From the IMG/VR virus record IMGVR_UViG_3300024988_000006: DNA of 64,000 nt, one strand, 5' to 3'. Numbering within the stretch: the first letter of the stretch is position 1; the number at the start of each line of letters is the position of its first letter. This stretch comes from a virus. The notes beneath the pieces were generated by a model, which did no database searches, had not been told where the DNA came from, and worked only from the letters and a program-made list of their open reading frames with translations. The position numbers were made by a program, and so were the translations under genes. Below, piece after piece: positions 1-64,000 of this stretch.

Positions 1-457
1 TTTCTTTCCAGCCCGGCGGCGGCACAGCATACACCACCGAACGGTTTTCCCACTGATGATGAATTGCAATTGCGTTTATGGGTGCGTATGGGTTTGATAT
101 GGAAGAGAACCCAATTTCGGGGTTATAATCAACCTCAATATCAAGAAATGTGACGTGTAAATTGGGGATTGTTGCGTTGTAGTAGTATTGGGAGAGAATT
201 TTTACTTCTGGTGGAATATCAGATTCATACAGTTTGACTCTTCGTCCTAAAAGCTGCTGTTTAACAGCATACATTTCTCCACCGCTATCGAATTCGAATT
301 TGGCTAGTTTGTTACCAAAAATGCTTTTGTATTCACCAGCCTCGTCTTCCATATAAAAATATGATGGTGCTGGGTATTTGACAACTTTGCGTTGTCCGTC
401 AACTCGTTCCCAAACGGTGACCTCGTCTTTTTGTTTGATTGCAGAAATATAACTCAT
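1..457 (-). CDS. gp43: Family B DNA polymerase, N-terminal part (runs off the window start)
   Basis: Not in the ORF track. Manual translation from ATG at 457 (AAGGA SD): MSYISAIKQKDEVTVWER...LYESDIPP...HVTFLDIEVDYNPEIGFSSISNPYAPINAIAI, with a PolB ExoI motif (FLDIEV). Confidence 0.85.
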   Translation of the reverse strand, partial: MSYISAIKQKDEVTVWERVDGQRKVVKYPAPSYFYMEDEAGEYKSIFGNKLAKFEFDSGGEMYAVKQQLLGRRVKLYESDIPPEVKILSQYYYNATIPNLHVTFLDIEVDYNPEIGFSSISNPYAPINAIAIHHQWENRSVVYAVPPPGWKE

Positions 458-480
458 TTACGTCCTTTATTATTATAATT

Positions 481-519
481 AAAAATAGGCTATACATGTA
501 AGTATAGCCTATCTTTTTT
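481..519. terminator. Intrinsic terminator-like hairpin, A/T tracts on both sides
   Basis: ATAGGCTATAC-ATGTAA-GTATAGCCTAT, perfect 11-bp stem at 485-512. Confidence 0.65.
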
Positions 520-534
520 AATTTGCAACTATTT

Positions 535-1287
535 TTACATCGACGCAACGTGCTGCGGAATGTCTTGTCCAATAAGCTCCTGATGGGCCAAATATCGTTG
601 GTTAAAACGTCTGACGTTATACTTAATGTGTTTGCGTACACCCTCCACGTAGTGGAAAAGGGCAGGGTCTGCTAACAACTTGGCCCCAGCAGGGCCTTGA
701 TTGTACATAGCAATTGCTTCCGCCATGTTTTTGGCTTGCTTTTGATATTTTTTAAAATATAATGTAGCCATTCTAATGGCAAACTCGTCGTTGTACATCA
801 ACTTACCGATAATTTCTTCTTCCGCTACAGCAGATAGTTTGCGGTTGCTAAAATACTCACTAACATATTGAGGATATGTTTTAAGTACATCCATAACAGC
901 AACAATTTTCATTTGTGTAACGCCATAATAACGCTTACCAAACGCCAGTCCTTCAGAAACTCCACCTATCTTATGCCCAAAACGGCCTGCAATGGTTTCT
1001 TGTAATAAAATACCCTGCATTGTTTCAGGAACCCCATACTCAGACCCAACATTGTACGCAATTTTCATAATACGTATTTGGTCTTTAGTGTAGCCTTTAA
1101 CACGTAATTCTGGATACGCTTTGTAGTCTGCCTCAACTTCACGTTCCTCGGCAGCCAACTGAGCTAGTTTTTGTTGCTCTGCAACATATGCGATGTGTTT
1201 GCGATCAATCTCAACATTAACGGCAAATACTAACACGAGAGTGGCAATAAGATTACCGACTATGAATGTTACCATAGCTTTGTTCAT
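535..1287 (-). CDS. SLT-like lytic transglycosylase with N-terminal membrane anchor
   Basis: ILLQET (catalytic Glu), YGVTQM and AIAMYNQGP motifs; hydrophobic residues ~5-24; AAGGAGG SD. Confidence 0.75.
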   Translation of the reverse strand: MNKAMVTFIVGNLIATLVLVFAVNVEIDRKHIAYVAEQQKLAQLAAEEREVEADYKAYPELRVKGYTKDQIRIMKIAYNVGSEYGVPETMQGILLQETIAGRFGHKIGGVSEGLAFGKRYYGVTQMKIVAVMDVLKTYPQYVSEYFSNRKLSAVAEEEIIGKLMYNDEFAIRMATLYFKKYQKQAKNMAEAIAMYNQGPAGAKLLADPALFHYVEGVRKHIKYNVRRFNQRYLAHQELIGQDIPQHVASM

Positions 1288-1313
1288 AACGTCCTCCTTG
1301 TTTCGTAAACAAT

Positions 1314-1337
1314 GAGAGAGTGATATTTCACTCTCTC
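1314..1337. terminator. Perfect 10-bp hairpin between the dsbA-like and SLT genes
   Basis: GAGAGAGTGA-TATT-TCACTCTCTC; U-tract is weak in the sense (minus) direction. Confidence 0.45.
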
Positions 1338-1365
1338 CCTTTTACTGCGGTACTACTGTACTACT

Positions 1366-1668
1366 TTATTCATCATCAGCTGGTGAACTTTTTGATACGA
1401 TTTCCTCATAAAGAGTTTCAAATTCAGAATGCTCTGCTTTAATTTCATCGTAATTGTGATTATACATAGCCTTCGCTAATTTGGTCGCATACTTGGGAGC
1501 AATTGTAAATTCTTCCTTGATGCTTTTTGCAATTTCTTTGATGCTTTCCTTCTCATCATCTTGACGACGCATTGCGTGTGTCATTTCTTCAAGCATGATG
1601 CGAAGTCTCTGTTTGTCTGCAGGATTGCTCGGAAGCGTATATTCAGGAAGTTCTTGTTTAACAGCCAT
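1366..1668 (-). CDS. dsbA: T4 DsbA/GapR-like dsDNA-binding protein
   Basis: 100 aa, helical; IKEIAKSIKEEF...KLAKAMYNHNYDE...FETLYEEIV mirrors T4 DsbA. Confidence 0.65.
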   Translation of the reverse strand: MAVKQELPEYTLPSNPADKQRLRIMLEEMTHAMRRQDDEKESIKEIAKSIKEEFTIAPKYATKLAKAMYNHNYDEIKAEHSEFETLYEEIVSKSSPADDE

Positions 1669-1705
1669 TTTTATTCTCCTATGAAAAAATATTTAATATG
1701 AGGCT

Positions 1706-1734
1706 ATTATATAAGAGAATATAAGAAATGACAA
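1706..1734 (-). promoter_or_regulatory. Sigma70-type (early) promoter
   Basis: TTGTCA-17 nt-TATAAT upstream of the dsbA-like gene. Confidence 0.7.
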
Positions 1735-1741
1735 CAGTGTA

Positions 1742-4171
1742 TTATGCTGGTGCGTACTTACCACCATTAGCTTCGTAAACTTCCTTCATAGATTCGAGAC
1801 ACATATAACCCTGTCCACCATAACGGCCGGGCGGGAATGATGCCCACTCCCAGCTACACTTGTTGATGGCACTCTCGAGTCTACCATTAAGCACATCATC
1901 CAGTGCGTTGCGTCGCTGAATTAAGTATACAGCTGCCTTATCCTGTAATACAGGATCAAACGATGTTAGAGCTGGATATTTTGCCTGTAGTTCGTTCCAT
2001 GTGCCCAACAGGAATTGATATGCACCAGCTGCTGTGGACTTGATTCCGTTACCTGTGTGTGCTACACCTGGGTGTGAAGCAAAACTATCAAACAATCCAT
2101 TGCCAAAATATTTACGATAGCCGTTAGCGGTCGCAGTGCCTTCAGCCACTCTGATCATCTTCAAGAACGCTTTTACATTATCACTGTTTGTGCCACCGTC
2201 AGTACCAGTTGCTACGATAAGAGTGGTTGCTGTACGACACTTACCTGGTGAACCTTTTTTAACCGTGTTACTTGCAGCTGTTTCACCAGTGCTCCGCTTG
2301 CCGCCGTCACCAGTTGTTGTACCTGATTTGTCATTTTCTGTTGTTGAATCTACAGCCAACGAATCACTTGTAGGTAGTTGCCCCAACGACATTTCTTGTG
2401 TGAATAATCCCTTCTCAAATTTATGTGCAATATCATAAATTTGAAATAGTCCATCAAACCAAAAGGGAGATTTGAAGGTTTGATCAGCTGTTTTTAATGA
2501 TATCGGATCGGGTTGGCCTGTTGTGGGATCGACATATGGCATATACACATTAATTTTGACGATCGCTGGCAAGTCAATCAGGTTGGATGAATTTGTGGTG
2601 TCCGAGTCGGGCGCTATTACACCACCCAAAAATATTGGGTTTCCTAAGATTTCCAAACGCGCATCAAATACCTGAAACTGTGTATATCTATTAAGCGTTT
2701 TACGAAACAGCTCATATGAGCTTGGATCGGCAGCATTTGATGATGAGCTGGGTGTAGAAGGCACACTTGGAGGAGTACATGTTCCATTTCCAGGTGGGGT
2801 TTGAGCAACAATATTTGTATCAGGATCGGGTTTAGTGGCTTGCTTATCTTGAGAAGTTGGTTTAGCTTCAATCGTGTCCGTACTAAATGCGCCAAAAGCC
2901 CAATCCATCTTCATTTCAAATGATGTAATGTCAGTGTTCTTGCCTGAAAATATGTAGTCGTATTGGAATAGAGCGTTGTTTTTAATTAGTGTATCGGTTA
3001 ATTGAGTAATATGTGCTGCCCGAACCTTATCATATTGTTCGTTGTCAACATTCGGACAATCCTTTTTGGACTTTGGTGGAACCGTGTAATATGTTTTTGG
3101 TTTTACTTTATATGTTATATAACGTCTATCATCGCGCACATCCACCAAAGATGTTATTTGAGGCATCGAAACCTTACCTGATGTATCAGGCTTCATCTGC
3201 TTAACCACATCTTTGGATAGTTTTAGCAGATTTTCGAGCATCGTTGGGATAGAACTCTCTTGTTCCGATGCCAACATAATGCCATTACCATCCTTATTGG
3301 CAACGTTCAAATTGTCTAAACTCATTTTTGCGTAGGTATCATCAATCTCGATTGCATATACATCCGCTTTACGGGGTGTGCCATCCGGATTTTGTTTATT
3401 GATTTTGTCAACCGTATCTTTTAAGTTCTTGTTGATTTTGTCCGTCATCGCCTTTGCAGCGTCCCCAATTGTCGGGGTTGTTTTTACTGTTATGCCACCA
3501 ACGGTTGCCAAATATGGATGATTAGCCAAACCATTTGTGTTTGGTATAAAATCTACATTGTAAGTTGCCCCAGAATAGCTAAAATTTGCTGAAATGTTGC
3601 TGATTGTAATCGGAAATGGCGCCACATTACCGAACTGTTCTATGGTTCCTTCAGCAGTTGTTCCAACAAAAAACGTCTTTACAAAATACGTCAACATCAT
3701 AACCTGCGTACCCAACTGCTCACCCGCATTTGATAAGGTTTCCAAAAAATTTGCACTATATGGCTCTTCAACAATAAAAGACCCGTCAGTGTGAACAGCT
3801 GTACCAGGAATATTCATGGTATCTTGCACACCTTCATTAGGAATTATGAGATTGTGAAGAATATACGAATCAATAGAATACTGCGTATCCGTCATACCAT
3901 TGATCAATACAATGTACGGAATACCAGTTTTTGAGTATTGAGGGGTGAAACGTTTGCCAGTATCCTTTAAGTCAGGATGATTATAAAAATCGACACCAAC
4001 CTCACTCTGAAGGTCGGTTTGAAGAGTGGCCGTATTGGTTACAATCAAAACGTGATGATACGAGAACGTTCTGTAACGTTTCAGCGGATTACACCTCGTG
4101 AGGTCAACTTTACCAGTAATGGGGTCTACTTCACACCAGCGCGAATAATCTACAGGTTTTGCAGTTGCCAT
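1742..4171 (-). CDS. Baseplate hub protein with C-terminal lambda-R-like muramidase domain
   Basis: Hub-like body (LEILGNP...WFDGLFQIYDIAHKFEKGLFTQEM); C-terminal AFLKMIRVAEGT...STAAGAYQFL...QDKAAVYLI...WASFP matches lambda R; lies next to wedge genes. Confidence 0.75.
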   Translation of the reverse strand: MATAKPVDYSRWCEVDPITGKVDLTRCNPLKRYRTFSYHHVLIVTNTATLQTDLQSEVGVDFYNHPDLKDTGKRFTPQYSKTGIPYIVLINGMTDTQYSIDSYILHNLIIPNEGVQDTMNIPGTAVHTDGSFIVEEPYSANFLETLSNAGEQLGTQVMMLTYFVKTFFVGTTAEGTIEQFGNVAPFPITISNISANFSYSGATYNVDFIPNTNGLANHPYLATVGGITVKTTPTIGDAAKAMTDKINKNLKDTVDKINKQNPDGTPRKADVYAIEIDDTYAKMSLDNLNVANKDGNGIMLASEQESSIPTMLENLLKLSKDVVKQMKPDTSGKVSMPQITSLVDVRDDRRYITYKVKPKTYYTVPPKSKKDCPNVDNEQYDKVRAAHITQLTDTLIKNNALFQYDYIFSGKNTDITSFEMKMDWAFGAFSTDTIEAKPTSQDKQATKPDPDTNIVAQTPPGNGTCTPPSVPSTPSSSSNAADPSSYELFRKTLNRYTQFQVFDARLEILGNPIFLGGVIAPDSDTTNSSNLIDLPAIVKINVYMPYVDPTTGQPDPISLKTADQTFKSPFWFDGLFQIYDIAHKFEKGLFTQEMSLGQLPTSDSLAVDSTTENDKSGTTTGDGGKRSTGETAASNTVKKGSPGKCRTATTLIVATGTDGGTNSDNVKAFLKMIRVAEGTATANGYRKYFGNGLFDSFASHPGVAHTGNGIKSTAAGAYQFLLGTWNELQAKYPALTSFDPVLQDKAAVYLIQRRNALDDVLNGRLESAINKCSWEWASFPPGRYGGQGYMCLESMKEVYEANGGKYAPA

Positions 4172-4173
4172 TA

Positions 4174-4485
4174 TTAAGAAAACTCAAACAAAACACGTTC
4201 AGGTGAAGGAATTACGTATGTTTTACCTTCAATAAATTCGGTGTTTATATCAATTATGTTATTATATTGTAAGATTAACCACATGTATCTCGTAGTACCG
4301 TACGCTTTATACGATAACAAATCAGGTCGAAGCGCAAAGTCGGGCGTAATAGTGACAGTAATATCGTCACGACGATGTTCGATAATGCTACGCTCCCACC
4401 AACCCAACCGTCCAGACGGGAGAATGGTTGTATATCCCCCGCTCACGTATCGAGTTGTTGAAATATCTGTCGACTTCTTAGCCAT
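4174..4485 (-). CDS. gp53: Baseplate wedge protein, gp53/LysM-like
   Basis: RPDLLSYKAYGTTRYMWLILQYNNIID...GKTYVIP pattern. Confidence 0.7.
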   Translation of the reverse strand: MAKKSTDISTTRYVSGGYTTILPSGRLGWWERSIIEHRRDDITVTITPDFALRPDLLSYKAYGTTRYMWLILQYNNIIDINTEFIEGKTYVIPSPERVLFEFS

Positions 4486-4494
4486 TTCTGTCCT

Positions 4495-5172
4495 TTAAAA
4501 CGAATCTAATATACCAGCTTGGTATTTAGCTAGGTTGAAGTTTGAGTATTCATACGGCGAATGGGTTTCAGCTAACTGAATATCCAACGTCATAATTGCC
4601 GGAAACGGTACACCCCCCAAAGGATCATTTTGGTCTCTCGGTTCTGTAGGTATGTAATCCGTATCACTCACGTACGGTATAGACATAGAGAGAACTACTA
4701 CTGGCACGCGATTAATATTGCCTTTGAAATTGCCACCATCAGCAGTGCTTGAGCTTGAGTAAGCTGAAAACAATAGTATTTCAGGTGGAGCACCCAAACG
4801 TTTTGTTGGTGTTTGTTGTGCGACTTGAAACGGATCATATTTACCAGCTTCGGCCGTAGAACCAAAATATGGTTCCATCCAACCACGCAGTGTATTTAAC
4901 TTTTGTATATTGTCTCGAGCTTCTTTGGCTGTTCTTGACACCAACTTAACGTTCGATAAGCTATATTGACGAGATTGTGTATTCACATACATGTAAAATT
5001 GACCAGGGGCATGTACAGGTGATACATGAGTGTAGTTGACGGTGCGTGATTCGTTGATGTCGGGAGTAACATCAAACACAACTACTTTCTTTTTTGCGTT
5101 TACAATGCTAGCATCCGCCCTGTCAGCAGCTGAAATCAACTTAACCTTATAATCATCTGTTTTTGGTTGCAT
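4495..5172 (-). CDS. Baseplate tube-initiator/cap protein (gp48/CIS-tube-like)
   Basis: TPDINESRTVNY...YMYVNTQSRQYSL; PPEILLFSAY; position next to gp53. Confidence 0.5.
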   Translation of the reverse strand: MQPKTDDYKVKLISAADRADASIVNAKKKVVVFDVTPDINESRTVNYTHVSPVHAPGQFYMYVNTQSRQYSLSNVKLVSRTAKEARDNIQKLNTLRGWMEPYFGSTAEAGKYDPFQVAQQTPTKRLGAPPEILLFSAYSSSSTADGGNFKGNINRVPVVVLSMSIPYVSDTDYIPTEPRDQNDPLGGVPFPAIMTLDIQLAETHSPYEYSNFNLAKYQAGILDSF

Positions 5173-5796
5173 TTATAATCCCATCGCACTTTTAACTTCA
5201 TTAAACAATTCGTCAGCGTCTTTTGTTGATAAACCAGTCAGTTGTTTAAACAACTGATGGTTGTTATTAAGGATCGCCTCTCTCATTTTGGATGAGCTTG
5301 CACCCAACACACCACCTAATGCTTCATCTCGTAGTATTGGATTTGCAATATATTTTTCTTGTTGTGAAACATTTTCACCAAATATACGTCCAATATCTTT
5401 CCGGTATGACCGATCACTACCCGTAACTTCCCCAACGGGCAACATCTGTCGTTCTAGCAAGGAAACAAGAGCAACATAAGCATTTGTTGCTAATTCAAAT
5501 CGAATACCAGGAAACATTTTCTGCAAATAATGAATACGACGTTCGCCATCTAATGGGCTAGATTGGGTTCGTTTGCCTGTATCGACAACAAAGACAATAG
5601 GTTGGGCATTTAATTTGCTTGCTAGCATATTTAATTGATCCACTATTTGATGATGTCCAACATGAGGTGGATTAAACTTACCAATAGCAAATACAACAGG
5701 CGCAAATCCCGCTTGATAATATTGATCAATTGACCATGTTTTCATTTCAGGATCAATATTTTCCTGTTCTGCAAGGAAAGTTTTAAAACTAAACAT
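5173..5796 (-). CDS. HxGH-family nucleotidyltransferase (cytidylyltransferase/NMNAT-like fold)
   Basis: GKFNPPHVGH, GSDR and SSSKMR motifs. Start revised to MFSFKTFLAE at 5796 (AGGAG SD). Confidence 0.75.
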   Translation of the reverse strand: MFSFKTFLAEQENIDPEMKTWSIDQYYQAGFAPVVFAIGKFNPPHVGHHQIVDQLNMLASKLNAQPIVFVVDTGKRTQSSPLDGERRIHYLQKMFPGIRFELATNAYVALVSLLERQMLPVGEVTGSDRSYRKDIGRIFGENVSQQEKYIANPILRDEALGGVLGASSSKMREAILNNNHQLFKQLTGLSTKDADELFNEVKSAMGL

Positions 5797-5816
5797 TGTA
5801 ATTCTCCTATTGTATC

Positions 5817-5824
5817 TATTTATA
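5817..5824 (-). promoter_or_regulatory. T4-type late promoter TATAAATA
   Basis: Exact consensus upstream of the minus-strand nucleotidyltransferase/baseplate operon. Confidence 0.7.
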
Positions 5825-5828
5825 AGTG

Positions 5829-5856
5829 TTGACTTGTTGTAAAAACACCGTATAAT
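5829..5856 (+). promoter_or_regulatory. Sigma70-type promoter for gp55
   Basis: TTGACT-16 nt-TATAAT. Confidence 0.7.
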
Positions 5857-5892
5857 TATTAGATATAACAAAAATAATAAAGGAAGTATGTT

Positions 5893-6435
5893 ATGGCCAA
5901 ATCAACAAAAAAGGAAGTTGAAGTAGAAGTACCAATAGTACCTAAAAAGAAAAATTATCTCAACAACAAAGATATGATGATTGAGGTAATCAAAAGCAAA
6001 GAGCAGAAGCAAATGAACGACAAGTTAGCATTAATGCTAACAATGTTGTGTAAAAGGTACGCAAAAAAGGGCAACTTTGCAAATTATTCGTACAATGATG
6101 ATATGCAAGGTTACGCCATGTTAATGTTGGTTAAAACATGGAATTCGTTTGATCCCCAAAAGAGTAATAACCCATTCGCATTCTTTACACAATGCATCAA
6201 AAACTCCTTCATCCAATATCTCAATCACGAAAAGCGACAAAGTAGCGTAAAAAACAAAACCCTTATTGCTGCTGGCATGAACCCTTCTCATAGTTATATG
6301 ACCGAATACGAAAATGCTCAAAGTGAACAGCGCGATCACAATATGGGTGGACACAACACCTTCGATCACCTAACCAACACTGATACGGACCCTGATGTTG
6401 AAGTTGACAAAGAGAATGAAATGATAGATATTTAA
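5893..6435 (+). CDS. gp55: Late-transcription sigma factor
   Basis: NYLNNK...KGNFANYSYNDDM...FDPQKSNNPFAFFTQCIKNSFIQYLNHEKRQ, the T4 gp55 signature. Confidence 0.9.
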   Translation: MAKSTKKEVEVEVPIVPKKKNYLNNKDMMIEVIKSKEQKQMNDKLALMLTMLCKRYAKKGNFANYSYNDDMQGYAMLMLVKTWNSFDPQKSNNPFAFFTQCIKNSFIQYLNHEKRQSSVKNKTLIAAGMNPSHSYMTEYENAQSEQRDHNMGGHNTFDHLTNTDTDPDVEVDKENEMIDI

Positions 6436-6481
6436 TTAAATAAAGTAGTAAAAATAAGAATAATAATAAAGAGGTTTCATT

Positions 6482-7549
6482 TTGAATACAGTCAAGAAGC
6501 TGCGTAAAGCAGCGTGTTTTACAGACATACACTTCGGAAAAAAATCAAATTCAGACCAACACAATCAAGATTGCTTGAACTTTGTCACGTGGTTTTGTGA
6601 GCAAGTACGAGCAGATAAAACTATTGACCACATTGTGTTTTTGGGTGATTGGCACGAAAACCGTAGTTCCTTAAACATCTCCACACTCAAATATTCGCAT
6701 GTGGCTGGAAAGATGTTAAATGATCTTGGCCTCCCCGTATTTTTTATCATCGGCAATCACGATTTATATCATCGGCATTCGCGTGAAATCCATTCATTGG
6801 TACATTTTTCAGAGTTTGAAAATTTCGTACTGATTGATGAGCCCGTAGTTCGCACGGACATAGGCAACGGGGTTTTGTTTAGCCCATTTCTATTTCATCA
6901 AGAGTATCCGAGGTTGGCAGAATTCTTGAAGATTCCTGTTTGGATGGGACACTTTGAATTCAGAGGATTTGTGGTTTCGGGTTACAACATCACAATGCCA
7001 ACTGGTCCCGATCCTAACGATTTCAAGGGCCCAAAACACATCGTTTCGGGACATTTTCACAAACGCCAAGCGTTTGAAAATGTTGTATACATCGGTAATA
7101 CATTCCCAATGGATTTTTCGGACGCAAGCGATAATGAGCGTGGGATGATGGTGTATGATCACAACGAAGATATCATGGAATTTATCAACTGGGCCGATTG
7201 CCCAAAATATACCCGCACACATCTATCCTCTATTCTTGATAACAAGGTTGTTATATATCCACAATCACGCGTTAAGTGTATCGCTGATGTTAATATCAAT
7301 TACGAAGAAAGCAATATTCTTCGTCAAGATTTCGTCGACAAATACCAACTACGGGAGTTTGTCATGGAAGAATCGATTGAAATTAAAAACGCATTATCAG
7401 GTACCACAACTCAAGTGGATGTTGATAGTGCCGAATTGGCCAACATTGATGATGTGATGATTCAAATGTTACAAGAAATCGATTCGGATCACATTGATAA
7501 CGAAATGTTGATCAATATCTACACCAATCTAAAAGTTGTAAGCGCATAA
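6482..7549 (+). CDS. gp47: Mre11/SbcD-like recombination nuclease subunit
   Basis: FTDIHFG, FLGDWH, IGNHD and SGHFH phosphoesterase motifs. Confidence 0.9.
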   Translation: MNTVKKLRKAACFTDIHFGKKSNSDQHNQDCLNFVTWFCEQVRADKTIDHIVFLGDWHENRSSLNISTLKYSHVAGKMLNDLGLPVFFIIGNHDLYHRHSREIHSLVHFSEFENFVLIDEPVVRTDIGNGVLFSPFLFHQEYPRLAEFLKIPVWMGHFEFRGFVVSGYNITMPTGPDPNDFKGPKHIVSGHFHKRQAFENVVYIGNTFPMDFSDASDNERGMMVYDHNEDIMEFINWADCPKYTRTHLSSILDNKVVIYPQSRVKCIADVNINYEESNILRQDFVDKYQLREFVMEESIEIKNALSGTTTQVDVDSAELANIDDVMIQMLQEIDSDHIDNEMLINIYTNLKVVSA

Positions 7550-7562
7550 GGAACAATAAAGA

Positions 7563-9359
7563 ATGTTGAAATTTTTGTATCTCTCAATCAGAAACTTCAT
7601 GAGTTATGGCAATAATATAACTCTTGTTAATCTGCATAACCCCGGAACGACACTAATTGTTGGCGAGGATCTTGACAATACCACCAATGGGCAGGGTGGT
7701 AATGGTGTAGGGAAGACAACAATCATGAATGCACTAACGTTTTGTGTGTACGATAAACCCATTTCCAAAGTTAAAGTTGATGAGCTCATTAACAACGTAA
7801 ACAAGAAAAATATGGAGGTATCTGTTATCTTCCAAAAGGGTGATTGGTACTATAAGATCATTCGAGCTCGTAAAATGAAGGCAGGTGCCGCTGGCAACTA
7901 TGTTAAATTATACGAAAAATTTGGTTCGGATGAATTTACGGATGAAGATGAGAAAACCTTAGATAGTATTGCTAATACAGATAGGCGCATTGAAGACATT
8001 ATGGGCATGTCATACGACATGTTTGTAAGAATTGTTGTCATTTCAGCTAATCATGTACCATTTTTGGACCTTCCTGTTAGTCACCCAACACAACCAAACC
8101 AAACTGACTTCATCGAACGTTTGTTTGAGTTGACCCTATTGTCCGAGAAGGCTTGCTCCCTGAAGGATGCCATTAAGTCCACGGAAGAAACCCTTAAAAT
8201 ACAAAAAATTAAAACCGAACAATTGGATAAAGAACACACCCGTCTCAAAGAACAAATTAAATCAGCCAGGCTACGTGTTATCAATTGGGAACGCACCAAT
8301 GAAGATACTATTGAAAACCTTGAACGCAAGCTGGAAAAAATTGCTAATGTCAACTTCGAAAATGAGCGTCAGTTACACGAAGAGTTGAAGGTTGTTGAGG
8401 CAGATCTCAACGCCATTTTATCAAAACAGAAAGATTTGATAAAGGCAGTTAAAAAATATAACCAAGTTCAGGAGAAAATGAGCAACGATCTTGTTCATTT
8501 GAAAGATGATAAGTGCCCATACTGTTTACAACAATTCCAAAATGCTAAGGATAAGATTGAGGAATGTCAAAAAGCTCTGGATGATGCTCATGAAAAATTA
8601 AACAACACGAATGAAATGTTAAAAGAGGTTGATGATGCCGCTGTGGATATGGTAGAAGCTAAGTTGCAACTATCGCGTCGGATTACGGTTCAGAATCTAG
8701 AAGAATTGATCGAAATTAAAAACCAAAGTCAAGTAATTCGCGACAAAATAGAGGATTTGAGAAATGCAGTTAACCCATTCTTAGAGCCTCTGGACGAGCT
8801 TGAAAACATTACCATTGAAGCAGTAGATTACAGCGAAATCAACAGATTGAAAAAGTTAATTGATCATCAACAATTTTTAGTCAAACTGTTGACCAAGAAG
8901 GATAGTTTTGTTAGAAAGGCGTTTTTGAATAAGAACATTCCATTCTTAAATGCTCGACTTCAGTTGTATCTATTCCAATTGGGTTTGACACATAAAGTTG
9001 AATTTACACACGAGATGACAGCAGAAATTAGCCAGTTCAGCCGACCAATGAGTTTTGGTAACTTGTCCAATGGCCAACGAGCTCGTGTCAATTTAGCTCT
9101 GTCGATGGCATTTCGAGATGTCTTACAAAAAATTCACACGCCAATTAACATTTGTTTATTGGATGAGGTTCTGGATGTTGGTTTGGATACTGTTGGTGTC
9201 CAATCAGCAGCAAGGATGCTTAAACGCAAATCACGCGACGAATCATTGAGTATGTACATTATTTCACACCGCGATGAAGTCGATTCCACATTTGACAGAA
9301 CAATGACGGTACAACTGAGCAAGGGATTTTCCTATATCAAAGAAGAAGCTAATGAATGA
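7563..9359 (+). CDS. gp46: Rad50/SbcC-like ATPase subunit
   Basis: Walker A GNGVGKTT, coiled coil with CPYC hook, LSNGQ signature, LLDEVLD Walker B. Confidence 0.92.
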   Translation: MLKFLYLSIRNFMSYGNNITLVNLHNPGTTLIVGEDLDNTTNGQGGNGVGKTTIMNALTFCVYDKPISKVKVDELINNVNKKNMEVSVIFQKGDWYYKIIRARKMKAGAAGNYVKLYEKFGSDEFTDEDEKTLDSIANTDRRIEDIMGMSYDMFVRIVVISANHVPFLDLPVSHPTQPNQTDFIERLFELTLLSEKACSLKDAIKSTEETLKIQKIKTEQLDKEHTRLKEQIKSARLRVINWERTNEDTIENLERKLEKIANVNFENERQLHEELKVVEADLNAILSKQKDLIKAVKKYNQVQEKMSNDLVHLKDDKCPYCLQQFQNAKDKIEECQKALDDAHEKLNNTNEMLKEVDDAAVDMVEAKLQLSRRITVQNLEELIEIKNQSQVIRDKIEDLRNAVNPFLEPLDELENITIEAVDYSEINRLKKLIDHQQFLVKLLTKKDSFVRKAFLNKNIPFLNARLQLYLFQLGLTHKVEFTHEMTAEISQFSRPMSFGNLSNGQRARVNLALSMAFRDVLQKIHTPINICLLDEVLDVGLDTVGVQSAARMLKRKSRDESLSMYIISHRDEVDSTFDRTMTVQLSKGFSYIKEEANE

Positions 9360-9450
9360 GTTAGATGATCCAGCCTTAATATTGTATTTGGGCATTTCCT
9401 TTGTGGGTATTCTTTCATATATCATCTATTTAATAATTAAAAATAGGTAA
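9352..9450 (+). CDS. Small 32-aa single-pass membrane protein (below ORF-track cutoff)
   Basis: MNELDDPALILYLGISFVGILSYIIYLIIKNR*; overlaps the gp46 stop by 8 nt and fills the gap. Confidence 0.5.
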   Translation: MNELDDPALILYLGISFVGILSYIIYLIIKNR

Positions 9451-9462
9451 ACACGCAGTACC

Positions 9463-9502
9463 CTCCCCAGTGTTTGTTATAAATAAACGAAATATTGGGG
9501 AG
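9463..9502 (+). promoter_or_regulatory. Late promoter TATAAATA (9478-9485) inside an SD-sequestering hairpin
   Basis: CTCCCCAGTGTTT pairs with AAATATTGGGGAG; the right arm carries the SD. Confidence 0.7.
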
Positions 9503-9508
9503 ATTTTT

Positions 9509-9991
9509 ATGAAATGTTTGGGTATAGACCAATCATACACTAGTACTGGATTAGTGCTGATCGAAGATGATGAAGTAATACATTTTCACAAGGCCACAAG
9601 TGACAAATCAAAAGATGTATTCGATCGTTGTTGGGATATTGTTTCTCAAATTCGTCAATACGCTCTTGAACATAAACCTGATCATGTTGCTATAGAAGGT
9701 CTTGCTTTTGGTATGACAGGTAATGCCACAAGAGACCTTGCTGGGCTACAGTTTGCTATTATCACCGTAATGAAAAATATCGATCTTATAAATATCGATA
9801 TCGTCACACCACTTTCATTAAAAAAATTTGCTACCAATGATGGGAAGGCTAAAAAGGATGACATGATGAAGGCCCTTCCAGAAAATGTAATGAGTTTATT
9901 TAAAGATAAGGGGTTCAAGAAAACAACAGGCCTAGCAGATTTAACGGATGCGTATTTTCTTGCCAAATTTATTCAACACAACAATAAATAA
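9509..9991 (+). CDS. RuvC-like Holliday junction resolvase
   Basis: LGIDQSYTSTG, VAIEG, LKKFATNDGKAKKDDM, DLTDAY. Start revised to ATG 9509 (GGGGAG SD). Confidence 0.8.
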   Translation: MKCLGIDQSYTSTGLVLIEDDEVIHFHKATSDKSKDVFDRCWDIVSQIRQYALEHKPDHVAIEGLAFGMTGNATRDLAGLQFAIITVMKNIDLINIDIVTPLSLKKFATNDGKAKKDDMMKALPENVMSLFKDKGFKKTTGLADLTDAYFLAKFIQHNNK

Positions 9992-10012
9992 TTAAACAAT
10001 AGGAGATTTACA

Positions 10013-10468
10013 ATGTCATTACTTAAAGAATTAGCTAAAAACATTCACGAAGCAGATGAGTTTGCTTTCGGCGGAGGCGCCATGAATACTGATCAACCAA
10101 CCACGACGCCAGGTGGACAGGACGAGTTTGGTTCACCAAGCCCAGCAGACGATGTAGATACACCATCGGATGATATGGGTGATGAAAATCCAGAAGACTC
10201 GGTTGCAATGGATGTTCCTTTATTGATTCGTATCATGGAGTGGGCACACGAAGATGCTCAAAGTGATGTTGAGTTGCACAAAGTTACAGAAAATCTTGTT
10301 GCTATGGCGGCCGAAGGTAGAACATTAACCATGGATGATTATGATGCTGCTCTTGAGGGTGTTGGTCAAGATGAAGACGATGATGGTTATGGTGATAAGG
10401 GTTCTATGCCTGATGTTGATAGTGTGCCTACAGACACAGACCCAGGTGCTCCGGACGACACCATGTAA
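10013..10468 (+). CDS. Acidic hypothetical protein, possible internal head protein
   Basis: AGGAG SD; D/E-rich flanks around a folded-looking core MDVPLLIRIMEWAHED...LTMDDYD. Confidence 0.6.
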   Translation: MSLLKELAKNIHEADEFAFGGGAMNTDQPTTTPGGQDEFGSPSPADDVDTPSDDMGDENPEDSVAMDVPLLIRIMEWAHEDAQSDVELHKVTENLVAMAAEGRTLTMDDYDAALEGVGQDEDDDGYGDKGSMPDVDSVPTDTDPGAPDDTM

Positions 10469-10487
10469 AAGTCATTAATAAGTAAGT

Positions 10488-10533
10488 AAAAAGGTCAACA
10501 TTTGTTGACCTTTTTTTATTTTGTGAATACAAT
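10488..10533 (+). promoter_or_regulatory. Terminator hairpin fused to a sigma70 promoter
   Basis: AAAAAGGTCAAC-ATTT-GTTGACCTTTTTTT; TTGACC (10505)-17 nt-TACAAT. Confidence 0.65.
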
Positions 10534-10561
10534 AAAATCATCTGAATTATTTGGAGTCATA

Positions 10562-10861
10562 ATGAATCCGAACTCAACCCATGTGGAACTGCAGTGGACT
10601 GATAGTATGTATGCTACTGTTTTGCTCCATGCTGCAAAAAACGATTGTGGAGTACTTACGCCGAATCCACATCAGCTAGTATTGTTGGATGTCTCCACAG
10701 AAGATTTAGCGTGGAAACTGTTAAATTGCTTTATTCACCATCGTGAAAATGGTGTATTTCCATCCACAGTGTCACTGCCTTGTGGCACTAAATTAGACGT
10801 AGCTTTGTGGGTTCCTCTCTCTCTGATGCATTGTTTACAGTTGTTGAAGTTTATCAGTTAG
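10562..10861 (+). CDS. Hypothetical protein
   Basis: Start revised to ATG 10562 after a GGAG SD, downstream of the promoter. Confidence 0.5.
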   Translation: MNPNSTHVELQWTDSMYATVLLHAAKNDCGVLTPNPHQLVLLDVSTEDLAWKLLNCFIHHRENGVFPSTVSLPCGTKLDVALWVPLSLMHCLQLLKFIS

Positions 10862-10885
10862 GTATGCCTGTTATAATTGATTGAA

Positions 10886-10915
10886 TATAAATACTCCAAA
10901 TACAATAGGAGTATT
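10886..10915 (+). promoter_or_regulatory. Late promoter TATAAATA overlapping an SD-sequestering hairpin
   Basis: AATACTCC (10890-10897) and GGAGTATT (10908-10915) form a perfect 8-bp stem. Confidence 0.65.
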
Positions 10916-10918
10916 AGC

Positions 10919-11425
10919 ATGTTACTAACCGAAATAACAAAAGTTGTTACAGTAGATTCGTTATTCGAACAGATTCAGCGAGAGTTTATTCGTGATATGT
11001 CAATTCTTTCAGAAGTGACATATAATTCTGACGGCTCAATAGCTTGGGAACCGCCAACGCCTGCTGAAAAGGCACAAGCAAGTAATATTGTGCAGCGTCA
11101 CCAAGCTGGGCCATCATCACAAGAAATTCGTCAAAAACAGTTATTGGACGCAACACCTGTACCGGGTGATTTTGTTTTCTTCCCCGATACCAAAACGTCG
11201 GGAATCATCATGAAATTGGATCAAAACACGGGCGTTGTTGATGTGATGAACAAAGACAGAAAACCAATGGGCTCGTTTAACATCAGAGACATGAAAATGA
11301 CTGGTAGATCAAATACTCCATATAAAACCGTATACGGAATGTTTAGAAACTCCATCGTTAGACCCATTGCTCCCCCCGACACCATGGTTAAACGATTTGT
11401 TGTTGGTGGGGGTGTAAACATCTAA
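10919..11425 (+). CDS. Hypothetical late protein
   Basis: Start revised to MLLTEIT at 10919 (GGAG SD). Confidence 0.55.
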   Translation: MLLTEITKVVTVDSLFEQIQREFIRDMSILSEVTYNSDGSIAWEPPTPAEKAQASNIVQRHQAGPSSQEIRQKQLLDATPVPGDFVFFPDTKTSGIIMKLDQNTGVVDVMNKDRKPMGSFNIRDMKMTGRSNTPYKTVYGMFRNSIVRPIAPPDTMVKRFVVGGGVNI

Positions 11426-11437
11426 CATCAACCAACT

Positions 11438-11481
11438 CAAAAAAGGTCACGTGTTGACCTTTTTTTGTTTTTGGGTATAAT
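11438..11481 (+). promoter_or_regulatory. Terminator hairpin fused to a sigma70 promoter
   Basis: AAAAAGGTCACGTGTTGACCTTTTTTT; TTGACC (11454)-16 nt-TATAAT. Confidence 0.65.
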
Positions 11482-11514
11482 GATGTACATATTCAACTCC
11501 ACCTGGAGAACAAC

Positions 11515-12006
11515 ATGTTTAAATGGTACGCTAATTATTGTAAAAGTCGTCCTGCAGCACTCAGAATGTTCTACAGCTTCTCAGGCGAAGAAGCACCGGA
11601 AGACCGTTGGAGCCATTTGGATAAACCCAAACCCCCAAAAACCGGATTTCAAATGTCACATGGTGAAGTTCTTGGTGCTGTTATCGGATCGGCGGGTATA
11701 AGTGCTTGGGCCAAAAACGTTGGTCGGAGTTCGAGTAATATCATCAACGATACCGCTCAAGAAACCGGTAACATAATTGCGATTATTATTGGTATATGGT
11801 TTACGATTAGCATCGCTGACGGTTTGTTGCGGTTGCCGTATTTCCTGGTGACCCAACCAGTAGCGACCGTAAAAGCATTGCGTAAGTGGCTGATTGTGCG
11901 GTTTGGCGATACACACCCACCACTTGTGGTTTTGTGGTGGATTTTGGTCCCAGCCCTTATCCTTAATGCGTTTGGTCTCTTGGATTGGCTTGGTAAATAC
12001 TTCTAA
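11515..12006 (+). CDS. Hypothetical membrane protein
   Basis: GGAG SD; about three hydrophobic segments. Confidence 0.6.
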   Translation: MFKWYANYCKSRPAALRMFYSFSGEEAPEDRWSHLDKPKPPKTGFQMSHGEVLGAVIGSAGISAWAKNVGRSSSNIINDTAQETGNIIAIIIGIWFTISIADGLLRLPYFLVTQPVATVKALRKWLIVRFGDTHPPLVVLWWILVPALILNAFGLLDWLGKYF

Positions 12007-12023
12007 AAATAGGTGATGATGGT

Positions 12024-12779
12024 TTAATCTAACGACAAATCTTCATCACCTATTTTTTTACGATATTTGATTAGTTTTTCGATATACCCATTGTTGCGCA
12101 ATGTTTTAAAGGCGATATTTTCTACAGAAAATTCTCCTCCACTCGCTAGTCCTGCTTTACGCATATTCCAAATCTTATCTGTTACTTTCTGAACAGATTG
12201 TTTATCATCAACCTTATCGTCAATGATTTCATCAATTAACGACATCATTTCTGCAGCTTTAATTTTGGTTGCATACTTATCAATTTTGGCGTTGTCCTTC
12301 TTCATTACAGGCTTTTCTGCCCACTTGTCGTCTTTTATACTAAAAATGCCAGTAGCAACAAGATTTTCATCTGCCAATTGAACATAAACTTCAACTGGAT
12401 ATCCATAAATTGTGATATCATGTTGTTCATTCCACAACGTTTTCTTTGCTTTAAAAAATTCTTCAATTTTAAACTTACAAGGTTTACCTTCTTTGGATGT
12501 TACATTGGCGATTAAATGCAGATCAATATCAGATTGTGGTGTGTAATTGTAGTTTGCTAAACTGCCAGTGAAAATGATATCTTTGATATCCATTTCAGGT
12601 GTTTCTAAGAATTCTTCAAACTCTTTTGCAATTTTTAACAATGCTTTGCGCACTTTAGGGTCCAAGTCCCCATTACGTGACCAAATGTCTGAATTCAATT
12701 CCGTGTGGTATTGAAATTTAATCTCCACTTTATGTGGGGATACTTCATTTAAAAGGTATTCTTTAAAGCCAATCTTCAT
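12024..12779 (-). CDS. Pol-beta-superfamily nucleotidyltransferase
   Basis: FTGSLANYNY...SDIDLHL...PVEVYVQ (GS, DxD and third acidic residue). Start at MKIGFKEYLLNE. Confidence 0.75.
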   Translation of the reverse strand: MKIGFKEYLLNEVSPHKVEIKFQYHTELNSDIWSRNGDLDPKVRKALLKIAKEFEEFLETPEMDIKDIIFTGSLANYNYTPQSDIDLHLIANVTSKEGKPCKFKIEEFFKAKKTLWNEQHDITIYGYPVEVYVQLADENLVATGIFSIKDDKWAEKPVMKKDNAKIDKYATKIKAAEMMSLIDEIIDDKVDDKQSVQKVTDKIWNMRKAGLASGGEFSVENIAFKTLRNNGYIEKLIKYRKKIGDEDLSLD

Positions 12780-12799
12780 GCACATTCTCCATTTCGGAG

Positions 12800-12841
12800 T
12801 ATTTATCAGCAGTTGATTTAAGTTTTGAATTATTGTAAGAT
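12800..12841. promoter_or_regulatory. Divergent late (GATAAATA, minus) and sigma70 (TTGATT-17-TAAGAT, plus) promoters
   Basis: Minus-strand GATAAATA at 12800-12807; plus-strand -35 at 12813 and -10 at 12836. Confidence 0.5.
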
Positions 12842-12868
12842 GGTCACCTAAATTATATAGAGGTATTC

Positions 12869-14458
12869 ATGTCTGACGAAATTCTAAAATATTGGCCCGT
12901 TGAAAGCCCTCCACGCGAAAATCAAGTCAAGGCGTTTGAGTGGTTGGAAAAACAAACAGCCAAATACATATTGCTTCAAGCTCCTGTTGGAGTTGGTAAA
13001 TCCCTCATTGGTTTAACATACTCACGATACCTTAATCAAGGTAAAGGGGATTCCTTTATACTGACCCCCCAAATCATTCTTCAGAAACAATACGAAGATT
13101 CGTGTAGCAGTGATATGTTGGCTTCTTTGTACGGCAAGGGAAATTACAAATGTGCCAATCGCAACACCACATGTGATGTAGGAAGCTTGGTTAAACCAAG
13201 ATGTGACAATTGTCCAGCCGCTGCTGCAAAGTCTCGTGCAAAAATTGCACCAAACGTTGTGCTAAACTACAAACTCGCTATGCTAAGTTTCGTTTATACG
13301 CAAACATTTAGAAAACGTGGTTTAATGATTCTTGATGAATGCCATAACACAGAGAGTGAACTAACCGAAATCGATGCTGTACAAATTTTTGCGAAACGGT
13401 GCGAGCGTTATAACATTCCGTGGAAGGCACACACTGATATCGTATCGGCTATAAATTGGGTTAGCGACAAATATCTTCCGGTTATGGATAAAAAACTGCA
13501 AGCATTAATGGACGAATGTGAAGAATTAATCGATAAAGGTACCAACGGACGTCATGTGTTACCTGCTGAGATTAACAAACTTCGTGAAATGAATGCTCTT
13601 GTTGAGCACATTCAGGGACTTACAGACATTATAACCGAAGGAATGGATTCGCTCCAGAAGAATTGGTGTTTGATTTTTGACAAGAACTCCATCAAGTTTA
13701 AACGATTGTATGGTGCCCACAGCTTTGAGCATATTCTACAACCGATGGCGGATAGATTCTTGTTCATGTCGTCTACCATTCTCAACCCCAAAAGTTTCTG
13801 TAGAGATTTGGGTATTAATCCCGACGAAGCAGCATTCCTATCATTAGAGTCAGATTTCCCTGCAGAAAATCGACCCGTTGTATACATGCCGCAAATGAAA
13901 ATGACTGTCAATTGGAATAGTGATGAAAATGTTGGCAATCGTAAAAATATGATTAACACCATTAAACAACTCATGGAATTGAATAAGGATCATTCAGGTA
14001 TTATTCACACAGGAAACTTCGCGATTGCAAAGTGGTTAACGGAGCAATTAGAAGACCAAATCCCTCATGAGATATTACATCACAATCCTGAAAGTGGAGA
14101 CGACAGGAACCAAATTATCAAAATATTTCAATCAACCAAAAAGCCGGCGTTGTTAATATCCCCAAGCATCACAGAGGGATTGGATTTGATCAATGATTTG
14201 GCACGATTTGCGATCATTGTAAAGATTCCTTACGGATTTTTGGGCGATCAATGGATCAAGCGCCGCATGGAAATATCGTCAGAATGGTACCAGCGACAAG
14301 CTATTGTTGATATTATTCAAGGAGCAGGCCGAGTTGTACGGTCAAAGGATGATTGGGGTCATGTATACATCCTAGATAGTTCGTGGGGATATCTGTATAC
14401 TCAAACAAAAGGAATTATTCCTGATTGGTGGCACGACGGATATCATGTAGTTAAATAA
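12869..14458 (+). CDS. DinG/XPD-like SF2 helicase
   Basis: APVGVGKS, GKGNYKC..C..C..CP (possible Fe-S ligands), LDECH, SSTI, TEGLDL, QGAGRVVRSKDD. Confidence 0.85.
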   Translation: MSDEILKYWPVESPPRENQVKAFEWLEKQTAKYILLQAPVGVGKSLIGLTYSRYLNQGKGDSFILTPQIILQKQYEDSCSSDMLASLYGKGNYKCANRNTTCDVGSLVKPRCDNCPAAAAKSRAKIAPNVVLNYKLAMLSFVYTQTFRKRGLMILDECHNTESELTEIDAVQIFAKRCERYNIPWKAHTDIVSAINWVSDKYLPVMDKKLQALMDECEELIDKGTNGRHVLPAEINKLREMNALVEHIQGLTDIITEGMDSLQKNWCLIFDKNSIKFKRLYGAHSFEHILQPMADRFLFMSSTILNPKSFCRDLGINPDEAAFLSLESDFPAENRPVVYMPQMKMTVNWNSDENVGNRKNMINTIKQLMELNKDHSGIIHTGNFAIAKWLTEQLEDQIPHEILHHNPESGDDRNQIIKIFQSTKKPALLISPSITEGLDLINDLARFAIIVKIPYGFLGDQWIKRRMEISSEWYQRQAIVDIIQGAGRVVRSKDDWGHVYILDSSWGYLYTQTKGIIPDWWHDGYHVVK

Positions 14459-14482
14459 AAAAGGCCCATGATGGGCCTTTTT
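14457..14482. terminator. Bidirectional intrinsic terminator between convergent genes
   Basis: AAAAAAGGCCCATGATGGGCCTTTTT. Confidence 0.8.
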
Positions 14483-14711
14483 AATATACAGGATGTGGAT
14501 TTTTTGATTCTACCTTAAATCGTTTGTCCAGAAACTCTGAAATCATTTGTCGTTCAGCATACGACATATTCATCATTTCGGTGTAAGACACCGCGCCGCG
14601 CATAAAGTATATTAACGACAAGACCGACTCCATAATGGCCTCGACTTCGTTGTTTAAACTTTTAAATAACTTCCTCACAGCATCGCGGTCACCACTCCTA
14701 ATTACCGTGTA
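14481..14711 (-). CDS. gp51-like baseplate hub/tail assembly protein, possibly made as a -1 frameshift extension of the upstream gene
   Basis: MRGAVSYTEMMNMSYAERQMISEFL resembles short gp51-type ORFs. The frame is open through the U8 run; an alternative own start is ATG ~14633 after GAGG. Confidence 0.6.
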   Translation of the reverse strand, partial: YTVIRSGDRDAVRKLFKSLNNEVEAIMESVLSLIYFMRGAVSYTEMMNMSYAERQMISEFLDKRFKVESKNPHPVY

Positions 14712-15508
14712 AAAAAAACTAGTGGGTTTAACGGAACACTGATTTCGACCTCCTGCCCACAATCTTGACACGTTGTTTTAAATTCTGTTGTTGGACCCCA
14801 ATCACTACTTTTATCCACCGCTTCTTTGATTTGATCAAACCACATTGTTTGGATGGTTGTTGCCCACTCCATAATAAAATCTTTATCTGTAACTTCATCA
14901 ACCGAAGCGATGACACTCACAACTGTTTTAAACAGCTCCCGCTGAATTTGTTCAGCGGAATGATCATCCATGCTCATACTACTAACTTGCATCATGCTCA
15001 TAATATTGTCAAACTTTACGGGGTGTAACTTGACAACTTGTCCGTTTGGTAGCGTTACGGTGTAAAGACTGTTTATGGTTGTTGGGTCAATCTGTTTGGC
15101 TGAATTAATAAATTTGGTCAACGTCGTGGTATATTCATGACTTTTTGAATCTTTACAACCATGATCAAAAGTCACCGTAATAGTATCACCATAAGTAACT
15201 TTACGCAAACACAACATTAGATAATCAACATCTTTTGCAAACAATTGCCCAGGTTTGATAACTTGAGGCATACACTTTACAAAAACTTCCGTAATTGCCT
15301 TACCATTAATGATTTTATCAGGGCTTTTCATGACAATTTCATCTAGGGCTGTTAAGGGATTTACCTGAACTTCACCACCGGTAACTGAAGAATCAAGTTC
15401 ACCATCTTTGTAAAACAAACCGCCCGATGGCAACCTAAAGGTTTCCCCAGGAATAACAACACGTTCCAGCAAGGGATTAACAGGACGTGGCATATCTGTA
15501 TTATTCAT
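14702..15508 (-). CDS. gp26: gp26-like baseplate hub assembly protein
   Basis: RLPSGG, DVDYLMLCLRKVTYGD, two Cys/His pairs (HGC..H; CQDCG). Start revised to 15508 (GGAG SD). Confidence 0.7.
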   Translation of the reverse strand: MNNTDMPRPVNPLLERVVIPGETFRLPSGGLFYKDGELDSSVTGGEVQVNPLTALDEIVMKSPDKIINGKAITEVFVKCMPQVIKPGQLFAKDVDYLMLCLRKVTYGDTITVTFDHGCKDSKSHEYTTTLTKFINSAKQIDPTTINSLYTVTLPNGQVVKLHPVKFDNIMSMMQVSSMSMDDHSAEQIQRELFKTVVSVIASVDEVTDKDFIMEWATTIQTMWFDQIKEAVDKSSDWGPTTEFKTTCQDCGQEVEISVPLNPLVFFTR

Positions 15509-15630
15509 ATTTGTCTCCATTATAAACAATATTTCTCATTAATTATATATGAGATAAACACAACGCGGTTTTCAACCCACCGTTTAGGTAATAAATAACA
15601 TTAACATCAAACTCTCAAGGATAATACAAC

Positions 15631-18210
15631 ATGGCAGATCTATCGTCGGAACAAATGGCAGCACTTAATAGATTTTTGGGCACATTGACCAATTCTGCTG
15701 GTGCTGTAAGTCGTGGTATGAACGACCTGAATGATGTCGTTAATAGACGCGTGCGTGCCGAAAAGGCCGACGCATTATTAGTTGATAAGATGAGTAAGAG
15801 CAAGAAGGTTTACATTGACCGCATTGCTGAAATGAATAAGACATTATCGGGTGCAAACAGCAAGATGTCAATATTCGCTGGCTCAATCCACCTAGCTGAC
15901 AAGGGGTTCAACAAACTATTAACGTCTTCAGACGTCACAGCTGATTATTTACAAAACAGATTTCCTAAAGAAATAGAAAAGGGATTGTCGTCATTCGTTT
16001 CAAAAACGGGTGTTGCTATTAATGATTTCAGAGATGTGATGCGTCTACAAGATATTAGTAGTGAAACAAAGCGATTAGTAGAGGGATTTGCTGATGGCAC
16101 CCGTACACAATATCATCATGTCAAAGAATATATGGATTTACTGGGTGATGCTGGGACATCGATAACCAAGATGGCAGGAATGTCAGGAATCGCCGCTGCT
16201 GAGTTTAAAGATTTAACTAATAAAGTGGAGCAGGCTCGTAAAGGTACAGTGGAGCGCGACCAAGCCGAAGCTGCTGTGTCTAAGTTTGTTGTATCCAACC
16301 AAGATAAACTTGCTAAGTCCGCAATCAAATTGTCAGCAACATTAGCAGAAGTTGCCGATGAATCCAACCATCGCAGTAAGTTTGTTGCTGCGCATTGGGA
16401 TGCAGTAGAGGCACAGGGCAAATTTGGCAAGCTCATAGGTACACATATGCGACCTGGCGGAGGCGGAATTCCAACTGCGCTGCGCGCATTAGAGATTTCC
16501 GCTGTAAGTGCATCATATAATTTAGTACGTTCATTTGGTTCAAAGGCCATGACTGAGCTTATGGATATGGCTCGCACAGGCATGCAAAAAGGTGTTGAGC
16601 CATTTCCGAAGATAGCTGCACAATTGCGTATGTCTGGTAAAGATTACCAGGAGATTATGGCAACCAACAAACAAGCTGTAGCATCGTCTATCGGAGGATA
16701 TACCACCTTTAATGATCTTATGATTAAACACAATGCTGAATATATGGATATTACAGGTAAAGATCCGGTTCTTGCTGGAAAAACAGCAGCGGGCGCTATC
16801 ACATTAATGAAGAGTTTTTCTGGTGCTGCAATGACTACCAAAGAAGTATCTAGTGGTATGACGGATATATCCCAAGATATGGGTAAAATGAGGGATATTT
16901 TTGGCATGACCGCTCAAGACACATTAGAGATGAACAAGCGTATCATGGAGAGTGCCGGCATTCAAGAAAATATCATCAGAATGAATAAGGAAGAACGTGC
17001 TGCGTTACGTACGAGTATCAATGCTCGAGTTGAAGAATATGGTTTAATGGGGTTATCAGCAAAAAAGGCCGAAGAGTTAGTTACACTTACCCAGAAAGCA
17101 TTGGGAATAAAGAGTCCAAAAGACATTGTTCGTGATTCTATGAAAGCAGCCCAATACGCATCACAAGTTGGCTTGGGGGGCCGAGATGCTCAGATGATGG
17201 CTGCTTTGTTACGTAAAAGGGCTACTGTTGGTTTAACTGGCGAAGAAGGTAAACAGTTGGAAGGATATGCAAACCAAGTCGCTAAATTAGAGATGAGTAT
17301 GCAAAAACGCCAAGCTGGAATGGATGAAGGTGGTCAGCTAGCCTTGCAGGGCATGCGTTCACACTTCGATCAAGCTATGGGAGTGGATGAAAAAAGAATT
17401 ATTGCTAGCCAAAAAGAGGTAGAAATGGCGAAGGGCTTAGCTGCTCAGGGCGGGAAGGCTTTAGGTGCAGGTAAGGGTGGCGTGATGGCAACTGGTGGCA
17501 CATTGCTTGATGTAAAAAATGCAATAGATACCCTAAATTCTAATGTTACAGGCACATGGGCCTTTTGGGGTGCTGCTATTGTTGGCGCCATTACGGTTTC
17601 TACTATAGGTACGAAGGGTGTTAAAGACATCCTCTCTAAAGGTCTCGGTGGAATTGAAAAAATGGGCGGAAGAACAGCAAAAGATTTGCTTACCGGAACA
17701 GCAGATGTTGTTAAATCCAGTAAAACTCTTGGCTCTATTGGTGGTGTGTTAAAAGGAGCTGCTAGTCTAAAAGGTGGTTTGGTTGGTGCTGCTTTGGGTA
17801 TTGGTAGTCAGTTTCTTCCCGAAGACTCGACCGCCGGTAAATTATTACAATCTAAAACTGCTCAAGGCGCCATGTGGGGGTCTATGTTGGGTCCTATGGG
17901 CGCTTTGGCGGGTGGCGCAATAGGTGGGGCGTGGGATTTGTATGATTATGCAACATCGCCTACAGCTCCTAACCAAACCCCACCAGAGATGGCGGCATCC
18001 GTACAAGCCGAGACAAAGAAAAAGCATGAAGACCGGCAAGAAAAAACTGTGGACATTAACCAATTAATGCTAACACAATTACAACAATCCAATATGAAAT
18101 TGGATAATGTTACCAAAACTTTACAAGAGGGTAACGAGCTGTATGCTATGACAGAAGAAGAGAAAAAAGCTCTAATTGCAAAACGTAAAGTTAGTACAAT
18201 GAGGGGATAA
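15631..18210 (+). CDS. Probable tape measure protein
   Basis: 859 aa, Ala/Gly/Met-rich and helical with a GALAGGAIG-type C-terminal region; sits beside the chaperone pair and portal. Confidence 0.65.
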   Translation: MADLSSEQMAALNRFLGTLTNSAGAVSRGMNDLNDVVNRRVRAEKADALLVDKMSKSKKVYIDRIAEMNKTLSGANSKMSIFAGSIHLADKGFNKLLTSSDVTADYLQNRFPKEIEKGLSSFVSKTGVAINDFRDVMRLQDISSETKRLVEGFADGTRTQYHHVKEYMDLLGDAGTSITKMAGMSGIAAAEFKDLTNKVEQARKGTVERDQAEAAVSKFVVSNQDKLAKSAIKLSATLAEVADESNHRSKFVAAHWDAVEAQGKFGKLIGTHMRPGGGGIPTALRALEISAVSASYNLVRSFGSKAMTELMDMARTGMQKGVEPFPKIAAQLRMSGKDYQEIMATNKQAVASSIGGYTTFNDLMIKHNAEYMDITGKDPVLAGKTAAGAITLMKSFSGAAMTTKEVSSGMTDISQDMGKMRDIFGMTAQDTLEMNKRIMESAGIQENIIRMNKEERAALRTSINARVEEYGLMGLSAKKAEELVTLTQKALGIKSPKDIVRDSMKAAQYASQVGLGGRDAQMMAALLRKRATVGLTGEEGKQLEGYANQVAKLEMSMQKRQAGMDEGGQLALQGMRSHFDQAMGVDEKRIIASQKEVEMAKGLAAQGGKALGAGKGGVMATGGTLLDVKNAIDTLNSNVTGTWAFWGAAIVGAITVSTIGTKGVKDILSKGLGGIEKMGGRTAKDLLTGTADVVKSSKTLGSIGGVLKGAASLKGGLVGAALGIGSQFLPEDSTAGKLLQSKTAQGAMWGSMLGPMGALAGGAIGGAWDLYDYATSPTAPNQTPPEMAASVQAETKKKHEDRQEKTVDINQLMLTQLQQSNMKLDNVTKTLQEGNELYAMTEEEKKALIAKRKVSTMRG

Positions 18211-18254
18211 CAACTATACCCTTTATTTCTCAACAATAAATATGTAATTCACCT

Positions 18255-18262
18255 TATAAATA
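18255..18262 (+). promoter_or_regulatory. Late promoter TATAAATA (portal)
   Basis: Exact consensus 30 nt before ATG 18293. Confidence 0.7.
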
Positions 18263-18292
18263 GAATAAACATATTTGAATAGAGATGACTTT

Positions 18293-19987
18293 ATGGCAAA
18301 ATTCACAGATTATTTTCGCATAGTTACACAAAAACCAGAAACGACTGCTGTCCAAGACAGCCAGGGCGTCGATGGTCAATATGCTTCATATGGTAACTAC
18401 ACTTGGTACCAGCGACTTGTTCAAGGCTCTGCTACACGTTTAACACGATATCGTGAATATGACATCATGGATAATGATGTTGAAGTTACGCGGGCACTGG
18501 ATACCATTGCCGAAGAGATGACGGGCAAAAACACCAAGACTGATTTGGTGTTAGACATTGACATTCAAGCTGAAGACGGTCAAGATGTTCCCGACAACAT
18601 AGTGTTGACTGCTAGGGCAGCACTGCGTCATTGGTCTAACATTCACGATTTTCACAACAAATTATTTAAAATTGCTCGCAACACTATTAAGTACGGTGAC
18701 TGTTTTTTTAAGAAAGACACCAATCACAAAACGTGGGAGTGGATTCCACCCAACAACATTCTTGCTGCTGTTGTTGATGCTGAGGATGTTACCAAAATCG
18801 TTGGCTATCAAATACGCACTGATACCAAAAAGCCAAGGTCGGCGGGTGGAGGTGGAGGAGCTGGAACACCTGGCATGACAACAGTTTCAATGGGGCAGGA
18901 TTATCACACAGAATACTTACCTGCTGGGCAGGTTGTGCGTTTTACCCTAAATGACGATATGTCAGAGTCGGCACCATTTGGTGATTCTGTATTACGTAGC
19001 GTGTATCGTTCGCACAAACAAAAACAGTTACTTGAAGACGCTATCATAATCTATCGTATCCAACGCGCACCAGAGCGCCGTGCGTTCTATATTGATGTGG
19101 GTAAGATGCCGCCGCAACGTGTTAAAACATATCTAGAAACCATTAAGAACGAAATTCGTCAGAAAAAGATTCCATCGATGCAAGGCGGCCAAAGTTCCAT
19201 TGATTCCGTATATAACCCACAATCAATGACAGAGGACTTCTTCTTTGCATCGCGACCAGATGGTCGTGGATCTAAGGTTGAAACATTGCCTGGTGGGCAG
19301 GGGCTAGGTGAATTGTCCGATTTGGATTATTTTGCAGATAAAGTGTTACGTGGCTTGCGGGTGCCAATTTCTTGGATGAAGCCAGGCGCCGAGGGGGCTA
19401 TCTTCAACGATGGTAAAGTTGGAGCCTCGTATATCGAAGAACAACAATTTGCAAAGTTCGTTAAGCGTTTACAGGGATATATTGAAAAGGTTATTGATGA
19501 TGAATTCAAGCGTTATTTAAGGGCTTGTAATATCAATATCGATGAAAGTTATTATAAATTGAAACTGCCTGATCCAAACAACTTTGAAAAATATCGTCAG
19601 GCTGATATGGATTCTGCATTGTTAAGTTCCTACAGTAATGCTGATGGTGTTCAGTACTTAGCCAAGCGTTTCATCCTTTCACGTTATCTTCAGTTATCCG
19701 AAGATGAGATTATCACCAATGAGATGTTGCTTCGTCAAGAAAAAGGTCTCGATCCAGATGGTGGGGATGCTGACTTGCCAACCATTTACGGTGCAGGCGA
19801 CGAAGGATTGGGCATTGGCGGGGGATTGGGTGGCGGCGGTGGATTACCTCCTCTTGGCGGCCCCGCTGCACCTGGGGGTGAGGCTGGTGGACTAGAATTG
19901 GGCGGTGAAGCTGGAGCAACTCCAGGCGGCGCTGTGCCAGCAGGTGGTGGTGGCACCCCCGCACCAACCGGTGGCACACCAGTTTAA
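18293..19987 (+). CDS. gp20: Portal protein
   Basis: KQLLEDAIIIYRIQRAPERRAFYIDVGKMP, EDFFFASR.GRGSKVETLPGGQGLGE; Gly/Pro-rich tail. Confidence 0.95.
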   Translation: MAKFTDYFRIVTQKPETTAVQDSQGVDGQYASYGNYTWYQRLVQGSATRLTRYREYDIMDNDVEVTRALDTIAEEMTGKNTKTDLVLDIDIQAEDGQDVPDNIVLTARAALRHWSNIHDFHNKLFKIARNTIKYGDCFFKKDTNHKTWEWIPPNNILAAVVDAEDVTKIVGYQIRTDTKKPRSAGGGGGAGTPGMTTVSMGQDYHTEYLPAGQVVRFTLNDDMSESAPFGDSVLRSVYRSHKQKQLLEDAIIIYRIQRAPERRAFYIDVGKMPPQRVKTYLETIKNEIRQKKIPSMQGGQSSIDSVYNPQSMTEDFFFASRPDGRGSKVETLPGGQGLGELSDLDYFADKVLRGLRVPISWMKPGAEGAIFNDGKVGASYIEEQQFAKFVKRLQGYIEKVIDDEFKRYLRACNINIDESYYKLKLPDPNNFEKYRQADMDSALLSSYSNADGVQYLAKRFILSRYLQLSEDEIITNEMLLRQEKGLDPDGGDADLPTIYGAGDEGLGIGGGLGGGGGLPPLGGPAAPGGEAGGLELGGEAGATPGGAVPAGGGGTPAPTGGTPV

Positions 19988-20032
19988 ATCTTAAATTTTT
20001 AGGTCTAAAAAGTCCTGAATTATCAATAAGTT

Positions 20033-20065
20033 AAATAATCCATTGCAAAAACAATGGATTATTTT
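20033..20065. terminator. Perfect 13-bp hairpin after portal
   Basis: AAATAATCCATTG-CAAAAA-CAATGGATTATTT. Confidence 0.5.
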
Positions 20066-20108
20066 CTAAATATAAACATCAATCTATGATCTTAAAAGGA
20101 GATTTGCC

Positions 20109-20375
20109 ATGAAAGAAAAATTAAAGAGCATGCTTAATGCAATGATTAACGACAATGCAGAACAAGCACAAGTTGATTTTCACGAATTTGTGACCGCTAA
20201 GATGCGTGCCGTCCTTGGTGAAGAAGCAGAAAAGGATGAAAAAGAAGAAAAGTCCGACAAGGAAGAAAAGGACGAAAAGAAAGAAGACAAAGAAGAAAAG
20301 GACGAAAAGAAAGAAGAAAAGTCTGAAGAAGATGATGAAGATGAAGATGAAGAAGACAAGGAAGACAAGGAGTAA
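20109..20375 (+). CDS. Small acidic prohead core protein (gp67-like)
   Basis: Between portal and protease; E/D/K-rich low-complexity C-terminus. Confidence 0.6.
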   Translation: MKEKLKSMLNAMINDNAEQAQVDFHEFVTAKMRAVLGEEAEKDEKEEKSDKEEKDEKKEDKEEKDEKKEEKSEEDDEDEDEEDKEDKE

Positions 20376-20398
20376 TCCACTCAATTAAGGAGAACATA

Positions 20399-21034
20399 AT
20401 GAGTCCAGAATTACTAATTGAAGAGCTCTCCCCTGCTCAAAGTCATCTCATCGAAGAAGCATCAACTGACGGGAAAAATGTTTGGCTTAATGGTGTATTC
20501 ATGCAAGCTGACATTAAAAACCGAAACAATCGTGTATATCCACTTGATGAGATTGCTCGTGCAGTCACAGAAGCTCAACTACGCATCAAAGAATCTAATG
20601 GTATCTTTGGTGAGCTTGATCATCCCCAAACACTGAACATCAACCTTGATCGTATCTCGCATGCCATTACTGATTTGCGTATGGAAGGATCAAATGCTGT
20701 TGGTCGTGCAAAACTTTTACCAACTCCAATGGGTAACATTGCTCGCGCATTAGTCGAGAGTGGTGTTCGTCTTGGTGTTAGTTCTCGCGGTGCTGGTACA
20801 GTGAACGAAAGTGGTAATGTTAATGGTTTCAACTTTGTTACTGTTGATATTGTTGCTACACCTTCTGCCCCTGGTGCAATGCCAAATTCGGTTTATGAGT
20901 CGCTAGAAATGGTTAAAAGTGGGCGCAAAGTCCTTACACTAGCAGAACAGATGAAGGAAGATCCTGACGCTCAGATGTATTTCAAGCGTGAAATTGAGAA
21001 GTTTTTGCGCGAAAATTTGTTTGCGAAAAAGTAA
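20399..21034 (+). CDS. gp21: Prohead protease
   Basis: NRNNRVYP, GELDHP, GVSSRGAG, DIVATPSAPGA. Confidence 0.95.
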   Translation: MSPELLIEELSPAQSHLIEEASTDGKNVWLNGVFMQADIKNRNNRVYPLDEIARAVTEAQLRIKESNGIFGELDHPQTLNINLDRISHAITDLRMEGSNAVGRAKLLPTPMGNIARALVESGVRLGVSSRGAGTVNESGNVNGFNFVTVDIVATPSAPGAMPNSVYESLEMVKSGRKVLTLAEQMKEDPDAQMYFKREIEKFLRENLFAKK

Positions 21035-21134
21035 AATATTAAATTTTTAGTAAAAAACAGTAGTACGTAACGCGTTGTTTTATAAGGGTTTTTTAATACC
21101 ACGATTAAAAAATAACGCAATAAATACAACACGT

Positions 21135-21142
21135 TATAAATA
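21135..21142 (+). promoter_or_regulatory. Late promoter TATAAATA (scaffold/capsid)
   Basis: Exact consensus. Confidence 0.7.
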
Positions 21143-21171
21143 TTATTAACGATCTATAAGGAGATTTACAA

Positions 21172-22119
21172 ATGGAAGAACTTTTAAAGAAGCTACTCGA
21201 AGCTGAAATTCTTTCTGAAGATTCCAAAAAGGAATTAGAAGAAGCATTTAGTGCTCAAATGACTGAGGCTGTTGAAGCAGCTAAAAAGGAAGCTACTGAC
21301 ACAGTTCGTGCTGAACTTACTGAACAGTGGATTACTGAGAGAGATGCACTCATCGAAGCCATCGACACTAAAGTTAATGAGTTCTTGAGTGAAGAAATGA
21401 CAGAATTAAGAGGCGACATCTCGTCTTTCCGTGATTTGGAAGCTGAATATGCTGCTAAGTTAGTCGAAGCTAAAGAAGAGATGGGTGAAGAACTCAAGAC
21501 CGATTTGGCTGAGTTAGTTGAAAAACTTGATGCTTTCTTGGAAATCCGCCTTGGCGCCGAAATGGAAGAATTGAGAGAAGACATCGCTGAAGTTAAAAAA
21601 CTTGAGTTTGGTCGCAAAGTGTTTGAGTCTTTTGTTCGTGAATATCGTAAGAATTTCATTAGTGAAGACTCCATTGAAGCCGAACTTCGTGAATCGAAGG
21701 AACAGATCAGGACTCTTCAAGCTAAGTATGAAAATACAGAAGCTGCTAAAGAAGAAATGCGTCGTACCATCAAGATGGAATCGGTTCTCAAGCCACTTTC
21801 GGGCAAGCACCGTGACGTTATGGAGACACTTCTCAATAGTGTTGGTACTGATCAGCTTGAAGAAGGATACAAAACCTTTATTGGTCGCATATTTAAAGAT
21901 AGTACAGAAGTAGTAGAAGAAAAGAAGGACGAGTCAGAGAAGGAAAGTAAAGTACTTGCTGAAGGATCTGAAATTTCTCAAAAAGTAGAAGAGGGTGCCG
22001 TTGTTGTTAAGACAGGTGACACCACCCCAGTAGAAGAAGTTAAGGAAGAAGAAGAGATCGAAGTCAAGGCTTCGCCACTCACAGAATCCATGAGACGTCT
22101 CGCTGGATTAATTAATTAA
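21172..22119 (+). CDS. gp22: Prohead scaffolding/core protein
   Basis: Acidic coiled coil between protease and capsid; many L/I-X-E sites. Confidence 0.8.
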   Translation: MEELLKKLLEAEILSEDSKKELEEAFSAQMTEAVEAAKKEATDTVRAELTEQWITERDALIEAIDTKVNEFLSEEMTELRGDISSFRDLEAEYAAKLVEAKEEMGEELKTDLAELVEKLDAFLEIRLGAEMEELREDIAEVKKLEFGRKVFESFVREYRKNFISEDSIEAELRESKEQIRTLQAKYENTEAAKEEMRRTIKMESVLKPLSGKHRDVMETLLNSVGTDQLEEGYKTFIGRIFKDSTEVVEEKKDESEKESKVLAEGSEISQKVEEGAVVVKTGDTTPVEEVKEEEEIEVKASPLTESMRRLAGLIN

Positions 22120-22168
22120 TTAATTGATTGATTAATTTAAATTTAACCATATCTTAGGAGATATACAA

Positions 22169-23533
22169 ATGAATGAACTTTTTGAAAATTGGGCAGAGAT
22201 TAAGGGTGCTTTACTCGAAGGTCTTGATGCCAACAAGCGTAAGATTGTTGATCCTCTTTTAGAGAATCAAAAAAATCAGGTCTTATCTGAAACAGCAGCA
22301 GTTGGCTCCACCGATGCTCACGCAATCGCTGGTTTCCGTAAGATTTTAATCCCAATGATCCGTCGTATTATTCCTTCGACGATCGCAACCGAAATCGTTG
22401 GTGTTCAGCCAATGACAGGTCCTGTTGGTCTTGTGTATTCGTTACGCTACAAGTATAACGAAAACATGACTACTGCTGTTTCTCCAGAAGGTGATGTTCC
22501 AAACGCTGGCGATCCAAATGACTTTGAAGCTTTCGGTAACTTGAATGCTATGCGCCGTTTCTACTCTGGTGCTACTGATGCTGCTCAAGCTGCTGGTGCT
22601 GGTGGTATGGGTGCTCCTGCTCCTGGTGGTATCGCTGGTACTGCACAAGGTACAGCATGGCCTTCTAGCCTTGATGCTGCGTTCGTTGGTCCTTTTGGTG
22701 CCGCTGGTCCATTACATGGTGGTTCTGGTTCGTATCTTGAAGGTTCTGGTGGTCGTAAGATGGGTGTCGAAATCGTTTCGCAAGCTGTTGAATCTGGTAG
22801 CCGCAAGTTGCAAGCTGGTTGGACAATCGAAGCCATGCAGGATCTTCAGGCTCAGCATGGTCTTGACCTTGAAAATGAAATGACCCAAGCCCTTTCGGCT
22901 GAAATCGTTCAGGAAATCGACAACGAAATTATCACTGACCTTCTTGGTCTTGCTGGTACTGTTGCTGCTTTCGACGGTTCGCTTCCAGGTGCTCCAGGTT
23001 ACTACCGCCCAACCTTCGTTGGTGATCGTTTAGCTAACCTTGGCGTTATGATCAACTACGTCGCTAATGAAATCGGTCGTAAGACACGTCGCGGTGTTGG
23101 TAACTTCATCGTTGTTAGCCCAATGATCGTTTCTGTTCTTCAGTCGGCTAATAAGAGCGTGTTTGCTCCTGCAACTCAGGGCTCCTTCAAGGGTCCTAAC
23201 AACACAATGTTAGTTGGTACTTTAAACGGTACAATCAAGGTTTACAGCTACTTGTGGAACCAAGTTCAGGCTACTAACGTTGGTGGAACCGGTAACGATT
23301 CTATCCTTGTTGGTTACAAAGGCGGTAATGGTGAAACGGACAGCGGTTACTTCTACTGCCCATACATCCCATTGATGTCTTCTGGTGTTGTTATCAACCC
23401 AGTCACCTTCCAACCAGTCGTTTCCTTGATGACTCGTTATGGTAAAGCTACTTTCACCCAGAAGGAAACTTCTCTTGGTAACAGTGCTGACTACTACGGT
23501 AAGGTGAACGTTTCCGCAATGAGCCTTGCTTAA
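22169..23533 (+). CDS. gp23: Major capsid protein
   Basis: IATEIVGVQPMTGPVGLVYSLRY, SRKLQAGWTIEAMQDL, FYCPYIPL, TRYG. Confidence 0.96.
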   Translation: MNELFENWAEIKGALLEGLDANKRKIVDPLLENQKNQVLSETAAVGSTDAHAIAGFRKILIPMIRRIIPSTIATEIVGVQPMTGPVGLVYSLRYKYNENMTTAVSPEGDVPNAGDPNDFEAFGNLNAMRRFYSGATDAAQAAGAGGMGAPAPGGIAGTAQGTAWPSSLDAAFVGPFGAAGPLHGGSGSYLEGSGGRKMGVEIVSQAVESGSRKLQAGWTIEAMQDLQAQHGLDLENEMTQALSAEIVQEIDNEIITDLLGLAGTVAAFDGSLPGAPGYYRPTFVGDRLANLGVMINYVANEIGRKTRRGVGNFIVVSPMIVSVLQSANKSVFAPATQGSFKGPNNTMLVGTLNGTIKVYSYLWNQVQATNVGGTGNDSILVGYKGGNGETDSGYFYCPYIPLMSSGVVINPVTFQPVVSLMTRYGKATFTQKETSLGNSADYYGKVNVSAMSLA

Positions 23534-23557
23534 TTGTAGGTAAATCAGTAAAAACAA

Positions 23558-23584
23558 TAAAACCCGCTTCGGCGGGTTTTTTGT
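23558..23584 (+). terminator. Intrinsic terminator with UUCG loop
   Basis: AAACCCGC-TTCG-GCGGGTTTTTT. Confidence 0.9.
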
Positions 23585-23682
23585 TGTGTTGGGTTAGCAT
23601 GATGTATTGTACCCTTTAGTTTTTAGCAAATACCTCATCACACAACATAAATACTATAAATCAGTTTTGGGAAATTTGTCGC

Positions 23683-24012
23683 ATGAAAAAATTATCTTTC
23701 AAAGAATATTTGGAATCAAAAAATCAATTGCTTCAAGCAATTGAAGAATCCCCTATTCAAACAATATCATACGATGTCACATCGTATTGCAAACTCATTG
23801 TGGGTGAGCGGGAAGACAAACAACATATTTCGCTTAAACCAAAACAAACAATCGTCATAGAGTGGGAATATGCCGACATTAATACTACTCCCGATCCCAT
23901 ATCAATTCGCTTCGAAAATGTAAAAGAAGTAGACTCGCTTGAAGAATATACTACTTACTGGTCGGGCGACAAACTAAAAAAATGGCTCGGTAAAAACGCA
24001 ACCGAATTGTAA
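23683..24012 (+). CDS. Hypothetical late protein
   Basis: CATAAATA upstream at 23646; N-terminus MKKLSFKEYLE. Confidence 0.6.
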   Translation: MKKLSFKEYLESKNQLLQAIEESPIQTISYDVTSYCKLIVGEREDKQHISLKPKQTIVIEWEYADINTTPDPISIRFENVKEVDSLEEYTTYWSGDKLKKWLGKNATEL

Positions 24013-24115
24013 TTCACGCCACCAAGTATCCTCTGTTGTAAACACATAAATAGTAAAAAGTGCGACAAAAAGCGTCGTATCATAAATATATTAAATGTTA
24101 TAGAGGAGTAATTCC

Positions 24116-27073
24116 GTGAGCAATTTTGGTTTCTATCCAGATGCACCAAGCAAAATCCGCTACGAAGGTAGTCAGATCGTCATTAAATTTGAAAAAACAA
24201 GCCCAACAACAGCACGAATTTCATGGACCTTACCAGTAGGAGTACCTGATGATTCAGCCTACAACGGCATTGTTGTTGTAATTGATACTGTTGCCATTAA
24301 TCAGCAGCGAACAGTCGCAGATGGCACATACTACACTGGCGATCCAACGGTTGACACAAATCTGTTTGCTGGCGATAAGATTGATAGTGCTTATGTTATT
24401 GGTGCCTTTTATGATGACAAGACTACCACATATATTGACATTACGGGCATTAAAGACAACACACCGTATTATGTTGCTGGGTTTGCTGTCGATAATACAT
24501 GCCACTATCACACCGAGGGTGTGCATTCTTATTCGCAAAAATATGGCAGTAATGATAGTACGGATGATACACGTGGTTATCAGCTAGTCAACTTTGGTGT
24601 TAATGGTACTGATCCTACAGGTCTCGATCCACTAACTACTTATAGCTTCCAAATTACCGTAGATGGGTCCCATTTATTGGATTATAATACAGGCAATAAT
24701 GTTGTTATAACACCCGGAACGACCTACGACATCAACGTTTTGGGAAGCAATGCTGCAACGTTTGATGATTTGATTAATAACATTAACTTCCAGCTTGCTA
24801 CAGCAAGTAGCCCATTTCAAGGGGCTATGCCACCAAATACCGGTGCATATTACTACGATACCACGAACCAAAAGTTGTATCAGTGGGATGGTTCCGCGCT
24901 TGTGTTACTCGATCCTGTATTCAGTGCCACTGACCCAACAGTACAAGCTGTCGGAGCTTATTGGTTTGAACAAGACACAACTACGTTATATCAGTGGGAT
25001 GGTGCTGCTTGGGTACCTAAAACAGGCATCCACTATATTAAAGCTCCCAACGAACTAACATGTGACGATTTTTGGTTTGACGGTACCACTACATATGTGT
25101 GGGATAGTGTTATTTGGAAGCCTCTAGTTACCAAAATTCAAGAAACAGATCCTGCAGGTGTTCCACAACTTGTATGCAACTCTTATTGGTTCAATGAAAC
25201 CGATAACACTCTTTCTTACTGGAAAGATTATCTTGGTACATGTAATACCACAGATCCTGTCGCGGGGCACTGGGTTAACACTACTGCTATATTATGGGCA
25301 ACAGATACAAGAATTGCGGTTGTTGGTGAATATTGGTTTAACGAAACGACTAATACCATTAATGTTTGGAACGGTGCAAGTTGGGATGTGTTAACAAATG
25401 CGTTCTATGTTGGAACCACAGAACCAACATTACCTGCTGTTAATTTCGCATGGTATAACCCATCTACTGAAGAATTGCATGTTTGGAATGGTACAACATG
25501 GGTATTAACCGACATTCTTGTATGGACAAAGGATCCAACTGTAGCACTTGTTGGGGAGTTGTGGTGGAATACAACTACTGATGAATTATATATTTGGGAC
25601 CAGTTAACAGCGGCATGGAAAATTATACCAAACTTCACCGTTTCTGGTGTAGACCCTTCTCAACCTGCTGTTATGGCAGTAGATGATATTTGGTATGTGC
25701 CTTCTACACAAAAAATGTATCGTTGGGATGGTTCACAATGGTGCCTCGTAACTTATATCAATTGGGCAACTGACCCAACCATTGTTGCTAATGGTGATTA
25801 CTACTACAACACAGTCGAAGACAAGTGGTACATCTACAACGGAACCAATTGGGTGGCATTAACATACACACTCCATGATAGTAACCCTTCTGTGCCTGCT
25901 CTTGCAAGCTACTGGTTCAACACAGCCAACAATACGCTATGGCAATGGAACGGTGCTTGGGTTCCATTAATGTATTCAGTTACCGTGCCATCACCACCAA
26001 CTGGGACACTTTGGTATGATAATTCACACGTTCCTGGCACTCTATACTCATGGAATGGTACTGCCTGGGTTAGTCAGATTGCACCAGCTTTTGTCGTATT
26101 GAATGATGGCAATCTCGCCTTTTTCAGTGGAACACTCGGTAGTCAATCCACGATTTATATCGTGGATGGTACTTTTGTTGTCCCTCCATTCCCATTTGGT
26201 TTATTTGCATCATTAACACCCACTGGAAAGATTCAGATTCCTGTAAATGGCACAGATGGTGTATCAAATTATCCAACCTGGGCTATCGAAGGCATCGGCA
26301 CAGATGGTTCGTCCGACGAACGCCGTGATATGGCCGAAAACATTCTTCTTGAATTAGGATATCCTACGATTCAAGTTGAATTAACTAAGGAACAATTAGA
26401 TTTCTGTATTGATCAAGCTTTACAAGTTATTCGTCGTTCAAGCTCTACTGGTTACGAGCGTGTTTATTTCTTTATGGATCTCATGCCTGGTCAACAACAT
26501 TATATTATGTCGGATAAGGCCGTTGGTTTTAACAAAATTGTTAATATTATGGGTCTTTACAGAATGACATCTGCTTTCCTTGGTACAGCTGAAGGGCAAG
26601 GTGTCTATGGACAATTAGTATTACAACACTTATACCAAATGGGAACATTTGATTTGGTTTCGTACCACATCATCAACGAATATGTGGAATTGATGGAGAA
26701 ATTATTCGCCGCTAACTTGATGTATAAGTGGGACGAACGTAAGCGTAGGTTGAGCATTCAACAAAACTTATGGCGTAAGGAACGTATACTAGTTGATGCA
26801 ACTATCGAACGCACTGAACAAGACATACTTGGAGATCGTTTGTTGAATAACTGGATTCAAACATGGGCGACTGCCGAAGCTCGTATGATTCTTGCCGAAA
26901 TTCGTGGTAAGTACCAGTCATTACCAGGGGCTGGTGGTGGAATTGCGTTGAATGCTTCAGATTTAAGACAACAAGCTAACGCCGATTTCGAAAAATGCTG
27001 GCAGGAACTTGACGATTTCATTGCTACTGATATTGAAGAATATGGTCTAAATAGCACCATCATCATGGGCTAA
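24116..27073 (+). CDS. gp13: Neck protein (gp13-like C-terminus) with a large Trp-rich repeat extension
   Basis: C-terminal ELGYPTIQVELTKEQLDFCIDQAL...GKYQSLPGAGGGIALNASDL; about 11 YWFN..WDG..W repeats. Confidence 0.8.
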   Translation: MSNFGFYPDAPSKIRYEGSQIVIKFEKTSPTTARISWTLPVGVPDDSAYNGIVVVIDTVAINQQRTVADGTYYTGDPTVDTNLFAGDKIDSAYVIGAFYDDKTTTYIDITGIKDNTPYYVAGFAVDNTCHYHTEGVHSYSQKYGSNDSTDDTRGYQLVNFGVNGTDPTGLDPLTTYSFQITVDGSHLLDYNTGNNVVITPGTTYDINVLGSNAATFDDLINNINFQLATASSPFQGAMPPNTGAYYYDTTNQKLYQWDGSALVLLDPVFSATDPTVQAVGAYWFEQDTTTLYQWDGAAWVPKTGIHYIKAPNELTCDDFWFDGTTTYVWDSVIWKPLVTKIQETDPAGVPQLVCNSYWFNETDNTLSYWKDYLGTCNTTDPVAGHWVNTTAILWATDTRIAVVGEYWFNETTNTINVWNGASWDVLTNAFYVGTTEPTLPAVNFAWYNPSTEELHVWNGTTWVLTDILVWTKDPTVALVGELWWNTTTDELYIWDQLTAAWKIIPNFTVSGVDPSQPAVMAVDDIWYVPSTQKMYRWDGSQWCLVTYINWATDPTIVANGDYYYNTVEDKWYIYNGTNWVALTYTLHDSNPSVPALASYWFNTANNTLWQWNGAWVPLMYSVTVPSPPTGTLWYDNSHVPGTLYSWNGTAWVSQIAPAFVVLNDGNLAFFSGTLGSQSTIYIVDGTFVVPPFPFGLFASLTPTGKIQIPVNGTDGVSNYPTWAIEGIGTDGSSDERRDMAENILLELGYPTIQVELTKEQLDFCIDQALQVIRRSSSTGYERVYFFMDLMPGQQHYIMSDKAVGFNKIVNIMGLYRMTSAFLGTAEGQGVYGQLVLQHLYQMGTFDLVSYHIINEYVELMEKLFAANLMYKWDERKRRLSIQQNLWRKERILVDATIERTEQDILGDRLLNNWIQTWATAEARMILAEIRGKYQSLPGAGGGIALNASDLRQQANADFEKCWQELDDFIATDIEEYGLNSTIIMG

Positions 27074-27095
27074 TAACCAATACCGGAACATACAA

Positions 27096-28601
27096 ATGGC
27101 TATATACAACTACAATTTAGGAGATGATCCAGCAAACACAATGATGGGTGATTTGATCGCCGAGCATTTAAATATTGGTGGTGCACCTATAAATGTGTTT
27201 AAATTATTGGGTATACACGAACAGGGTAGATTGATTGATTTGACCGGAAACGGTAGTGCTATTTCCAGTGGCGAATATCCAGCCTTTCCAGCCATTAATG
27301 CCTTTTCAAATAATGGTGCTGACTGGCGGTCAACACAAAAAGGTGATCTTGTAACCAAACATGCTTATATTGGGTATGATTTTGGTCCAATCAAATTGGA
27401 TAACGGGCGCCTCCGTTATGGTATTGAGACGGAAGTTAAACAACACATTACAACTATTAAAATAAGTCAATCATGTGTCCAAACAAATAGAGTTACCAAG
27501 GCTCGTGTTGAGCGTTCGGACGATGATAAAGTTTGGTATGGAGTTGATATCATTGCTTTACCTGATGACTGTGATAACCACCAAATATCAATCAAACAAT
27601 CTGCACCAGCTAGATATTGGAGAATTCGACCATTAACCTTTAATGGAAGTGCCACAGATTTTTGGGGTGTGTGTTCATTAGAACTTATTGATTATGCATC
27701 AACAAACTTGTCCAACATTCAAGATGAAAATGGGTTCTTCGAAAATAGAGACAGAAACTACGCTAATGCCAGCTTGCAATTTAAAGGATTTTATGATTTA
27801 CAGGAGCCGGCTACTGACCTAACTCGTTTTGGTATGGATATGGGAATAACACAAGAATATGTTATTCGTGCTTCTTTCACTTCCATCGTGTCTGTACTTG
27901 GGCGGCCAGTTGTGATTGGTGACATCTTAGAAATTCCAAGTGAAACGCAATATACAGCTGAAATGAAGCCTGTTAAGAAGTTTTTGGAAGTAACAGACAC
28001 AACTTGGGCAACCGAAGGTTTTACCCCAGGTTGGAAACCTATGATTCAACGTATTACAGCCAAACCAATGCTTGCTAGTCAAGAAACAATGGATATTGTG
28101 GGTGATTTGAACTTACCAAATACCGATAACGACTTTGCACATCTTGAGCAAAGTGTTTTCAATATCGAAGGATTGCTTGGCGACCAAAAGGTACGAGAAT
28201 CTGCAAACACCCAGGTGCCTGAACGTGGTGGTGATCCTGATGACATACGTCAATTTACAGCAGAAGAGGTCGCGCAGGCTGCAGCTCAAGGTGTTAATAT
28301 TGCAAAACTTAACGTTAATCCTAATGGTCTGTATGTTGAAGATGGTTTACCACCTAATGGTTTACCGTACACAGAAGGTCCTACCTTCCCAACCAATCCA
28401 CTTGATGCTGCGTATCACAGACTCACATATGTTGGTTTAAGTGATCCAATTCCACCAAGATTATACAAATGGAGTTTGATGAAAAATCGTTGGATTTTCG
28501 TAGAAGAAGACAAACGGATGAGGTACAACGGCATTAAACCAAAATTACAAGAATTTTTACAAGATTCCACTGCTGTTCCAGCGGATAAAATTGTTAAATA
28601 A
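27096..28601 (+). CDS. gp14: Neck/head-completion protein (gp14-like) with an inserted discoidin (F5/8 type C)-like domain
   Basis: Follows gp13; AINAF..W.S...YIGYDFG...VERSDD..W...ARYWRI insert; GRPVVIGDILEIP. Confidence 0.7.
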   Translation: MAIYNYNLGDDPANTMMGDLIAEHLNIGGAPINVFKLLGIHEQGRLIDLTGNGSAISSGEYPAFPAINAFSNNGADWRSTQKGDLVTKHAYIGYDFGPIKLDNGRLRYGIETEVKQHITTIKISQSCVQTNRVTKARVERSDDDKVWYGVDIIALPDDCDNHQISIKQSAPARYWRIRPLTFNGSATDFWGVCSLELIDYASTNLSNIQDENGFFENRDRNYANASLQFKGFYDLQEPATDLTRFGMDMGITQEYVIRASFTSIVSVLGRPVVIGDILEIPSETQYTAEMKPVKKFLEVTDTTWATEGFTPGWKPMIQRITAKPMLASQETMDIVGDLNLPNTDNDFAHLEQSVFNIEGLLGDQKVRESANTQVPERGGDPDDIRQFTAEEVAQAAAQGVNIAKLNVNPNGLYVEDGLPPNGLPYTEGPTFPTNPLDAAYHRLTYVGLSDPIPPRLYKWSLMKNRWIFVEEDKRMRYNGIKPKLQEFLQDSTAVPADKIVK

Positions 28602-28615
28602 AGGGAACCTTTTTA

Positions 28616-29380
28616 ATGGCTATAGACCACTATTACTACAATGAACAAATAGAGAAATATATTGTTCAGTTCATGTCGATTTTTACTGGATTGACGATCC
28701 ATACGGGCAAACGCGATACTGGCGAAATATCATCTGTGAGGGTACCTGTTCACTATGGCAGCAAGGATCGTGTAACCGCATCTATTCTAAATGACAATAC
28801 CCAAAACGTGCCTATGAGGTTGCCTGTTATGAGTTGCTATCTACGCAATCTATCCATGGCACCTGATCGTTATAAGGGGGTGGGTACTGTAAGAACTACT
28901 ACTCATGTTCCTCGTGGTGGTTTAATTCCTGATGATATCAAGGTTGTGCACCAATATATGCCAATTCCTTATATGACATCAATTGAGTTATCAATTTATA
29001 CAAGCAATTTGAGCACTCACTTTCAAATCCTTGAACAAATTTTGGTGTTATTTGATCCAGTTTTACAAATTCAAACATCAGATGGCGCCTTTGATTGGAG
29101 CAAAATAACCACTGTTGAGTTGCGCGATATCAATTTTGAAGAAAATTATCCTGCTAGTACCGACCGTCGTATGATCGTTACTACTTTGGTTTTTGATATG
29201 CCAATTTACATTTCGGCGCCAGCACGCCTCAAGTCTGAAATTGTGAACGACATTTACATGCGAATAGGCTCCGTCGAAACTTTCGGTGATGGTTCACAAG
29301 ACATTCTTGATCAATTAGAGAACCAAGGATTGGATTACGAATTAATAGTATCGGCTGCAAGAGACTTGGACATTAAATAA
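28616..29380 (+). CDS. gp15: Tail sheath stabiliser/completion protein
   Basis: IEKYIVQFMSIF, VPVHYGSKDR, PIPY, QILEQILVLFDP. Confidence 0.85.
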   Translation: MAIDHYYYNEQIEKYIVQFMSIFTGLTIHTGKRDTGEISSVRVPVHYGSKDRVTASILNDNTQNVPMRLPVMSCYLRNLSMAPDRYKGVGTVRTTTHVPRGGLIPDDIKVVHQYMPIPYMTSIELSIYTSNLSTHFQILEQILVLFDPVLQIQTSDGAFDWSKITTVELRDINFEENYPASTDRRMIVTTLVFDMPIYISAPARLKSEIVNDIYMRIGSVETFGDGSQDILDQLENQGLDYELIVSAARDLDIK

Positions 29381-29429
29381 CAATTACTTTGTTATTGCGA
29401 GATATTTTTACACATTTTCGATCGTTCGT

Positions 29430-29437
29430 TATAAATA
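29430..29437 (+). promoter_or_regulatory. Late promoter TATAAATA (sheath)
   Basis: Exact consensus. Confidence 0.7.
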
Positions 29438-29521
29438 CAATTAAGAGAAATTATAGTACACATTGCATTACTATGTGTATTCACACAATAACAAACAAAT
29501 GTTTTTAAAAAGGAGTTAAAC

Positions 29522-31567
29522 ATGGCAACTTTAGTGAGTCCAGGCGTTTCAGTAACCATTACGGATGAATCGTTCTTTATTCCAGCCGCTGCGTCAACTG
29601 TACCGTTGTTCTTTATAGCAACCACTGATGAAAAAATCAACCAGACAACTGGATTGCCATATGAAGGAACTACCGAGCATGATGTTATCAGAACCATTAC
29701 AACTGCAAGCCAATTGTATAGTTTATACGGCTCCCCAACTTTCTGGGAAGATTATCAAGGCAACCCTCAACATGGTGATGCTCGTAACGAGTACGGTTTG
29801 GCTGCATTGTACAGCTTTCTTGGGATTGGTAACAGAGCATTTGTTGTACGTGCTAACGTAAACTTAGATGATGACCGCGCTAGCATTCTTGCTATGTGGG
29901 ATCGTAAAACAATTAATCCAATTTCGGGTGCTGGAGCTTTATTAGAGCAGATTACAGCAGCTCGCATTGCTGAATATAATGCTACTAACCAGTACATTCC
30001 TAGTGATGTTCATGGTGTTGGTACGGTTGGCGCAATTGTTCCTGGTAGCCTTTATACAGATGGTGTATACACCAACGTTCCATTAGTTGGTGGTACCGGT
30101 TCGGGTGCTACTGCAAACATTACAGTCGCTGGTGGTGCTGTAACTGTTGTTTCGGTTGTGACTCCAGGCAAAGGATACACTATTGGCGACTCCTTAACTG
30201 CTGCCACTGTTAACGTTGGTGGTACAGGTGCTGGTTTCTCCGTTCCTGTTGCTACATTAGTTGACTTGTACAAACAAACAGTAACATCAACTGAATTGAA
30301 ATCTGATCTCAACACTGCTATGCAGATTGTGTATGATAAGTACTCTTTTGCGAAAATCGTTGTACGTAACATCAGTGGTGTTATTACAGGTAACTGGTTT
30401 GAAGGTAGTGGCACAACTGCTACTAGTTTCCCATTAGATGTATACGCAAATGGTTATGATCAGGTTGCAACTGGCTCTTTTGTTGGCACCGATACAATGA
30501 TTGCTGATTGGGTTGCTACTGGTCCAGGTTCTGTTGTTGCAACTGAATTTACGCCTGCTGAAGCTGCTCAATTACTAGTTGATGCTGCCACAGACTTCCA
30601 ATATACTGTTCAGTTCTTGAATATCACAAGCCTTGGTGCCAACGATGCTGCTCGTCGTCTTGCTATCGTTACAGCATTGCAAGCTACAGTAAGTAGCAAT
30701 CAAGATGTTCGTGCTGAAAACTTTGAATATAACTTGATCGTATGCCCAGGCTATCACGAACTTGTTGATGAAATGAATACTTTAAGCATCGATATCATGG
30801 AGGAAGCTCTTGTTATTGCTGATACTCCTATGGATATGAATCCTGATGATGTTGTTGTGTGGGGTGATTCAAATACCAGTACTCGTATCCACAGTGCTCA
30901 CGTTGCTTACTACTACCCACACGGTTTAACTTCTCACCCATTCACTGGTAAGAATATTATGGTTGCTGCCAGCGGCATCGCCTTGAGAACGTATGTTTAT
31001 AGCGATAACCAGGCTGATTTGTGGTGGGCTCCTGCTGGTACTCGTCGTGGTCAGGTTTCAGGTATTTCCCAGGTCGGCTTTGTTACTGGTACACTTGGTA
31101 CAGCAACAACATTTAATGTTGCTCCGTTGACCCAGGGACAGCGTGACAATATGTACAAGTACACCACCAACTTAAATCCAATTACCAACTTACCGGGCCG
31201 TGGATTGGTTGTATTTGGTCAGAAGACTTCCGCTCTCGACGCAAGTGCAATGGATCGTGTGAGTGTTTCTCGTATGATGAAGTATATCAAGCGTCAATTA
31301 CGCAAGAACGTTGTTAGCTTCTTGTTTGAACCAAACGATCAATTAACACGTAATAACCTTAAGGCTGTTGTTGATAGTTTCTTGAGTGGTATTATGCACA
31401 AGCGTGGTTTGTATGACTTCGCTACAGTGTGTGATGATTCGAACAACACACCTGACAGAATTGACCGCAATGAGCTTTACATTGATGTTGCTCTCAAACC
31501 TGAAAAGGCTGTTGAATTCATCTACATTCCTATCAGAATTCTTGCAACTGGTGCGGCTATGGGGTAA
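29522..31567 (+). CDS. gp18: Tail sheath protein
   Basis: LVSPGVSVTITDES, WWAPAGTRRG, FGQKT, FEPND, DRNELYIDVALKPEKAVEFIYI. Confidence 0.95.
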   Translation: MATLVSPGVSVTITDESFFIPAAASTVPLFFIATTDEKINQTTGLPYEGTTEHDVIRTITTASQLYSLYGSPTFWEDYQGNPQHGDARNEYGLAALYSFLGIGNRAFVVRANVNLDDDRASILAMWDRKTINPISGAGALLEQITAARIAEYNATNQYIPSDVHGVGTVGAIVPGSLYTDGVYTNVPLVGGTGSGATANITVAGGAVTVVSVVTPGKGYTIGDSLTAATVNVGGTGAGFSVPVATLVDLYKQTVTSTELKSDLNTAMQIVYDKYSFAKIVVRNISGVITGNWFEGSGTTATSFPLDVYANGYDQVATGSFVGTDTMIADWVATGPGSVVATEFTPAEAAQLLVDAATDFQYTVQFLNITSLGANDAARRLAIVTALQATVSSNQDVRAENFEYNLIVCPGYHELVDEMNTLSIDIMEEALVIADTPMDMNPDDVVVWGDSNTSTRIHSAHVAYYYPHGLTSHPFTGKNIMVAASGIALRTYVYSDNQADLWWAPAGTRRGQVSGISQVGFVTGTLGTATTFNVAPLTQGQRDNMYKYTTNLNPITNLPGRGLVVFGQKTSALDASAMDRVSVSRMMKYIKRQLRKNVVSFLFEPNDQLTRNNLKAVVDSFLSGIMHKRGLYDFATVCDDSNNTPDRIDRNELYIDVALKPEKAVEFIYIPIRILATGAAMG

Positions 31568-31595
31568 TTACAGCCTAAACGGTTTGTAACCATTC

Positions 31596-31645
31596 TCTCC
31601 CCTAATATGGACACGCAAGTGAATTGTATTAGGGGAGATTTTTTT
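31596..31645 (+). terminator. Long hairpin terminator between sheath and tube
   Basis: TCTCCCCTAATA...CAC-GCAA-GTG...TATTAGGGGAGA followed by T7. Confidence 0.7.
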
Positions 31646-31760
31646 AATCGAGCGAAATGTGCCAGTAAATAGTGTTAAATTTTCGTTTGTTTTTAGACAC
31701 CGACCATAAATACTATAAAGAAGAAATGTCGCATTTCATTACATAAGGAGCATTAATACT

Positions 31761-32372
31761 ATGGCAACCATTAACGACTTCGGTATTCCAGATGTAGGAA
31801 CCGGAATTTTACAACCAAAACTAAAGAACAAATGGCGCGTAACTTTCAACAAGATTGGTGGAGGTACAGCCAGCCAGAGTCTATCGATTCAAGCAATTAG
31901 TGTTGCTCGTCCAAGCTTGTCATTTGAAGAAGTTGAACTACATCGCTACAACTCAAGATCGTGGATTGCTGGAAAGCATAATTGGGAAGAGTGTGCGATT
32001 GTATTTGAAGATGATATCACAGGACAAGCCGCAACCATCATCAAGCAACAACTACAGAAGCAACAGTGGTTGATTGGTGCTGATCCTGCTGCACAGCAAT
32101 ACTTAGCTACCGCTGGCGATGCTGCTGTTTATAAGTTTGAAACCATTATTGAAACATTAGATGGTAACACCCAACCTCTCGAAACATGGACTCTTGAAGG
32201 ATGCTGGTTGAAGAACACTAACTTTAACGAATTAGCTTATTCTGACAACGAAGCTATGAAAATTAACATTTCGATTCGTTTTGATCACGCACGTCAAGTC
32301 ATTCACCCATATGGTGGTGGTCGTCCTGGTGATAATGGTAACGGTTTCGCTACTCCAGGTGGTAGAACTTAA
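31761..32372 (+). CDS. gp19: Tail tube protein
   Basis: QPKLKNKWRVTF, RPSLSFEEV, WIAGKHNWE, WTLEGCW, IRFDHA. Confidence 0.9.
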   Translation: MATINDFGIPDVGTGILQPKLKNKWRVTFNKIGGGTASQSLSIQAISVARPSLSFEEVELHRYNSRSWIAGKHNWEECAIVFEDDITGQAATIIKQQLQKQQWLIGADPAAQQYLATAGDAAVYKFETIIETLDGNTQPLETWTLEGCWLKNTNFNELAYSDNEAMKINISIRFDHARQVIHPYGGGRPGDNGNGFATPGGRT

Positions 32373-32396
32373 TAGGTTTTGCTCGAAGCACGTATT

Positions 32397-32424
32397 AAAG
32401 GCTCTTCTACGAAGGGCCTTTTTT
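32397..32424 (+). terminator. Intrinsic terminator
   Basis: AAAGGCTCTTC-TAC-GAAGGGCCTTTTTT. Confidence 0.8.
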
Positions 32425-32471
32425 ATTTGCAGTGTGTAAATATAAATATATGTAATAATTAGGAGATTTTA

Positions 32472-33854
32472 ATGTCACTACAAGACCTGTTTACAACCGC
32501 CTCTACTGGTGCCCAAAGCACTATCAGTAAGTCCGTCGAGAGACAGACTTATGGCATTGTTAATCGTGGCGTTAACACCGTTGCCGGTGTATTCAACAAC
32601 TCTGTACAGTCAGGGCTTTCACGTTTTCTTTCTAAAGGAAGTCAACAAATACTAGATGCAGTTGGTATTTCTCGTAACTCACTACCAGAGCTGGGCAATA
32701 TTAGTGCAGCTATTACATCGGCTGGAGTGACAGCGGCAGGTCAAATATTTCAAGGTATTGTAAATGGTAATGTCACACAAAAGAGTGTAAATCAATTATC
32801 ATCATATGATGTAGCCAAAGCGGCTGCGGCAAACAACAACACAACCGCACAACACATGTTTGCGATTAGCAATTTAGTACAGATTGCACAAACTCAAGGT
32901 GTAACCGATTCCTTGGGTTCCATTGGACAAGCGCCAGGAATACCCGATGCTGTTGTTAAACATTACGCATCCGATTTACTACAATATGCCCCAAAATATA
33001 AATTTTTATATGTTGTTGAGTTTATATTTAATGCTTCATATGCAAATACAACATTTAAGAACGATTTTGCCTTTTTAATTAAGCAGTTCGACCGTCCTAA
33101 CATTAACATTGTACATGATGATGTTAATATGTATGGGTACCGTACCAAAGTCCCAAAAATGACATCTTACGAACCAATAACGGTTCAAATACACGACGAT
33201 ATTCAAAACCGTTCTATGAATTTTTTCGTATCTTACTTACGTTCTATAAGTCCAATCGCAAATGCTCGTGGTTCTTCTGATCCAACTTCATTGCAAGCGG
33301 ATAGTATGCAATACGATATGTCAGGTTCATATGGTGATACCCCAACTAATAATCATTCATCTTCTTTTGGGCCACTCTACGATAATGCCGTTACAGTTTT
33401 ACAATCAATGAATCTATATCATGTGTATGATTATGGCCAGTTTATGAACGTTTACAACTTTAAAAATCCTAAAATTATTCAAATGTCTTTAGATGCTCTT
33501 TCTATGGAGGAGAGTGGTGGTTCTGGTGTAACTTTACAACTAGCTTATGATACAGTGTATATCGAAACTGGGGTCGCAGCGGCTGGTAACATCAACCAAA
33601 AAGAAATTTATGATGGTATACAACTTACAGACACTTTATCAGGGGTCGAATCATCCAACATTCAACAAATTAGTGATAGTATAACACATACACTACCATC
33701 AGATACCAATTTAACACCAAATACTTCTGTGTCCCCAACTGCTTCGAATCTATTTGTGGGTACATCAAACACTGCTATAACAGGCGTTACAGATTTAACC
33801 ATACCTACCAACGAATTGGCAAATGTTGTTAACTCCTTTACTCCAAAATTCTAA
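32472..33854 (+). CDS. Tube-fold baseplate protein (gp54-like tube initiator)
   Basis: DRPNINIV..VNMYGYRTKVPKMTSYEPITVQIHDD; late promoter TATAAATA at 32441. Confidence 0.6.
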   Translation: MSLQDLFTTASTGAQSTISKSVERQTYGIVNRGVNTVAGVFNNSVQSGLSRFLSKGSQQILDAVGISRNSLPELGNISAAITSAGVTAAGQIFQGIVNGNVTQKSVNQLSSYDVAKAAAANNNTTAQHMFAISNLVQIAQTQGVTDSLGSIGQAPGIPDAVVKHYASDLLQYAPKYKFLYVVEFIFNASYANTTFKNDFAFLIKQFDRPNINIVHDDVNMYGYRTKVPKMTSYEPITVQIHDDIQNRSMNFFVSYLRSISPIANARGSSDPTSLQADSMQYDMSGSYGDTPTNNHSSSFGPLYDNAVTVLQSMNLYHVYDYGQFMNVYNFKNPKIIQMSLDALSMEESGGSGVTLQLAYDTVYIETGVAAAGNINQKEIYDGIQLTDTLSGVESSNIQQISDSITHTLPSDTNLTPNTSVSPTASNLFVGTSNTAITGVTDLTIPTNELANVVNSFTPKF

Positions 33855-34294
33855 TGGGAAATTTTAGACAAGGGTATTTTGTACCCAAACATCCTGAAAA
33901 ATATAAGGGTAATGTATCAAACATTCGTTACATGTCATCTTGGGAATTAAAATTCAACCATTTCCTTGATAACAATGCAAATATTCTTGAATGGGCTAGT
34001 GAGGAAATCGCTATACCATATATCAAACCCACCGATGGGAAGCTTCATAAATACTACCCAGACTACTATATCATGTATAAAAACAAAGATGGTGCAATTA
34101 TACGTGAGGTAATTGAGATTAAACCAAAAAGTCAGGTTAATCTCAAAAAACGAGCAAATTTGTATGAACAATTGACGTTTGCTGTGAATAAAGCTAAATG
34201 GGAAGCTGCTGAACGATTCTGTCAACAATATGGTTTAAAATTTAGAATTGTAACAGAAGATCACCTATTTGCTAATGGGAGAACAAAAAAATGA
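33854..34294 (+). CDS. gp4: Head completion nuclease (TnsA-like)
   Basis: QGYFVPKHPEKYKG, YMSSWE, WASEEIAIPY, YYPDY, EIKP, NKAKWEAA. Confidence 0.9.
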   Translation: MGNFRQGYFVPKHPEKYKGNVSNIRYMSSWELKFNHFLDNNANILEWASEEIAIPYIKPTDGKLHKYYPDYYIMYKNKDGAIIREVIEIKPKSQVNLKKRANLYEQLTFAVNKAKWEAAERFCQQYGLKFRIVTEDHLFANGRTKK

Positions 34295-34713
34295 AAATAG
34301 TAACCACCGAAGAATATATTGAACATCCAATGGAAGAAATCTTTGATATTGAATCTGGTTCAACTCTTATCACGAAAGAAGAATTGCAATCAGACGGTCT
34401 TGTTACTTTACACAGTTACGACGATAAGGATTTGGAAGTTGAAAGTCAGTTTCAAGAAGTTTACGATGCTGCAATGACATCATTTGCTGACCAAGCAGGT
34501 TTATTGCATACAAGCGATCCAAAATACAGTGCTCGTAATATGGAAGTTGCAAACGCCTTTCTCAATACCGCGTTAGCGGCAGCTAAAGAGAAAGCTAATA
34601 TCAAACAGCATAAAGATAAAATTGCTAAGGGTGAAGGTCCTCGAACCGTCAACAACAACTTGATAATGGATCGCAACGTGTTGTTAAAAATGCTAAAGGA
34701 TGGTGGCCAATGA
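34291..34713 (+). CDS. gp16: Terminase small subunit
   Basis: ARNMEVANAFL...TVNNNLIMDRNVLLKML resembles the T4 gp16 C-terminus; lies upstream of TerL. Confidence 0.65.
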   Translation: MKIVTTEEYIEHPMEEIFDIESGSTLITKEELQSDGLVTLHSYDDKDLEVESQFQEVYDAAMTSFADQAGLLHTSDPKYSARNMEVANAFLNTALAAAKEKANIKQHKDKIAKGEGPRTVNNNLIMDRNVLLKMLKDGGQ

Positions 34714-35510
34714 AACTAACAGAGTTACTCTCTGAAAGAGAAAATTTGGGTGGTTATGACTATGAAAAAATGGTCTATTTAGCACTACGTCAATCAGGAA
34801 TAAGTGGTAAGATTAAAACACATGCGCGCAAAGCTGCAAGTGATGCTCACAAACCCGATTTGGATTTTGTTATTAACGGTAACCAACACCTACTAGAAGT
34901 TAAACAGGGTAGTAGAGCACAAATGGGTGGTACATCGTTTCGATATAATCCAAGAGCAAGACGTTTAGACACAATGTTTGTCCCAGTAAATGATATTTTT
35001 GATCCTGATGATTTAACTATTATTCAGGAAATTATGTCATCAAAACAAGACGATCTTAACCAATATTTGCAATTTATTATCAACGATCCAATTACCAAAC
35101 AATACAATTTACCAATTACAGGATGGCCATTTGTTGCTGCACGTCAGACATTAGATGCCGCTCGTGATCAAGGCTTGTTGCGTAACATCAACACAACCAT
35201 TCGTTATGATACATCCTTTATTCATAAACATTATGCAAGTAAGGGAATATTTTATATCCAGATTGGTGGTAGCGGACTGTTTTATATGGCCGATAATCCT
35301 GCAGGGTTACCAGTTCCACAACTTAAAGGCGAGATTGATTTAGAGGTTCGTTCAGGCCCTGCAGGTGGTAGAGAACTCGCAAACGGTTTGGTTGTTGCAG
35401 GGAATTCCTTACGTATCCAAGGAAGGTGGCAATATCACGGCAAATCTATCTACACACTAGACAATCCAAACAACATTACCAAACTACTCACGCGGATTGG
35501 TGCCTCTTAA
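34710..35510 (+). CDS. PD-(D/E)xK-family nuclease-like protein
   Basis: KPDLDF....LLEVK motif; ATGA overlap with TerS. Confidence 0.55.
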   Translation: MKLTELLSERENLGGYDYEKMVYLALRQSGISGKIKTHARKAASDAHKPDLDFVINGNQHLLEVKQGSRAQMGGTSFRYNPRARRLDTMFVPVNDIFDPDDLTIIQEIMSSKQDDLNQYLQFIINDPITKQYNLPITGWPFVAARQTLDAARDQGLLRNINTTIRYDTSFIHKHYASKGIFYIQIGGSGLFYMADNPAGLPVPQLKGEIDLEVRSGPAGGRELANGLVVAGNSLRIQGRWQYHGKSIYTLDNPNNITKLLTRIGAS

Positions 35511-35519
35511 CTTTTAGGG

Positions 35520-35527
35520 TATAAATA
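35520..35527 (+). promoter_or_regulatory. Late promoter TATAAATA (TerL)
   Basis: Exact consensus. Confidence 0.7.
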
Positions 35528-35591
35528 TTTTTCACTATTATAGTGGAGATTATTATGTATTTTGTTTATCAGTTAATATTTGGAGTGCACA

Positions 35592-37196
35592 ATGGGTGTT
35601 AAAAATCCGCGCATCAAACGCGCTCATGAAGAATTAGAATATACACCCGAACAAGTACGTGAGTTACTAAAGTGTTCCAACGATCCCATATACTTTATTG
35701 AGAAGTATGTAATGATTCAGCACCCTATACGTGGTGCTATCCATTTTGAACTCTATGATTATCAAAGGCGGCTGATTCATAATTATCAACACAACCGCTA
35801 CAACATTGTTCTATCCGCTCGTCAAACAGGTAAATCTACCACATCCGCCGCTTTTTTGTTATGGTACGCTATCTTTAACGAAGATAAGACAGTACTAATT
35901 GCCGCTAACAAGAATGCTAACGCCATGGAAATGATTTCACGCATCCGTTACGCATATGAATATTTGCCAGCATGGCTTAAACCTGGCGTCGCTGATGATG
36001 GTTGGAACAAACATGGTGTAGGTTTTGATAACATGAGTCGTATTATTTCTGCCGCTACATCAGACAATGCTGGTCGTGGTATGTCTATTTCACTATTATT
36101 TTGTGACGAATTTGCATTTGTTCGTGGTGGCATTCAGGAAGAATTTTGGACTGCTATTTCACCAACGTTAGCAACAGGTGGTTCATGTATTATAGCCTCA
36201 ACACCAAACGGCGATTCGAATTTATTTGCACAGTTATGGCGTGGAGCCGAATTGGGAACCAACGAGTTCAAATCGACGTGGGTTAAATGGAACGAACCAC
36301 CTGGACGTGATGAAGCTTTCAAACTCGCAGAAATTGGTAAAATTGGTGAAGAGAAGTGGCAACAAGAATACGAATGCATCTTCTTATCCTCCGATGCGTT
36401 ATTGATTAGTTCCATACTTTTACACTCACTTAATGATATGGTTAGCATGCCTGAACCCGATGCACGCGGGATTAACTGGTGGGCAAATTTCGAAAAAGGC
36501 AAAACCTACTTAATAGGTGTGGATCCCGCAACAGGTAGTGGTAATGATTTTAGTTCAATTGAAGTATTCTCTTTTCCTGAGCTTGTTCAAGTTGCAGAGT
36601 TTCGATCAAATACCACCTCATCACCTGTATTATATTTAACTCTTGTTTGGATCCTTAAAAAAGCTGGGTTGGCCGGATCCAACGTCTATTTTTCCGTTGA
36701 GAATAATGGTGTTGGTGAAGGTATGATCTCACTATATCAAGCAGATGAAAATCCACCGCACACAGGGGAGTTCATTTCTGAAGAAGGTAAGGGTCGTCTT
36801 GGTATGACTACAACCGGTAAATCTAAAATACGTGCGTGTTTGAACTTCAAGCAACTCGTTGAGCGTGCTAAATTGGGTGTTCGTTCTCGCTCTCTATTAG
36901 GCGAAATGAAAAACTATGCTCGAAAGAATGGTAGTTATGAGGCTCAAATTGGCGCAACTGATGATTCTATTTCCGCCACTCTTATCGTTTTGCGTTTGCT
37001 CGAGGAGATTTCCACCTACGAACAAGATGCTTATGATACTTTATATTCCGTTGATGAAAGTGAGTATTTCGGGGAATATGATGAGAATGATGTTGGGTTA
37101 GCAATTTCATTCGGTGATACTTCCGGGGGGACTTTCGGGGGTGGAGGATCATTTGCTGACCCCAATGACCCTGACTCATTTGACCCATTTGGATAA
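35592..37196 (+). CDS. gp17: Terminase large subunit
   Basis: SARQTGKST, GRGMS..LLFCDEFAF, GVDPATGSGND, DDSISA; no intein. Confidence 0.95.
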   Translation: MGVKNPRIKRAHEELEYTPEQVRELLKCSNDPIYFIEKYVMIQHPIRGAIHFELYDYQRRLIHNYQHNRYNIVLSARQTGKSTTSAAFLLWYAIFNEDKTVLIAANKNANAMEMISRIRYAYEYLPAWLKPGVADDGWNKHGVGFDNMSRIISAATSDNAGRGMSISLLFCDEFAFVRGGIQEEFWTAISPTLATGGSCIIASTPNGDSNLFAQLWRGAELGTNEFKSTWVKWNEPPGRDEAFKLAEIGKIGEEKWQQEYECIFLSSDALLISSILLHSLNDMVSMPEPDARGINWWANFEKGKTYLIGVDPATGSGNDFSSIEVFSFPELVQVAEFRSNTTSSPVLYLTLVWILKKAGLAGSNVYFSVENNGVGEGMISLYQADENPPHTGEFISEEGKGRLGMTTTGKSKIRACLNFKQLVERAKLGVRSRSLLGEMKNYARKNGSYEAQIGATDDSISATLIVLRLLEEISTYEQDAYDTLYSVDESEYFGEYDENDVGLAISFGDTSGGTFGGGGSFADPNDPDSFDPFG

Positions 37197-37303
37197 GTTT
37201 GACCCAAACGACAGTTTAATAATAGAACATCATTATAATAATTAAAGAACCTTTATGCTCAGGCCTTTGTGACAAAACCATTATCTCTAGGGTAATAAAA
37301 AAA

Positions 37304-37340
37304 GTCAACGGGTTGACAAAAATAAATTTTCCTTTATAAT
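37304..37340 (+). promoter_or_regulatory. Sigma70 promoter with a GTCAAC/GTTGAC palindrome over the -35
   Basis: GTCAAC-GG-GTTGACA; TTGACA (37313)-16 nt-TATAAT. Confidence 0.75.
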
Positions 37341-37368
37341 GACACAATATTATTAAATTGGATAAAAC

Positions 37369-38496
37369 ATGAATCTCAAAGACGAATTTTTTAAGTGGTT
37401 TCACAGTAACTTTGTATTTACCCCGCTTTATAGCGCGATGAACAATACCTCCGAAGCAAGTAAATGGCATCGTGAAGATAGTGTCGGCGTGCATACCGCT
37501 ATGGTTGTTGCAGAATACATAAAGTTTTCGCCAAATGAGTGGAACACTGACGATTTGTGTGGTGCAATTGCCTGCGCATTCCATGATACTGGCAAACCGG
37601 CGGCGCGCACCGAAAAGCACTCAGAAGAGCGTGGTGTTTACTACTCCTATCCTGGCCATGAGCAAATTTCGGCCCGTTTGTGGGAAGATTGGGCTGTTAG
37701 CAACTGGATTACGTTTGAGAAGTTTGGGCTTGTCCCCAACGACATCTACCGTATTGGTTGGGTGATTGAACATCATCTGCCGTACGCCACTGTCAAGGCA
37801 GACAAGGTTGGCCGCATGGTGGAAACGGTTGTTAATATGTTTGGATCTAACCGAATTATGAGCACTGTGTTGTTGGCAGACCAATTTGGTCGTATTTCTG
37901 ATGATATGGAGTACAACCGCAATAAGGTTGTTGTGTGGGTTGATGAATTTAATAAGAAGTGTGACGAATTCATGGCTACCAATTCAACAAACGACGTTGG
38001 GAAGAAACCTACCTGCACACTGCTTATTGGACCATCTGGATGTGGTAAGTCTACTTATACCGAAGTATATCAAGCACTTTATGGGCCTGTGCAACACTAC
38101 TCGTGGGATGATTTGCGTATGCAATGGTATTCGCCTAAGACGGGTGATGTTAAACATGACTATTCAGCAGCGTGGGCAGCATCTACAGAAGATAAGCAAT
38201 TTCAACAAAAGGCTGATGCAGCATTCAACTCTATGTTAAGTGGTGAAGATGTGTTTGTTGATAACACCAACCTTACTACTAAACGTCGCCGCTTCTTTGT
38301 GGAAGCTGCCCACCGTAAAGGTTATAATGTTATTGGTGTGTTGTTTCCGCTTGCTCTTAGCACTCTCAAAGAACGCCAAATGGGGCGTGATGATAAACAA
38401 GTGCCGATGGCAACTGTTGAAAGTATGTATTTTTCGTTGCAGTTGCCATCTAATGGCGAAGTTGATAACGTTGTTGTGTCGGAAGGTAACCTGTAA
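37369..38496 (+). CDS. HD-Pnk: HD phosphohydrolase fused to a P-loop polynucleotide kinase
   Basis: WHREDSVGVHT...FHDTGK...HEQIS...HH...D; GPSGCGKST, DDLR, VDNTN, RQMGR. Confidence 0.8.
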   Translation: MNLKDEFFKWFHSNFVFTPLYSAMNNTSEASKWHREDSVGVHTAMVVAEYIKFSPNEWNTDDLCGAIACAFHDTGKPAARTEKHSEERGVYYSYPGHEQISARLWEDWAVSNWITFEKFGLVPNDIYRIGWVIEHHLPYATVKADKVGRMVETVVNMFGSNRIMSTVLLADQFGRISDDMEYNRNKVVVWVDEFNKKCDEFMATNSTNDVGKKPTCTLLIGPSGCGKSTYTEVYQALYGPVQHYSWDDLRMQWYSPKTGDVKHDYSAAWAASTEDKQFQQKADAAFNSMLSGEDVFVDNTNLTTKRRRFFVEAAHRKGYNVIGVLFPLALSTLKERQMGRDDKQVPMATVESMYFSLQLPSNGEVDNVVVSEGNL

Positions 38497-38503
38497 TATT
38501 TTT

Positions 38504-38536
38504 CTTCCCATAAATACTTACAATATTTATGGGAAG
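38504..38536 (+). promoter_or_regulatory. Perfect 13-bp hairpin containing late promoter CATAAATA and the SD
   Basis: CTTCCCATAAATA-CTTACAA-TATTTATGGGAAG; ATG at 38542. Confidence 0.7.
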
Positions 38537-38541
38537 TTTTT

Positions 38542-39072
38542 ATGGCAAAATCACTAAAACAATTATACGAAGACTCGGTTAACGACCTTCAAACAAGCAC
38601 GATTGCAGGATTTCCTGATACCAAAAAACGTCAAAACGTTACTGGTACTGTAGCTGTTAATAACATCAAATTCATCCCATACGAAGACTCTCGCTCATTA
38701 GAAGCACATGCTGACGTCACGAGTGCTGGTCATCGTTACCAAACAGCTATGCTTTTTAGAGAAGTTCAATACGAACCAAATGATTCACCTGATGTTGTAT
38801 CATTTACGGGTACGGACAGCACAGAACACCATATTTACGCTGTGTCAGCTGTGCTAAATGATGTCCAGGTACGCTGTACTTGTTTGGATTTTTATTTCAG
38901 ATTTGCTAACCAAGATTATCAAAATGATAGTTTGCTTGGTGCAGCTCCCCCACCCTATCGTCGCAAAACAACCACGAGACCGCCAGTGAACCCAACTAAT
39001 GCGGTTGGGATGTGCAAACATTTAATTAAGTTTGCGGATAAACTAAAAGATATGCAAATTATGGTCGATTAA
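38542..39072 (+). CDS. SWIM zinc-finger protein
   Basis: VRCTCLDF...GMCKHL (CxC...CxH). Confidence 0.7.
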   Translation: MAKSLKQLYEDSVNDLQTSTIAGFPDTKKRQNVTGTVAVNNIKFIPYEDSRSLEAHADVTSAGHRYQTAMLFREVQYEPNDSPDVVSFTGTDSTEHHIYAVSAVLNDVQVRCTCLDFYFRFANQDYQNDSLLGAAPPPYRRKTTTRPPVNPTNAVGMCKHLIKFADKLKDMQIMVD

Positions 39073-39776
39073 ACTTTGCGTTTAATCTTCAATTTTGGCA
39101 TTTGACGTTTAGGTTTTACAGTAATACCCATCGATTCCAACACTTGTTTTACCTTAACATCCTTTTCACCATCTTTGGTATTGGTCACTACTTCAGGTTC
39201 AATCTTTTTAACCTCTCCAGGTTCTTCAACTGTTTCTGTAACAACTTCTTTCTTTTCAGTCGCCTTTTTAGCAGCCTTACTAGCTCTAATAGCTTCAGTA
39301 ACAGCCTTATCCGCCAACTCACGAATACCACTTACACCTAATGATGGAAGTGTTGGCTTGGTAGAAAAAACATCCAAGCTTTCTTCTTTCGTTTTTTCCT
39401 CTGTTTCAGATTCTTCTTTTGAACCTTCTTTTTCTTTTTCTGTTGTCTTTTTAACAAAAGTAGTTGTAGGTTGAGCTGTAATTGTAGCGCTACCCACCAC
39501 ATTAACAACTCCCCTCATTGCTTTGAAATAATATCCGTTTGTTATAACTTCAATATAGCAGGGATATGCGGTACGTTCAATGTGTGACAGGACGGGTATC
39601 TTCGCTTCGTAGCTGTTACCCTCGATATTAACACATGGAAACATTAATAATGTTCCATTATTTAAATCTACCACCAACCGTACGATAGCATCGTCAGCAT
39701 CAGTTCCTTCAATAGATACCTGAAATTGTACGGTGTTTTCTTTTTGCTGATTAATAGATATGATGTGCTCGTCCAT
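39069..39776 (-). CDS. Hypothetical protein (beta-rich N-terminus, charged C-terminus)
   Basis: Intact 235-aa ORF with AAGGA SD. Confidence 0.55.
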   Translation of the reverse strand: MDEHIISINQQKENTVQFQVSIEGTDADDAIVRLVVDLNNGTLLMFPCVNIEGNSYEAKIPVLSHIERTAYPCYIEVITNGYYFKAMRGVVNVVGSATITAQPTTTFVKKTTEKEKEGSKEESETEEKTKEESLDVFSTKPTLPSLGVSGIRELADKAVTEAIRASKAAKKATEKKEVVTETVEEPGEVKKIEPEVVTNTKDGEKDVKVKQVLESMGITVKPKRQMPKLKIKRKV

Positions 39777-39799
39777 GTTTCATCCTTTTGATATATTTA

Positions 39800-40300
39800 T
39801 TACTTTTTTCTAAAACGAGTTACTGTTACCTTTATTTTGGTAACAACATTCCTAAATTTGGTTACAGCAACATTGATGCGTTGTTGCGTGGCATTAACAA
39901 AATTGAATGCTCGCACAATAATCTTGGCGCGACTTTTTGGTACCATAAACTCTCTGGTGTAAACATTATCGACTTCTGTAAACCCCTCCGTACCTTCGCC
40001 TAATTCAGGTTTCTTTTCACGCTTAAATATGACCTTAACTGTTACCTTTTCCAATGGTACTGGAGGGTTATAAGGTCTCATGAATGGTAAAACAGCCTTA
40101 TTGAGAGGTTGCATATTACCAGCAACTGGTTTGTATAAGTTTGCTATTTCACCAGGCATGTATGGGCGTGAGCCACCATCATAAGTAATCGGTGGGGCTA
40201 TTATGCATTCAATTTTAAGCCGAGACCAGCCAACTATCAAGGTGCAACATGCCGGGCCGCATGATAAACCCCTTGTCAGCATTCCCCCCATCGAATCCAT
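39800..40300 (-). CDS. Hypothetical protein
   Basis: Overlaps the stop of the upstream gene; no recognised motif. Confidence 0.45.
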   Translation of the reverse strand: MDSMGGMLTRGLSCGPACCTLIVGWSRLKIECIIAPPITYDGGSRPYMPGEIANLYKPVAGNMQPLNKAVLPFMRPYNPPVPLEKVTVKVIFKREKKPELGEGTEGFTEVDNVYTREFMVPKSRAKIIVRAFNFVNATQQRINVAVTKFRNVVTKIKVTVTRFRKK

Positions 40301-40893
40301 TACACAGGTACCCTTTCACACACTTCTGTTACACTAGGATTGCCGAGGCTATCTTTAAGATCAAATACTTTTAATACCGTTGTGCCATTATCGTCGTATA
40401 TTGTTAGTGTCATGGCTGTTTTATCAATCTTTGTACGGTTCGACTCATATTTAAGCAATGTGGATATCAAACCCAATGCAGTCGTCATATCAATGCGTAG
40501 TTGCTGAACATCAGCGTGTGTTTCGTTTTGATAAGCGCCCATCGTTCCTGCATTGATGTGGGCAGATGCAGGCTCATCCCAAACACCATCTACAATATCT
40601 TGCACTGTAAATGCACCAGTGCCAGCTGTTGCTTCTACTTTTGCAATACTATAACGCTCATTTGGAGGTAATGTGGAGCCACCATCCACACGCACCAAAT
40701 AATTTTTTGATGAGTCGTAGGTGGTAAAATCGTATGAGTAAAAACCATCGCTATTGCCAACAGTTACAGCAGCACTATTAACTACTAATGTATATGTAAT
40801 TGGTGCCCCTGGCACAACTTCCCATATTTTAATTGTTGGGGTTAATCCTGTAGCGGGTGTTCCACCGTACGTGAAATATGAATTTATAATCAT
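40300..40893 (-). CDS. Probable virion protein (Ig-like)
   Basis: GTPATGLTPTIKIWEV...GFYSYDF; GATAAATA late-like promoter at 40924-40931 (minus). Confidence 0.5.
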   Translation of the reverse strand: MIINSYFTYGGTPATGLTPTIKIWEVVPGAPITYTLVVNSAAVTVGNSDGFYSYDFTTYDSSKNYLVRVDGGSTLPPNERYSIAKVEATAGTGAFTVQDIVDGVWDEPASAHINAGTMGAYQNETHADVQQLRIDMTTALGLISTLLKYESNRTKIDKTAMTLTIYDDNGTTVLKVFDLKDSLGNPSVTEVCERVPV

Positions 40894-40933
40894 GTGAATC
40901 TCTCCAAAATGCGCTCTTTAGTTTATTTATCTT

Positions 40934-40954
40934 TATAAATAAGAAGTATAAATA
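40934..40954 (+). promoter_or_regulatory. Two tandem late promoters TATAAATA
   Basis: At 40934-40941 and 40947-40954, heading the fibre cluster. Confidence 0.65.
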
Positions 40955-40991
40955 AATTAAACCGCCAAAAAAGTAAATAGGATCAATATTA

Positions 40992-41360
40992 ATGAATTTT
41001 ATCTTGACACAACCAGCTGTATCGCTGACTGGAATACCAGGCACGATTTTAAAGGATATAAACCTGCCTGTCAGCACTTCCGTTGTGGTAGATTCAGTGC
41101 AATATGCATACAATACCTCCGTTAAATGGTTGGTTACAGTATTAGATCCAGTTGGTCATACTCTCATTTCATCGTACGAAGTTCTTGCCATCCATAAGAA
41201 TGGCACCAATCCAAAATTTACAAGATATGCCACGGTTGGTGACAGAATAACACACAACGTTGATGTTACTATTTCGGGTAACGATCTTCAACTACAAATA
41301 ACAAATAATGAAACAATTGGACTACAAGCCAATATAGTAAGAATACAAACGATAACATAA
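40992..41360 (+). CDS. Small virion/fibre-associated beta protein
   Basis: SVKWLVTV...SYEVLAIH..TRYA, paralogous to the C-terminus of the next gene. Confidence 0.55.
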   Translation: MNFILTQPAVSLTGIPGTILKDINLPVSTSVVVDSVQYAYNTSVKWLVTVLDPVGHTLISSYEVLAIHKNGTNPKFTRYATVGDRITHNVDVTISGNDLQLQITNNETIGLQANIVRIQTIT

Positions 41361-41394
41361 ATATTACAGCTAATATTCATTAAGGAGACATATC

Positions 41395-42468
41395 ATGGCT
41401 GAAGACTTTTTCCGTATATACCGCGGTCTAGAATTAGATGAAGCGGTTCAGATTTTAGAAGGCGCCGGCGTCCCTGGTGCGGCTGGTGATACGTCACTTG
41501 CCCCAGTAGGTTCGCAATATTTAAACACGACTGATGGTTCATTATGGACCAAAACAGCGGCAGGTGTTGGTACCAACAAATGGGAAGTTGTAGCAACAAA
41601 GAATTATGTTGATGCACAACTTAGTACAACCGTTTCCTGGCGCGAACCAGCTGTAGTTCGTGAAAATACTCTCACTTCCCTCCCAGCTAGCACCGTTGAT
41701 ACGGTTGATGGTCACACCATCGTTTCTGGCGACCGTGTATTATTCTCAGCGATTTCTGGTGGCGCTGGGCCCAACGTTTACATTGCTTCGGGCTCCACTG
41801 GTGCTTGGGTGTGGACAGAAGATGCTAATAATGAAACATCAGGTGACACATTATATGTTGAAAGTGGCACAAGTGCTGGCAAAACATTTACGTTCAATGG
41901 TACCGCTTGGGTACAAAGTGATCAAACCAGCCTTGACGAACTCGGCTACATTCGTGCCTTTATTGGCAAGGGGGCAGCCGGTCTCGAGACACCTAGTTAT
42001 ACTTCAGTAACTCAAGTTACACAAAATGGTACTTTAGAAGCCGCTATTGGGGAATTAGATGCCGCTATTGGGGCCAGTGTCGTTAATGGTACGGTCATCC
42101 TCGCCACTAATGCGACCAACGCAAACATTACAGCATTAGATGCCTACGTTGGTAATATGGCACTTGAAACAACCGCTAATAGTGTTACCACTACTGTTGT
42201 TGTTGATGGACCAGTTGTTACAACCGCATCCAAGTGGATAGTTCGTGCTGTTGACGCGGCCGATCCAACAAGCGTCTATGCAGCAGAAATTTTTGCCGTT
42301 CACAACGGTGTAGCGGTTGACAGCACTCGTTATGCTGTACTTAAACTTGGCTCAAATATTAATGGCTTGGTTATTGCTGTTACACTAACAGGCGGCAACG
42401 CGCTGAACTTGACAGTAACCTCTACAACCGCTGTGAATGTTACAGCTCGTCGTGTAACCGTGCTTTAA
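41395..42468 (+). CDS. Virion fibre/decoration protein
   Basis: APVGSQYLNTTDGSLW module, Thr/Ala/Gly-rich, LDAAIG coiled segments. Confidence 0.6.
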   Translation: MAEDFFRIYRGLELDEAVQILEGAGVPGAAGDTSLAPVGSQYLNTTDGSLWTKTAAGVGTNKWEVVATKNYVDAQLSTTVSWREPAVVRENTLTSLPASTVDTVDGHTIVSGDRVLFSAISGGAGPNVYIASGSTGAWVWTEDANNETSGDTLYVESGTSAGKTFTFNGTAWVQSDQTSLDELGYIRAFIGKGAAGLETPSYTSVTQVTQNGTLEAAIGELDAAIGASVVNGTVILATNATNANITALDAYVGNMALETTANSVTTTVVVDGPVVTTASKWIVRAVDAADPTSVYAAEIFAVHNGVAVDSTRYAVLKLGSNINGLVIAVTLTGGNALNLTVTSTTAVNVTARRVTVL

Positions 42469-42503
42469 TAATTAATATTTTATAATAATACAGGAGCTTT
42501 GTT

Positions 42504-45500
42504 TTGGCTATAATTGACGACGCATTTAGAGTAGATGCCTTGAGCATTCAAGACATCGTAGCCATATTTCAAGGCTCCGCCGATCCACGTACGGGAGTGG
42601 GGCAAGATGCTCCCGTGGGGTCCCTTTTTCTTGAAAGTACGACAGGTAAACTATATGTAAAAATAGGCACTGGCGTATTTGACTGGCAATCATTCGTATC
42701 TGGTGTTGGTATTAATGCCAACAACGCATCAACTGGATTGCTTACTGGTGGCGTTGTGTCGATTAATGCAGACCCAACAAAAATTAACATAGCCGCCGGC
42801 GTGGGCATTGTAGTAAACAACCATACTGACCCTATTAATCCAACAGCCCAAATAGTATCGTGGGCAAATATTACTGGTGTAACAGTTACTAATCTAGCAA
42901 CGGCAGACCGTTCAAGCATTGGCATCACCAGCATTGGTACTGTAACACAATCGCCGACATCTTTCTCTAATTCACAGCTTCGTGATTATGTTAAACTGGC
43001 TGATTTGGATCATGCAAACCGTACAAGTGTAAGCGCCCTTCGGAACACACCAAATGCAGCATTTGATGTTGGTGTTAGGTTACATGATTTGGCACACGCT
43101 ATTGGACCAATTAATGTGTCTGGTAACGTTTTTACTGCCAATGGCGCAAACTTAATCCTAAACAAGAGCGCTGGACAAACGTACATTGTTGGATCAAACT
43201 TTCAAACAGACAAAAGCGATCCTGATACCACTCTTGATGGTGCACTTGTTCCTGTTACGTTTAGATACAGCTACCGAGATGGTTCTGGTGGATGGATTAC
43301 CAGCTCTCCTGTAACTACAATTGACCCTAATTTGTGGGATGACGGTTCGGGTACACTCCAAGTTGTGCCAAATGGTAGATATTCAGCCCAACGAGTGATA
43401 TATTTTGGTGGCGCCAATGAAGTGCGTGTTCAGTACAGTCAAACAACATATTCAAACATTGATGCTGCACACAATAACGTAATTGACCCCAACTACATAT
43501 TAAATCCTGATTATTATGATGGTATAATCAGAGCCTATGTTATTGTAAAAAGTTCTACCACAGACTTAACCGATCCTGCCGCGTCTCTAATCATTGCCGG
43601 TTCTAAATTTGGCACTGAAAGTGGTGGTATTGTAACTAGCACCACTACTCTACAACAAGCTTACCTAAATTCAATAACACCAGAAATCACCACGATTACA
43701 GCACTAGGTGCCGTGACAATTAAAGAAGGATCTGGTGTTGGTGGAAACCTGTTTGAAGGTTACGACAGTGCCAACAATCTAGTGTTTTCAGTGGGAGTTA
43801 ACGGTAGTGTTACGTCTGGCTTAGTAAACGGGCGTGATGTTGCTACAGATGGTAGCACATTAGATGCCCATATTGCAGATTTCAACAACCCTCACCAAAC
43901 AAGCTTGCTTAACTTGGGTGATGTAGCCATTACTACACCTGTTGTGGGACAAGTGCTATCGTGGAATGGTACAAACTGGACGAACCAAACATTACCAGCA
44001 ACATTGAGTGATTCGGGTGCAAATGGTATCGTTGTTCGTACCGCACTCAACACCACGACAGCAAGAACATTAACAGCGCCAGCAGCCGGTTTAACAATCA
44101 CTAATCCGGACGGTGTTTCAGGCAATCCAACATTTGCATTAGCAAACGACTTAGCCGCTATAGAAGCATTGAACGGTACAGGATTGTACGCCCGCACAGC
44201 TACTGATACCTGGGCTGCTAGAACCATTACCGGTACAGCAAATACTATCACGGTTACAAATGGGGCAGGTACTGCAGGTAATCCTACAGTCACCATTGCT
44301 ACTAATCCTGTGTTGCCTGGAACAGAATCTGTTACACTACCATCTGGTAGCACAGCAGGTCGCCCCACTACACCTGTTGCTGGAATGTATCGTTTTAACA
44401 CAACAACACTTACGTCTGAAGTTTACAACGGTTCAGCATGGTTATCAACTTCAAACCAAGGCACAGTTACTTCTGTCGCTGCTAACGGTGGCACAACGGG
44501 ACTTACATTCACAGGTAGTCCAATTGTTGGTGCAGGCACCCTAACATTATCGGGCACCCTAACAACTGCAAATGGTGGCACAGGTTTATCAACAATTGGC
44601 ACAGCAAACCAAATACTTGGTGTAAATGCAGGAGCCACAGGTCTTGAATACAAAACTATTACAGCAGGAACTGGTATAAATCTTGTTGACGCTGCAAACT
44701 CTGTTACAATTTCCGCCACCAACAACGGTACTGTAACATCAGTTGGTTTATCCGCTCCATCTATCTTTACAACTAGTGGTTCGCCAGTTACTTCTACTGG
44801 TACACTAACACTCACTCTTGCCACTCAAGTTAAGAACACAGTATTTGCGGGGCCAGCGGCAGGAGCAGACGCTACCCCAACATTCCGCACACTATCACTA
44901 GTTAACAACGATGTATCTGACGTGTTAATAACAACCCCAACGAATGCACAGGTATTAACTTACAATTCTAGTACATCTAAGTGGATTAACAGCACCCAAA
45001 CAGCGACATCATACTCCACCGTAATAAGTGCATGGACGTTAGCTTCTGGAAATCAGTACTATGCCGATGTTGTGCATAACTTGGGCACATTTAATGTAGT
45101 AATTAGTTTGTTTAATGCAACAACTAATGCATTGATACAAGCCAATAGCATTGTATTAACCAACACCAACACCGCAAGAATTACGGTTACGGGCACACCC
45201 GCATATAACATTCGTTGTAGCATTATCGCAAACGGTACCACTATCGCGGCCGGCGGTAGCACACCAAGTTCTGTTATTGTTCAAAGCAACGGCGTGCCAC
45301 TAACTGGCACTTATACAACATTAAACGTTGACGGTGGGTTAAGTGTTGTTAATAGCGGGGGCGGCACTGCTACAATATCTACCGCCTCTTCCGTCCCATT
45401 GCGTGTGTTGTCATACTTTGCTACTAGCCTTGACTCACCCAACAATGCCGACTGGGTTATTAATGCACTAGCACCAACTGTGTCTGATCCAACGCGCCCA

Positions 45501-45890
45501 GCTATGAACGTTCGTCAGTTTTCTAATACCACTGAACAAGGTGTGGGTATGTATGTGCCTATTCCATCTGGCGCTACTTCGATGACTATATCGTACAGAG
45601 GGCGAACAACTACTGCCCCAGCCGCTGCTGCTGCATTGCAAATGAAACTGTATACACGAAACATTCCAAATAATGCTGCTGTCGGTTCGTGGACAGCAGG
45701 TACCAATTTAACAGCAGTTACTGTGCCAACCAATGCATACGTACAATATTACACACAAACAATTACATTGTCCTCATTAGCATTAACAGCTGGCAATTTG
45801 TATCAATTTGAATTGACACGTAATGTTGGTGTTGCAGGGAATTTAGCTTATAACTGGTTGATGAATGAGTTAACTCTTTCGTTCACGTAG
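42504..45890 (+). CDS. Long tail fibre-like protein
   Basis: 1128 aa, T/S/G/N-rich; GNPT repeats, GTVTSV repeats, GGTG, HNLG domain. Confidence 0.7.
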   Translation: MAIIDDAFRVDALSIQDIVAIFQGSADPRTGVGQDAPVGSLFLESTTGKLYVKIGTGVFDWQSFVSGVGINANNASTGLLTGGVVSINADPTKINIAAGVGIVVNNHTDPINPTAQIVSWANITGVTVTNLATADRSSIGITSIGTVTQSPTSFSNSQLRDYVKLADLDHANRTSVSALRNTPNAAFDVGVRLHDLAHAIGPINVSGNVFTANGANLILNKSAGQTYIVGSNFQTDKSDPDTTLDGALVPVTFRYSYRDGSGGWITSSPVTTIDPNLWDDGSGTLQVVPNGRYSAQRVIYFGGANEVRVQYSQTTYSNIDAAHNNVIDPNYILNPDYYDGIIRAYVIVKSSTTDLTDPAASLIIAGSKFGTESGGIVTSTTTLQQAYLNSITPEITTITALGAVTIKEGSGVGGNLFEGYDSANNLVFSVGVNGSVTSGLVNGRDVATDGSTLDAHIADFNNPHQTSLLNLGDVAITTPVVGQVLSWNGTNWTNQTLPATLSDSGANGIVVRTALNTTTARTLTAPAAGLTITNPDGVSGNPTFALANDLAAIEALNGTGLYARTATDTWAARTITGTANTITVTNGAGTAGNPTVTIATNPVLPGTESVTLPSGSTAGRPTTPVAGMYRFNTTTLTSEVYNGSAWLSTSNQGTVTSVAANGGTTGLTFTGSPIVGAGTLTLSGTLTTANGGTGLSTIGTANQILGVNAGATGLEYKTITAGTGINLVDAANSVTISATNNGTVTSVGLSAPSIFTTSGSPVTSTGTLTLTLATQVKNTVFAGPAAGADATPTFRTLSLVNNDVSDVLITTPTNAQVLTYNSSTSKWINSTQTATSYSTVISAWTLASGNQYYADVVHNLGTFNVVISLFNATTNALIQANSIVLTNTNTARITVTGTPAYNIRCSIIANGTTIAAGGSTPSSVIVQSNGVPLTGTYTTLNVDGGLSVVNSGGGTATISTASSVPLRVLSYFATSLDSPNNADWVINALAPTVSDPTRPAMNVRQFSNTTEQGVGMYVPIPSGATSMTISYRGRTTTAPAAAAALQMKLYTRNIPNNAAVGSWTAGTNLTAVTVPTNAYVQYYTQTITLSSLALTAGNLYQFELTRNVGVAGNLAYNWLMNELTLSFT

Positions 45891-45898
45891 GATATATT

Positions 45899-46612
45899 AT
45901 GGCTATAACGTCACCAGGCTCAGTTGATTATCATTTAGCAAGTCAAACAGGATTGTTAAGCATAAATGCTTTGCAACCTGTTACATTAATGGCTTGGATT
46001 AATGTGAATTGGAATATTGGTACTACGTTGAGTATCCTTGGTACATACAACACAGCTACCAGTGGTGGTACAGCCATACAAATTGGTACACGTGGTGGAA
46101 CAGATACGGGTAATGTTATTATTTGGACGTGGGGTGGCACTTATCTCGTGTCATCAGCAGGATTAGTCACACCCACAAGTAACGATTGGTGCCATGTTGC
46201 TTATACATACAACGGAACAACCCACAAATTATACATTAATGGACAATTTGCCAATTCATCCACTACAGCACAACAATCCGGCACAGTAACTGCAGTTTAT
46301 ATAAATGGTTACCCTACAGGCGGAACAAATGAAACTGGTAACTTTGCTGTTGATGATATTAACTACTTTGCGCGTGAACTATCAGCTGATGAAATTTTGA
46401 CTGCTTACTCAACTGGTGGTGATAAAGACGGTTTAGTATATCAGCGAGCTGCAAGCTATCTTTGTAAGGAAGGTGTGATTGGCAATGCCGCTACATCTAT
46501 TACGGATTTATCAGGTCTTTTGAATACATTAACACCCACCGGCACTGCAACTGGTGTTAACTTCACCTATTCTGTTAGCCCAATTAACCGTGACAGTCGG
46601 CCACCAATATAA
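45899..46612 (+). CDS. LamG/concanavalin A-like lectin domain protein
   Basis: TLMAWIN...WCHVAYTYNG..KLYING...VDDINYFARELSADEI. Confidence 0.85.
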   Translation: MAITSPGSVDYHLASQTGLLSINALQPVTLMAWINVNWNIGTTLSILGTYNTATSGGTAIQIGTRGGTDTGNVIIWTWGGTYLVSSAGLVTPTSNDWCHVAYTYNGTTHKLYINGQFANSSTTAQQSGTVTAVYINGYPTGGTNETGNFAVDDINYFARELSADEILTAYSTGGDKDGLVYQRAASYLCKEGVIGNAATSITDLSGLLNTLTPTGTATGVNFTYSVSPINRDSRPPI

Positions 46613-46634
46613 ATACTCAAAATAGGAAATATAA

Positions 46635-47378
46635 ATGTCAATACTTGTACTCGGCTCACATAGTTATCAACTTGTTCCAGATGTTAATGGAGATCCACTT
46701 ACTGTCTCTGTAGGTGGTACCATACCATCACTAACTTCGGGCGCTGGAACACCTGTAGCGGTACCAGCATATGGTGATGGTACTATGTATGTAGATACTA
46801 CTAATTATATTCTGTATATCTATAAAGGTGCCGTGTGGTCACAGGTAGGATCAACCCTTCCGTCCAATTTAATATATGTTTTGGATAAATCTACAACCGA
46901 TGCAACCATAACCGTTGCTGGTCCAACAAACACCTTTAGTTATGTGGTACCGGGTGGAACATTAAGCACCGATAAAGCACTAAGATTGAAAATGGCCGGA
47001 CGATGGTCAAATGCATCAGGTACCAGTCGCACTGCCACTATAGCAGTGTCTTACGGTGGTACTACCATGTGGGCCGATACTACATCCAACTTTGGTAAAG
47101 GTAGCTCGGGTGGTTGGAATCTTGAATTTGAGTTGCTGGCAAACAATTCGGTCACATCACAAAAGCTCGTTGGACATATTGAAATGGGTGGCACCGGAAC
47201 TACATCAACGGGTCAAGATGGTAATCTTGCTACCGATGAAATTTTAGCTACAGCTATATTGGTAGGTAACAACGCAGCCATTAATAGTGCGGTAAATCAA
47301 ACTTTTAATGTAACTGTTACATTCAGTGGTTCTGGTGTCACCTGGACTAAAAATTATCACACATTGGAGCTATTATAA
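46635..47378 (+). CDS. Short fibre/receptor-binding protein
   Basis: GDGTMYVDTTNYILYIYKGAVW module plus a beta-sandwich C-terminus; TATAAATA at 46608. Confidence 0.55.
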   Translation: MSILVLGSHSYQLVPDVNGDPLTVSVGGTIPSLTSGAGTPVAVPAYGDGTMYVDTTNYILYIYKGAVWSQVGSTLPSNLIYVLDKSTTDATITVAGPTNTFSYVVPGGTLSTDKALRLKMAGRWSNASGTSRTATIAVSYGGTTMWADTTSNFGKGSSGGWNLEFELLANNSVTSQKLVGHIEMGGTGTTSTGQDGNLATDEILATAILVGNNAAINSAVNQTFNVTVTFSGSGVTWTKNYHTLELL

Positions 47379-47932
47379 TGTCGTTATGTTTTAATAAAGT
47401 AACATGGGTTTGGCAAGAAGTAGCTGATCCAAACACTCTAACCCCCACAACCGACTGGATCGTTGATCCGGTTTATAGTGATTACAATGCTTGCATAGCG
47501 GTTGGGCCAGCACACTGGATTTATAGCGGAAACACTATTAGTCCTGACACAGCTGTTAATATATCTAATGCTGATTTGATTGATGCTAAAAATGATATGT
47601 GGGAGAAAATTAAAAACGAACGTGATAGAAGAAAAGCTGGTGGCGTACAGGTTGGTACAGATTGGTTTCACTCCGACGATAACTCACGCATACAACAACT
47701 CGGTTTGGTAATGTTTGGCACGAACATGCCATCTAACATTATGTGGAAGACAATGACTGGTACATTTGTCCAGATGACTCCAACATTAGCATCTCAAATT
47801 TTTAGTGCTGTTGCTAGCTCCGATATGACCATATTTGCAGTGGCTGAACAACACCGAACAAACATGGAAGCGAGTAGTGATCCAACATCATACAATTACC
47901 TGACCGGATGGCCGCTTATTTTTGGTGAATAA
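47378..47932 (+). CDS. Tail fibre assembly protein, DUF4376-like
   Basis: WEKIKNERDRRKAGGVQVGTDWFHSDDNSR...WKTMTG.FV; recalled family signature. Confidence 0.65.
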   Translation: MSLCFNKVTWVWQEVADPNTLTPTTDWIVDPVYSDYNACIAVGPAHWIYSGNTISPDTAVNISNADLIDAKNDMWEKIKNERDRRKAGGVQVGTDWFHSDDNSRIQQLGLVMFGTNMPSNIMWKTMTGTFVQMTPTLASQIFSAVASSDMTIFAVAEQHRTNMEASSDPTSYNYLTGWPLIFGE

Positions 47933-47974
47933 GTACTAGTTTAATAAATATGTGTATCAGTAGGAGTAATTATC

Positions 47975-48469
47975 ATGATCACTATTCAAGTAAGTGCAAC
48001 AAACCAAATCGGCGCTAGAATAATTAAGTTGGGTACGTGGTCATGGGCAAATCATGTCGACTTCGTTTTACCGGATGGTACATTGTTGGGTGCTTTAGCA
48101 GTGGATCCTTCGGGCAAAGTATCGAGGGATTATTTACGTAAGGGTGGTGTACAAATTCATCCCATGCCTCCACTAGCTCATTATTCACGTGTCGAACGAT
48201 ATGTTGTTGATGCTCCTGACTCCGTTCTGGATTTTGCAAAATCCCAAGTGGGAAAACCGTATGATTGGAAAGGCATTGCTGCATTTCTTTCACATAACCG
48301 AGATTGGCAGGATGATGATGCATGGTTCTGTAGCGAATTGGTTGCCTATTCATTTGCCCAAGCTGGTGTTCAATTATTACGAGATGTAGCTTACAGAATC
48401 ACACCCCGCGACATATTATTAAGCCCACTACTAAAATTTGTATCAATCCCACCCGAAGCGATCAAATAA
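47975..48469 (+). CDS. Permuted papain-like (NlpC/P60, YiiX/YebB-type) amidase
   Basis: NHVDFV (His first), GKPYDW, WFCSELV (Cys last), ITPRDI. Confidence 0.8.
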   Translation: MITIQVSATNQIGARIIKLGTWSWANHVDFVLPDGTLLGALAVDPSGKVSRDYLRKGGVQIHPMPPLAHYSRVERYVVDAPDSVLDFAKSQVGKPYDWKGIAAFLSHNRDWQDDDAWFCSELVAYSFAQAGVQLLRDVAYRITPRDILLSPLLKFVSIPPEAIK

Positions 48470-48551
48470 CTAAAGGTTGTGTGTAAAAACATTTAGCAAA
48501 CACAACATCTCATAAATATATAAAACTACCAGCTTTATATAGGAAAACATT

Positions 48552-50741
48552 ATGAGATTGACCTTTCGACAAGGATTAGTACAATACCCAGCAGATTATC
48601 TACAAAAAATAATCAATGATGTTGTTATATCAACCGCAAATGGACCAATTGTTGCAACATTATCCAACGGCGTTGCTGAGTATTATCACACCGAACCCCA
48701 AAATTCTGGTCCATATACTGCATGGACGGGGCTAACTACAGGAGTTGATTATTGGTTATATGTAGATATCAATAAAGTAACAGGCGAACGAACATTTGGC
48801 CAAACAACCCTTGAACCTATCGATAACGTAGTAGCTCCTGTTTCTCCCGTCGTAAATCAACACTGGTTCGATACAAATACAATGACCATGAAGGTCTGGT
48901 CGGGTTCGGTTTGGGTCGAATACATCCGCGTTTTCGTCGCTCAACTTTCTGGTTCAAATACGTTTACATATTATCCTGTTGGAACACAAGTTGGAGTTGC
49001 TACATCATATTTGTCTGGAAGAATTTTGTTTGATGGTGTTGGAGTTGCTATACGTCAGTCAAATGGTAAATTTTTAACCACCGAAGACCAATTTTTTGTT
49101 GATGGTTCTTCAATACAAACAGCCAAGTTGGAGTCAACTGTAATTTCCGCAATTGCTGATGAATCAATCCCAGCATACAGTGTTGTAAAGTACAACACAT
49201 TTGGTCGCATAGGTTTAGCTCGTTATGAAGACATTAGCAATACAGTCATTGCATTAGTTACGGATAATGTTCTCTTTGGTGATGCTGTTAATATTATTTT
49301 GCAGGGTGTTATCATCAACCCATCTTGGAATTGGGCCACCATTAATGCGCCGTTGTGGGTAGATGTTGCTGGTCAACTAACTGATGTTGATCCTAACACC
49401 ATCAACTCTCTTCGTCCTTCTGCTGTGCCAATTGCTCGTGTTGTTGCTAACGACACTATTATATTTGATCAAGGCATGGGTGGCCGCGGTGCAACCGGCG
49501 CCCCTGGAAGTGCATCAGCTAATATCTCCCCTGCATCTACTGCTGTATTGGGTACAGTTTTATTGGCTACCGCCCCTGTGGACTCCGCCAACCCTATTGC
49601 TGTTGGTGCTAATGATCCACGTCTAACCAACGCTCGAACACCTACTGCTCACACCCACGCAGCAACTGAAGTCTCGTACATAGGTCACGGCAACATTGCA
49701 ACTGGTACAGCTCAAGCAGCCATTAACAGTCTCGAAGATAATAAACTTAACTTGACGGGCGGTGTACTCACGGGACCGTTAACACTTTCGGCCGACCCAA
49801 CATCTATATTACAAGCCGCAACAAAACAATATGTTGACTCACGTGTTAGTGGTTTGATGTGGATAAATCCAATATTATACGTAAATCTTATTGCCGACAA
49901 TCTCAACACCCCACCAACCTCACCAGGCTATACCGACGTTTATGTTGTTGCAACCGGTGGTACAGGGGCCTGGATAGGACTGGATGGTCATTTGGTGCGA
50001 TGGAGTGGAACAGCTTGGACGGATTTAGGATTACCAGTTGATGCTGGACGAATTGGTATCGCGATGGAGTCGACATCAACACCATCTGGCACATTCCTCA
50101 ACAAAAAGAACCAAATAGCCGTTTGGAATCAGTCCACATCTTCTTGGACGTTTTACACACCAATTGGAAATAATGCTGTGTTTGTAAGCAATGCCAACTC
50201 ATTACACAGTTTTCATCAATATGTATACGATGCCGTTAATGCGAAATGGATTGAGTTTAGTGGTCCTCAGGCTATTCAACCTGGCGCACATCTGCAATTA
50301 TCAGGCAACGTTTTAAATGTTATCGATGGTAGCGGCAGCACATTAAATGCTGACCTGTTAGATGGATTGCATGCCAGTTCATTTTCATTAGCAACACACA
50401 ATCATGATACTGTTTATGTGCAACTAGCTGGTAGTGTAATGTCTGGCCCGCTAACGTTAAATGCCAATCCTACTGCTGCTCTACACGCAGCAACAAAGCA
50501 GTATGTTGATAGCCAAGATTTGTCGAAAGTATCAAAAGCTGGCGATACAATGACTGGTCCGTTGGTTCTCGCAAATGATCCTACTGCTGCATTACAGGCT
50601 GCTACAAAGCAGTATGTTGATGCTCACGCCGTTGCAATAACACCCGGAACACCACAACAAGTACTATCTACTGATGATGTAGGTGATGTTGTTTGGAACA
50701 ACAGATATGAACTCGTGACACTCGTCGGTTTATTGGCGTAA
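48552..50741 (+). CDS. Virion fibre protein with ATKQYVD repeats
   Basis: Three GPLTL..DPT..LQAATKQYVD repeats; QHWFDT..WSG.W module. Confidence 0.65.
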   Translation: MRLTFRQGLVQYPADYLQKIINDVVISTANGPIVATLSNGVAEYYHTEPQNSGPYTAWTGLTTGVDYWLYVDINKVTGERTFGQTTLEPIDNVVAPVSPVVNQHWFDTNTMTMKVWSGSVWVEYIRVFVAQLSGSNTFTYYPVGTQVGVATSYLSGRILFDGVGVAIRQSNGKFLTTEDQFFVDGSSIQTAKLESTVISAIADESIPAYSVVKYNTFGRIGLARYEDISNTVIALVTDNVLFGDAVNIILQGVIINPSWNWATINAPLWVDVAGQLTDVDPNTINSLRPSAVPIARVVANDTIIFDQGMGGRGATGAPGSASANISPASTAVLGTVLLATAPVDSANPIAVGANDPRLTNARTPTAHTHAATEVSYIGHGNIATGTAQAAINSLEDNKLNLTGGVLTGPLTLSADPTSILQAATKQYVDSRVSGLMWINPILYVNLIADNLNTPPTSPGYTDVYVVATGGTGAWIGLDGHLVRWSGTAWTDLGLPVDAGRIGIAMESTSTPSGTFLNKKNQIAVWNQSTSSWTFYTPIGNNAVFVSNANSLHSFHQYVYDAVNAKWIEFSGPQAIQPGAHLQLSGNVLNVIDGSGSTLNADLLDGLHASSFSLATHNHDTVYVQLAGSVMSGPLTLNANPTAALHAATKQYVDSQDLSKVSKAGDTMTGPLVLANDPTAALQAATKQYVDAHAVAITPGTPQQVLSTDDVGDVVWNNRYELVTLVGLLA

Positions 50742-51682
50742 CAGTAAATAATTAATAAATTGGAGAAAATTTAATGCAAGTTATACTTAGCACCACCATC
50801 TTTCTTGATAATCCATCTAAAGATTCGTATCTGATCGATCTCGAAAACACTGTTGACCAAAATATAATGCTTGCAGTGGGTAATTTGTTTAATGGTCAAA
50901 CCGTATCGGTTGTAATTGCTCAAGGTACAACAAGACTTGGCACGATTCAATACGATTCATCGATTGTTTTTACAGGCTCTGTACCAGAATTACCAGCTGT
51001 GTATGGCGCTATTCAACGCATTGCGGGCATGGTTGTTAATGGACAATTAATTGTTGACACCACTGACTTATCCACTGTTGTTGCCAAATCTGGCGACACA
51101 ATGACGGGCCCGTTGGTTTTGTCAGCTGATCCAACTGGTGCTCTTCAGGCCGCAACGAAACAATATGTTGATGCATCCGTTCCCAGTCTAGCGGGGTTAG
51201 TGTCCAAAACAGGTGATACAATGTCGGGGGCATTAACTGTTTATCCATATATTATTGGAAAAGAAGCTGCCGGGACAACCGTGGGTGCAACTGGTATTTT
51301 ACGCCTTGGTGCTACAGCTCAAGTAGGTATGAGTTTAAAATCAAATGATTCGTCATTTGCGTATCTCGACTTTGTCGATAATTCAAATCAACGTACGAAT
51401 ATTACGTACACTTTTGGTACCACACTACTCGAATTTGGTAAGTATTTGAATGAAGTTGCCTCTCCAGCCGCCTTGTCATTCAACTTCACAACTGGTTCAA
51501 CCATCACCAAACAGACATCATTTACAAATAACCAAGAATACGTGACCAAAGCGTACGTGGACAGCTCTGTTCCTACCCTAAGTAATGTCGTTTCTAAATC
51601 TGGCGACACAATGACTGGTTTGTTGATATTAAGCGGCGATCCAACTGTTGCGCTTGGAGCTGCTACCAAACAGTATGTCGAC
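50541..51682 (+). repeat. 81-nt coding repeat shared between two fibre genes
   Basis: Copies at 50541-50621, 51092-51172 and 51602-51682; the first two match at about 63/81 nt by hand count. Confidence 0.75.
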
Positions 51683-52294
51683 AATACTTCAGTGAGCGTT
51701 GCTGGTGACACCATGACAGGAACTTTAACCCTTACAGGTTCTGCTGGTATAACAATGTCTGGCGATTTTACTGCTTCGTCAGGAGCAACAAGCGTTGTTA
51801 TTCATAGCAATGGTACAGCAATGACCCTCACCAATACAGGACTAAACATTGTATCAGGTGTATTAAACACAAACAGTAACATAAACGTTGGCAATGCACG
51901 CCTAACACTCGATGATGGGGCAACAGATTTTATTATTTTGGATGGGCCTACAGGCAACATGGCTACCACAAAAGGTACGGTTACGGTTAGCCGTAACCCT
52001 GCTACTGACTTTGAAGTAGCAACCAAACAATATGTTGACACAGCTGTTACTTCAGCATCTACTGTTACACATTATGTTCATTTACAGACAACTTCCTCCA
52101 CTAGTTGGTCTGTTGCACACAATTTAAACACAACTAATTTAATTTTTAATGTGTACATTAACCCTATTGGCAACCCAACAACAGGTTGGCAACCAATTTT
52201 TCCAGCTGATGTATCGTTTGTTGATCTTAACAATATCATTGTTTCGTTTACAGCAAATCAAGTAGGAAAGGTTGTTATTATAGCGGTACCATAA
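50774..52294 (+). CDS. Virion fibre protein with GDTMTG/ATKQYVD repeats
   Basis: Same repeat family; C-terminal WSVAHNLN domain. Confidence 0.65.
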   Translation: MQVILSTTIFLDNPSKDSYLIDLENTVDQNIMLAVGNLFNGQTVSVVIAQGTTRLGTIQYDSSIVFTGSVPELPAVYGAIQRIAGMVVNGQLIVDTTDLSTVVAKSGDTMTGPLVLSADPTGALQAATKQYVDASVPSLAGLVSKTGDTMSGALTVYPYIIGKEAAGTTVGATGILRLGATAQVGMSLKSNDSSFAYLDFVDNSNQRTNITYTFGTTLLEFGKYLNEVASPAALSFNFTTGSTITKQTSFTNNQEYVTKAYVDSSVPTLSNVVSKSGDTMTGLLILSGDPTVALGAATKQYVDNTSVSVAGDTMTGTLTLTGSAGITMSGDFTASSGATSVVIHSNGTAMTLTNTGLNIVSGVLNTNSNINVGNARLTLDDGATDFIILDGPTGNMATTKGTVTVSRNPATDFEVATKQYVDTAVTSASTVTHYVHLQTTSSTSWSVAHNLNTTNLIFNVYINPIGNPTTGWQPIFPADVSFVDLNNIIVSFTANQVGKVVIIAVP

Positions 52295-52366
52295 CAGTTC
52301 AATTTAAAGGTAACTTTTCAAACATAACGCATAAATAAAGAAGTAGGACATCAAATGAAAATTTTG

Positions 52367-52395
52367 TTGCCTTTCAAAAATAGTTTTGGTATGAT
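52367..52395 (+). promoter_or_regulatory. Sigma70 extended -10 promoter for gp32
   Basis: TTGCCT-17 nt-TATGAT with TGn; CATAAATA also at 52330. Confidence 0.65.
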
Positions 52396-52513
52396 CTATT
52401 TTGTAGTTTAAAAATCATCCGGTTGGTGAAGAGTTTGCCAACTTAAAAAACAAGTGACATAGGGTCACATCTCTCCCAAAAACAAAATAATTTTAAGAGA
52501 AAAGAGAATAAAA

Positions 52514-53428
52514 ATGGGAAAACTTACATTAGAAGCACTCAAAGCACAATTCAAAAAGCCTGATACCAATGAAGGCGGCAATCTACCAAACAACTACTTT
52601 CCGTTCTGGAATATGAAAATTGGTGAACAAGCAACAATTCGTTTCCTTCCTGACAAAAACACCGACAACCCAATGGGGTTCCTTGTTGAAAAACACATGC
52701 ACACTCTTACCATCAATGGCGAAAAGAAGTCCGTGCCATGCTTGAAAATGTATGGCGAAGATTGTCCAATCTGCAAAGTATCTGCTGCTTACTACAAAGC
52801 AGAAGATAAGGATAATGGTAAGAAGTATTGGAAGAAAAAGCAATACATCGGTCAAGTATTAGTTGTTGAGGATCCTCTTCCTGCTGACAAAGAAACAAGC
52901 GAAACTCATGAAGGTAAAGTTCGTTTCATTGCACTTGGTAATCAGATTTATGATCTTATCAAAGCAGCCTTTGAAGATGGTGATCTCGAAGACATCCCCT
53001 TCGACTACGAAAATGGTACTAACTTCATCGTTAAAAAGAAGGAACAAGGTGAATATGCCTCCTATGCAACTAGCAAATTTGCAAAACATGCCAGTGCTCT
53101 TGACGACGACACCATCGAAAACGTTAAAGGTCAGTTGATTGATCTGTCGACTCTTCTTCCCAAGAATCCTGGTCTTGAAAAGGTCGAGGCTATGTTGGAA
53201 GCAGCTATGAACGGCACCGAATACAAAACTGGTGAGCGTCCAACTAAGGTTGACGATGATGGCGATGACGATGATGTTCCTGCTCCAAAAGTTGAAAAAG
53301 CCAAACCTGCTCCTGCCAAAGTTGCTAAACCTGCAGCTGAAAAGGTTGAGGAAGATGGCACGGACGATGACGATGATGCCGACCGCATCCTCGAAGAAAT
53401 TCGTAAGCGTCGCGCTAACAAGGGTTAA
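52514..53428 (+). CDS. gp32: Single-stranded DNA-binding protein
   Basis: IRFLPD, H...CL..YGEDCPIC zinc site, YWKKKQY, acidic tail. Confidence 0.9.
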   Translation: MGKLTLEALKAQFKKPDTNEGGNLPNNYFPFWNMKIGEQATIRFLPDKNTDNPMGFLVEKHMHTLTINGEKKSVPCLKMYGEDCPICKVSAAYYKAEDKDNGKKYWKKKQYIGQVLVVEDPLPADKETSETHEGKVRFIALGNQIYDLIKAAFEDGDLEDIPFDYENGTNFIVKKKEQGEYASYATSKFAKHASALDDDTIENVKGQLIDLSTLLPKNPGLEKVEAMLEAAMNGTEYKTGERPTKVDDDGDDDDVPAPKVEKAKPAPAKVAKPAAEKVEEDGTDDDDDADRILEEIRKRRANKG

Positions 53429-53437
53429 TTCTCCACA

Positions 53438-53468
53438 ATGGTGGGAGTCCGTTCGGACTCCCACCCAT
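53438..53468. other. Strong GC-rich hairpin with no U-tract after gp32
   Basis: GTGGGAGTCC-GTTC-GGACTCCCAC. Confidence 0.7.
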
Positions 53469-53573
53469 CAAACGTATTCGCAAAATGAGATTTTTAACAA
53501 ATCTTGATACACAAATTGCTGCAATGGTAGTTGATGGTATCACCCTAAAAATAAATATAATGAGGAGAATATA

Positions 53574-54674
53574 ATGGCTAGTATGTCATTTTTAAAAGAC
53601 TTCGAAAAGGCAATGGATAAAGTCGAAGGCATAGGAGGCTCGTCTGAACCCCCAAGATATTGGTATCCAACAGGCAATTATTGTTTAAACAGAATTCTTT
53701 CGGGTAGTTTCTTTAACGGCTTCCCACAAGGTCGTATCACTGGATTGGTTGGGCCGTCTGGCTCAGGTAAAAGTTTCGTAATTGGTAATGCGGTCAAAAG
53801 CGCACAAGATAGTGGTGCATTTGTGTTGGTTATTGACTCTGAAAATGCTCTTGATGATGATTATATGACAAAGATTGGTGTGGATGTTGAAAACAACTAT
53901 CTGTACAAATCCGTCACCACAATTCCACAAGTTATCAAAGTTGTTTCCACCTTCTTGAAAGGTTATGATGCTGAGTATGGCAATGATCCAAACGCACCAC
54001 AAGTATTCATTGCCATCGATAGTTTGGACATGTTATCAACCGAATCTGAGCTTGAACACTTCACAAAAGGTGACTCATCAAGCGATCAGGGTTTGCGGGC
54101 GAAGCAACTCAAACAAATGCTTCGTCAATTTGTTCAAGCCATCAAGGGTAAGAATGTAGCTATGGCCGTCACGGCACAGGTATATCAAGCAACTGCACAA
54201 CAAATTCTTGCAGGTGAAGGCGTATGGGTTGTCAACCAAGCTATTCGTTATGCTCTTTCGCAGATTGTACTGCTCACCAAACTCAAACTCAAAGATGAGA
54301 ACAAGGATATCACAGGCATTAGGATGAAAGCAGAAGGATTCAAAACCCGTTTCACCAAGCCGTTTCAGTCTGTTACAGTTGAAGTTCCTTACGATACAGG
54401 AATGGACCCACTGTCGGGCTTGTTGGAGGTAGCATTATCTTTGAATGTTATTGAGAAAAAGGGTTCACGCTATTCGTTTGTCGGTGAAGATGATACGTGG
54501 TTTGCTAAGGACATCGCCAACTATGCTGAAAAAATCTTAGTCAAGGCTGAGACTATGGGTAATGCATTCCTTAAAGCATCTGTATCTGATACTGATGTTG
54601 ATTCTAACCAAGTCGAAAAATCATCTGACACTAAAGCAAGACGCAAGCAGCGTCAAGCCGCAGACGAGGAATGA
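53574..54674 (+). CDS. uvsX: RecA-like recombinase
   Basis: GRITGLVGPSGSGKS, IDSENA, IDSLD, DQGLRAK, KTRFTKPF. Confidence 0.9.
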   Translation: MASMSFLKDFEKAMDKVEGIGGSSEPPRYWYPTGNYCLNRILSGSFFNGFPQGRITGLVGPSGSGKSFVIGNAVKSAQDSGAFVLVIDSENALDDDYMTKIGVDVENNYLYKSVTTIPQVIKVVSTFLKGYDAEYGNDPNAPQVFIAIDSLDMLSTESELEHFTKGDSSSDQGLRAKQLKQMLRQFVQAIKGKNVAMAVTAQVYQATAQQILAGEGVWVVNQAIRYALSQIVLLTKLKLKDENKDITGIRMKAEGFKTRFTKPFQSVTVEVPYDTGMDPLSGLLEVALSLNVIEKKGSRYSFVGEDDTWFAKDIANYAEKILVKAETMGNAFLKASVSDTDVDSNQVEKSSDTKARRKQRQAADEE

Positions 54675-54692
54675 TACCCAATTAAATCCGAT

Positions 54693-54724
54693 AAAGACAC
54701 CACGCATCGCCGTGGTTTCTTTTT
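54693..54724 (+). terminator. Intrinsic terminator
   Basis: AAAGACACCACG-CATCGC-CGTGGTTTCTTTTT. Confidence 0.7.
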
Positions 54725-54822
54725 GTTAAATAAATAGGTTTGTGGCAATTGCTGTTGATTGATAAACTTATTTGGTGTAAAGTTGTCATAACTTATCAAA
54801 AATAAAAACAAAAAGGATAAAA

Positions 54823-55380
54823 ATGATAGAGGAATTATTAAGACTGTTTGAACGGCGTGATACTGCGTTTGAACAAGCCACAACAAACATTTCCAAACAT
54901 ATTGATTTTGTATATGAAGCTATCGTTGAGTTTCTGAACGAAAATCCCCACAATATTTCGTGGGATAGTGTTGATGTAAACTCGAGCAATATGATTGTGA
55001 TTATTGCACGCATCTTTGAAGATGGCATTGATCCAACACAACAACACGAATCACAGATCCGATTGTTAACTATCGGAATCCCATTCGAAATCGTGAGTGC
55101 CGCTTCCAAAAACGCAGTTATTCGATTTTTGACTGAGATGGAAAAAATTCGTCCTGCAAAATCACCGACCCCAGCCGGCAAGCGAACTTTATCTGAGTTA
55201 ATAAGTGATGCTGATGACGGACAAGATATTGACTTGTTGTTAGCCGAGGGTGAGGATATTAGTCCGGATTTGTTAGATATATTACGTGAAGAAGCCAGCG
55301 ACCTTGACGAATATTTTAGCGAATCATCAACATCAACACCAACATTTTTATCCCCTTATAAAAAAAGGACCTTGCACTAA
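54823..55380 (+). CDS. Hypothetical protein
   Basis: AAGGA SD; intact 185 aa, ends KKRTLH. Confidence 0.55.
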   Translation: MIEELLRLFERRDTAFEQATTNISKHIDFVYEAIVEFLNENPHNISWDSVDVNSSNMIVIIARIFEDGIDPTQQHESQIRLLTIGIPFEIVSAASKNAVIRFLTEMEKIRPAKSPTPAGKRTLSELISDADDGQDIDLLLAEGEDISPDLLDILREEASDLDEYFSESSTSTPTFLSPYKKRTLH

Positions 55381-55851
55381 ATGGACAACACTGTAAATGC
55401 TTTAACTCTTGTACGTGAAAGCATAACCAACATTCCTACTATTGTTGAAGTTTACGAAGAGTACCTTTCGAATTTCAAAGAAAATCTTACTATTAAAGGT
55501 AAGCGTTTAGAAATGGCAAACTTTGAACAAGCATCGTGGCTAAGCTATTATGATGAAAGGCGTGTAGAACTTCATGCTGTTGTCCGTTATATGGAAATGT
55601 ATGTCGATAAGGTTCGTGGCAAATTGTGGAAAGACTACAACGAAAATTATTCACGCGAATTAAGTCCAAAAGACAAAGAACAATATATTAATCACGAAAA
55701 GGCTTATTTGACAGCCAATGAATTATTTTTAGAAATTCGTGAGTTGTATGAAAAGTATGAGTCAGCAGTTGATTCATTCAAAGCAAGGGGATATGCCTTG
55801 AACAATATTACCCGTATCAGAATTGCTGATTTGGGAGACTTTGTGGTTTAA
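55381..55851 (+). CDS. uvsY: Recombination mediator
   Basis: Helical, between uvsX and uvsW; YINHEKAYL...AVDSFKARGYALNNITRIR. Confidence 0.75.
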   Translation: MDNTVNALTLVRESITNIPTIVEVYEEYLSNFKENLTIKGKRLEMANFEQASWLSYYDERRVELHAVVRYMEMYVDKVRGKLWKDYNENYSRELSPKDKEQYINHEKAYLTANELFLEIRELYEKYESAVDSFKARGYALNNITRIRIADLGDFVV

Positions 55852-55853
55852 AA

Positions 55854-57329
55854 ATGTCAGAAGAACGACTTGTAGAGAAAACCTTTGCTAAAAAGGTCAA
55901 GATAATTATTCAAGATGAAGTAAATTGTATTGTGACAGGATTACATCCTGACCACCTCATGTACTTTTATGAAGAATATGGAATCTTCACAGATAACTAT
56001 TTCTTTACCCCAAAATACAAAATTGGTATTTGGGACGGAAAAATTCGTTATTTCACTAAAGAGGGGCATACTTATGTTCTTCTTCTTGACGAAATTGTGA
56101 AGAAAGTTGTTAAATTTGGTTACAAAGTTAATATTGAAGATCGTCGTGTAAACAATTACTGTGATGTTCCTCCAATAGATGCCACTTACCTAAGCGGTTT
56201 TATAGACCCAAAAACAGATAAACCATACACAGTTCGCCCCTATCAAGTCGAAGGTCTCAACGAGTTGTTTGCTGAAGGTTTTGGTATCATAATTGCTGGC
56301 ACCGGCGCTGGAAAAACAACCATCAACACCATTCTTATAGACCACTATGGTAAAAACCACAATTTACGCAGTATAACTATTGTGCCATCCGTGTCTCTCA
56401 TTGGACAAACCGTTGATACCTTTAAAACGTTTGGCCTCGACGTTGGCCGTTACGACGGTGAGATCAAAGATTTAAAACATCAGCACATTGTATCAACATG
56501 GCAAGCACTTCAAAACTATCCTCAATTAATGAAAAGCTTTCAGGTTGTGGTTGTTGATGAATGTCATGGTTTAAAGGGTAAGATATTAACTAATCTGTTG
56601 AACGAACACGGCAAGCATATAACACACCGTTTCGGGCTAACTGGCACATTACCTAAGGGCAAAACAGACTCAATGGCTGTTCGTATTGCTATTGGTCCTG
56701 TTCGTTATGTGATACCCGCACATGAATTAATCGAACAGGGGTGGTTAGCTACTCCAAACATCAGTGTTATGCAACTCGACGATATTGAACGATTAAATGA
56801 ACTATACAAAAACGATGACAAGATTAGTTTTGATAGTGAAACAGCCTTTTTACAGACTGATTCGACGCGCCTGAGTTGGATTGCTGAGTACCTTTCTATA
56901 AAAGCTGCCGAACACAAAGGTAACGTTTTGTGCTTAGTTAATAGCGTTTCTTTTGGTAAGAAATTGAAAAAACTATTACCAGAAGCACACTTCCTATACG
57001 GTAAAGATAAACAAAAAGTACGCAAATCTGTTTACGACTTGTTTGAAACCCACAACAACTTAATTGTTATTGCTACCGTACAGATTGCAGGTGTTGGGTT
57101 AAGTATTGATCGTATTTTTAACTTAGTGTATATCGATGGTGGTAAGTCATTCATTCGTGTAATTCAGGTGATTGGTAGAGGGTTACGTAAAGGAAAAGAC
57201 AAGGACAGTGTCGACGTAACAGACATATGCAGTAACTTGGATTATTCCAGAAAACACCTACGCGAACGAGTCAAATACTACAAAGAAGCAAGATATTCTC
57301 ACAAAATCCACAAAGTAACATATCATTAA
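55854..57329 (+). CDS. uvsW: SF2 DNA helicase
   Basis: RPYQ, GTGAGKT, STWQAL, VDECH, GLTGT, QVIGRGLR. Confidence 0.9.
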   Translation: MSEERLVEKTFAKKVKIIIQDEVNCIVTGLHPDHLMYFYEEYGIFTDNYFFTPKYKIGIWDGKIRYFTKEGHTYVLLLDEIVKKVVKFGYKVNIEDRRVNNYCDVPPIDATYLSGFIDPKTDKPYTVRPYQVEGLNELFAEGFGIIIAGTGAGKTTINTILIDHYGKNHNLRSITIVPSVSLIGQTVDTFKTFGLDVGRYDGEIKDLKHQHIVSTWQALQNYPQLMKSFQVVVVDECHGLKGKILTNLLNEHGKHITHRFGLTGTLPKGKTDSMAVRIAIGPVRYVIPAHELIEQGWLATPNISVMQLDDIERLNELYKNDDKISFDSETAFLQTDSTRLSWIAEYLSIKAAEHKGNVLCLVNSVSFGKKLKKLLPEAHFLYGKDKQKVRKSVYDLFETHNNLIVIATVQIAGVGLSIDRIFNLVYIDGGKSFIRVIQVIGRGLRKGKDKDSVDVTDICSNLDYSRKHLRERVKYYKEARYSHKIHKVTYH

Positions 57330-57332
57330 CTG

Positions 57333-57361
57333 TTGCTGTTTGTGTGCTTTGGTTATATAAT
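57333..57361 (+). promoter_or_regulatory. Sigma70-type promoter
   Basis: TTGCTG-17 nt-TATAAT. Confidence 0.55.
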
Positions 57362-57389
57362 AAATCAATAATAAAAATAAAGGTTTACT

Positions 57390-57875
57390 ATGTTAGTTTT
57401 TGATGAAAATTCCAAACCGTTGATTATAGATAGTATCTATACGCCAACACTCACGAGTCATGTGTGGATTCTTGATTTGTCCATTATGGATTTCACACTT
57501 GCACCTCTCGAAGTTCTTGAAGAAATTACCTGTCCATCCGTCATGATTGAAGTGTGTGGGTTCAAATTCATTCTGCCAGCACACTGGTATGTGTTAGTAT
57601 ACGATGAAGAAACAACACAAGTTGATACTGTTTGTGTATCGGAATTATCGGGCAGAGAGTTTATGGCACTCGGATATGGCCCGAATAAAAACAAGGCCTT
57701 CCCTGCAAAAATCGTTGTTGTTGATTACAACGCACAATTCAAGAATGTTGGTCCATCACTAAACAAACACCAAATGTTGTGCCATCCCATTGGGCCCAAT
57801 GCTTGGATAAATATCTCTCCCACAGACGTCTACAACAAATACTTGAAAGATGTCATTGTTGGTGATATCATATAA
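57390..57875 (+). CDS. Hypothetical protein with a possible degenerate Hint fold
   Basis: Hand alignment of the hydrophobic pattern to inteins; lacks Cys1, TxxH and terminal HN. Confidence 0.4.
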   Translation: MLVFDENSKPLIIDSIYTPTLTSHVWILDLSIMDFTLAPLEVLEEITCPSVMIEVCGFKFILPAHWYVLVYDEETTQVDTVCVSELSGREFMALGYGPNKNKAFPAKIVVVDYNAQFKNVGPSLNKHQMLCHPIGPNAWINISPTDVYNKYLKDVIVGDII

Positions 57876-57888
57876 TAGGAGAAATAAA

Positions 57889-58287
57889 ATGGCAAAGAGA
57901 AACACAAAAACAACTCTAACAGTCACAGATTTTCGTTCGTGGTTAGAGGGTGTAGAAGATATGCAAGGTGCAGACTGGAGTCCATCATTGGAGCAATGGA
58001 AAAAGATTCGTGCTAAAATCGAAATGCTGGAAGAGGTTGACCTCGACGATATTATGGCGGTTGTAAAAACAGCGAAACCTGCCCCCGCTCAAGTGGGACA
58101 GGTATCTGTCCCATCAGGTCCAATACCACGAGCAGCCATACCAATGTCGCAGAGCTTCCTTGATGAGGTTGGATCAACACCAAAACTAACTACCGTGATG
58201 CCTTCGTTACCAAATTCTATTGTCGGCAGCCCCAAAACTCCGGATATCGACACATCCACAGGTGATTATCCAAGCGCATTTGTTTAA
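57889..58287 (+). CDS. Hypothetical protein
   Basis: Start revised to ATG 57889 (AGGAG SD). Confidence 0.55.
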   Translation: MAKRNTKTTLTVTDFRSWLEGVEDMQGADWSPSLEQWKKIRAKIEMLEEVDLDDIMAVVKTAKPAPAQVGQVSVPSGPIPRAAIPMSQSFLDEVGSTPKLTTVMPSLPNSIVGSPKTPDIDTSTGDYPSAFV

Positions 58288-58823
58288 TGAAACCGTACAC
58301 AAATCTAAAAGATAGAGTGTTGTGGTATGATGGGGATTCTACAGTGAATCCCCATGATGTATTACGGCTTTCGACGCCAGGTAATCCATTGTGTGTCACA
58401 GAGTTAACAGACGACATCAAGCAATACAATAGACTTGTTTCAACCGAAGAACGTATAACTGTTAAAGAAGCACTTCGCGATTTTGATATGTCGTGGAACA
58501 TCCCTGACGAATTTAAAAATATTGACGTTAATACATACTTGTATAACAAACTATTCCTTACTGAATCAGATGAGAACCTTACAAACGATGAGATGCAAGT
58601 ACGGATGAAGCGAGTTGCTCAAGAGTTAGCACTATTTAAGAAATTTAAACTATATGATGTGTTACGTACAATTATATACGTAATTGATACCTTTACTCAC
58701 AGAAACGTTGTTTGGGGAGTGGGTCGTGGAAGCAGTGTTGCATCTTATGTGTTGTATTTGATAGGTGTACATGATATTGATAGCGTCAAATATGGGTTAG
58801 ATATTAACGAATTTCTACATTAA
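58287..58823 (+). CDS. Stand-alone DNA polymerase III alpha (DnaE) fragment
   Basis: RVAQELALF...WGVGRGSSVASYVLYLIGVHDIDSVKYGLDINEFL equals DnaE GxGRGS...FERFL; ends before PDIDxD. Confidence 0.8.
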   Translation: MKPYTNLKDRVLWYDGDSTVNPHDVLRLSTPGNPLCVTELTDDIKQYNRLVSTEERITVKEALRDFDMSWNIPDEFKNIDVNTYLYNKLFLTESDENLTNDEMQVRMKRVAQELALFKKFKLYDVLRTIIYVIDTFTHRNVVWGVGRGSSVASYVLYLIGVHDIDSVKYGLDINEFLH

Positions 58824-58865
58824 TTTTGTACGCATAAATAACCATACCCATTAAGGAGAATAATT

Positions 58866-59099
58866 ATGGCAAAAAGAGCAAGAAGTGCCCGCGGAGAAAC
58901 AGTAGATTTTGACCTTTTGGCAATCAAGGCGCAAGAAGCGTTAGCAAAAGCTGGCAAACCAAAAACAGACACTGTACCTACAGTTGAAATTAAACCAACA
59001 GAAAGTTTTGTTGATAAGCGCAATCGTCGTCGCATTAAAAAGGCAACCACTGTTAGCCAAGTGCCAACTATCGATGTGACACCAACTGAAACAAAATAA
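58866..59099 (+). CDS. Small basic hypothetical protein
   Basis: AAGGAG SD; CATAAATA at 58833. Confidence 0.55.
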   Translation: MAKRARSARGETVDFDLLAIKAQEALAKAGKPKTDTVPTVEIKPTESFVDKRNRRRIKKATTVSQVPTIDVTPTETK

Positions 59100-59145
59100 G
59101 CAGTACCAAATAACACAATAACACAATAATATAGAGGAGAGTAGC

Positions 59146-59730
59146 ATGCTCAGACCACTGAAGGATAGCATTTTGTTTGTTTTTAATGAAGAAGTTTCGG
59201 ACGGATTGTTTGTAGAAAATTCCGAATCTGGTATTTACCTTGGTAAGAGTATTGACAGCTCCTCCAAAGAAGCCCGGTGGGCCGTAGTTGCCGCTGTTGG
59301 TCCTGAAGTCAAAACCATCAAAGCTGCTGACCGTGTATTGATCGGTGCTTTGCGTTGGACCGAAGGATTTAAAGCTGGTGATACAAAGCTTTGGAAAACA
59401 GTTGAAAAAGAAATCCTCGCTGTCGATACACCCGACGGTATCAAACTAACGCCACCAGGAAACAATGTCTTCTTTGTTGTTGATAAAAAAGCTGGTAAAG
59501 TAACCGAATCCACTGCTGGTATTTTTGTTGTTGAACAAGCTCATGCTGGTGAAGAAATGACATGGGGCACCGTTAAAGCGGTTGGTCCTGATGTTGACCC
59601 TGATGATATCGCCGTTGGTACTCGAGTATTAGTTAAACGAGACATCATCACAAAATTTATGAAAAACGATGGCGGTGACTTGTATAAGATCACAGAGATT
59701 GACATCGTCGCTGTTGAGGACACGGAGTAA
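59146..59730 (+). CDS. groES: Tandem two-domain GroES/Cpn10 co-chaperonin
   Basis: Domain 1 LRPLKD..SGIYL..VVAAVGP..EILAV; domain 2 LTPPGN..STAGIFV..GTVKAVGP..DIVAV. Confidence 0.85.
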   Translation: MLRPLKDSILFVFNEEVSDGLFVENSESGIYLGKSIDSSSKEARWAVVAAVGPEVKTIKAADRVLIGALRWTEGFKAGDTKLWKTVEKEILAVDTPDGIKLTPPGNNVFFVVDKKAGKVTESTAGIFVVEQAHAGEEMTWGTVKAVGPDVDPDDIAVGTRVLVKRDIITKFMKNDGGDLYKITEIDIVAVEDTE

Positions 59731-59734
59731 GTTT

Positions 59735-60910
59735 ATGCTTTTTATTTTACTGTTAAGTTTGATTACCACGTCCATTGCTGGAGCCGCTGCTTTCTTCAGT
59801 ATCTATGGTTTGGCACAAATTTTTAGTGGTACGTTTTGGGCTGTGGTGTTTATGGGTGCATCGCTGGAAGCTGGTAAATTAGTGGCAGCTTCCTTCCTGT
59901 ACCGATATTGGAGCAAGATTTCGTTTGTGTTGAAAACATACCTCACAGTTGCTGTTATCGTGTTGATGTTTATCACATCCATGGGTATTTTTGGATTCTT
60001 GAGTCAATCATACCAAAAAGATTCGTTACCACTCAAAGAAATGCAAGTCAAAATTGACGGTTTGAAACAAGAACAAGCAACCTTACTTGCTCGTAAGCAA
60101 GCGATTGACACAGCTCGTCAAGATGCTGTATCAGCCGCAGTTAACAACCAATCGACCAAATCTCGCGTTGTTCGTAGTAAGGAACGATTAGCACGTACAT
60201 ATGATACAGAAATTAAAGATATTAACAAACGATTACCCGTTTTAACAAAAGAAATCCAGGACTTGGATACACAAGTATTAACGACTCAATTACACACGGG
60301 TCCAATTACCTACATTGCCAAGGCCTTGGGTCGTGAAATTGATGATGCTACTAAGTGGGTTATTTTCATGCTGATTTCTGCTTTCGATCCGCTTGCTGTT
60401 GCTCTAACGATTGGTGTCAACATTGCCGTTAACATTCGTAAAAAAGAATTTGAACAAGCCAAACAAATTGCATTTGAAAAGGAACGCCAAGACAAATTGG
60501 AACAGATTGAGCGTGAACGTCAGGAACGTATTGATGAACGTGAAGAGGCACGCCTACGCCGTACCGAGGAGCTTGAAGAGGCCAAGTCCAAACTGTTGCA
60601 TGAAACAGAAATTGCATCTTTGCAGCGACAATACGCAAAAATTGTTACAGGCGACGAAGTAATTGAAAGCTTTGATTCTGTCACAACACCAGTAAAAGAA
60701 TCAGTTGAACCAATTCCACAAACACTCCAAACAGAAACGGTGGTTGACCCGGATACCTCCGCCATTGATGACCTCCGCCGTGTATTGGATACAATTACTG
60801 CGAAAAAGGAACCAACTCCTGAAGAATTAACAACAAAACAACAGATAGAATCCATTCTTTCACGTCGTCAGTTGTTGGACAATATGAGAGGTGGTTCTTT
60901 GTCAGAGTAG
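59735..60910 (+). CDS. Multi-pass membrane protein with a coiled-coil domain
   Basis: FSIYGLAQIF, MGASLEAGKLV, SMGIFGFLS, FDPLAVAL. Start revised to 59735. Confidence 0.7.
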   Translation: MLFILLLSLITTSIAGAAAFFSIYGLAQIFSGTFWAVVFMGASLEAGKLVAASFLYRYWSKISFVLKTYLTVAVIVLMFITSMGIFGFLSQSYQKDSLPLKEMQVKIDGLKQEQATLLARKQAIDTARQDAVSAAVNNQSTKSRVVRSKERLARTYDTEIKDINKRLPVLTKEIQDLDTQVLTTQLHTGPITYIAKALGREIDDATKWVIFMLISAFDPLAVALTIGVNIAVNIRKKEFEQAKQIAFEKERQDKLEQIERERQERIDEREEARLRRTEELEEAKSKLLHETEIASLQRQYAKIVTGDEVIESFDSVTTPVKESVEPIPQTLQTETVVDPDTSAIDDLRRVLDTITAKKEPTPEELTTKQQIESILSRRQLLDNMRGGSLSE

Positions 60911-60929
60911 GGTGATGGTTAAATAGTTG

Positions 60930-60958
60930 TTGACTTTACTACTTGAACATCCTATAGT
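60930..60958 (+). promoter_or_regulatory. Sigma70-type promoter
   Basis: TTGACT-17 nt-TATAGT. Confidence 0.65.
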
Positions 60959-60987
60959 AAAAGAACAATTATTACAAAGGAGTTAGT

Positions 60988-61917
60988 ATGGCCGAGTTGC
61001 ATAAGTTGTGGGTAGAAAAGTATCGCCCACAACAAATTGAAGATTACATTTTTCAAGATGATGTTCAAAAAATGGACTTCTTGAAAATGATCAAAAACAA
61101 GTCAATACCCCATTTGTTATTATCAGGCGTGCAAGGCGCCGGCAAAACTACAATCGCTAAAATCCTTATCAACGAATGCGGCATCAGTGACACAGATGTT
61201 ATGATTATCAACGCCTCTGATGAAAATAGTGTTGATGTTATTCGTGAAAAAATCAAATCGTTCGTAACTACATTCGCATTGGGCGATTTTAAAATCGTTC
61301 TGTTGGAGGAAGCTGATTATATATCAGCGGCTGGTCAAGCAGTGTTGCGTGTAATTATGGAACAATATGCTGATGTTGCTCGATTCATCTTAACGTGCAA
61401 CTATGAAAACAAAATTATTCCTGCAGTTAAATCTCGCTGTCAGCACTATCGTTTCAAAGCAAGTGATAAAAACGATATCGCTGAATATGTGGCAAGTATT
61501 CTAATTCAAGAAAAGGTCAAATTTGACTTAGATTTAGTGGATAAATATGTTGATGTTGGTTACCCTGACGTTCGCAAGATTGTTAACCTACTTCAACAAA
61601 ACTGCCACGATGGTGCACTACGTGCACCAAAACAATCATCGGAAGCAGGTGATTACAAATTCGAGCTGTTAAATCTAATTGAATTGGATAATTGGGTTGA
61701 TGCTAGAACATTAGCATGTGCACAAGTTGCTACCGAAGAATGGGAAGATGTGTATCGGTTTTTCTACGAAAATTTACACAAAGCGCCCAAATTTACTGAT
61801 AAATCTAAATGGGAAGAAGGTATCATCATCATCGCAGAACATTTGTATAAGCACAGTATTTGTTCGGATGCTGAAATTAACGCTGCCGCGATGTTCATTC
61901 GTCTCGGTCAAGTATAA
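60988..61917 (+). CDS. gp44: Clamp loader AAA+ subunit
   Basis: LWVEKYRP, GVQGAGKTT, INASDE, LLEEAD, FILTCN, SRC. Confidence 0.92.
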   Translation: MAELHKLWVEKYRPQQIEDYIFQDDVQKMDFLKMIKNKSIPHLLLSGVQGAGKTTIAKILINECGISDTDVMIINASDENSVDVIREKIKSFVTTFALGDFKIVLLEEADYISAAGQAVLRVIMEQYADVARFILTCNYENKIIPAVKSRCQHYRFKASDKNDIAEYVASILIQEKVKFDLDLVDKYVDVGYPDVRKIVNLLQQNCHDGALRAPKQSSEAGDYKFELLNLIELDNWVDARTLACAQVATEEWEDVYRFFYENLHKAPKFTDKSKWEEGIIIIAEHLYKHSICSDAEINAAAMFIRLGQV

Positions 61918-61940
61918 AAATAACTATAAAGGAGTATATT

Positions 61941-62657
61941 ATGGAAGAATATGAATACAAATACGACACAGCATGTGAAGATTCATGTAAGCAGGACGCT
62001 TCACAAAACCTCAAATCAGCTCTCGATTTTTCCAATCAAGGCTGGAGAGATAGTGTGAAGAAATGGACTGACTTGTATGAATTGGACGTCAACATGATGA
62101 TGACAACTATCAAAGATGCTCTTGTCGATGATAAACCCTACTACGCAACACGGTCGGTGCCCGAATATACACTATCACCAACAACATACGCAAGTGATGT
62201 AGGGATCAAAGGTAATGCAGTAACTACTGCCACCGCAACCGAACAACTAAAAAATTACGAAGACCGATGGATTAATTGGGTTGCGGCGCCGCTTAGTACT
62301 ACACAAAAGTCCAACGCTTCGATTGGGACTGTTGCTGCCGACTGTGCCGGCGGTGATTATGCAGTAAACGTTTCAGCTACTCTACCTATTGACAGAATCA
62401 ATACAATGGTATCAGTAGACTCCAATAAAGTTACAGCGTCTAGTATTTTAGACACAGGAGTATATACGGGCGCTTTTACACCCGAATATAGCGCGGTAAT
62501 CGCCGAAAACTTCAGCCTCAAAGAAGAAGTCAAGAAACTAGAAGCACAACTTGCTTTTTATAGCACACAAAAAACACACGAAAACTTTTCTACTGACGGC
62601 AACTTTGACGCTGTTAGCGCTTGGGATCGTGCTATGAGTGGGCTAGATAAAAAATGA
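61941..62657 (+). CDS. Hypothetical protein
   Basis: AAGGAG SD; intact ORF. Confidence 0.5.
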   Translation: MEEYEYKYDTACEDSCKQDASQNLKSALDFSNQGWRDSVKKWTDLYELDVNMMMTTIKDALVDDKPYYATRSVPEYTLSPTTYASDVGIKGNAVTTATATEQLKNYEDRWINWVAAPLSTTQKSNASIGTVAADCAGGDYAVNVSATLPIDRINTMVSVDSNKVTASSILDTGVYTGAFTPEYSAVIAENFSLKEEVKKLEAQLAFYSTQKTHENFSTDGNFDAVSAWDRAMSGLDKK

Positions 62658-62953
62658 GCCTCGACCTTCAAAACAGACAATCTATCGTTGGTGAATTGAC
62701 GTTCAAAGCAGTTGATGAAACTGCTACGTTTGAAGTAAGCGTTTATGACGGCACCGATTGGCACGTTTGTGCTAATCTGCCACTTTGGGTAGATAGTACT
62801 GAAGAACATGATAATGTGCTTGCTAATGTTCTTGAAGAGAATGCGGCATTTACAGAATATCTAACAAAGATGTTTCAGACCGTTGAAGATATTAATGAAC
62901 AAGAGTATGCTAGAAAAGCATATGATGATGCCAAAAAGGTATTGGGAGAATAA
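62654..62953 (+). CDS. Hypothetical protein
   Basis: ATGA overlap with the upstream gene. Confidence 0.5.
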   Translation: MSLDLQNRQSIVGELTFKAVDETATFEVSVYDGTDWHVCANLPLWVDSTEEHDNVLANVLEENAAFTEYLTKMFQTVEDINEQEYARKAYDDAKKVLGE

Positions 62954-62956
62954 AAG

Positions 62957-63286
62957 ATGGCCCGCATGAAAAAGCCCGAAAACGAAACACAGGAAGAGGC
63001 TGTTGTTAGACAGATGTTGGAAACAATAGCCAACCACGCCACCCGTAGTGAAAAAACAGCGTGGGAACGCAAACGCTCCAACATGGATAAGTTGGTTAAA
63101 CAATTGCGCCCGCTTGAAGATAAGATTATGGAAATACGTGCAAAGATGAATCCAATCTATGACGACATCGCCATACTTCGTAATGATATGGTTGAAGATT
63201 GTATTCACCCCTTTGATATGTTGATCCACCAAGGCGATCATATCGATTGTAAGTTTTGTGGAAAGAGTTTGAAACCTCTCGTTTAA
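62957..63286 (+). CDS. Hypothetical coiled-coil protein with C-terminal Cys/His motif
   Basis: CIHP...CKFCG; GGAG SD. Confidence 0.55.
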   Translation: MARMKKPENETQEEAVVRQMLETIANHATRSEKTAWERKRSNMDKLVKQLRPLEDKIMEIRAKMNPIYDDIAILRNDMVEDCIHPFDMLIHQGDHIDCKFCGKSLKPLV

Positions 63287-63484
63287 ATGAAGGTGCATGA
63301 TACACCACTGTTGATAAACCTCTGTGGATTTGCACACACTTACAGAGTTGTGTGCAATTCATGCAAAAGTGTTTTGAGTGAAACACCACGTTGGGGACCT
63401 GCTTATTCGTGTCAATCTTGTAACAGCTGGACGACTAATGTTAGTGTTAGTCGTTTTTCATTAATCAACAACATGAGTGTTTAA
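63287..63484 (+). CDS. Small putative zinc-binding protein
   Basis: CNSC...CQSC. Confidence 0.4.
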   Translation: MKVHDTPLLINLCGFAHTYRVVCNSCKSVLSETPRWGPAYSCQSCNSWTTNVSVSRFSLINNMSV

Positions 63485-63486
63485 CC

Positions 63487-64000
63487 ATGAATAAAGAACT
63501 ACTTGATTATATCAAAATTTTATCTAAACAAGATACCAAGTCTCTCACAGCAAAGGCGCTGAAAACAGCAGAGGAAGTTGGTGAACTTGCAAGCAAAGTG
63601 CTACCATATGACGGCGCATTTGCCACCAATCACAGGTTTGTGGAACGGGAATCCATTCTCGAAGAAGTGGCAGATGTTATGTTAACCGCACTTTCAGTGG
63701 CATATGATATTGGTTTTGCAGATGACGAAATTGAAGACATGATGGTTAAAAAAAGTGCCAAATGGTCTAAGTTGCAGACTGCGGAAATAGGGTTAAAGTA
63801 CCCTATCCCATACGAAATTCATGTCACTGTTAACATGGAACAAAGTCAACCATTTAGTGGTTTTGAGGATGATGATGAAACAAAAACTCGCGCCGAACTA
63901 ATGATTGATAAGTTTAATCAAGCCTGTGAGGCCGTCAAAGTTAAGCCAATTTTGTTGGACCTACAGCGCCAAGATGGTGCCGTGATCAAAGATGTGATGA
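63487..64000 (+). CDS. MazG-like pyrophosphohydrolase fused to a further domain (runs off the window end)
   Basis: Manual translation: ALKTAEEVGELAS...ILEEVADVMLTALSVAY...KKSAKW, then YEIHVTV...; not in the ORF track. Confidence 0.75.
   Translation, partial: MNKELLDYIKILSKQDTKSLTAKALKTAEEVGELASKVLPYDGAFATNHRFVERESILEEVADVMLTALSVAYDIGFADDEIEDMMVKKSAKWSKLQTAEIGLKYPIPYEIHVTVNMEQSQPFSGFEDDDETKTRAELMIDKFNQACEAVKVKPILLDLQRQDGAVIKDVM

What the first reader, a model, noticed from the sequence alone, without database searches (positions are those of the whole stretch)
5173..39072. Late proteins, several of them enzymes, with capsid-targeting-like N-termini: a candidate injected cargo set
Seen: seven unrelated ORFs start with a similar short amphipathic leader containing a Glu site: MFSFKTFLAE (5796-), MKIGFKEYLLNE (12779-), MKKLSFKEYLE (23683), MKLTELLSE (34710), MLLTE (10919), MAKSLKQLYE (38542) and MSLLKELAKNIHE (10013). 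Six end in L/I-X-E; 23683 fits only loosely. All have a TATAAATA-like promoter upstream or sit in a late operon. Known: T4 internal proteins use a leader like MKTYQEFIAE to enter the prohead, and gp21 cleaves at L/I-X-E. Inference: this phage may package two nucleotidyltransferases, a PD-(D/E)xK nuclease and a SWIM protein and deliver them with the DNA, for example as early counter-defence.
Basis: partly seen in the sequence, partly recalled or inferred. Interest (0 to 1): 0.8.

Follow-up and report, generated by a model that had tools for sequence, protein, structure and literature searches.

The report
T4-type capsid-loading tags, jumbo phage
Three late proteins of this XacN1-like jumbo phage, two of them nucleotidyltransferases, begin with a short tag very like the one phage T4 uses to load proteins into its head and then cut off. 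They are probably packaged and injected with the DNA, which extends a known T4 mechanism rather than revealing a new one.

Summary
All seven N-termini are present as quoted, but they fall into two classes.

**Strong class (5796-, 12779-, 23683+).** These three share a specific motif, [S/G/T]-F-K-x-[F/Y]-L.
- In six-frame translation of the window the motif occurs only at these three N-termini.
- In about 2 Mb of related phage DNA it is concentrated at N-termini (58 of 254 hits; N-terminal slots are 1.4% of positions). It sits on unrelated proteins behind late-promoter-like sites.
- MFSFKTFLAE (5796-) matches T4's MKTYQEFIAE at all four residues known to matter: 4, 7, 8 and 10.

**Machinery.** The phage encodes an intact gp21-type protease. 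Its capsid propeptide and scaffold carry the L/I-x-E sites.

**Homologue evidence.** Homologues of both nucleotidyltransferases were detected by mass spectrometry in virions of the T4-like cyanophage S-CREM2. The cyanophage cytidylyltransferases carry the same kind of 10-residue tag.

**Weak class (10013, 10919, 34710, 38542).** The loose L/I-x-E rule alone is near chance (12 of 65 genes, against about 6 in control windows). Orthologues of 34710, 38542 and 10013 do keep an N-terminal L-x-E. 10919 is an orphan and cannot be tested.

**Verdict.** This is a new member of a known kind. The scan has already noted similar tags on other phage DNA. There are no direct virion or cleavage data for this phage.

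The parts
5173..5796 (-). Cytidylyltransferase/NMNAT-like enzyme (207 aa). It has a canonical 10-residue CTS-type leader, MFSFKTFLAE (codons at 5767-5796), and an HxGH motif (PHVGH).
   Evidence: phrog_3041 cytidyltransferase, E 2e-24. Pfam CTP_transf_like and FAD_syn score below their cut-offs. Homologous to cyanophage 'cytidyltransferase' genes, including virion protein S-CREM2 gp154.
5817..5824 (-). Exact TATAAATA late-promoter motif, 28 nt upstream of ATG 5796.
12024..12779 (-). Pol-beta-superfamily nucleotidyltransferase (251 aa, phrog_36119) with a 12-residue leader, MKIGFKEYLLNE (codons 12744-12779). GATAAATA lies about 28 nt upstream.
   Evidence: PF01909 at 28.6 bits, cut-off 21. 1868 homologues. 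In the AF2 model the leader is a separate helix, residues 5-12, at pLDDT about 62. The S-CREM2 homologue gp156 is in the virion proteome.
23683..24012 (+). Conserved 109-aa core protein downstream of the capsid gene. Its N-terminal helix carries MKKLSFKEYLE. It is CTS-like but probably not cleaved at that Glu.
   Evidence: Orthologues are present in about 50 related loci. F6 is invariant; K7 and Y9 are nearly so. The residue after YL is E, D, N, A or Q. AF2 pLDDT 88.9, with no solved-fold match.
20399..21034 (+). gp21-type prohead serine protease. His75 and Ser128 are present, and LIE sits at residues 6-8.
   Evidence: PF03420, E 2.2e-24. Alignment to T4 gp21, PDB 5jbl.
21172..22119 (+). Scaffold (gp22-like) with 17 [LI]xE sites in 315 aa.
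   Evidence: Position between protease and capsid gene. phrog_10922.
22169..23533 (+). Major capsid protein (Gp23 family). The propeptide spans 22169-22291. All four [LI]xE sites lie in residues 1-41 (the last is LSE41|T42), and none lies in the mature 413 aa.
   Evidence: PF07068, E 4e-94; residue 44 aligns to residue 15 of mature T4 gp23*.
20109..20375 (+). Small, very acidic protein between portal and protease. It is a likely prohead-core component (gp67/68-like by position and composition only).
   Evidence: no family match.
5893..6435 (+). Small sigma factor (gp55-like), divergent from 5796-.
   Evidence: PF04542 at 24.1 bits. The syntenic XacN1 ORF303 is annotated as late transcription sigma factor.
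34710..35510 (+). PD-(D/E)xK-type protein (266 aa) in a late operon. It has an N-terminal extension, MKLTELLSE, found only in the jumbo-phage members of its family. Candidate cargo, moderate support.
   Evidence: D50, E63 and K65 are invariant. The extension is present in 3 of 18 aligned homologues and ends in L-x-E in all three.
38542..39072 (+). Core CxC...CxH (SWIM-like) protein. An L-x-E near the N-terminus is conserved in four genomes after lead-ins of different length. Candidate protease substrate, weak support.
   Evidence: No Pfam hit.
10013..10468 (+). Acidic 151-aa protein. The N-terminal MSLLKEL...[LI]xE is kept in orthologues. It has a widespread central 60-aa domain. Weak candidate.
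10919..11425 (+). Orphan 168-aa late protein starting MLLTE, with an exact TATAAATA 33 nt upstream (10886-10893). Untestable candidate.

Best explanation
The window is part of a roughly 346-kb XacN1-like jumbo myovirus that builds its head with the T4 machinery.

**Proposed mechanism.** A short N-terminal amphipathic leader works like the T4 capsid targeting sequence (CTS). The leader has aromatic residues three apart, then L/I-x-E.
- It docks late-made proteins onto the scaffolding core as the prohead forms.
- The gp21-type protease then cuts after the Glu.
- The mature protein stays in the head and leaves with the DNA.

**Which proteins.**
- In this window the mechanism most likely applies to the NMNAT-like cytidylyltransferase (5796-, cut after E10) and the Pol-beta nucleotidyltransferase (12779-, cut after E12).
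- The conserved 109-aa protein 23683+ uses the same docking helix but is probably not cut there. It would be a resident internal head or core protein.
- 34710 (PD-ExK), 38542 (SWIM-like) and 10013 may be further protease substrates.
- 10919 is undecided.

**Shown.** The motif, its confinement to N-termini, its portability between unrelated proteins, its association with late promoters, the protease and its sites, and virion detection of homologues in another phage.

**Inferred.** Docking, cleavage, ejection, and any role in the newly infected cell. One example would be NAD+ or nucleotide chemistry against host defence.
For: 1. **Machinery.**
- Peptidase_S77, Gp23 and the T4 portal are present, with catalytic His75 and Ser128 aligned to T4 gp21.
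- The capsid protein has [LI]xE only in residues 1-41, and the XacN1 capsid shows the same pattern. The scaffold has 17 such sites.
- The predicted cut lies within about 12 residues of the T4 gp23 cut.

2. **Motif specificity.**
- In the window, 3 of 3 six-frame hits are at N-termini.
- In 4.07 M six-frame residues of the window plus relatives, 58 of 254 hits of [FYW][KRQ][ETDQS][FYW]L lie within 8 codons of an ORF-initial ATG. Such slots are 1.4% of positions (binomial 4e-51, though the hits are not independent). 24 of the 58 fall outside the SK-type consensus of the 23683 family; about three of those 24 still look like divergent orthologues.
- Complete relative G004 has at least 7 small ORFs starting xTF[RK]x[FY]L[IL]E. 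XacN1 has at least 4.

3. **Portability.** The mature parts of 18 leader-bearing proteins share no BLASTP similarity, and none of 10 tested has a Pfam domain.

4. **Selection acts on the protein.** All six Leu codons and both Phe, Lys and Tyr codons are used.

5. **Late expression.** 37 of 49 distinct instances have NATAAATA 10-65 nt upstream, against 8-26% of ORFs of 100 aa or more.

6. **Match to T4.**
- The CTS is MKTYQEFIAE (PMC8442874). Targeting depends on residues 4 and 7, and processing on residues 8 and 10 (PMC9026906).
- 5796- has F4, F7, L8 and E10.
- Cyanophage homologues read MKNFSSFLTE (S-CREM2 gp154) and MKKFSAFLKE (P-SSM4_155).
- The Rak2-like homologue, which sits in an early region, has no leader.

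7. **Nucleotidyltransferase family.** 65 of 81 homologues have [LI]xE in the 7-29-aa segment before the conserved core. Shuffling gives 20 +/- 3.6. The leaders are of several types.

8. **Virion mass spectrometry of S-CREM2** found gp154, gp155 and gp156 (PMC10665884 Table 3). gp156 is the homologue of 12779 and gp154 the homologue of 5796. NMNAT-like proteins are also reported in three other cyanomyovirus virion proteomes.
Against: - There is no virion proteome, N-terminal mapping or expression data for this phage or a close relative. The XacN1 list of virion proteins is only in a figure and could not be read.
- The S-CREM2 authors themselves warn that abundant non-structural proteins may co-purify with virions.
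- 5796- and 12779- have no homologue in XacN1, G004 or G005.
- Their mature parts still contain 1 and 2 internal [LI]xE sites, so they are not depleted.
- The 12779 leader is 12 residues long, with its aromatic residues one position further from the Glu than in T4.
- In cyanophages and Cr30 the nucleotidyltransferase gene sits among non-structural genes.
- The Glu of 23683 is not conserved.
- The enrichment statistics count orthologues more than once.
Confidence: 0.6

Rival explanations
1. The enzymes act in the cytoplasm late in infection, in NAD+ or nucleotide metabolism. Their virion signal in cyanophages is carry-over. The N-terminal helix is an ordinary structural or solubility element with no sorting role.
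For: The S-CREM2 authors raise contamination as a possibility. The nucleotidyltransferase and cytidylyltransferase sit in metabolic or replication neighbourhoods in S-CRM01, Cr30 and contig L149. Internal [LI]xE sites are not depleted.
Against: - The same short motif heads many unrelated small proteins and is confined to N-termini.
- It lies outside the conserved enzyme core and is absent from the early-region Rak2-like homologue.
- It matches the four functional CTS positions.
- [LI]xE is threefold enriched in the variable pre-core segment.
Confidence: 0.15
2. The shared N-terminus is a recognition tag for some other partner, not for the prohead core. The partner could be a modifying enzyme, a chaperonin (the phage encodes GroES-like proteins) or a late-stage degradation or activation system.
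For: An earlier scan note (e1-127136) describes a shared phage leader that turned out to be linked to a radical-SAM enzyme rather than to the capsid. The 23683 family keeps the motif but not the cleavage Glu.
Against: No partner enzyme was seen next to the tagged genes in the window, XacN1 or G004, although no systematic linkage test was run. The motif ends in the protease's own site in nearly all non-core carriers. Homologues are detected in virions.
Confidence: 0.1
3. Chance. The seven N-termini merely share the K/E/L-rich composition of a 40% GC phage, and L/I-x-E is a frequent tripeptide.
For: 12 of 65 genes meet the loose rule, against about 6 of 60 control windows. Three of those hits are in replication-region genes. 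10919 is an orphan, and neither it nor 34710 has a homologue in three complete relatives.
Against: Chance cannot explain the F-K-x-[FY]-L class. For 34710, 38542 and 10013 the L-x-E is conserved in orthologues while the flanking residues vary.
Confidence: 0.1

Closest known systems
Phage T4 capsid targeting sequence (CTS) of internal proteins IPII/IPIII (MKTYQEFIAE), IPI and Alt, removed by prohead protease gp21
   Same: An N-terminal tag of about 10 residues on otherwise unrelated late proteins, with an aromatic at position 4, Phe at 7, I/L at 8 and Glu at 10. The same phage encodes a gp21-family protease with L/I-x-E sites in its capsid propeptide and scaffold. The cargo can be an enzyme, as with Alt.
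   Different: - The host phage is a roughly 346-kb XacN1-like jumbo phage only 44-46% identical to Rak2-like capsid proteins.
- The consensus is xTFKx[FY]L[IL]E rather than KTYQEFIAE.
- The cargo here is two nucleotidyltransferases rather than small basic proteins.
- One carrier (the 23683 family) is a conserved core gene that probably keeps its tag.
- Nothing has been shown experimentally.
Virion-associated cytidylyltransferase/NMNAT-like proteins of T4-like cyanophages (S-CREM2 gp154; S-CBWM1, S-SZBM1, S-SCSM1)
   Same: 5796- is a homologue. The cyanophage proteins carry the same 10-residue tag. The gene lies beside the late sigma factor gene in both S-CREM2 and this window.
   Different: About 25-30% identity. 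The cyanophage papers report detection in virions, and I found no paper linking these proteins to a CTS. Here there is only sequence.
Propeptide-bearing ejection and inner-body proteins of phiKZ-like and SPN3US giant phages
   Same: Many head-internal proteins are processed by a gp21-related protease and delivered into the cell (PMC5694885 and PMC7411985, abstracts seen).
   Different: From my own knowledge, those proteases cut at S/A/G-x-E and remove long propeptides. Here the sites are L/I-x-E and the tags are about 10 residues, as in T4.

Membership tests
T4-type CTS-tagged packaged proteins | N-terminal leader of about 10 residues with the T4 functional pattern: aromatic at 4, Phe/aromatic at 7, I/L at 8, Glu at 10 | tested here: met
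   5796-, MFSFKTFLAE, matches all four positions (PMC9026906). 12779- matches with a shift of one to two residues (12-residue leader). 23683+ keeps the aromatic pair but has Tyr at P3 and a non-conserved Glu. 10013, 10919, 34710 and 38542 have only L/I-x-E.
T4-type CTS-tagged packaged proteins | The phage encodes a gp21-family (S77) prohead protease with intact catalytic residues | tested here: met
   PF03420, E 2.2e-24. His75 and Ser128 align to the catalytic positions of T4 gp21.
T4-type CTS-tagged packaged proteins | Protease specificity is L/I-x-Glu | tested here: inconclusive
   The evidence is indirect only. All 4 capsid [LI]xE sites are in the first 41 residues, with 0 in the mature part against about 2.5 expected. 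There are 17 sites in the scaffold and an LIE near the protease N-terminus. No cleavage data exist.
T4-type CTS-tagged packaged proteins | The same tag sits on unrelated proteins (portable module) | tested here: met
   18 carriers have no pairwise similarity beyond the tag. Carriers are found in the window, XacN1, G004 and many IMG/VR loci.
T4-type CTS-tagged packaged proteins | Late expression | tested here: met
   Promoter motif only. 37 of 49 instances have NATAAATA upstream, against a background of 8-26%. Exact TATAAATA lies upstream of 5796 and 10919. No transcript data.
T4-type CTS-tagged packaged proteins | Protein present in the mature head with the tag removed, and ejected on infection | not testable with these tools
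   The only evidence is by homology: S-CREM2 gp154 and gp156 in the virion proteome. N-termini were not mapped there.
Pol-beta nucleotidyltransferase (PF01909 NTP_transf_2) | Pfam score above the gathering cut-off, and a GS...DxD catalytic core | tested here: met
   28.6 bits against a cut-off of 21. G72, S73, D84 and D86 are invariant in 57 homologues. Fold matches to solved nucleotidyltransferases are weak only.
Cytidylyltransferase-like / NMNAT (PF01467) | Pfam gathering score, and the HxGH motif | tested here: inconclusive
   Pfam gives 18.2 bits, below the cut-off of 21. However, phrog_3041 'cytidyltransferase' matches at E 2e-24, the PHVGH motif is present, and tblastn finds annotated cyanophage cytidyltransferases.
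PD-(D/E)xK nuclease (34710) | Conserved D...(D/E)xK catalytic triad | tested here: met
   D50, E63 and K65 are invariant in 18 homologues. No Pfam family was found, and the fold was not predicted.
SWIM zinc finger (38542) | CxCxnCxH signature recognised by the family profile | tested here: inconclusive
   The CTC...CKH pattern is visible and conserved in XacN1. There is no Pfam hit at E <= 0.01.

The most novel reading that the evidence does not exclude
A capsid-loading code readable from sequence may be shared across the whole T4-core supergroup: Kyanoviridae, XacN1-like jumbo phages and other uncultured lineages. Under it, a Pol-beta nucleotidyltransferase (phrog_36119) and an NMNAT-like cytidylyltransferase would form a recurrent pair of pre-made enzymes injected together. 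The two genes are adjacent in S-CRM01 and S-CREM2 and both are tagged here. They would act at the moment of DNA entry, for example by restoring NAD+ or altering nucleotide signals before any phage gene is expressed.
Probability: 0.3. Interest if true: 0.7.

Novelty: new member of a known kind. Interest (0 to 1): 0.45.

Why it matters
If the tag works as in T4, the injected protein set of these uncultured jumbo phages and of T4-like cyanophages could be predicted from sequence alone. The first molecules a host meets would then include two nucleotidyltransferases of unknown substrate. That would give concrete candidates for immediate-early counter-defence. It would also explain why 'metabolic' cytidylyltransferases keep turning up in cyanophage virion proteomes. 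It does not change the known principle, since T4 research already proposed the CTS as a general way for T4-like phages to load varied proteins.

Tried and rejected
- Megablast of 20 kb against named phages found nothing. No whole genome is held for the window.
- The search for related loci with single proteins failed for 12779 and 5796, because it needs exact 8-mers.
- Pfam on ten leader-bearing proteins of XacN1 and G004 gave no domain.
- Depletion of [LI]xE in the mature parts of candidate cargo had no power, with expectations of only 1-3 sites.
- Fold searches gave only generic nucleotidyltransferase and helical-bundle matches for the 12779 model, and nothing for the 23683 model. Neither substrate nor fold family could be assigned.
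- The XacN1 supplement holds no list of virion proteins. The S-CRM01 paper is not held.
- 57889-58287 carries an FRSWLE motif. I rejected it as a leader because it lies behind a basic N-terminus, the Glu is not conserved, and the gene sits in the replication region.
- I rejected an RNA-level explanation for the motif, such as a downstream box, because synonymous codons vary freely.


Full report
**What the window is**

The capsid protein at 22169-23533 is 62-68% identical to those of Xanthomonas phage XacN1, Xoo-sp13, Stenotrophomonas CM1/RAS14 and Ralstonia RsoM2USA. It is about 45% identical to those of Rak2-like jumbo phages. No nucleotide-level relative exists among named phages. The window's own proteins lie on a 346-kb contig in the protein collection.

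The region holds a T4-type morphogenesis set:
- portal PF07230 at 18293-19987
- protease PF03420 at 20399-21034
- scaffold at 21172-22119
- capsid protein PF07068 at 22169-23533
- gp15-like tail sheath stabiliser, sheath and T4-type large terminase
- a small sigma factor with sigma-70 region 2 at 5893-6435, next to Mre11/Rad50-like genes

Exact TATAAATA occurs 12 times. Ten of those lie in intergenic DNA, 27-92 nt upstream of a gene start.

**Checking the observation**

All seven N-termini are present as quoted. They are heterogeneous.

The pentapeptide class F[KR][ETDQ][YFW][LIM] occurs three times in the six-frame translation of the 64 kb. All three are 3-5 residues behind the initiator Met of 5796-, 12779- and 23683+.

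The broad rule used to unite all seven is L/I-x-E ending at residue 5-13.
- It is met by 12 of 65 genes. Internal control windows give 4-8 of about 60.
- The 12 include the protease, scaffold and capsid protein.
- They also include three genes outside the late head module, two of them in the replication region.
- So on sequence alone, 10013, 10919, 34710 and 38542 are not distinguishable from chance.

**Is the strong motif a real, portable N-terminal module?**

I fetched 80 related IMG/VR loci around the capsid gene. I also fetched three complete relatives: XacN1, a 363-kb contig called G004 and a 350-kb contig called G005.

- In 4.07 million six-frame residues, [FYW][KRQ][ETDQS][FYW]L has 254 hits. 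58 of them lie within 8 codons of an ORF-initial ATG, and such positions are 1.4% of the total (binomial 4e-51). Orthologues inflate this count.
- 24 of the 58 hits fall outside the SK-type consensus of the 23683 family, although about three of those still look like divergent orthologues.
- G004 alone has at least seven small ORFs beginning xTF[RK]x[FY]L[IL]E.
- XacN1 has MRFTSYLIE (244 aa), MKTSFRQFLAE (275 aa, contains HExxH, encoded in the terminal repeat), MRFVQYLIE (351 aa) and MKQVRLSQFLSE (215 aa).
- The mature parts of 18 carriers show no pairwise BLASTP similarity. Ten carriers tested have no Pfam domain.
- The motif uses all six Leu codons and both Phe, Lys and Tyr codons, so selection acts on the peptide and not on the RNA.
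- 37 of 49 distinct instances have NATAAATA 10-65 nt upstream. Among ORFs of 100 aa or more the figure is 8-26%.

**The protease and its sites**

The protease aligns to T4 gp21 (PDB 5jbl). His75 and Ser128 fall at the two positions that are Ala in that inactive construct. These correspond to the H85/S140 pair named in PMC12991175.

The capsid protein has [LI]xE at residues 4, 15, 30 and 39 and none in the remaining 413 residues. XacN1 shows the same pattern. Residue 44 aligns to residue 15 of mature T4 gp23*, so LSE41|T42 or LLE32|N33 lies close to the T4 cut. The scaffold has 17 such sites, and the protease itself starts with an LIE like T4 gp21 (PMC9026906).

The specificity is therefore inferred to be T4-like. 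It has not been shown.

**Comparison with the T4 CTS**

The T4 CTS is MKTYQEFIAE (PMC8442874). Mutational work summarised in PMC9026906 places targeting at residues 4 and 7 and processing at residues 8 and 10. Asp at position 10 blocks cleavage but not targeting.

- 5796- reads MFSFKTFLAE, with F4, F7, L8 and E10. This is a full match in a 10-residue leader.
- Many orthologues of 12779 read xxTFKQFLIE, which has the same register counted from the Glu. The window's own copy, MKIGFKEYLLNE, has one extra residue.
- The 23683 family keeps F6, K7 and Y9, but the residue after YL is E, D, N, A or Q. Its AF2 model (pLDDT 88.9) has the motif at the start of a helix spanning residues 6-21, packed on a small beta domain.

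I therefore read 23683 as a conserved resident protein that uses the docking surface but is probably not cut there.

**Independent support from homologues**

*12779 (PF01909, phrog_36119).*
- It has 1868 homologues. The conserved core starts at a YH..LN..W motif.
- The 7-29 residues before the core differ by lineage: xTFKQ[YF]L[IL]xE, MLLxE, MKL[TF]E, MIISE and others.
- Despite that variation, 65 of 81 homologues contain [LI]xE in this segment. Shuffling gives 20 +/- 3.6. Control tripeptides give 5-24.
- The AF2 model (pLDDT 85.6) shows the leader as a detached helix of lower confidence.
- The family occurs in T4-like cyanophages, Cr30, Lak and other huge phages, and Maribacter phages.

*5796.*
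- It belongs to the cyanophage 'cytidyltransferase' family.
- S-CREM2 gp154 starts MKNFSSFLTE, P-SSM4_155 starts MKKFSAFLKE and S-CRM01 g127 starts MKLFNQFFKEAE.
- The homologue in Rak2-like phage Muenster sits in an early region and starts directly at the catalytic core.

*Virion evidence.*
- The S-CREM2 virion proteome lists ORF154 (cytidylyltransferase), ORF155 and ORF156 (PMC10665884 Table 3). ORF156 spans 126012-126725, which is the tblastn match of 12779.
- The same paper notes NMNAT-like proteins in three other cyanomyovirus virion proteomes. It also cautions that co-purification is possible.
- I found no paper that links these proteins to a CTS.

**The other four candidates**

- **34710.** D50, E63 and K65 are invariant (PD-ExK). 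Fifteen of 18 aligned homologues start right at the core. Only the three jumbo-phage members carry an 8-9-residue extension: MKLTELLSE, MLLKDILSE and MLLDDLFE. Each ends in L-x-E. This pattern fits an acquired leader. However, the gene is absent from XacN1, G004 and G005, and it lies next to a TnsA-like endonuclease gene. A mobile nuclease is therefore an alternative reading.
- **38542.** This is a core gene. Four orthologues keep L-[YHFL]-E after lead-ins of about 7 to 20 residues.
- **10013.** Orthologues keep MSLLKEL...[LI]xE followed by (D/E)FxFGG. The central 60-residue domain occurs in about 1800 proteins of many architectures.
- **10919.** It has only one near-identical relative. MLLxE is a recurrent leader type in the nucleotidyltransferase family, which is suggestive and no more.

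**Verdict**

The finding is a real T4-type capsid-targeting/propeptide system in a jumbo-phage lineage where it has not been described. Two enzymes are the likely cargo.

The principle is established for T4, and reviews already propose it as a general device of T4-like phages (PMC9026906). Earlier notes of this scan report comparable leaders on other uncultured phages. I did not treat those notes as evidence. Packaging, cleavage, ejection and function in this phage all remain to be shown.

Noticed in passing
window 33854-34294: A 146-aa protein with a TnsA-like endonuclease N-terminal domain (PF08722, E 4e-22). It sits two genes upstream of the PD-ExK protein 34710 and just before the large terminase. 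That makes two nuclease-like genes inside a late structural operon.
   Followed up: no
window 10178-10372 (residues 56-120 of 10013-10468): A roughly 60-residue helical domain (…MDVPLLIRIMEWAHEDA…) matches 1798 representative proteins of 80-900 aa at varied positions. It has no family name and looks like a widespread mobile phage domain of unknown function.
   Followed up: partly
L020:12722-13549 (XacN1 372722-373549, duplicated at 53927-54754): A 275-aa protein in the XacN1 terminal repeat starts MKTSFRQFLAE and contains an HExxH motif. It is a possible packaged metallopeptidase. No Pfam hit.
   Followed up: partly
window 5173-6435; L106:52-1469 (S-CREM2): The tagged cytidylyltransferase gene lies directly beside the late sigma factor gene in both this jumbo phage (divergent) and cyanophage S-CREM2 (tandem). 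In S-CRM01 and S-CREM2 the cytidylyltransferase and the nucleotidyltransferase are separated by a single gene.
   Followed up: no
L115 (G004 about 79630-79700, minus strand): The ORF just upstream of the leader-bearing gene 79297-79626 ends in …TFREFLLNEAALKD-stop. This leader-like peptide sits at a C-terminus and may be a remnant of cassette exchange by recombination between leader sequences.
   Followed up: no
L149:2891-3424 and 14208-14822: In an unrelated 87-kb phage contig that carries an MLLRE-type nucleotidyltransferase homologue, two other genes start with CTS-like peptides (…KECKQFLTE and MKFFNEMLLIE).
   Followed up: no
P0073-P0120 (nucleotidyltransferase homologues): The 16 nucleotidyltransferase homologues without an N-terminal [LI]xE mostly start M-R-x-[KQ]-D-[LF]. 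The Asp in place of Glu suggests a lineage with another protease specificity, or tags that are not cut.
   Followed up: no
window 57889-58287: A core protein conserved in XacN1, G004 and G005, with a basic N-terminus followed by an (E/D)F[RQ]xWL motif. It resembles the leader core but is not N-terminal and lacks a conserved Glu.
   Followed up: partly

Follow-up and report, generated by a model that had tools for sequence, protein, structure and literature searches.

The Locus and Its Gene Neighborhood

The DNA analyzed here, which we call the window, is a stretch of 64,000 nucleotides from the IMG/VR virus record IMGVR_UViG_3300024988_000006. It contains a 178-codon frame (58287..58823, plus strand) whose ATG overlaps by one base the TAA of the upstream ORF 57850..58287 (TAATG) and which is closed by a TAA of its own, so the clean, start-coupled gene described in the original prediction is indeed present. 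The product is probably one half of a small family-C DNA polymerase encoded by two separate genes. We refer to it as the N unit, and to the complementary protein found in related phages as the C unit. The features of the window that are needed below are as follows.

2..457, minus strand: family-B DNA polymerase (PolB), first ~150 codons, truncated by the window edge (tblastn)
52514..57329, plus strand: replication/recombination module upstream of the N unit, in the same order as in Xanthomonas phage XacN1
52514..53428, plus strand: gp32-like SSB (PHROG match)
53574..54674, plus strand: UvsX-like recombinase (PHROG match)
55854..57329, plus strand: helicase (PHROG match)
57850..58287, plus strand: 145-aa gene immediately upstream of the N unit, its TAA overlapping the N-unit ATG
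58287..58823, plus strand: predicted N unit of a split minimal Pol III alpha, 178 aa, member of phrog_11127
58287..58493, plus strand: small alpha/beta domain, N-unit residues 1-69 (AF2 secondary structure, pLDDT > 90)
58494..58820, plus strand: helical N-subdomain of the family-C palm, N-unit residues 70-178 (VIA-align, Foldseek)
58722..58733, plus strand: GRGS (G146 R147 G148 S149), G-S loop of the Pol-beta-like nucleotidyltransferase fold (alignment)
60988..61917, plus strand: gp44/RFC-like clamp-loader ATPase (Pfam AAA, DNA_pol3_delta2)

Two small ORFs separate the UvsX-like recombinase from the helicase, and the clamp loader lies downstream of the N unit by three genes. Flanked upstream by the SSB, UvsX and helicase genes and downstream by the clamp loader, the N unit is linked by its location to DNA replication or recombination. 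From 55381 to 61917 the window is colinear with ORF249-241 of XacN1: a small ORF, the helicase, a phrog_11279 protein, the 145-aa ORF and the N unit are followed by a 77-aa ORF, a GroES-like ORF, a 413-aa ORF and the clamp loader. Four IMG/VR loci (L028, L024, L033 and L023) are likewise colinear with the window over the N unit, the clamp loader and the genes between them, and L024 and L023 also take in the helicase end of the block. The clamp loader is 44-63% identical to those of XacN1, Paride and L028, with the order conserved. The 145-aa upstream gene is homologous to XacN1 ORF246 (E 6e-12), which has the identical 1-nt overlap, and has homologs in L024, L023 and L104; no counterpart was found in Paride or GAP32.

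The PolB gene reported in the original prediction could be verified as far as the window reaches. The fragment at the edge matches the PolB of XacN1 (E 6e-31, 45% identity) and that of Paride (E 5e-18) in tblastn, but it covers the N-terminal exonuclease part only, the remainder of the gene being beyond the window edge; a regular-expression search of the window for PolB motifs returned nothing. A Gp23-type capsid protein, portal, sheath, terminase and helicases are also encoded. Judged by sequence, the best relatives (XacN1, Xoo-sp13, PA5oct-like and Rak2-like phages) together with the Gp23-type capsid protein, the clamp loader and the PolB N-terminus place the uncultured window phage among the group 2.2 jumbo phages, that is, the Rak2/PA5oct/XacN1-like phages having PolB and an RFC-like clamp loader.

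Several other features of the region may be recorded. The GroES-like ORF (59146-59730, plus strand) encodes 194 aa with two GroES-like stretches (phrog_3188), its XacN1 counterpart, ORF243, being 103 aa long. An 859-aa ORF (15631-18210, plus strand) has no PHROG or Pfam match, and the matches of a 1128-aa ORF (42504-45890, plus strand) to virion proteins are exclusively short and repeat-like. In L104 (Ga0208090_1000004, 3482-7568) the homolog of the window helicase is matched in three separated pieces (3482-3859, 4955-5206 and 6783-7568), an arrangement that points to interruption by inteins, introns or inserted homing endonucleases there.

The N Unit

Residues 90-177 of the N unit match positions 7-94 of the 260 positions of PF07733 (DNA_pol3_alpha) with an E value of 1.6e-10, above the gathering score of Pfam, and the whole protein is matched by phrog_11127 (171 positions, annotated "DNA polymerase"; E 1e-42). 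The family HMM detects a single copy in the window (E 9e-74). In phmmer searches of PDB sequences, the residues from 135 or 139 to 177 align with residues 368-406 of Mycobacterium tuberculosis DnaE1 and 412-454 of the Thermus aquaticus alpha subunit; the aligned span runs from GRGS through FERFL of DnaE, and the GRGS of the N unit falls on the GRGS of both bacterial proteins. In DnaE this G-S loop grips the triphosphate of the incoming nucleotide.

Structure prediction leads to the same family. The AF2 model, built from an alignment of 87 family members, has a mean pLDDT of 95.2, and in Foldseek the best matches are without exception Pol III alpha or PolC (probability 1.00). With VIA-align, residues 70-178 superpose on residues 277/278-393 of Escherichia coli Pol III alpha (Z 12.3-13.7; rmsd 2.2-2.4 A over ~107 residues), and the top 14 rows (Z >= 8.2) are exclusively DnaE or PolC chains. 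The gene had been described as covering the post-PHP region of DnaE through GRGS...EFL, and both the Pfam match and the superposition bear this out. The protein terminates in ..NEFLH, which corresponds to FERFL of DnaE, a single residue beyond the EFL motif; its C-terminus thus equals E. coli residue 393 and falls 8 residues short of the catalytic D401. The catalytic aspartates of E. coli DnaE are D401, D403 and D555. Pfam finds neither a PHP domain (PF02811 included) nor an intein (Hint) domain in the N unit, and the motif DxDx[DE] is missing from every frame of the window; the absence of PHP, intein and PDIDxD was therefore correctly noted before.

Residues 1-69 occupy the place of the DnaE PHP domain and are specific to the family, with L7, L12, D15, G16 and N48 conserved in the family alignment. 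When the whole model was submitted to VIA-align, no PDB chain aligned before residue 70, and an ESM Atlas look-up of residues 1-72 returned the N unit's own family alone. The ESM Atlas also contains a protein letter-identical to the product of 58287-58820, which makes a public metagenome assembly the probable source.

The Predicted Partner in Related Phages

The C unit was found through XacN1 ORF228, which matches PF17657 (the finger model) above the cut-off (E 1.6e-5). This protein of 188 aa reads MDIDIDITPKF...KIDML...IRPNK...KSHAIPYAL, and GAP32_282 is homologous to it (E 4e-32). A separate gene of ~190 codons whose product begins M(P)DIDIDF occurs in XacN1, Xoo-sp13, the PA5oct/Paride phages, GAP32 and the Rak2-like phages, and in IMG/VR contigs, where at least 94 further loci were found. 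In the 44 IMG/VR loci with delimited genes the ORF start precedes DIDID by 0-5 residues, in exceptional cases by as many as 16. Among 39 aligned C units D2, D4, D6, H34, G37, K66, D68, R135, P136, K138, H172 and Y176 are invariant, and all three catalytic aspartates, RPGK and KSHA..Y are retained. The product is labeled "putative membrane protein" in GAP32 (L013, 1775-2425) and CBB (KU574722, 209088-209651) and "hypothetical protein" in most remaining records.

A profile of the 39 sequences matches exclusively Pol III alpha in the PDB (E 2.5e-4), and its matches on T. aquaticus alpha are colinear: 461-521 (MPDIDTDF), 610-702 (KMDFLGL...RPG) and 808-823 (FNKSHAAAY). A profile of three sequences gave nothing relevant against the PDB. 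The AF2 model of the C unit of L028 has a pLDDT of 94.5; its residues 1-192 align with 401-783 of E. coli alpha, 462-840 of T. aquaticus alpha and 972-1297 of PolC with Z scores of 9.9-10.1, the first unrelated row having a Z score of 3.3. Thus 192 residues stand for a span of 383 in E. coli alpha.

Taken from the superpositions of the modeled halves on E. coli alpha, the N unit corresponds to residues 277-393 and the C unit to 401-783, from which the thumb and a large part of the fingers have been lost. The halves are complementary end to end, and the NPERxxM linker alone is missing between them (E. coli 393 | 401). The proposal of a family-C polymerase whose subunits come from separate genes, this gene encoding one of them, is supported by the co-occurrence, in relatives, of this separate ~190-aa protein starting with DIDID. 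In the complete genomes of XacN1, Paride and GAP32, PF07733 detects the N unit alone, save for a weak match at 56579-56737 of GAP32, which was dismissed as noise (E 0.008, two stops, ORFs without Pfam match), and PF02811 (PHP) has no match in any of the three.

A DnaQ-like "Pol III epsilon" exonuclease is encoded 2.3 kb downstream of the C unit in XacN1 (ORF223; L103, 2280-2873) and 4-10 kb downstream in L024, L025, L028, L029 and L030. It might proofread for the mini-polymerase; the linkage, with distances of 10 kb or less in 5 of 80 loci, was too loose and was dropped as evidence.

The N-Unit Family and Its Conservation

A full HMMER pass over 1.84 billion representatives yielded 994 representative clusters of N-unit homologs at E <= 1e-3 and 765 at E <= 1e-10. 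Every one of the best 150 clusters is 114-205 aa long and aligned up to the final residues of the query, and in 75 of the 87 aligned members the C-terminus lies within two residues of the end of the window protein. GRGS is invariant in all 87, as are G16, E113 and F176. The position of the FERFL arginine (R390 in E. coli, R452 in T. aquaticus) is occupied by Glu or Asp in 86 of the 87. In the T. aquaticus ternary complex this arginine is presumably near the incoming nucleotide. The replacement is a departure from DnaE and counts against the interpretation as a split polymerase.

A comparison of dN and dS in relatives had been suggested as a check. Between XacN1 and Xoo-sp13, dN is 0.16 for the N unit and 0.09 for the C unit; dS is saturated, which limits the claim to dN far below dS. 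These sequences indicate that the N-unit family is under purifying selection. Among longer proteins, in a search mode where absence is weak evidence, no fused minimal form of N and C was found; its hits were two calls of chimeric appearance, each on a single contig, and remote DnaE-like proteins of 854-884 aa that lack PHP (E ~1e-4).

By tblastn the N unit is present in 114 phage records, of which XacN1 is the best isolate (45.6% identity), followed by a second Xanthomonas phage, Xoo-sp13, Stenotrophomonas phages CM1 and RAS14, Ralstonia phage RsoM2USA, the PA5oct/Paride group and the Rak2-like group, which includes GAP32, CBB and K64-1. The window protein is at most 55% identical to any retrieved sequence, the maximum being reached with L028; identity to L104 is 53%. 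Xoo-sp13 (MN047793.1, L022) has an intact N-unit gene at 16001-16549 on the plus strand (182 aa, 77% identity to that of XacN1), unannotated in GenBank, where a gap lies between Xoosp13_235 and Xoosp13_234. In some recent phage records both halves are annotated as DNA polymerase.

Co-occurrence and Spacing of the Two Units

The C unit was found in 96 phage records by tblastn. The numbers of records with the N and the C unit are equal in Escherichia (34/34), Erwinia (8/8), Salmonella (8/8), Xanthomonas (4/4) and Yersinia (4/4) phages, and all of the best 16 N-unit records also have the C unit. Four of the five large IMG/VR contigs with a C unit have the N unit as well, the fifth ending 480 bp upstream of C. 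The distance between the two genes varies. In 10 IMG/VR loci the two genes share a strand and N precedes C by no more than 10 kb. The C unit is 4.7 kb downstream of the N unit in RsoM2USA and 14-15 kb downstream in XacN1, Xoo-sp13, CM1 and RAS14, and in PA5oct and GAP32 it is found 34-44 kb upstream. A separation that is usually of kilobases, and sometimes of 34-44 kb, is unusual for obligate subunits and counts against the interpretation as a split polymerase.

Within the window the C unit gave no tblastn match, and the best E value of the 39-sequence profile HMM in six frames was 1.1; the gene had been described as having no downstream continuation, and none was seen. In the four colinear loci L023, L024, L028 and L033 the C unit follows the clamp loader at a distance of 1.8-6.6 kb. 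The window continues for 2.1 kb after its own clamp loader, and the C-unit gene of the window phage therefore most likely lies just outside. Its position is a prediction, since past ~62 kb the gene order departs from that of XacN1 and Xoo-sp13.

Comparison with Known Polymerases

A "minimal split Pol III alpha" of group 2.2 jumbo phages was described by Iyer, Anantharaman, Krishnan, Burroughs and Aravind (Iyer et al., 2021; Viruses 13:63; PMC7824862), who judged the two proteins likely to reconstitute an enzyme and favored its cooperation with PolB in strand synthesis or repair. The split point, called unusual in the original prediction, is consequently not novel. Earlier genome papers had recorded a "truncated" alpha in CBB and Atu_ph07. 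The window protein shares with the system of Iyer et al. (2021) the architecture (an N unit of ~170-190 aa with the G-S loop and no PHP), the phage group, the synteny with the clamp loader and, in relatives, a distant and separate partner; its sequence is new. Beyond that description, we place the break between E. coli residues 393 and 401, show that the C-unit ORFs start from M(P)DIDIDF, model each half with high confidence, and report that the first 69 residues of the N unit are a domain without a match and that an acidic residue stands in for the FERFL arginine.

Compared to the bacterial DnaE proteins of E. coli (2HNH), T. aquaticus (3E0D) and M. tuberculosis (5LEW), the N unit has the palm N-subdomain fold and the GRGS and H-D-x-D...F motifs in common. 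It is, however, one tenth the size, without PHP, catalytic aspartates, thumb, fingers, clamp-binding, OB and tau-binding parts, and the catalytic half is a separate gene product.

The cyanobacterial split-intein DnaE (DnaE-n and DnaE-c) is likewise a family-C polymerase made from two distant genes. There the break is far downstream, after approximately residue 770, and so the split site differs. In the phage proteins no intein is involved: the N unit ends ..EFLH and the C unit starts with a Met directly before DIDID. No intein halves flank the break, and assembly of N and C would have to be non-covalent. The PHP-less, contiguous DnaE-like proteins (P0153-P0158; phrog_11165), on contigs of up to 188 kb, contain PF07733, PF17657 and PF14579 in 854-884 aa and are only distantly related to the N unit (E ~1e-4, 37-42% identity over 39-60% of the query).

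A Probable Two-Gene Polymerase and Its Alternatives

We consider it likely that the product of 58287..58823 is the N-terminal part of a minimal family-C (Pol III alpha-like) nucleotidyltransferase made from two genes, of the kind typical of group 2.2 jumbo phages. The N unit would supply the helical N-subdomain of the palm with the triphosphate-holding GRGS loop. The C unit would contribute the DIDID strand with two catalytic aspartates, a K-x-D strand in which a conserved lysine precedes the third aspartate, and a reduced finger domain (RPGK, KSHA..Y). Because the break lies inside the Pol-beta-like core, between the helix after the G-S loop and the DxD-bearing strand, neither protein has an active site alone. 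The two presumably form a non-covalent heterodimer without an intein and thereby rebuild it; physical assembly, polymerase activity and a biological role are presumed here for the pair. The invariance of GRGS, the three aspartates, the lysine and the finger residues argues for a working active site in the predicted enzyme. It would act beside the PolB replicase, probably in accessory synthesis or repair. In the literature we found no experiments on the assembly or activity of the split minimal Pol III alpha.

The predicted enzyme is without the PHP, thumb, HhH, clamp-binding, OB and tau-binding parts of DnaE, and with the thumb and the accessory domains for DNA and clamp binding missing, processive synthesis is not self-evident. 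The two pieces might thus assemble into a specialized nucleotidyltransferase, active in gap filling, lesion bypass, primer extension, tailing or the making of another nucleotide product, with the replisome relying on PolB alone. The reduction of the C unit to 192 residues from 383, the loss of the domains just listed, the presence of PolB in relatives and, as an N-terminal fragment, in the window, and the acidic residue in place of the FERFL arginine are all in keeping with such an enzyme. It is nevertheless somewhat unlikely to be the correct description, as the finger motifs RPGK and KSHA..Y are invariant, and in DnaE these presumably touch the incoming dNTP and the template. In addition, the gene sits amid replisome genes, and cooperation with PolB is the role favored by Iyer et al. 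(2021).

The split could also be functional and not incidental, with the N unit as a regulatory or targeting subunit that activates an otherwise dead C unit only at certain times or sites, such as recombination-dependent replication forks. The pair would then be a conditionally assembled family-C polymerase, the smallest known, whose chemistry may differ from that of DnaE because a conserved acidic residue takes the place of the FERFL arginine. This idea comes from the position of the gene in the SSB-UvsX-helicase-clamp-loader operon and from its conserved, unmatched 69-aa domain, and we regard it as improbable.

An action of the N unit alone, as a non-catalytic decoy, adaptor or inhibitor of host Pol III or another part of the replisome, was put forward in the original prediction and now seems very unlikely. 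The protein has no catalytic aspartate of its own, carries an extra conserved N-terminal domain and is often encoded far from the C unit, points that speak for this reading; but it strictly co-occurs with a complementary partner that begins exactly where it ends, and its nucleotide-binding GRGS loop, needless for mere binding, is invariant in every aligned member. The hosts are also many: the N unit occurs in phages of Xanthomonas, Pseudomonas, Ralstonia and enterobacteria, the C unit in Agrobacterium and Sinorhizobium phages as well, with N confirmed in Atu_ph07, and such a range speaks against a fit to any single host protein. Decay of a complete dnaE to a pseudogene, or an artifact of assembly or frameshift, would explain why the N unit spans merely approximately one tenth of a bacterial DnaE and why the CBB genome paper termed its homolog "truncated." We rejected that explanation as extremely improbable on account of the family size (at least 765 clusters of a protein of the same length), the shared C-terminus, dN far below the saturated dS and, in the search mode noted above, the lack of a contiguous minimal form among longer proteins; the confident model and the conserved start coupling and synteny point the same way. 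A contiguous dnaE in relatives with relaxed selection on this copy, named beforehand as the signature of a pseudogene, was not what the relatives displayed.

Implications for Jumbo Phage Replication

The window adds one more, rather divergent member to a family whose general picture has been in print since 2021 and is unchanged by it, and the question of activity and role is an experimental one. If the split polymerase described above does rebuild its active site, two proteins of ~180-190 aa would make up by far the smallest family-C polymerase and a natural minimal model of the catalytic core of the bacterial replicase, and they would be a case of a Pol-beta-like fold divided within its core with no intein involved. 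Jumbo phages of a large clade would then be running a bacterial-type polymerase module beside a PolB of the archaeo-eukaryotic type.
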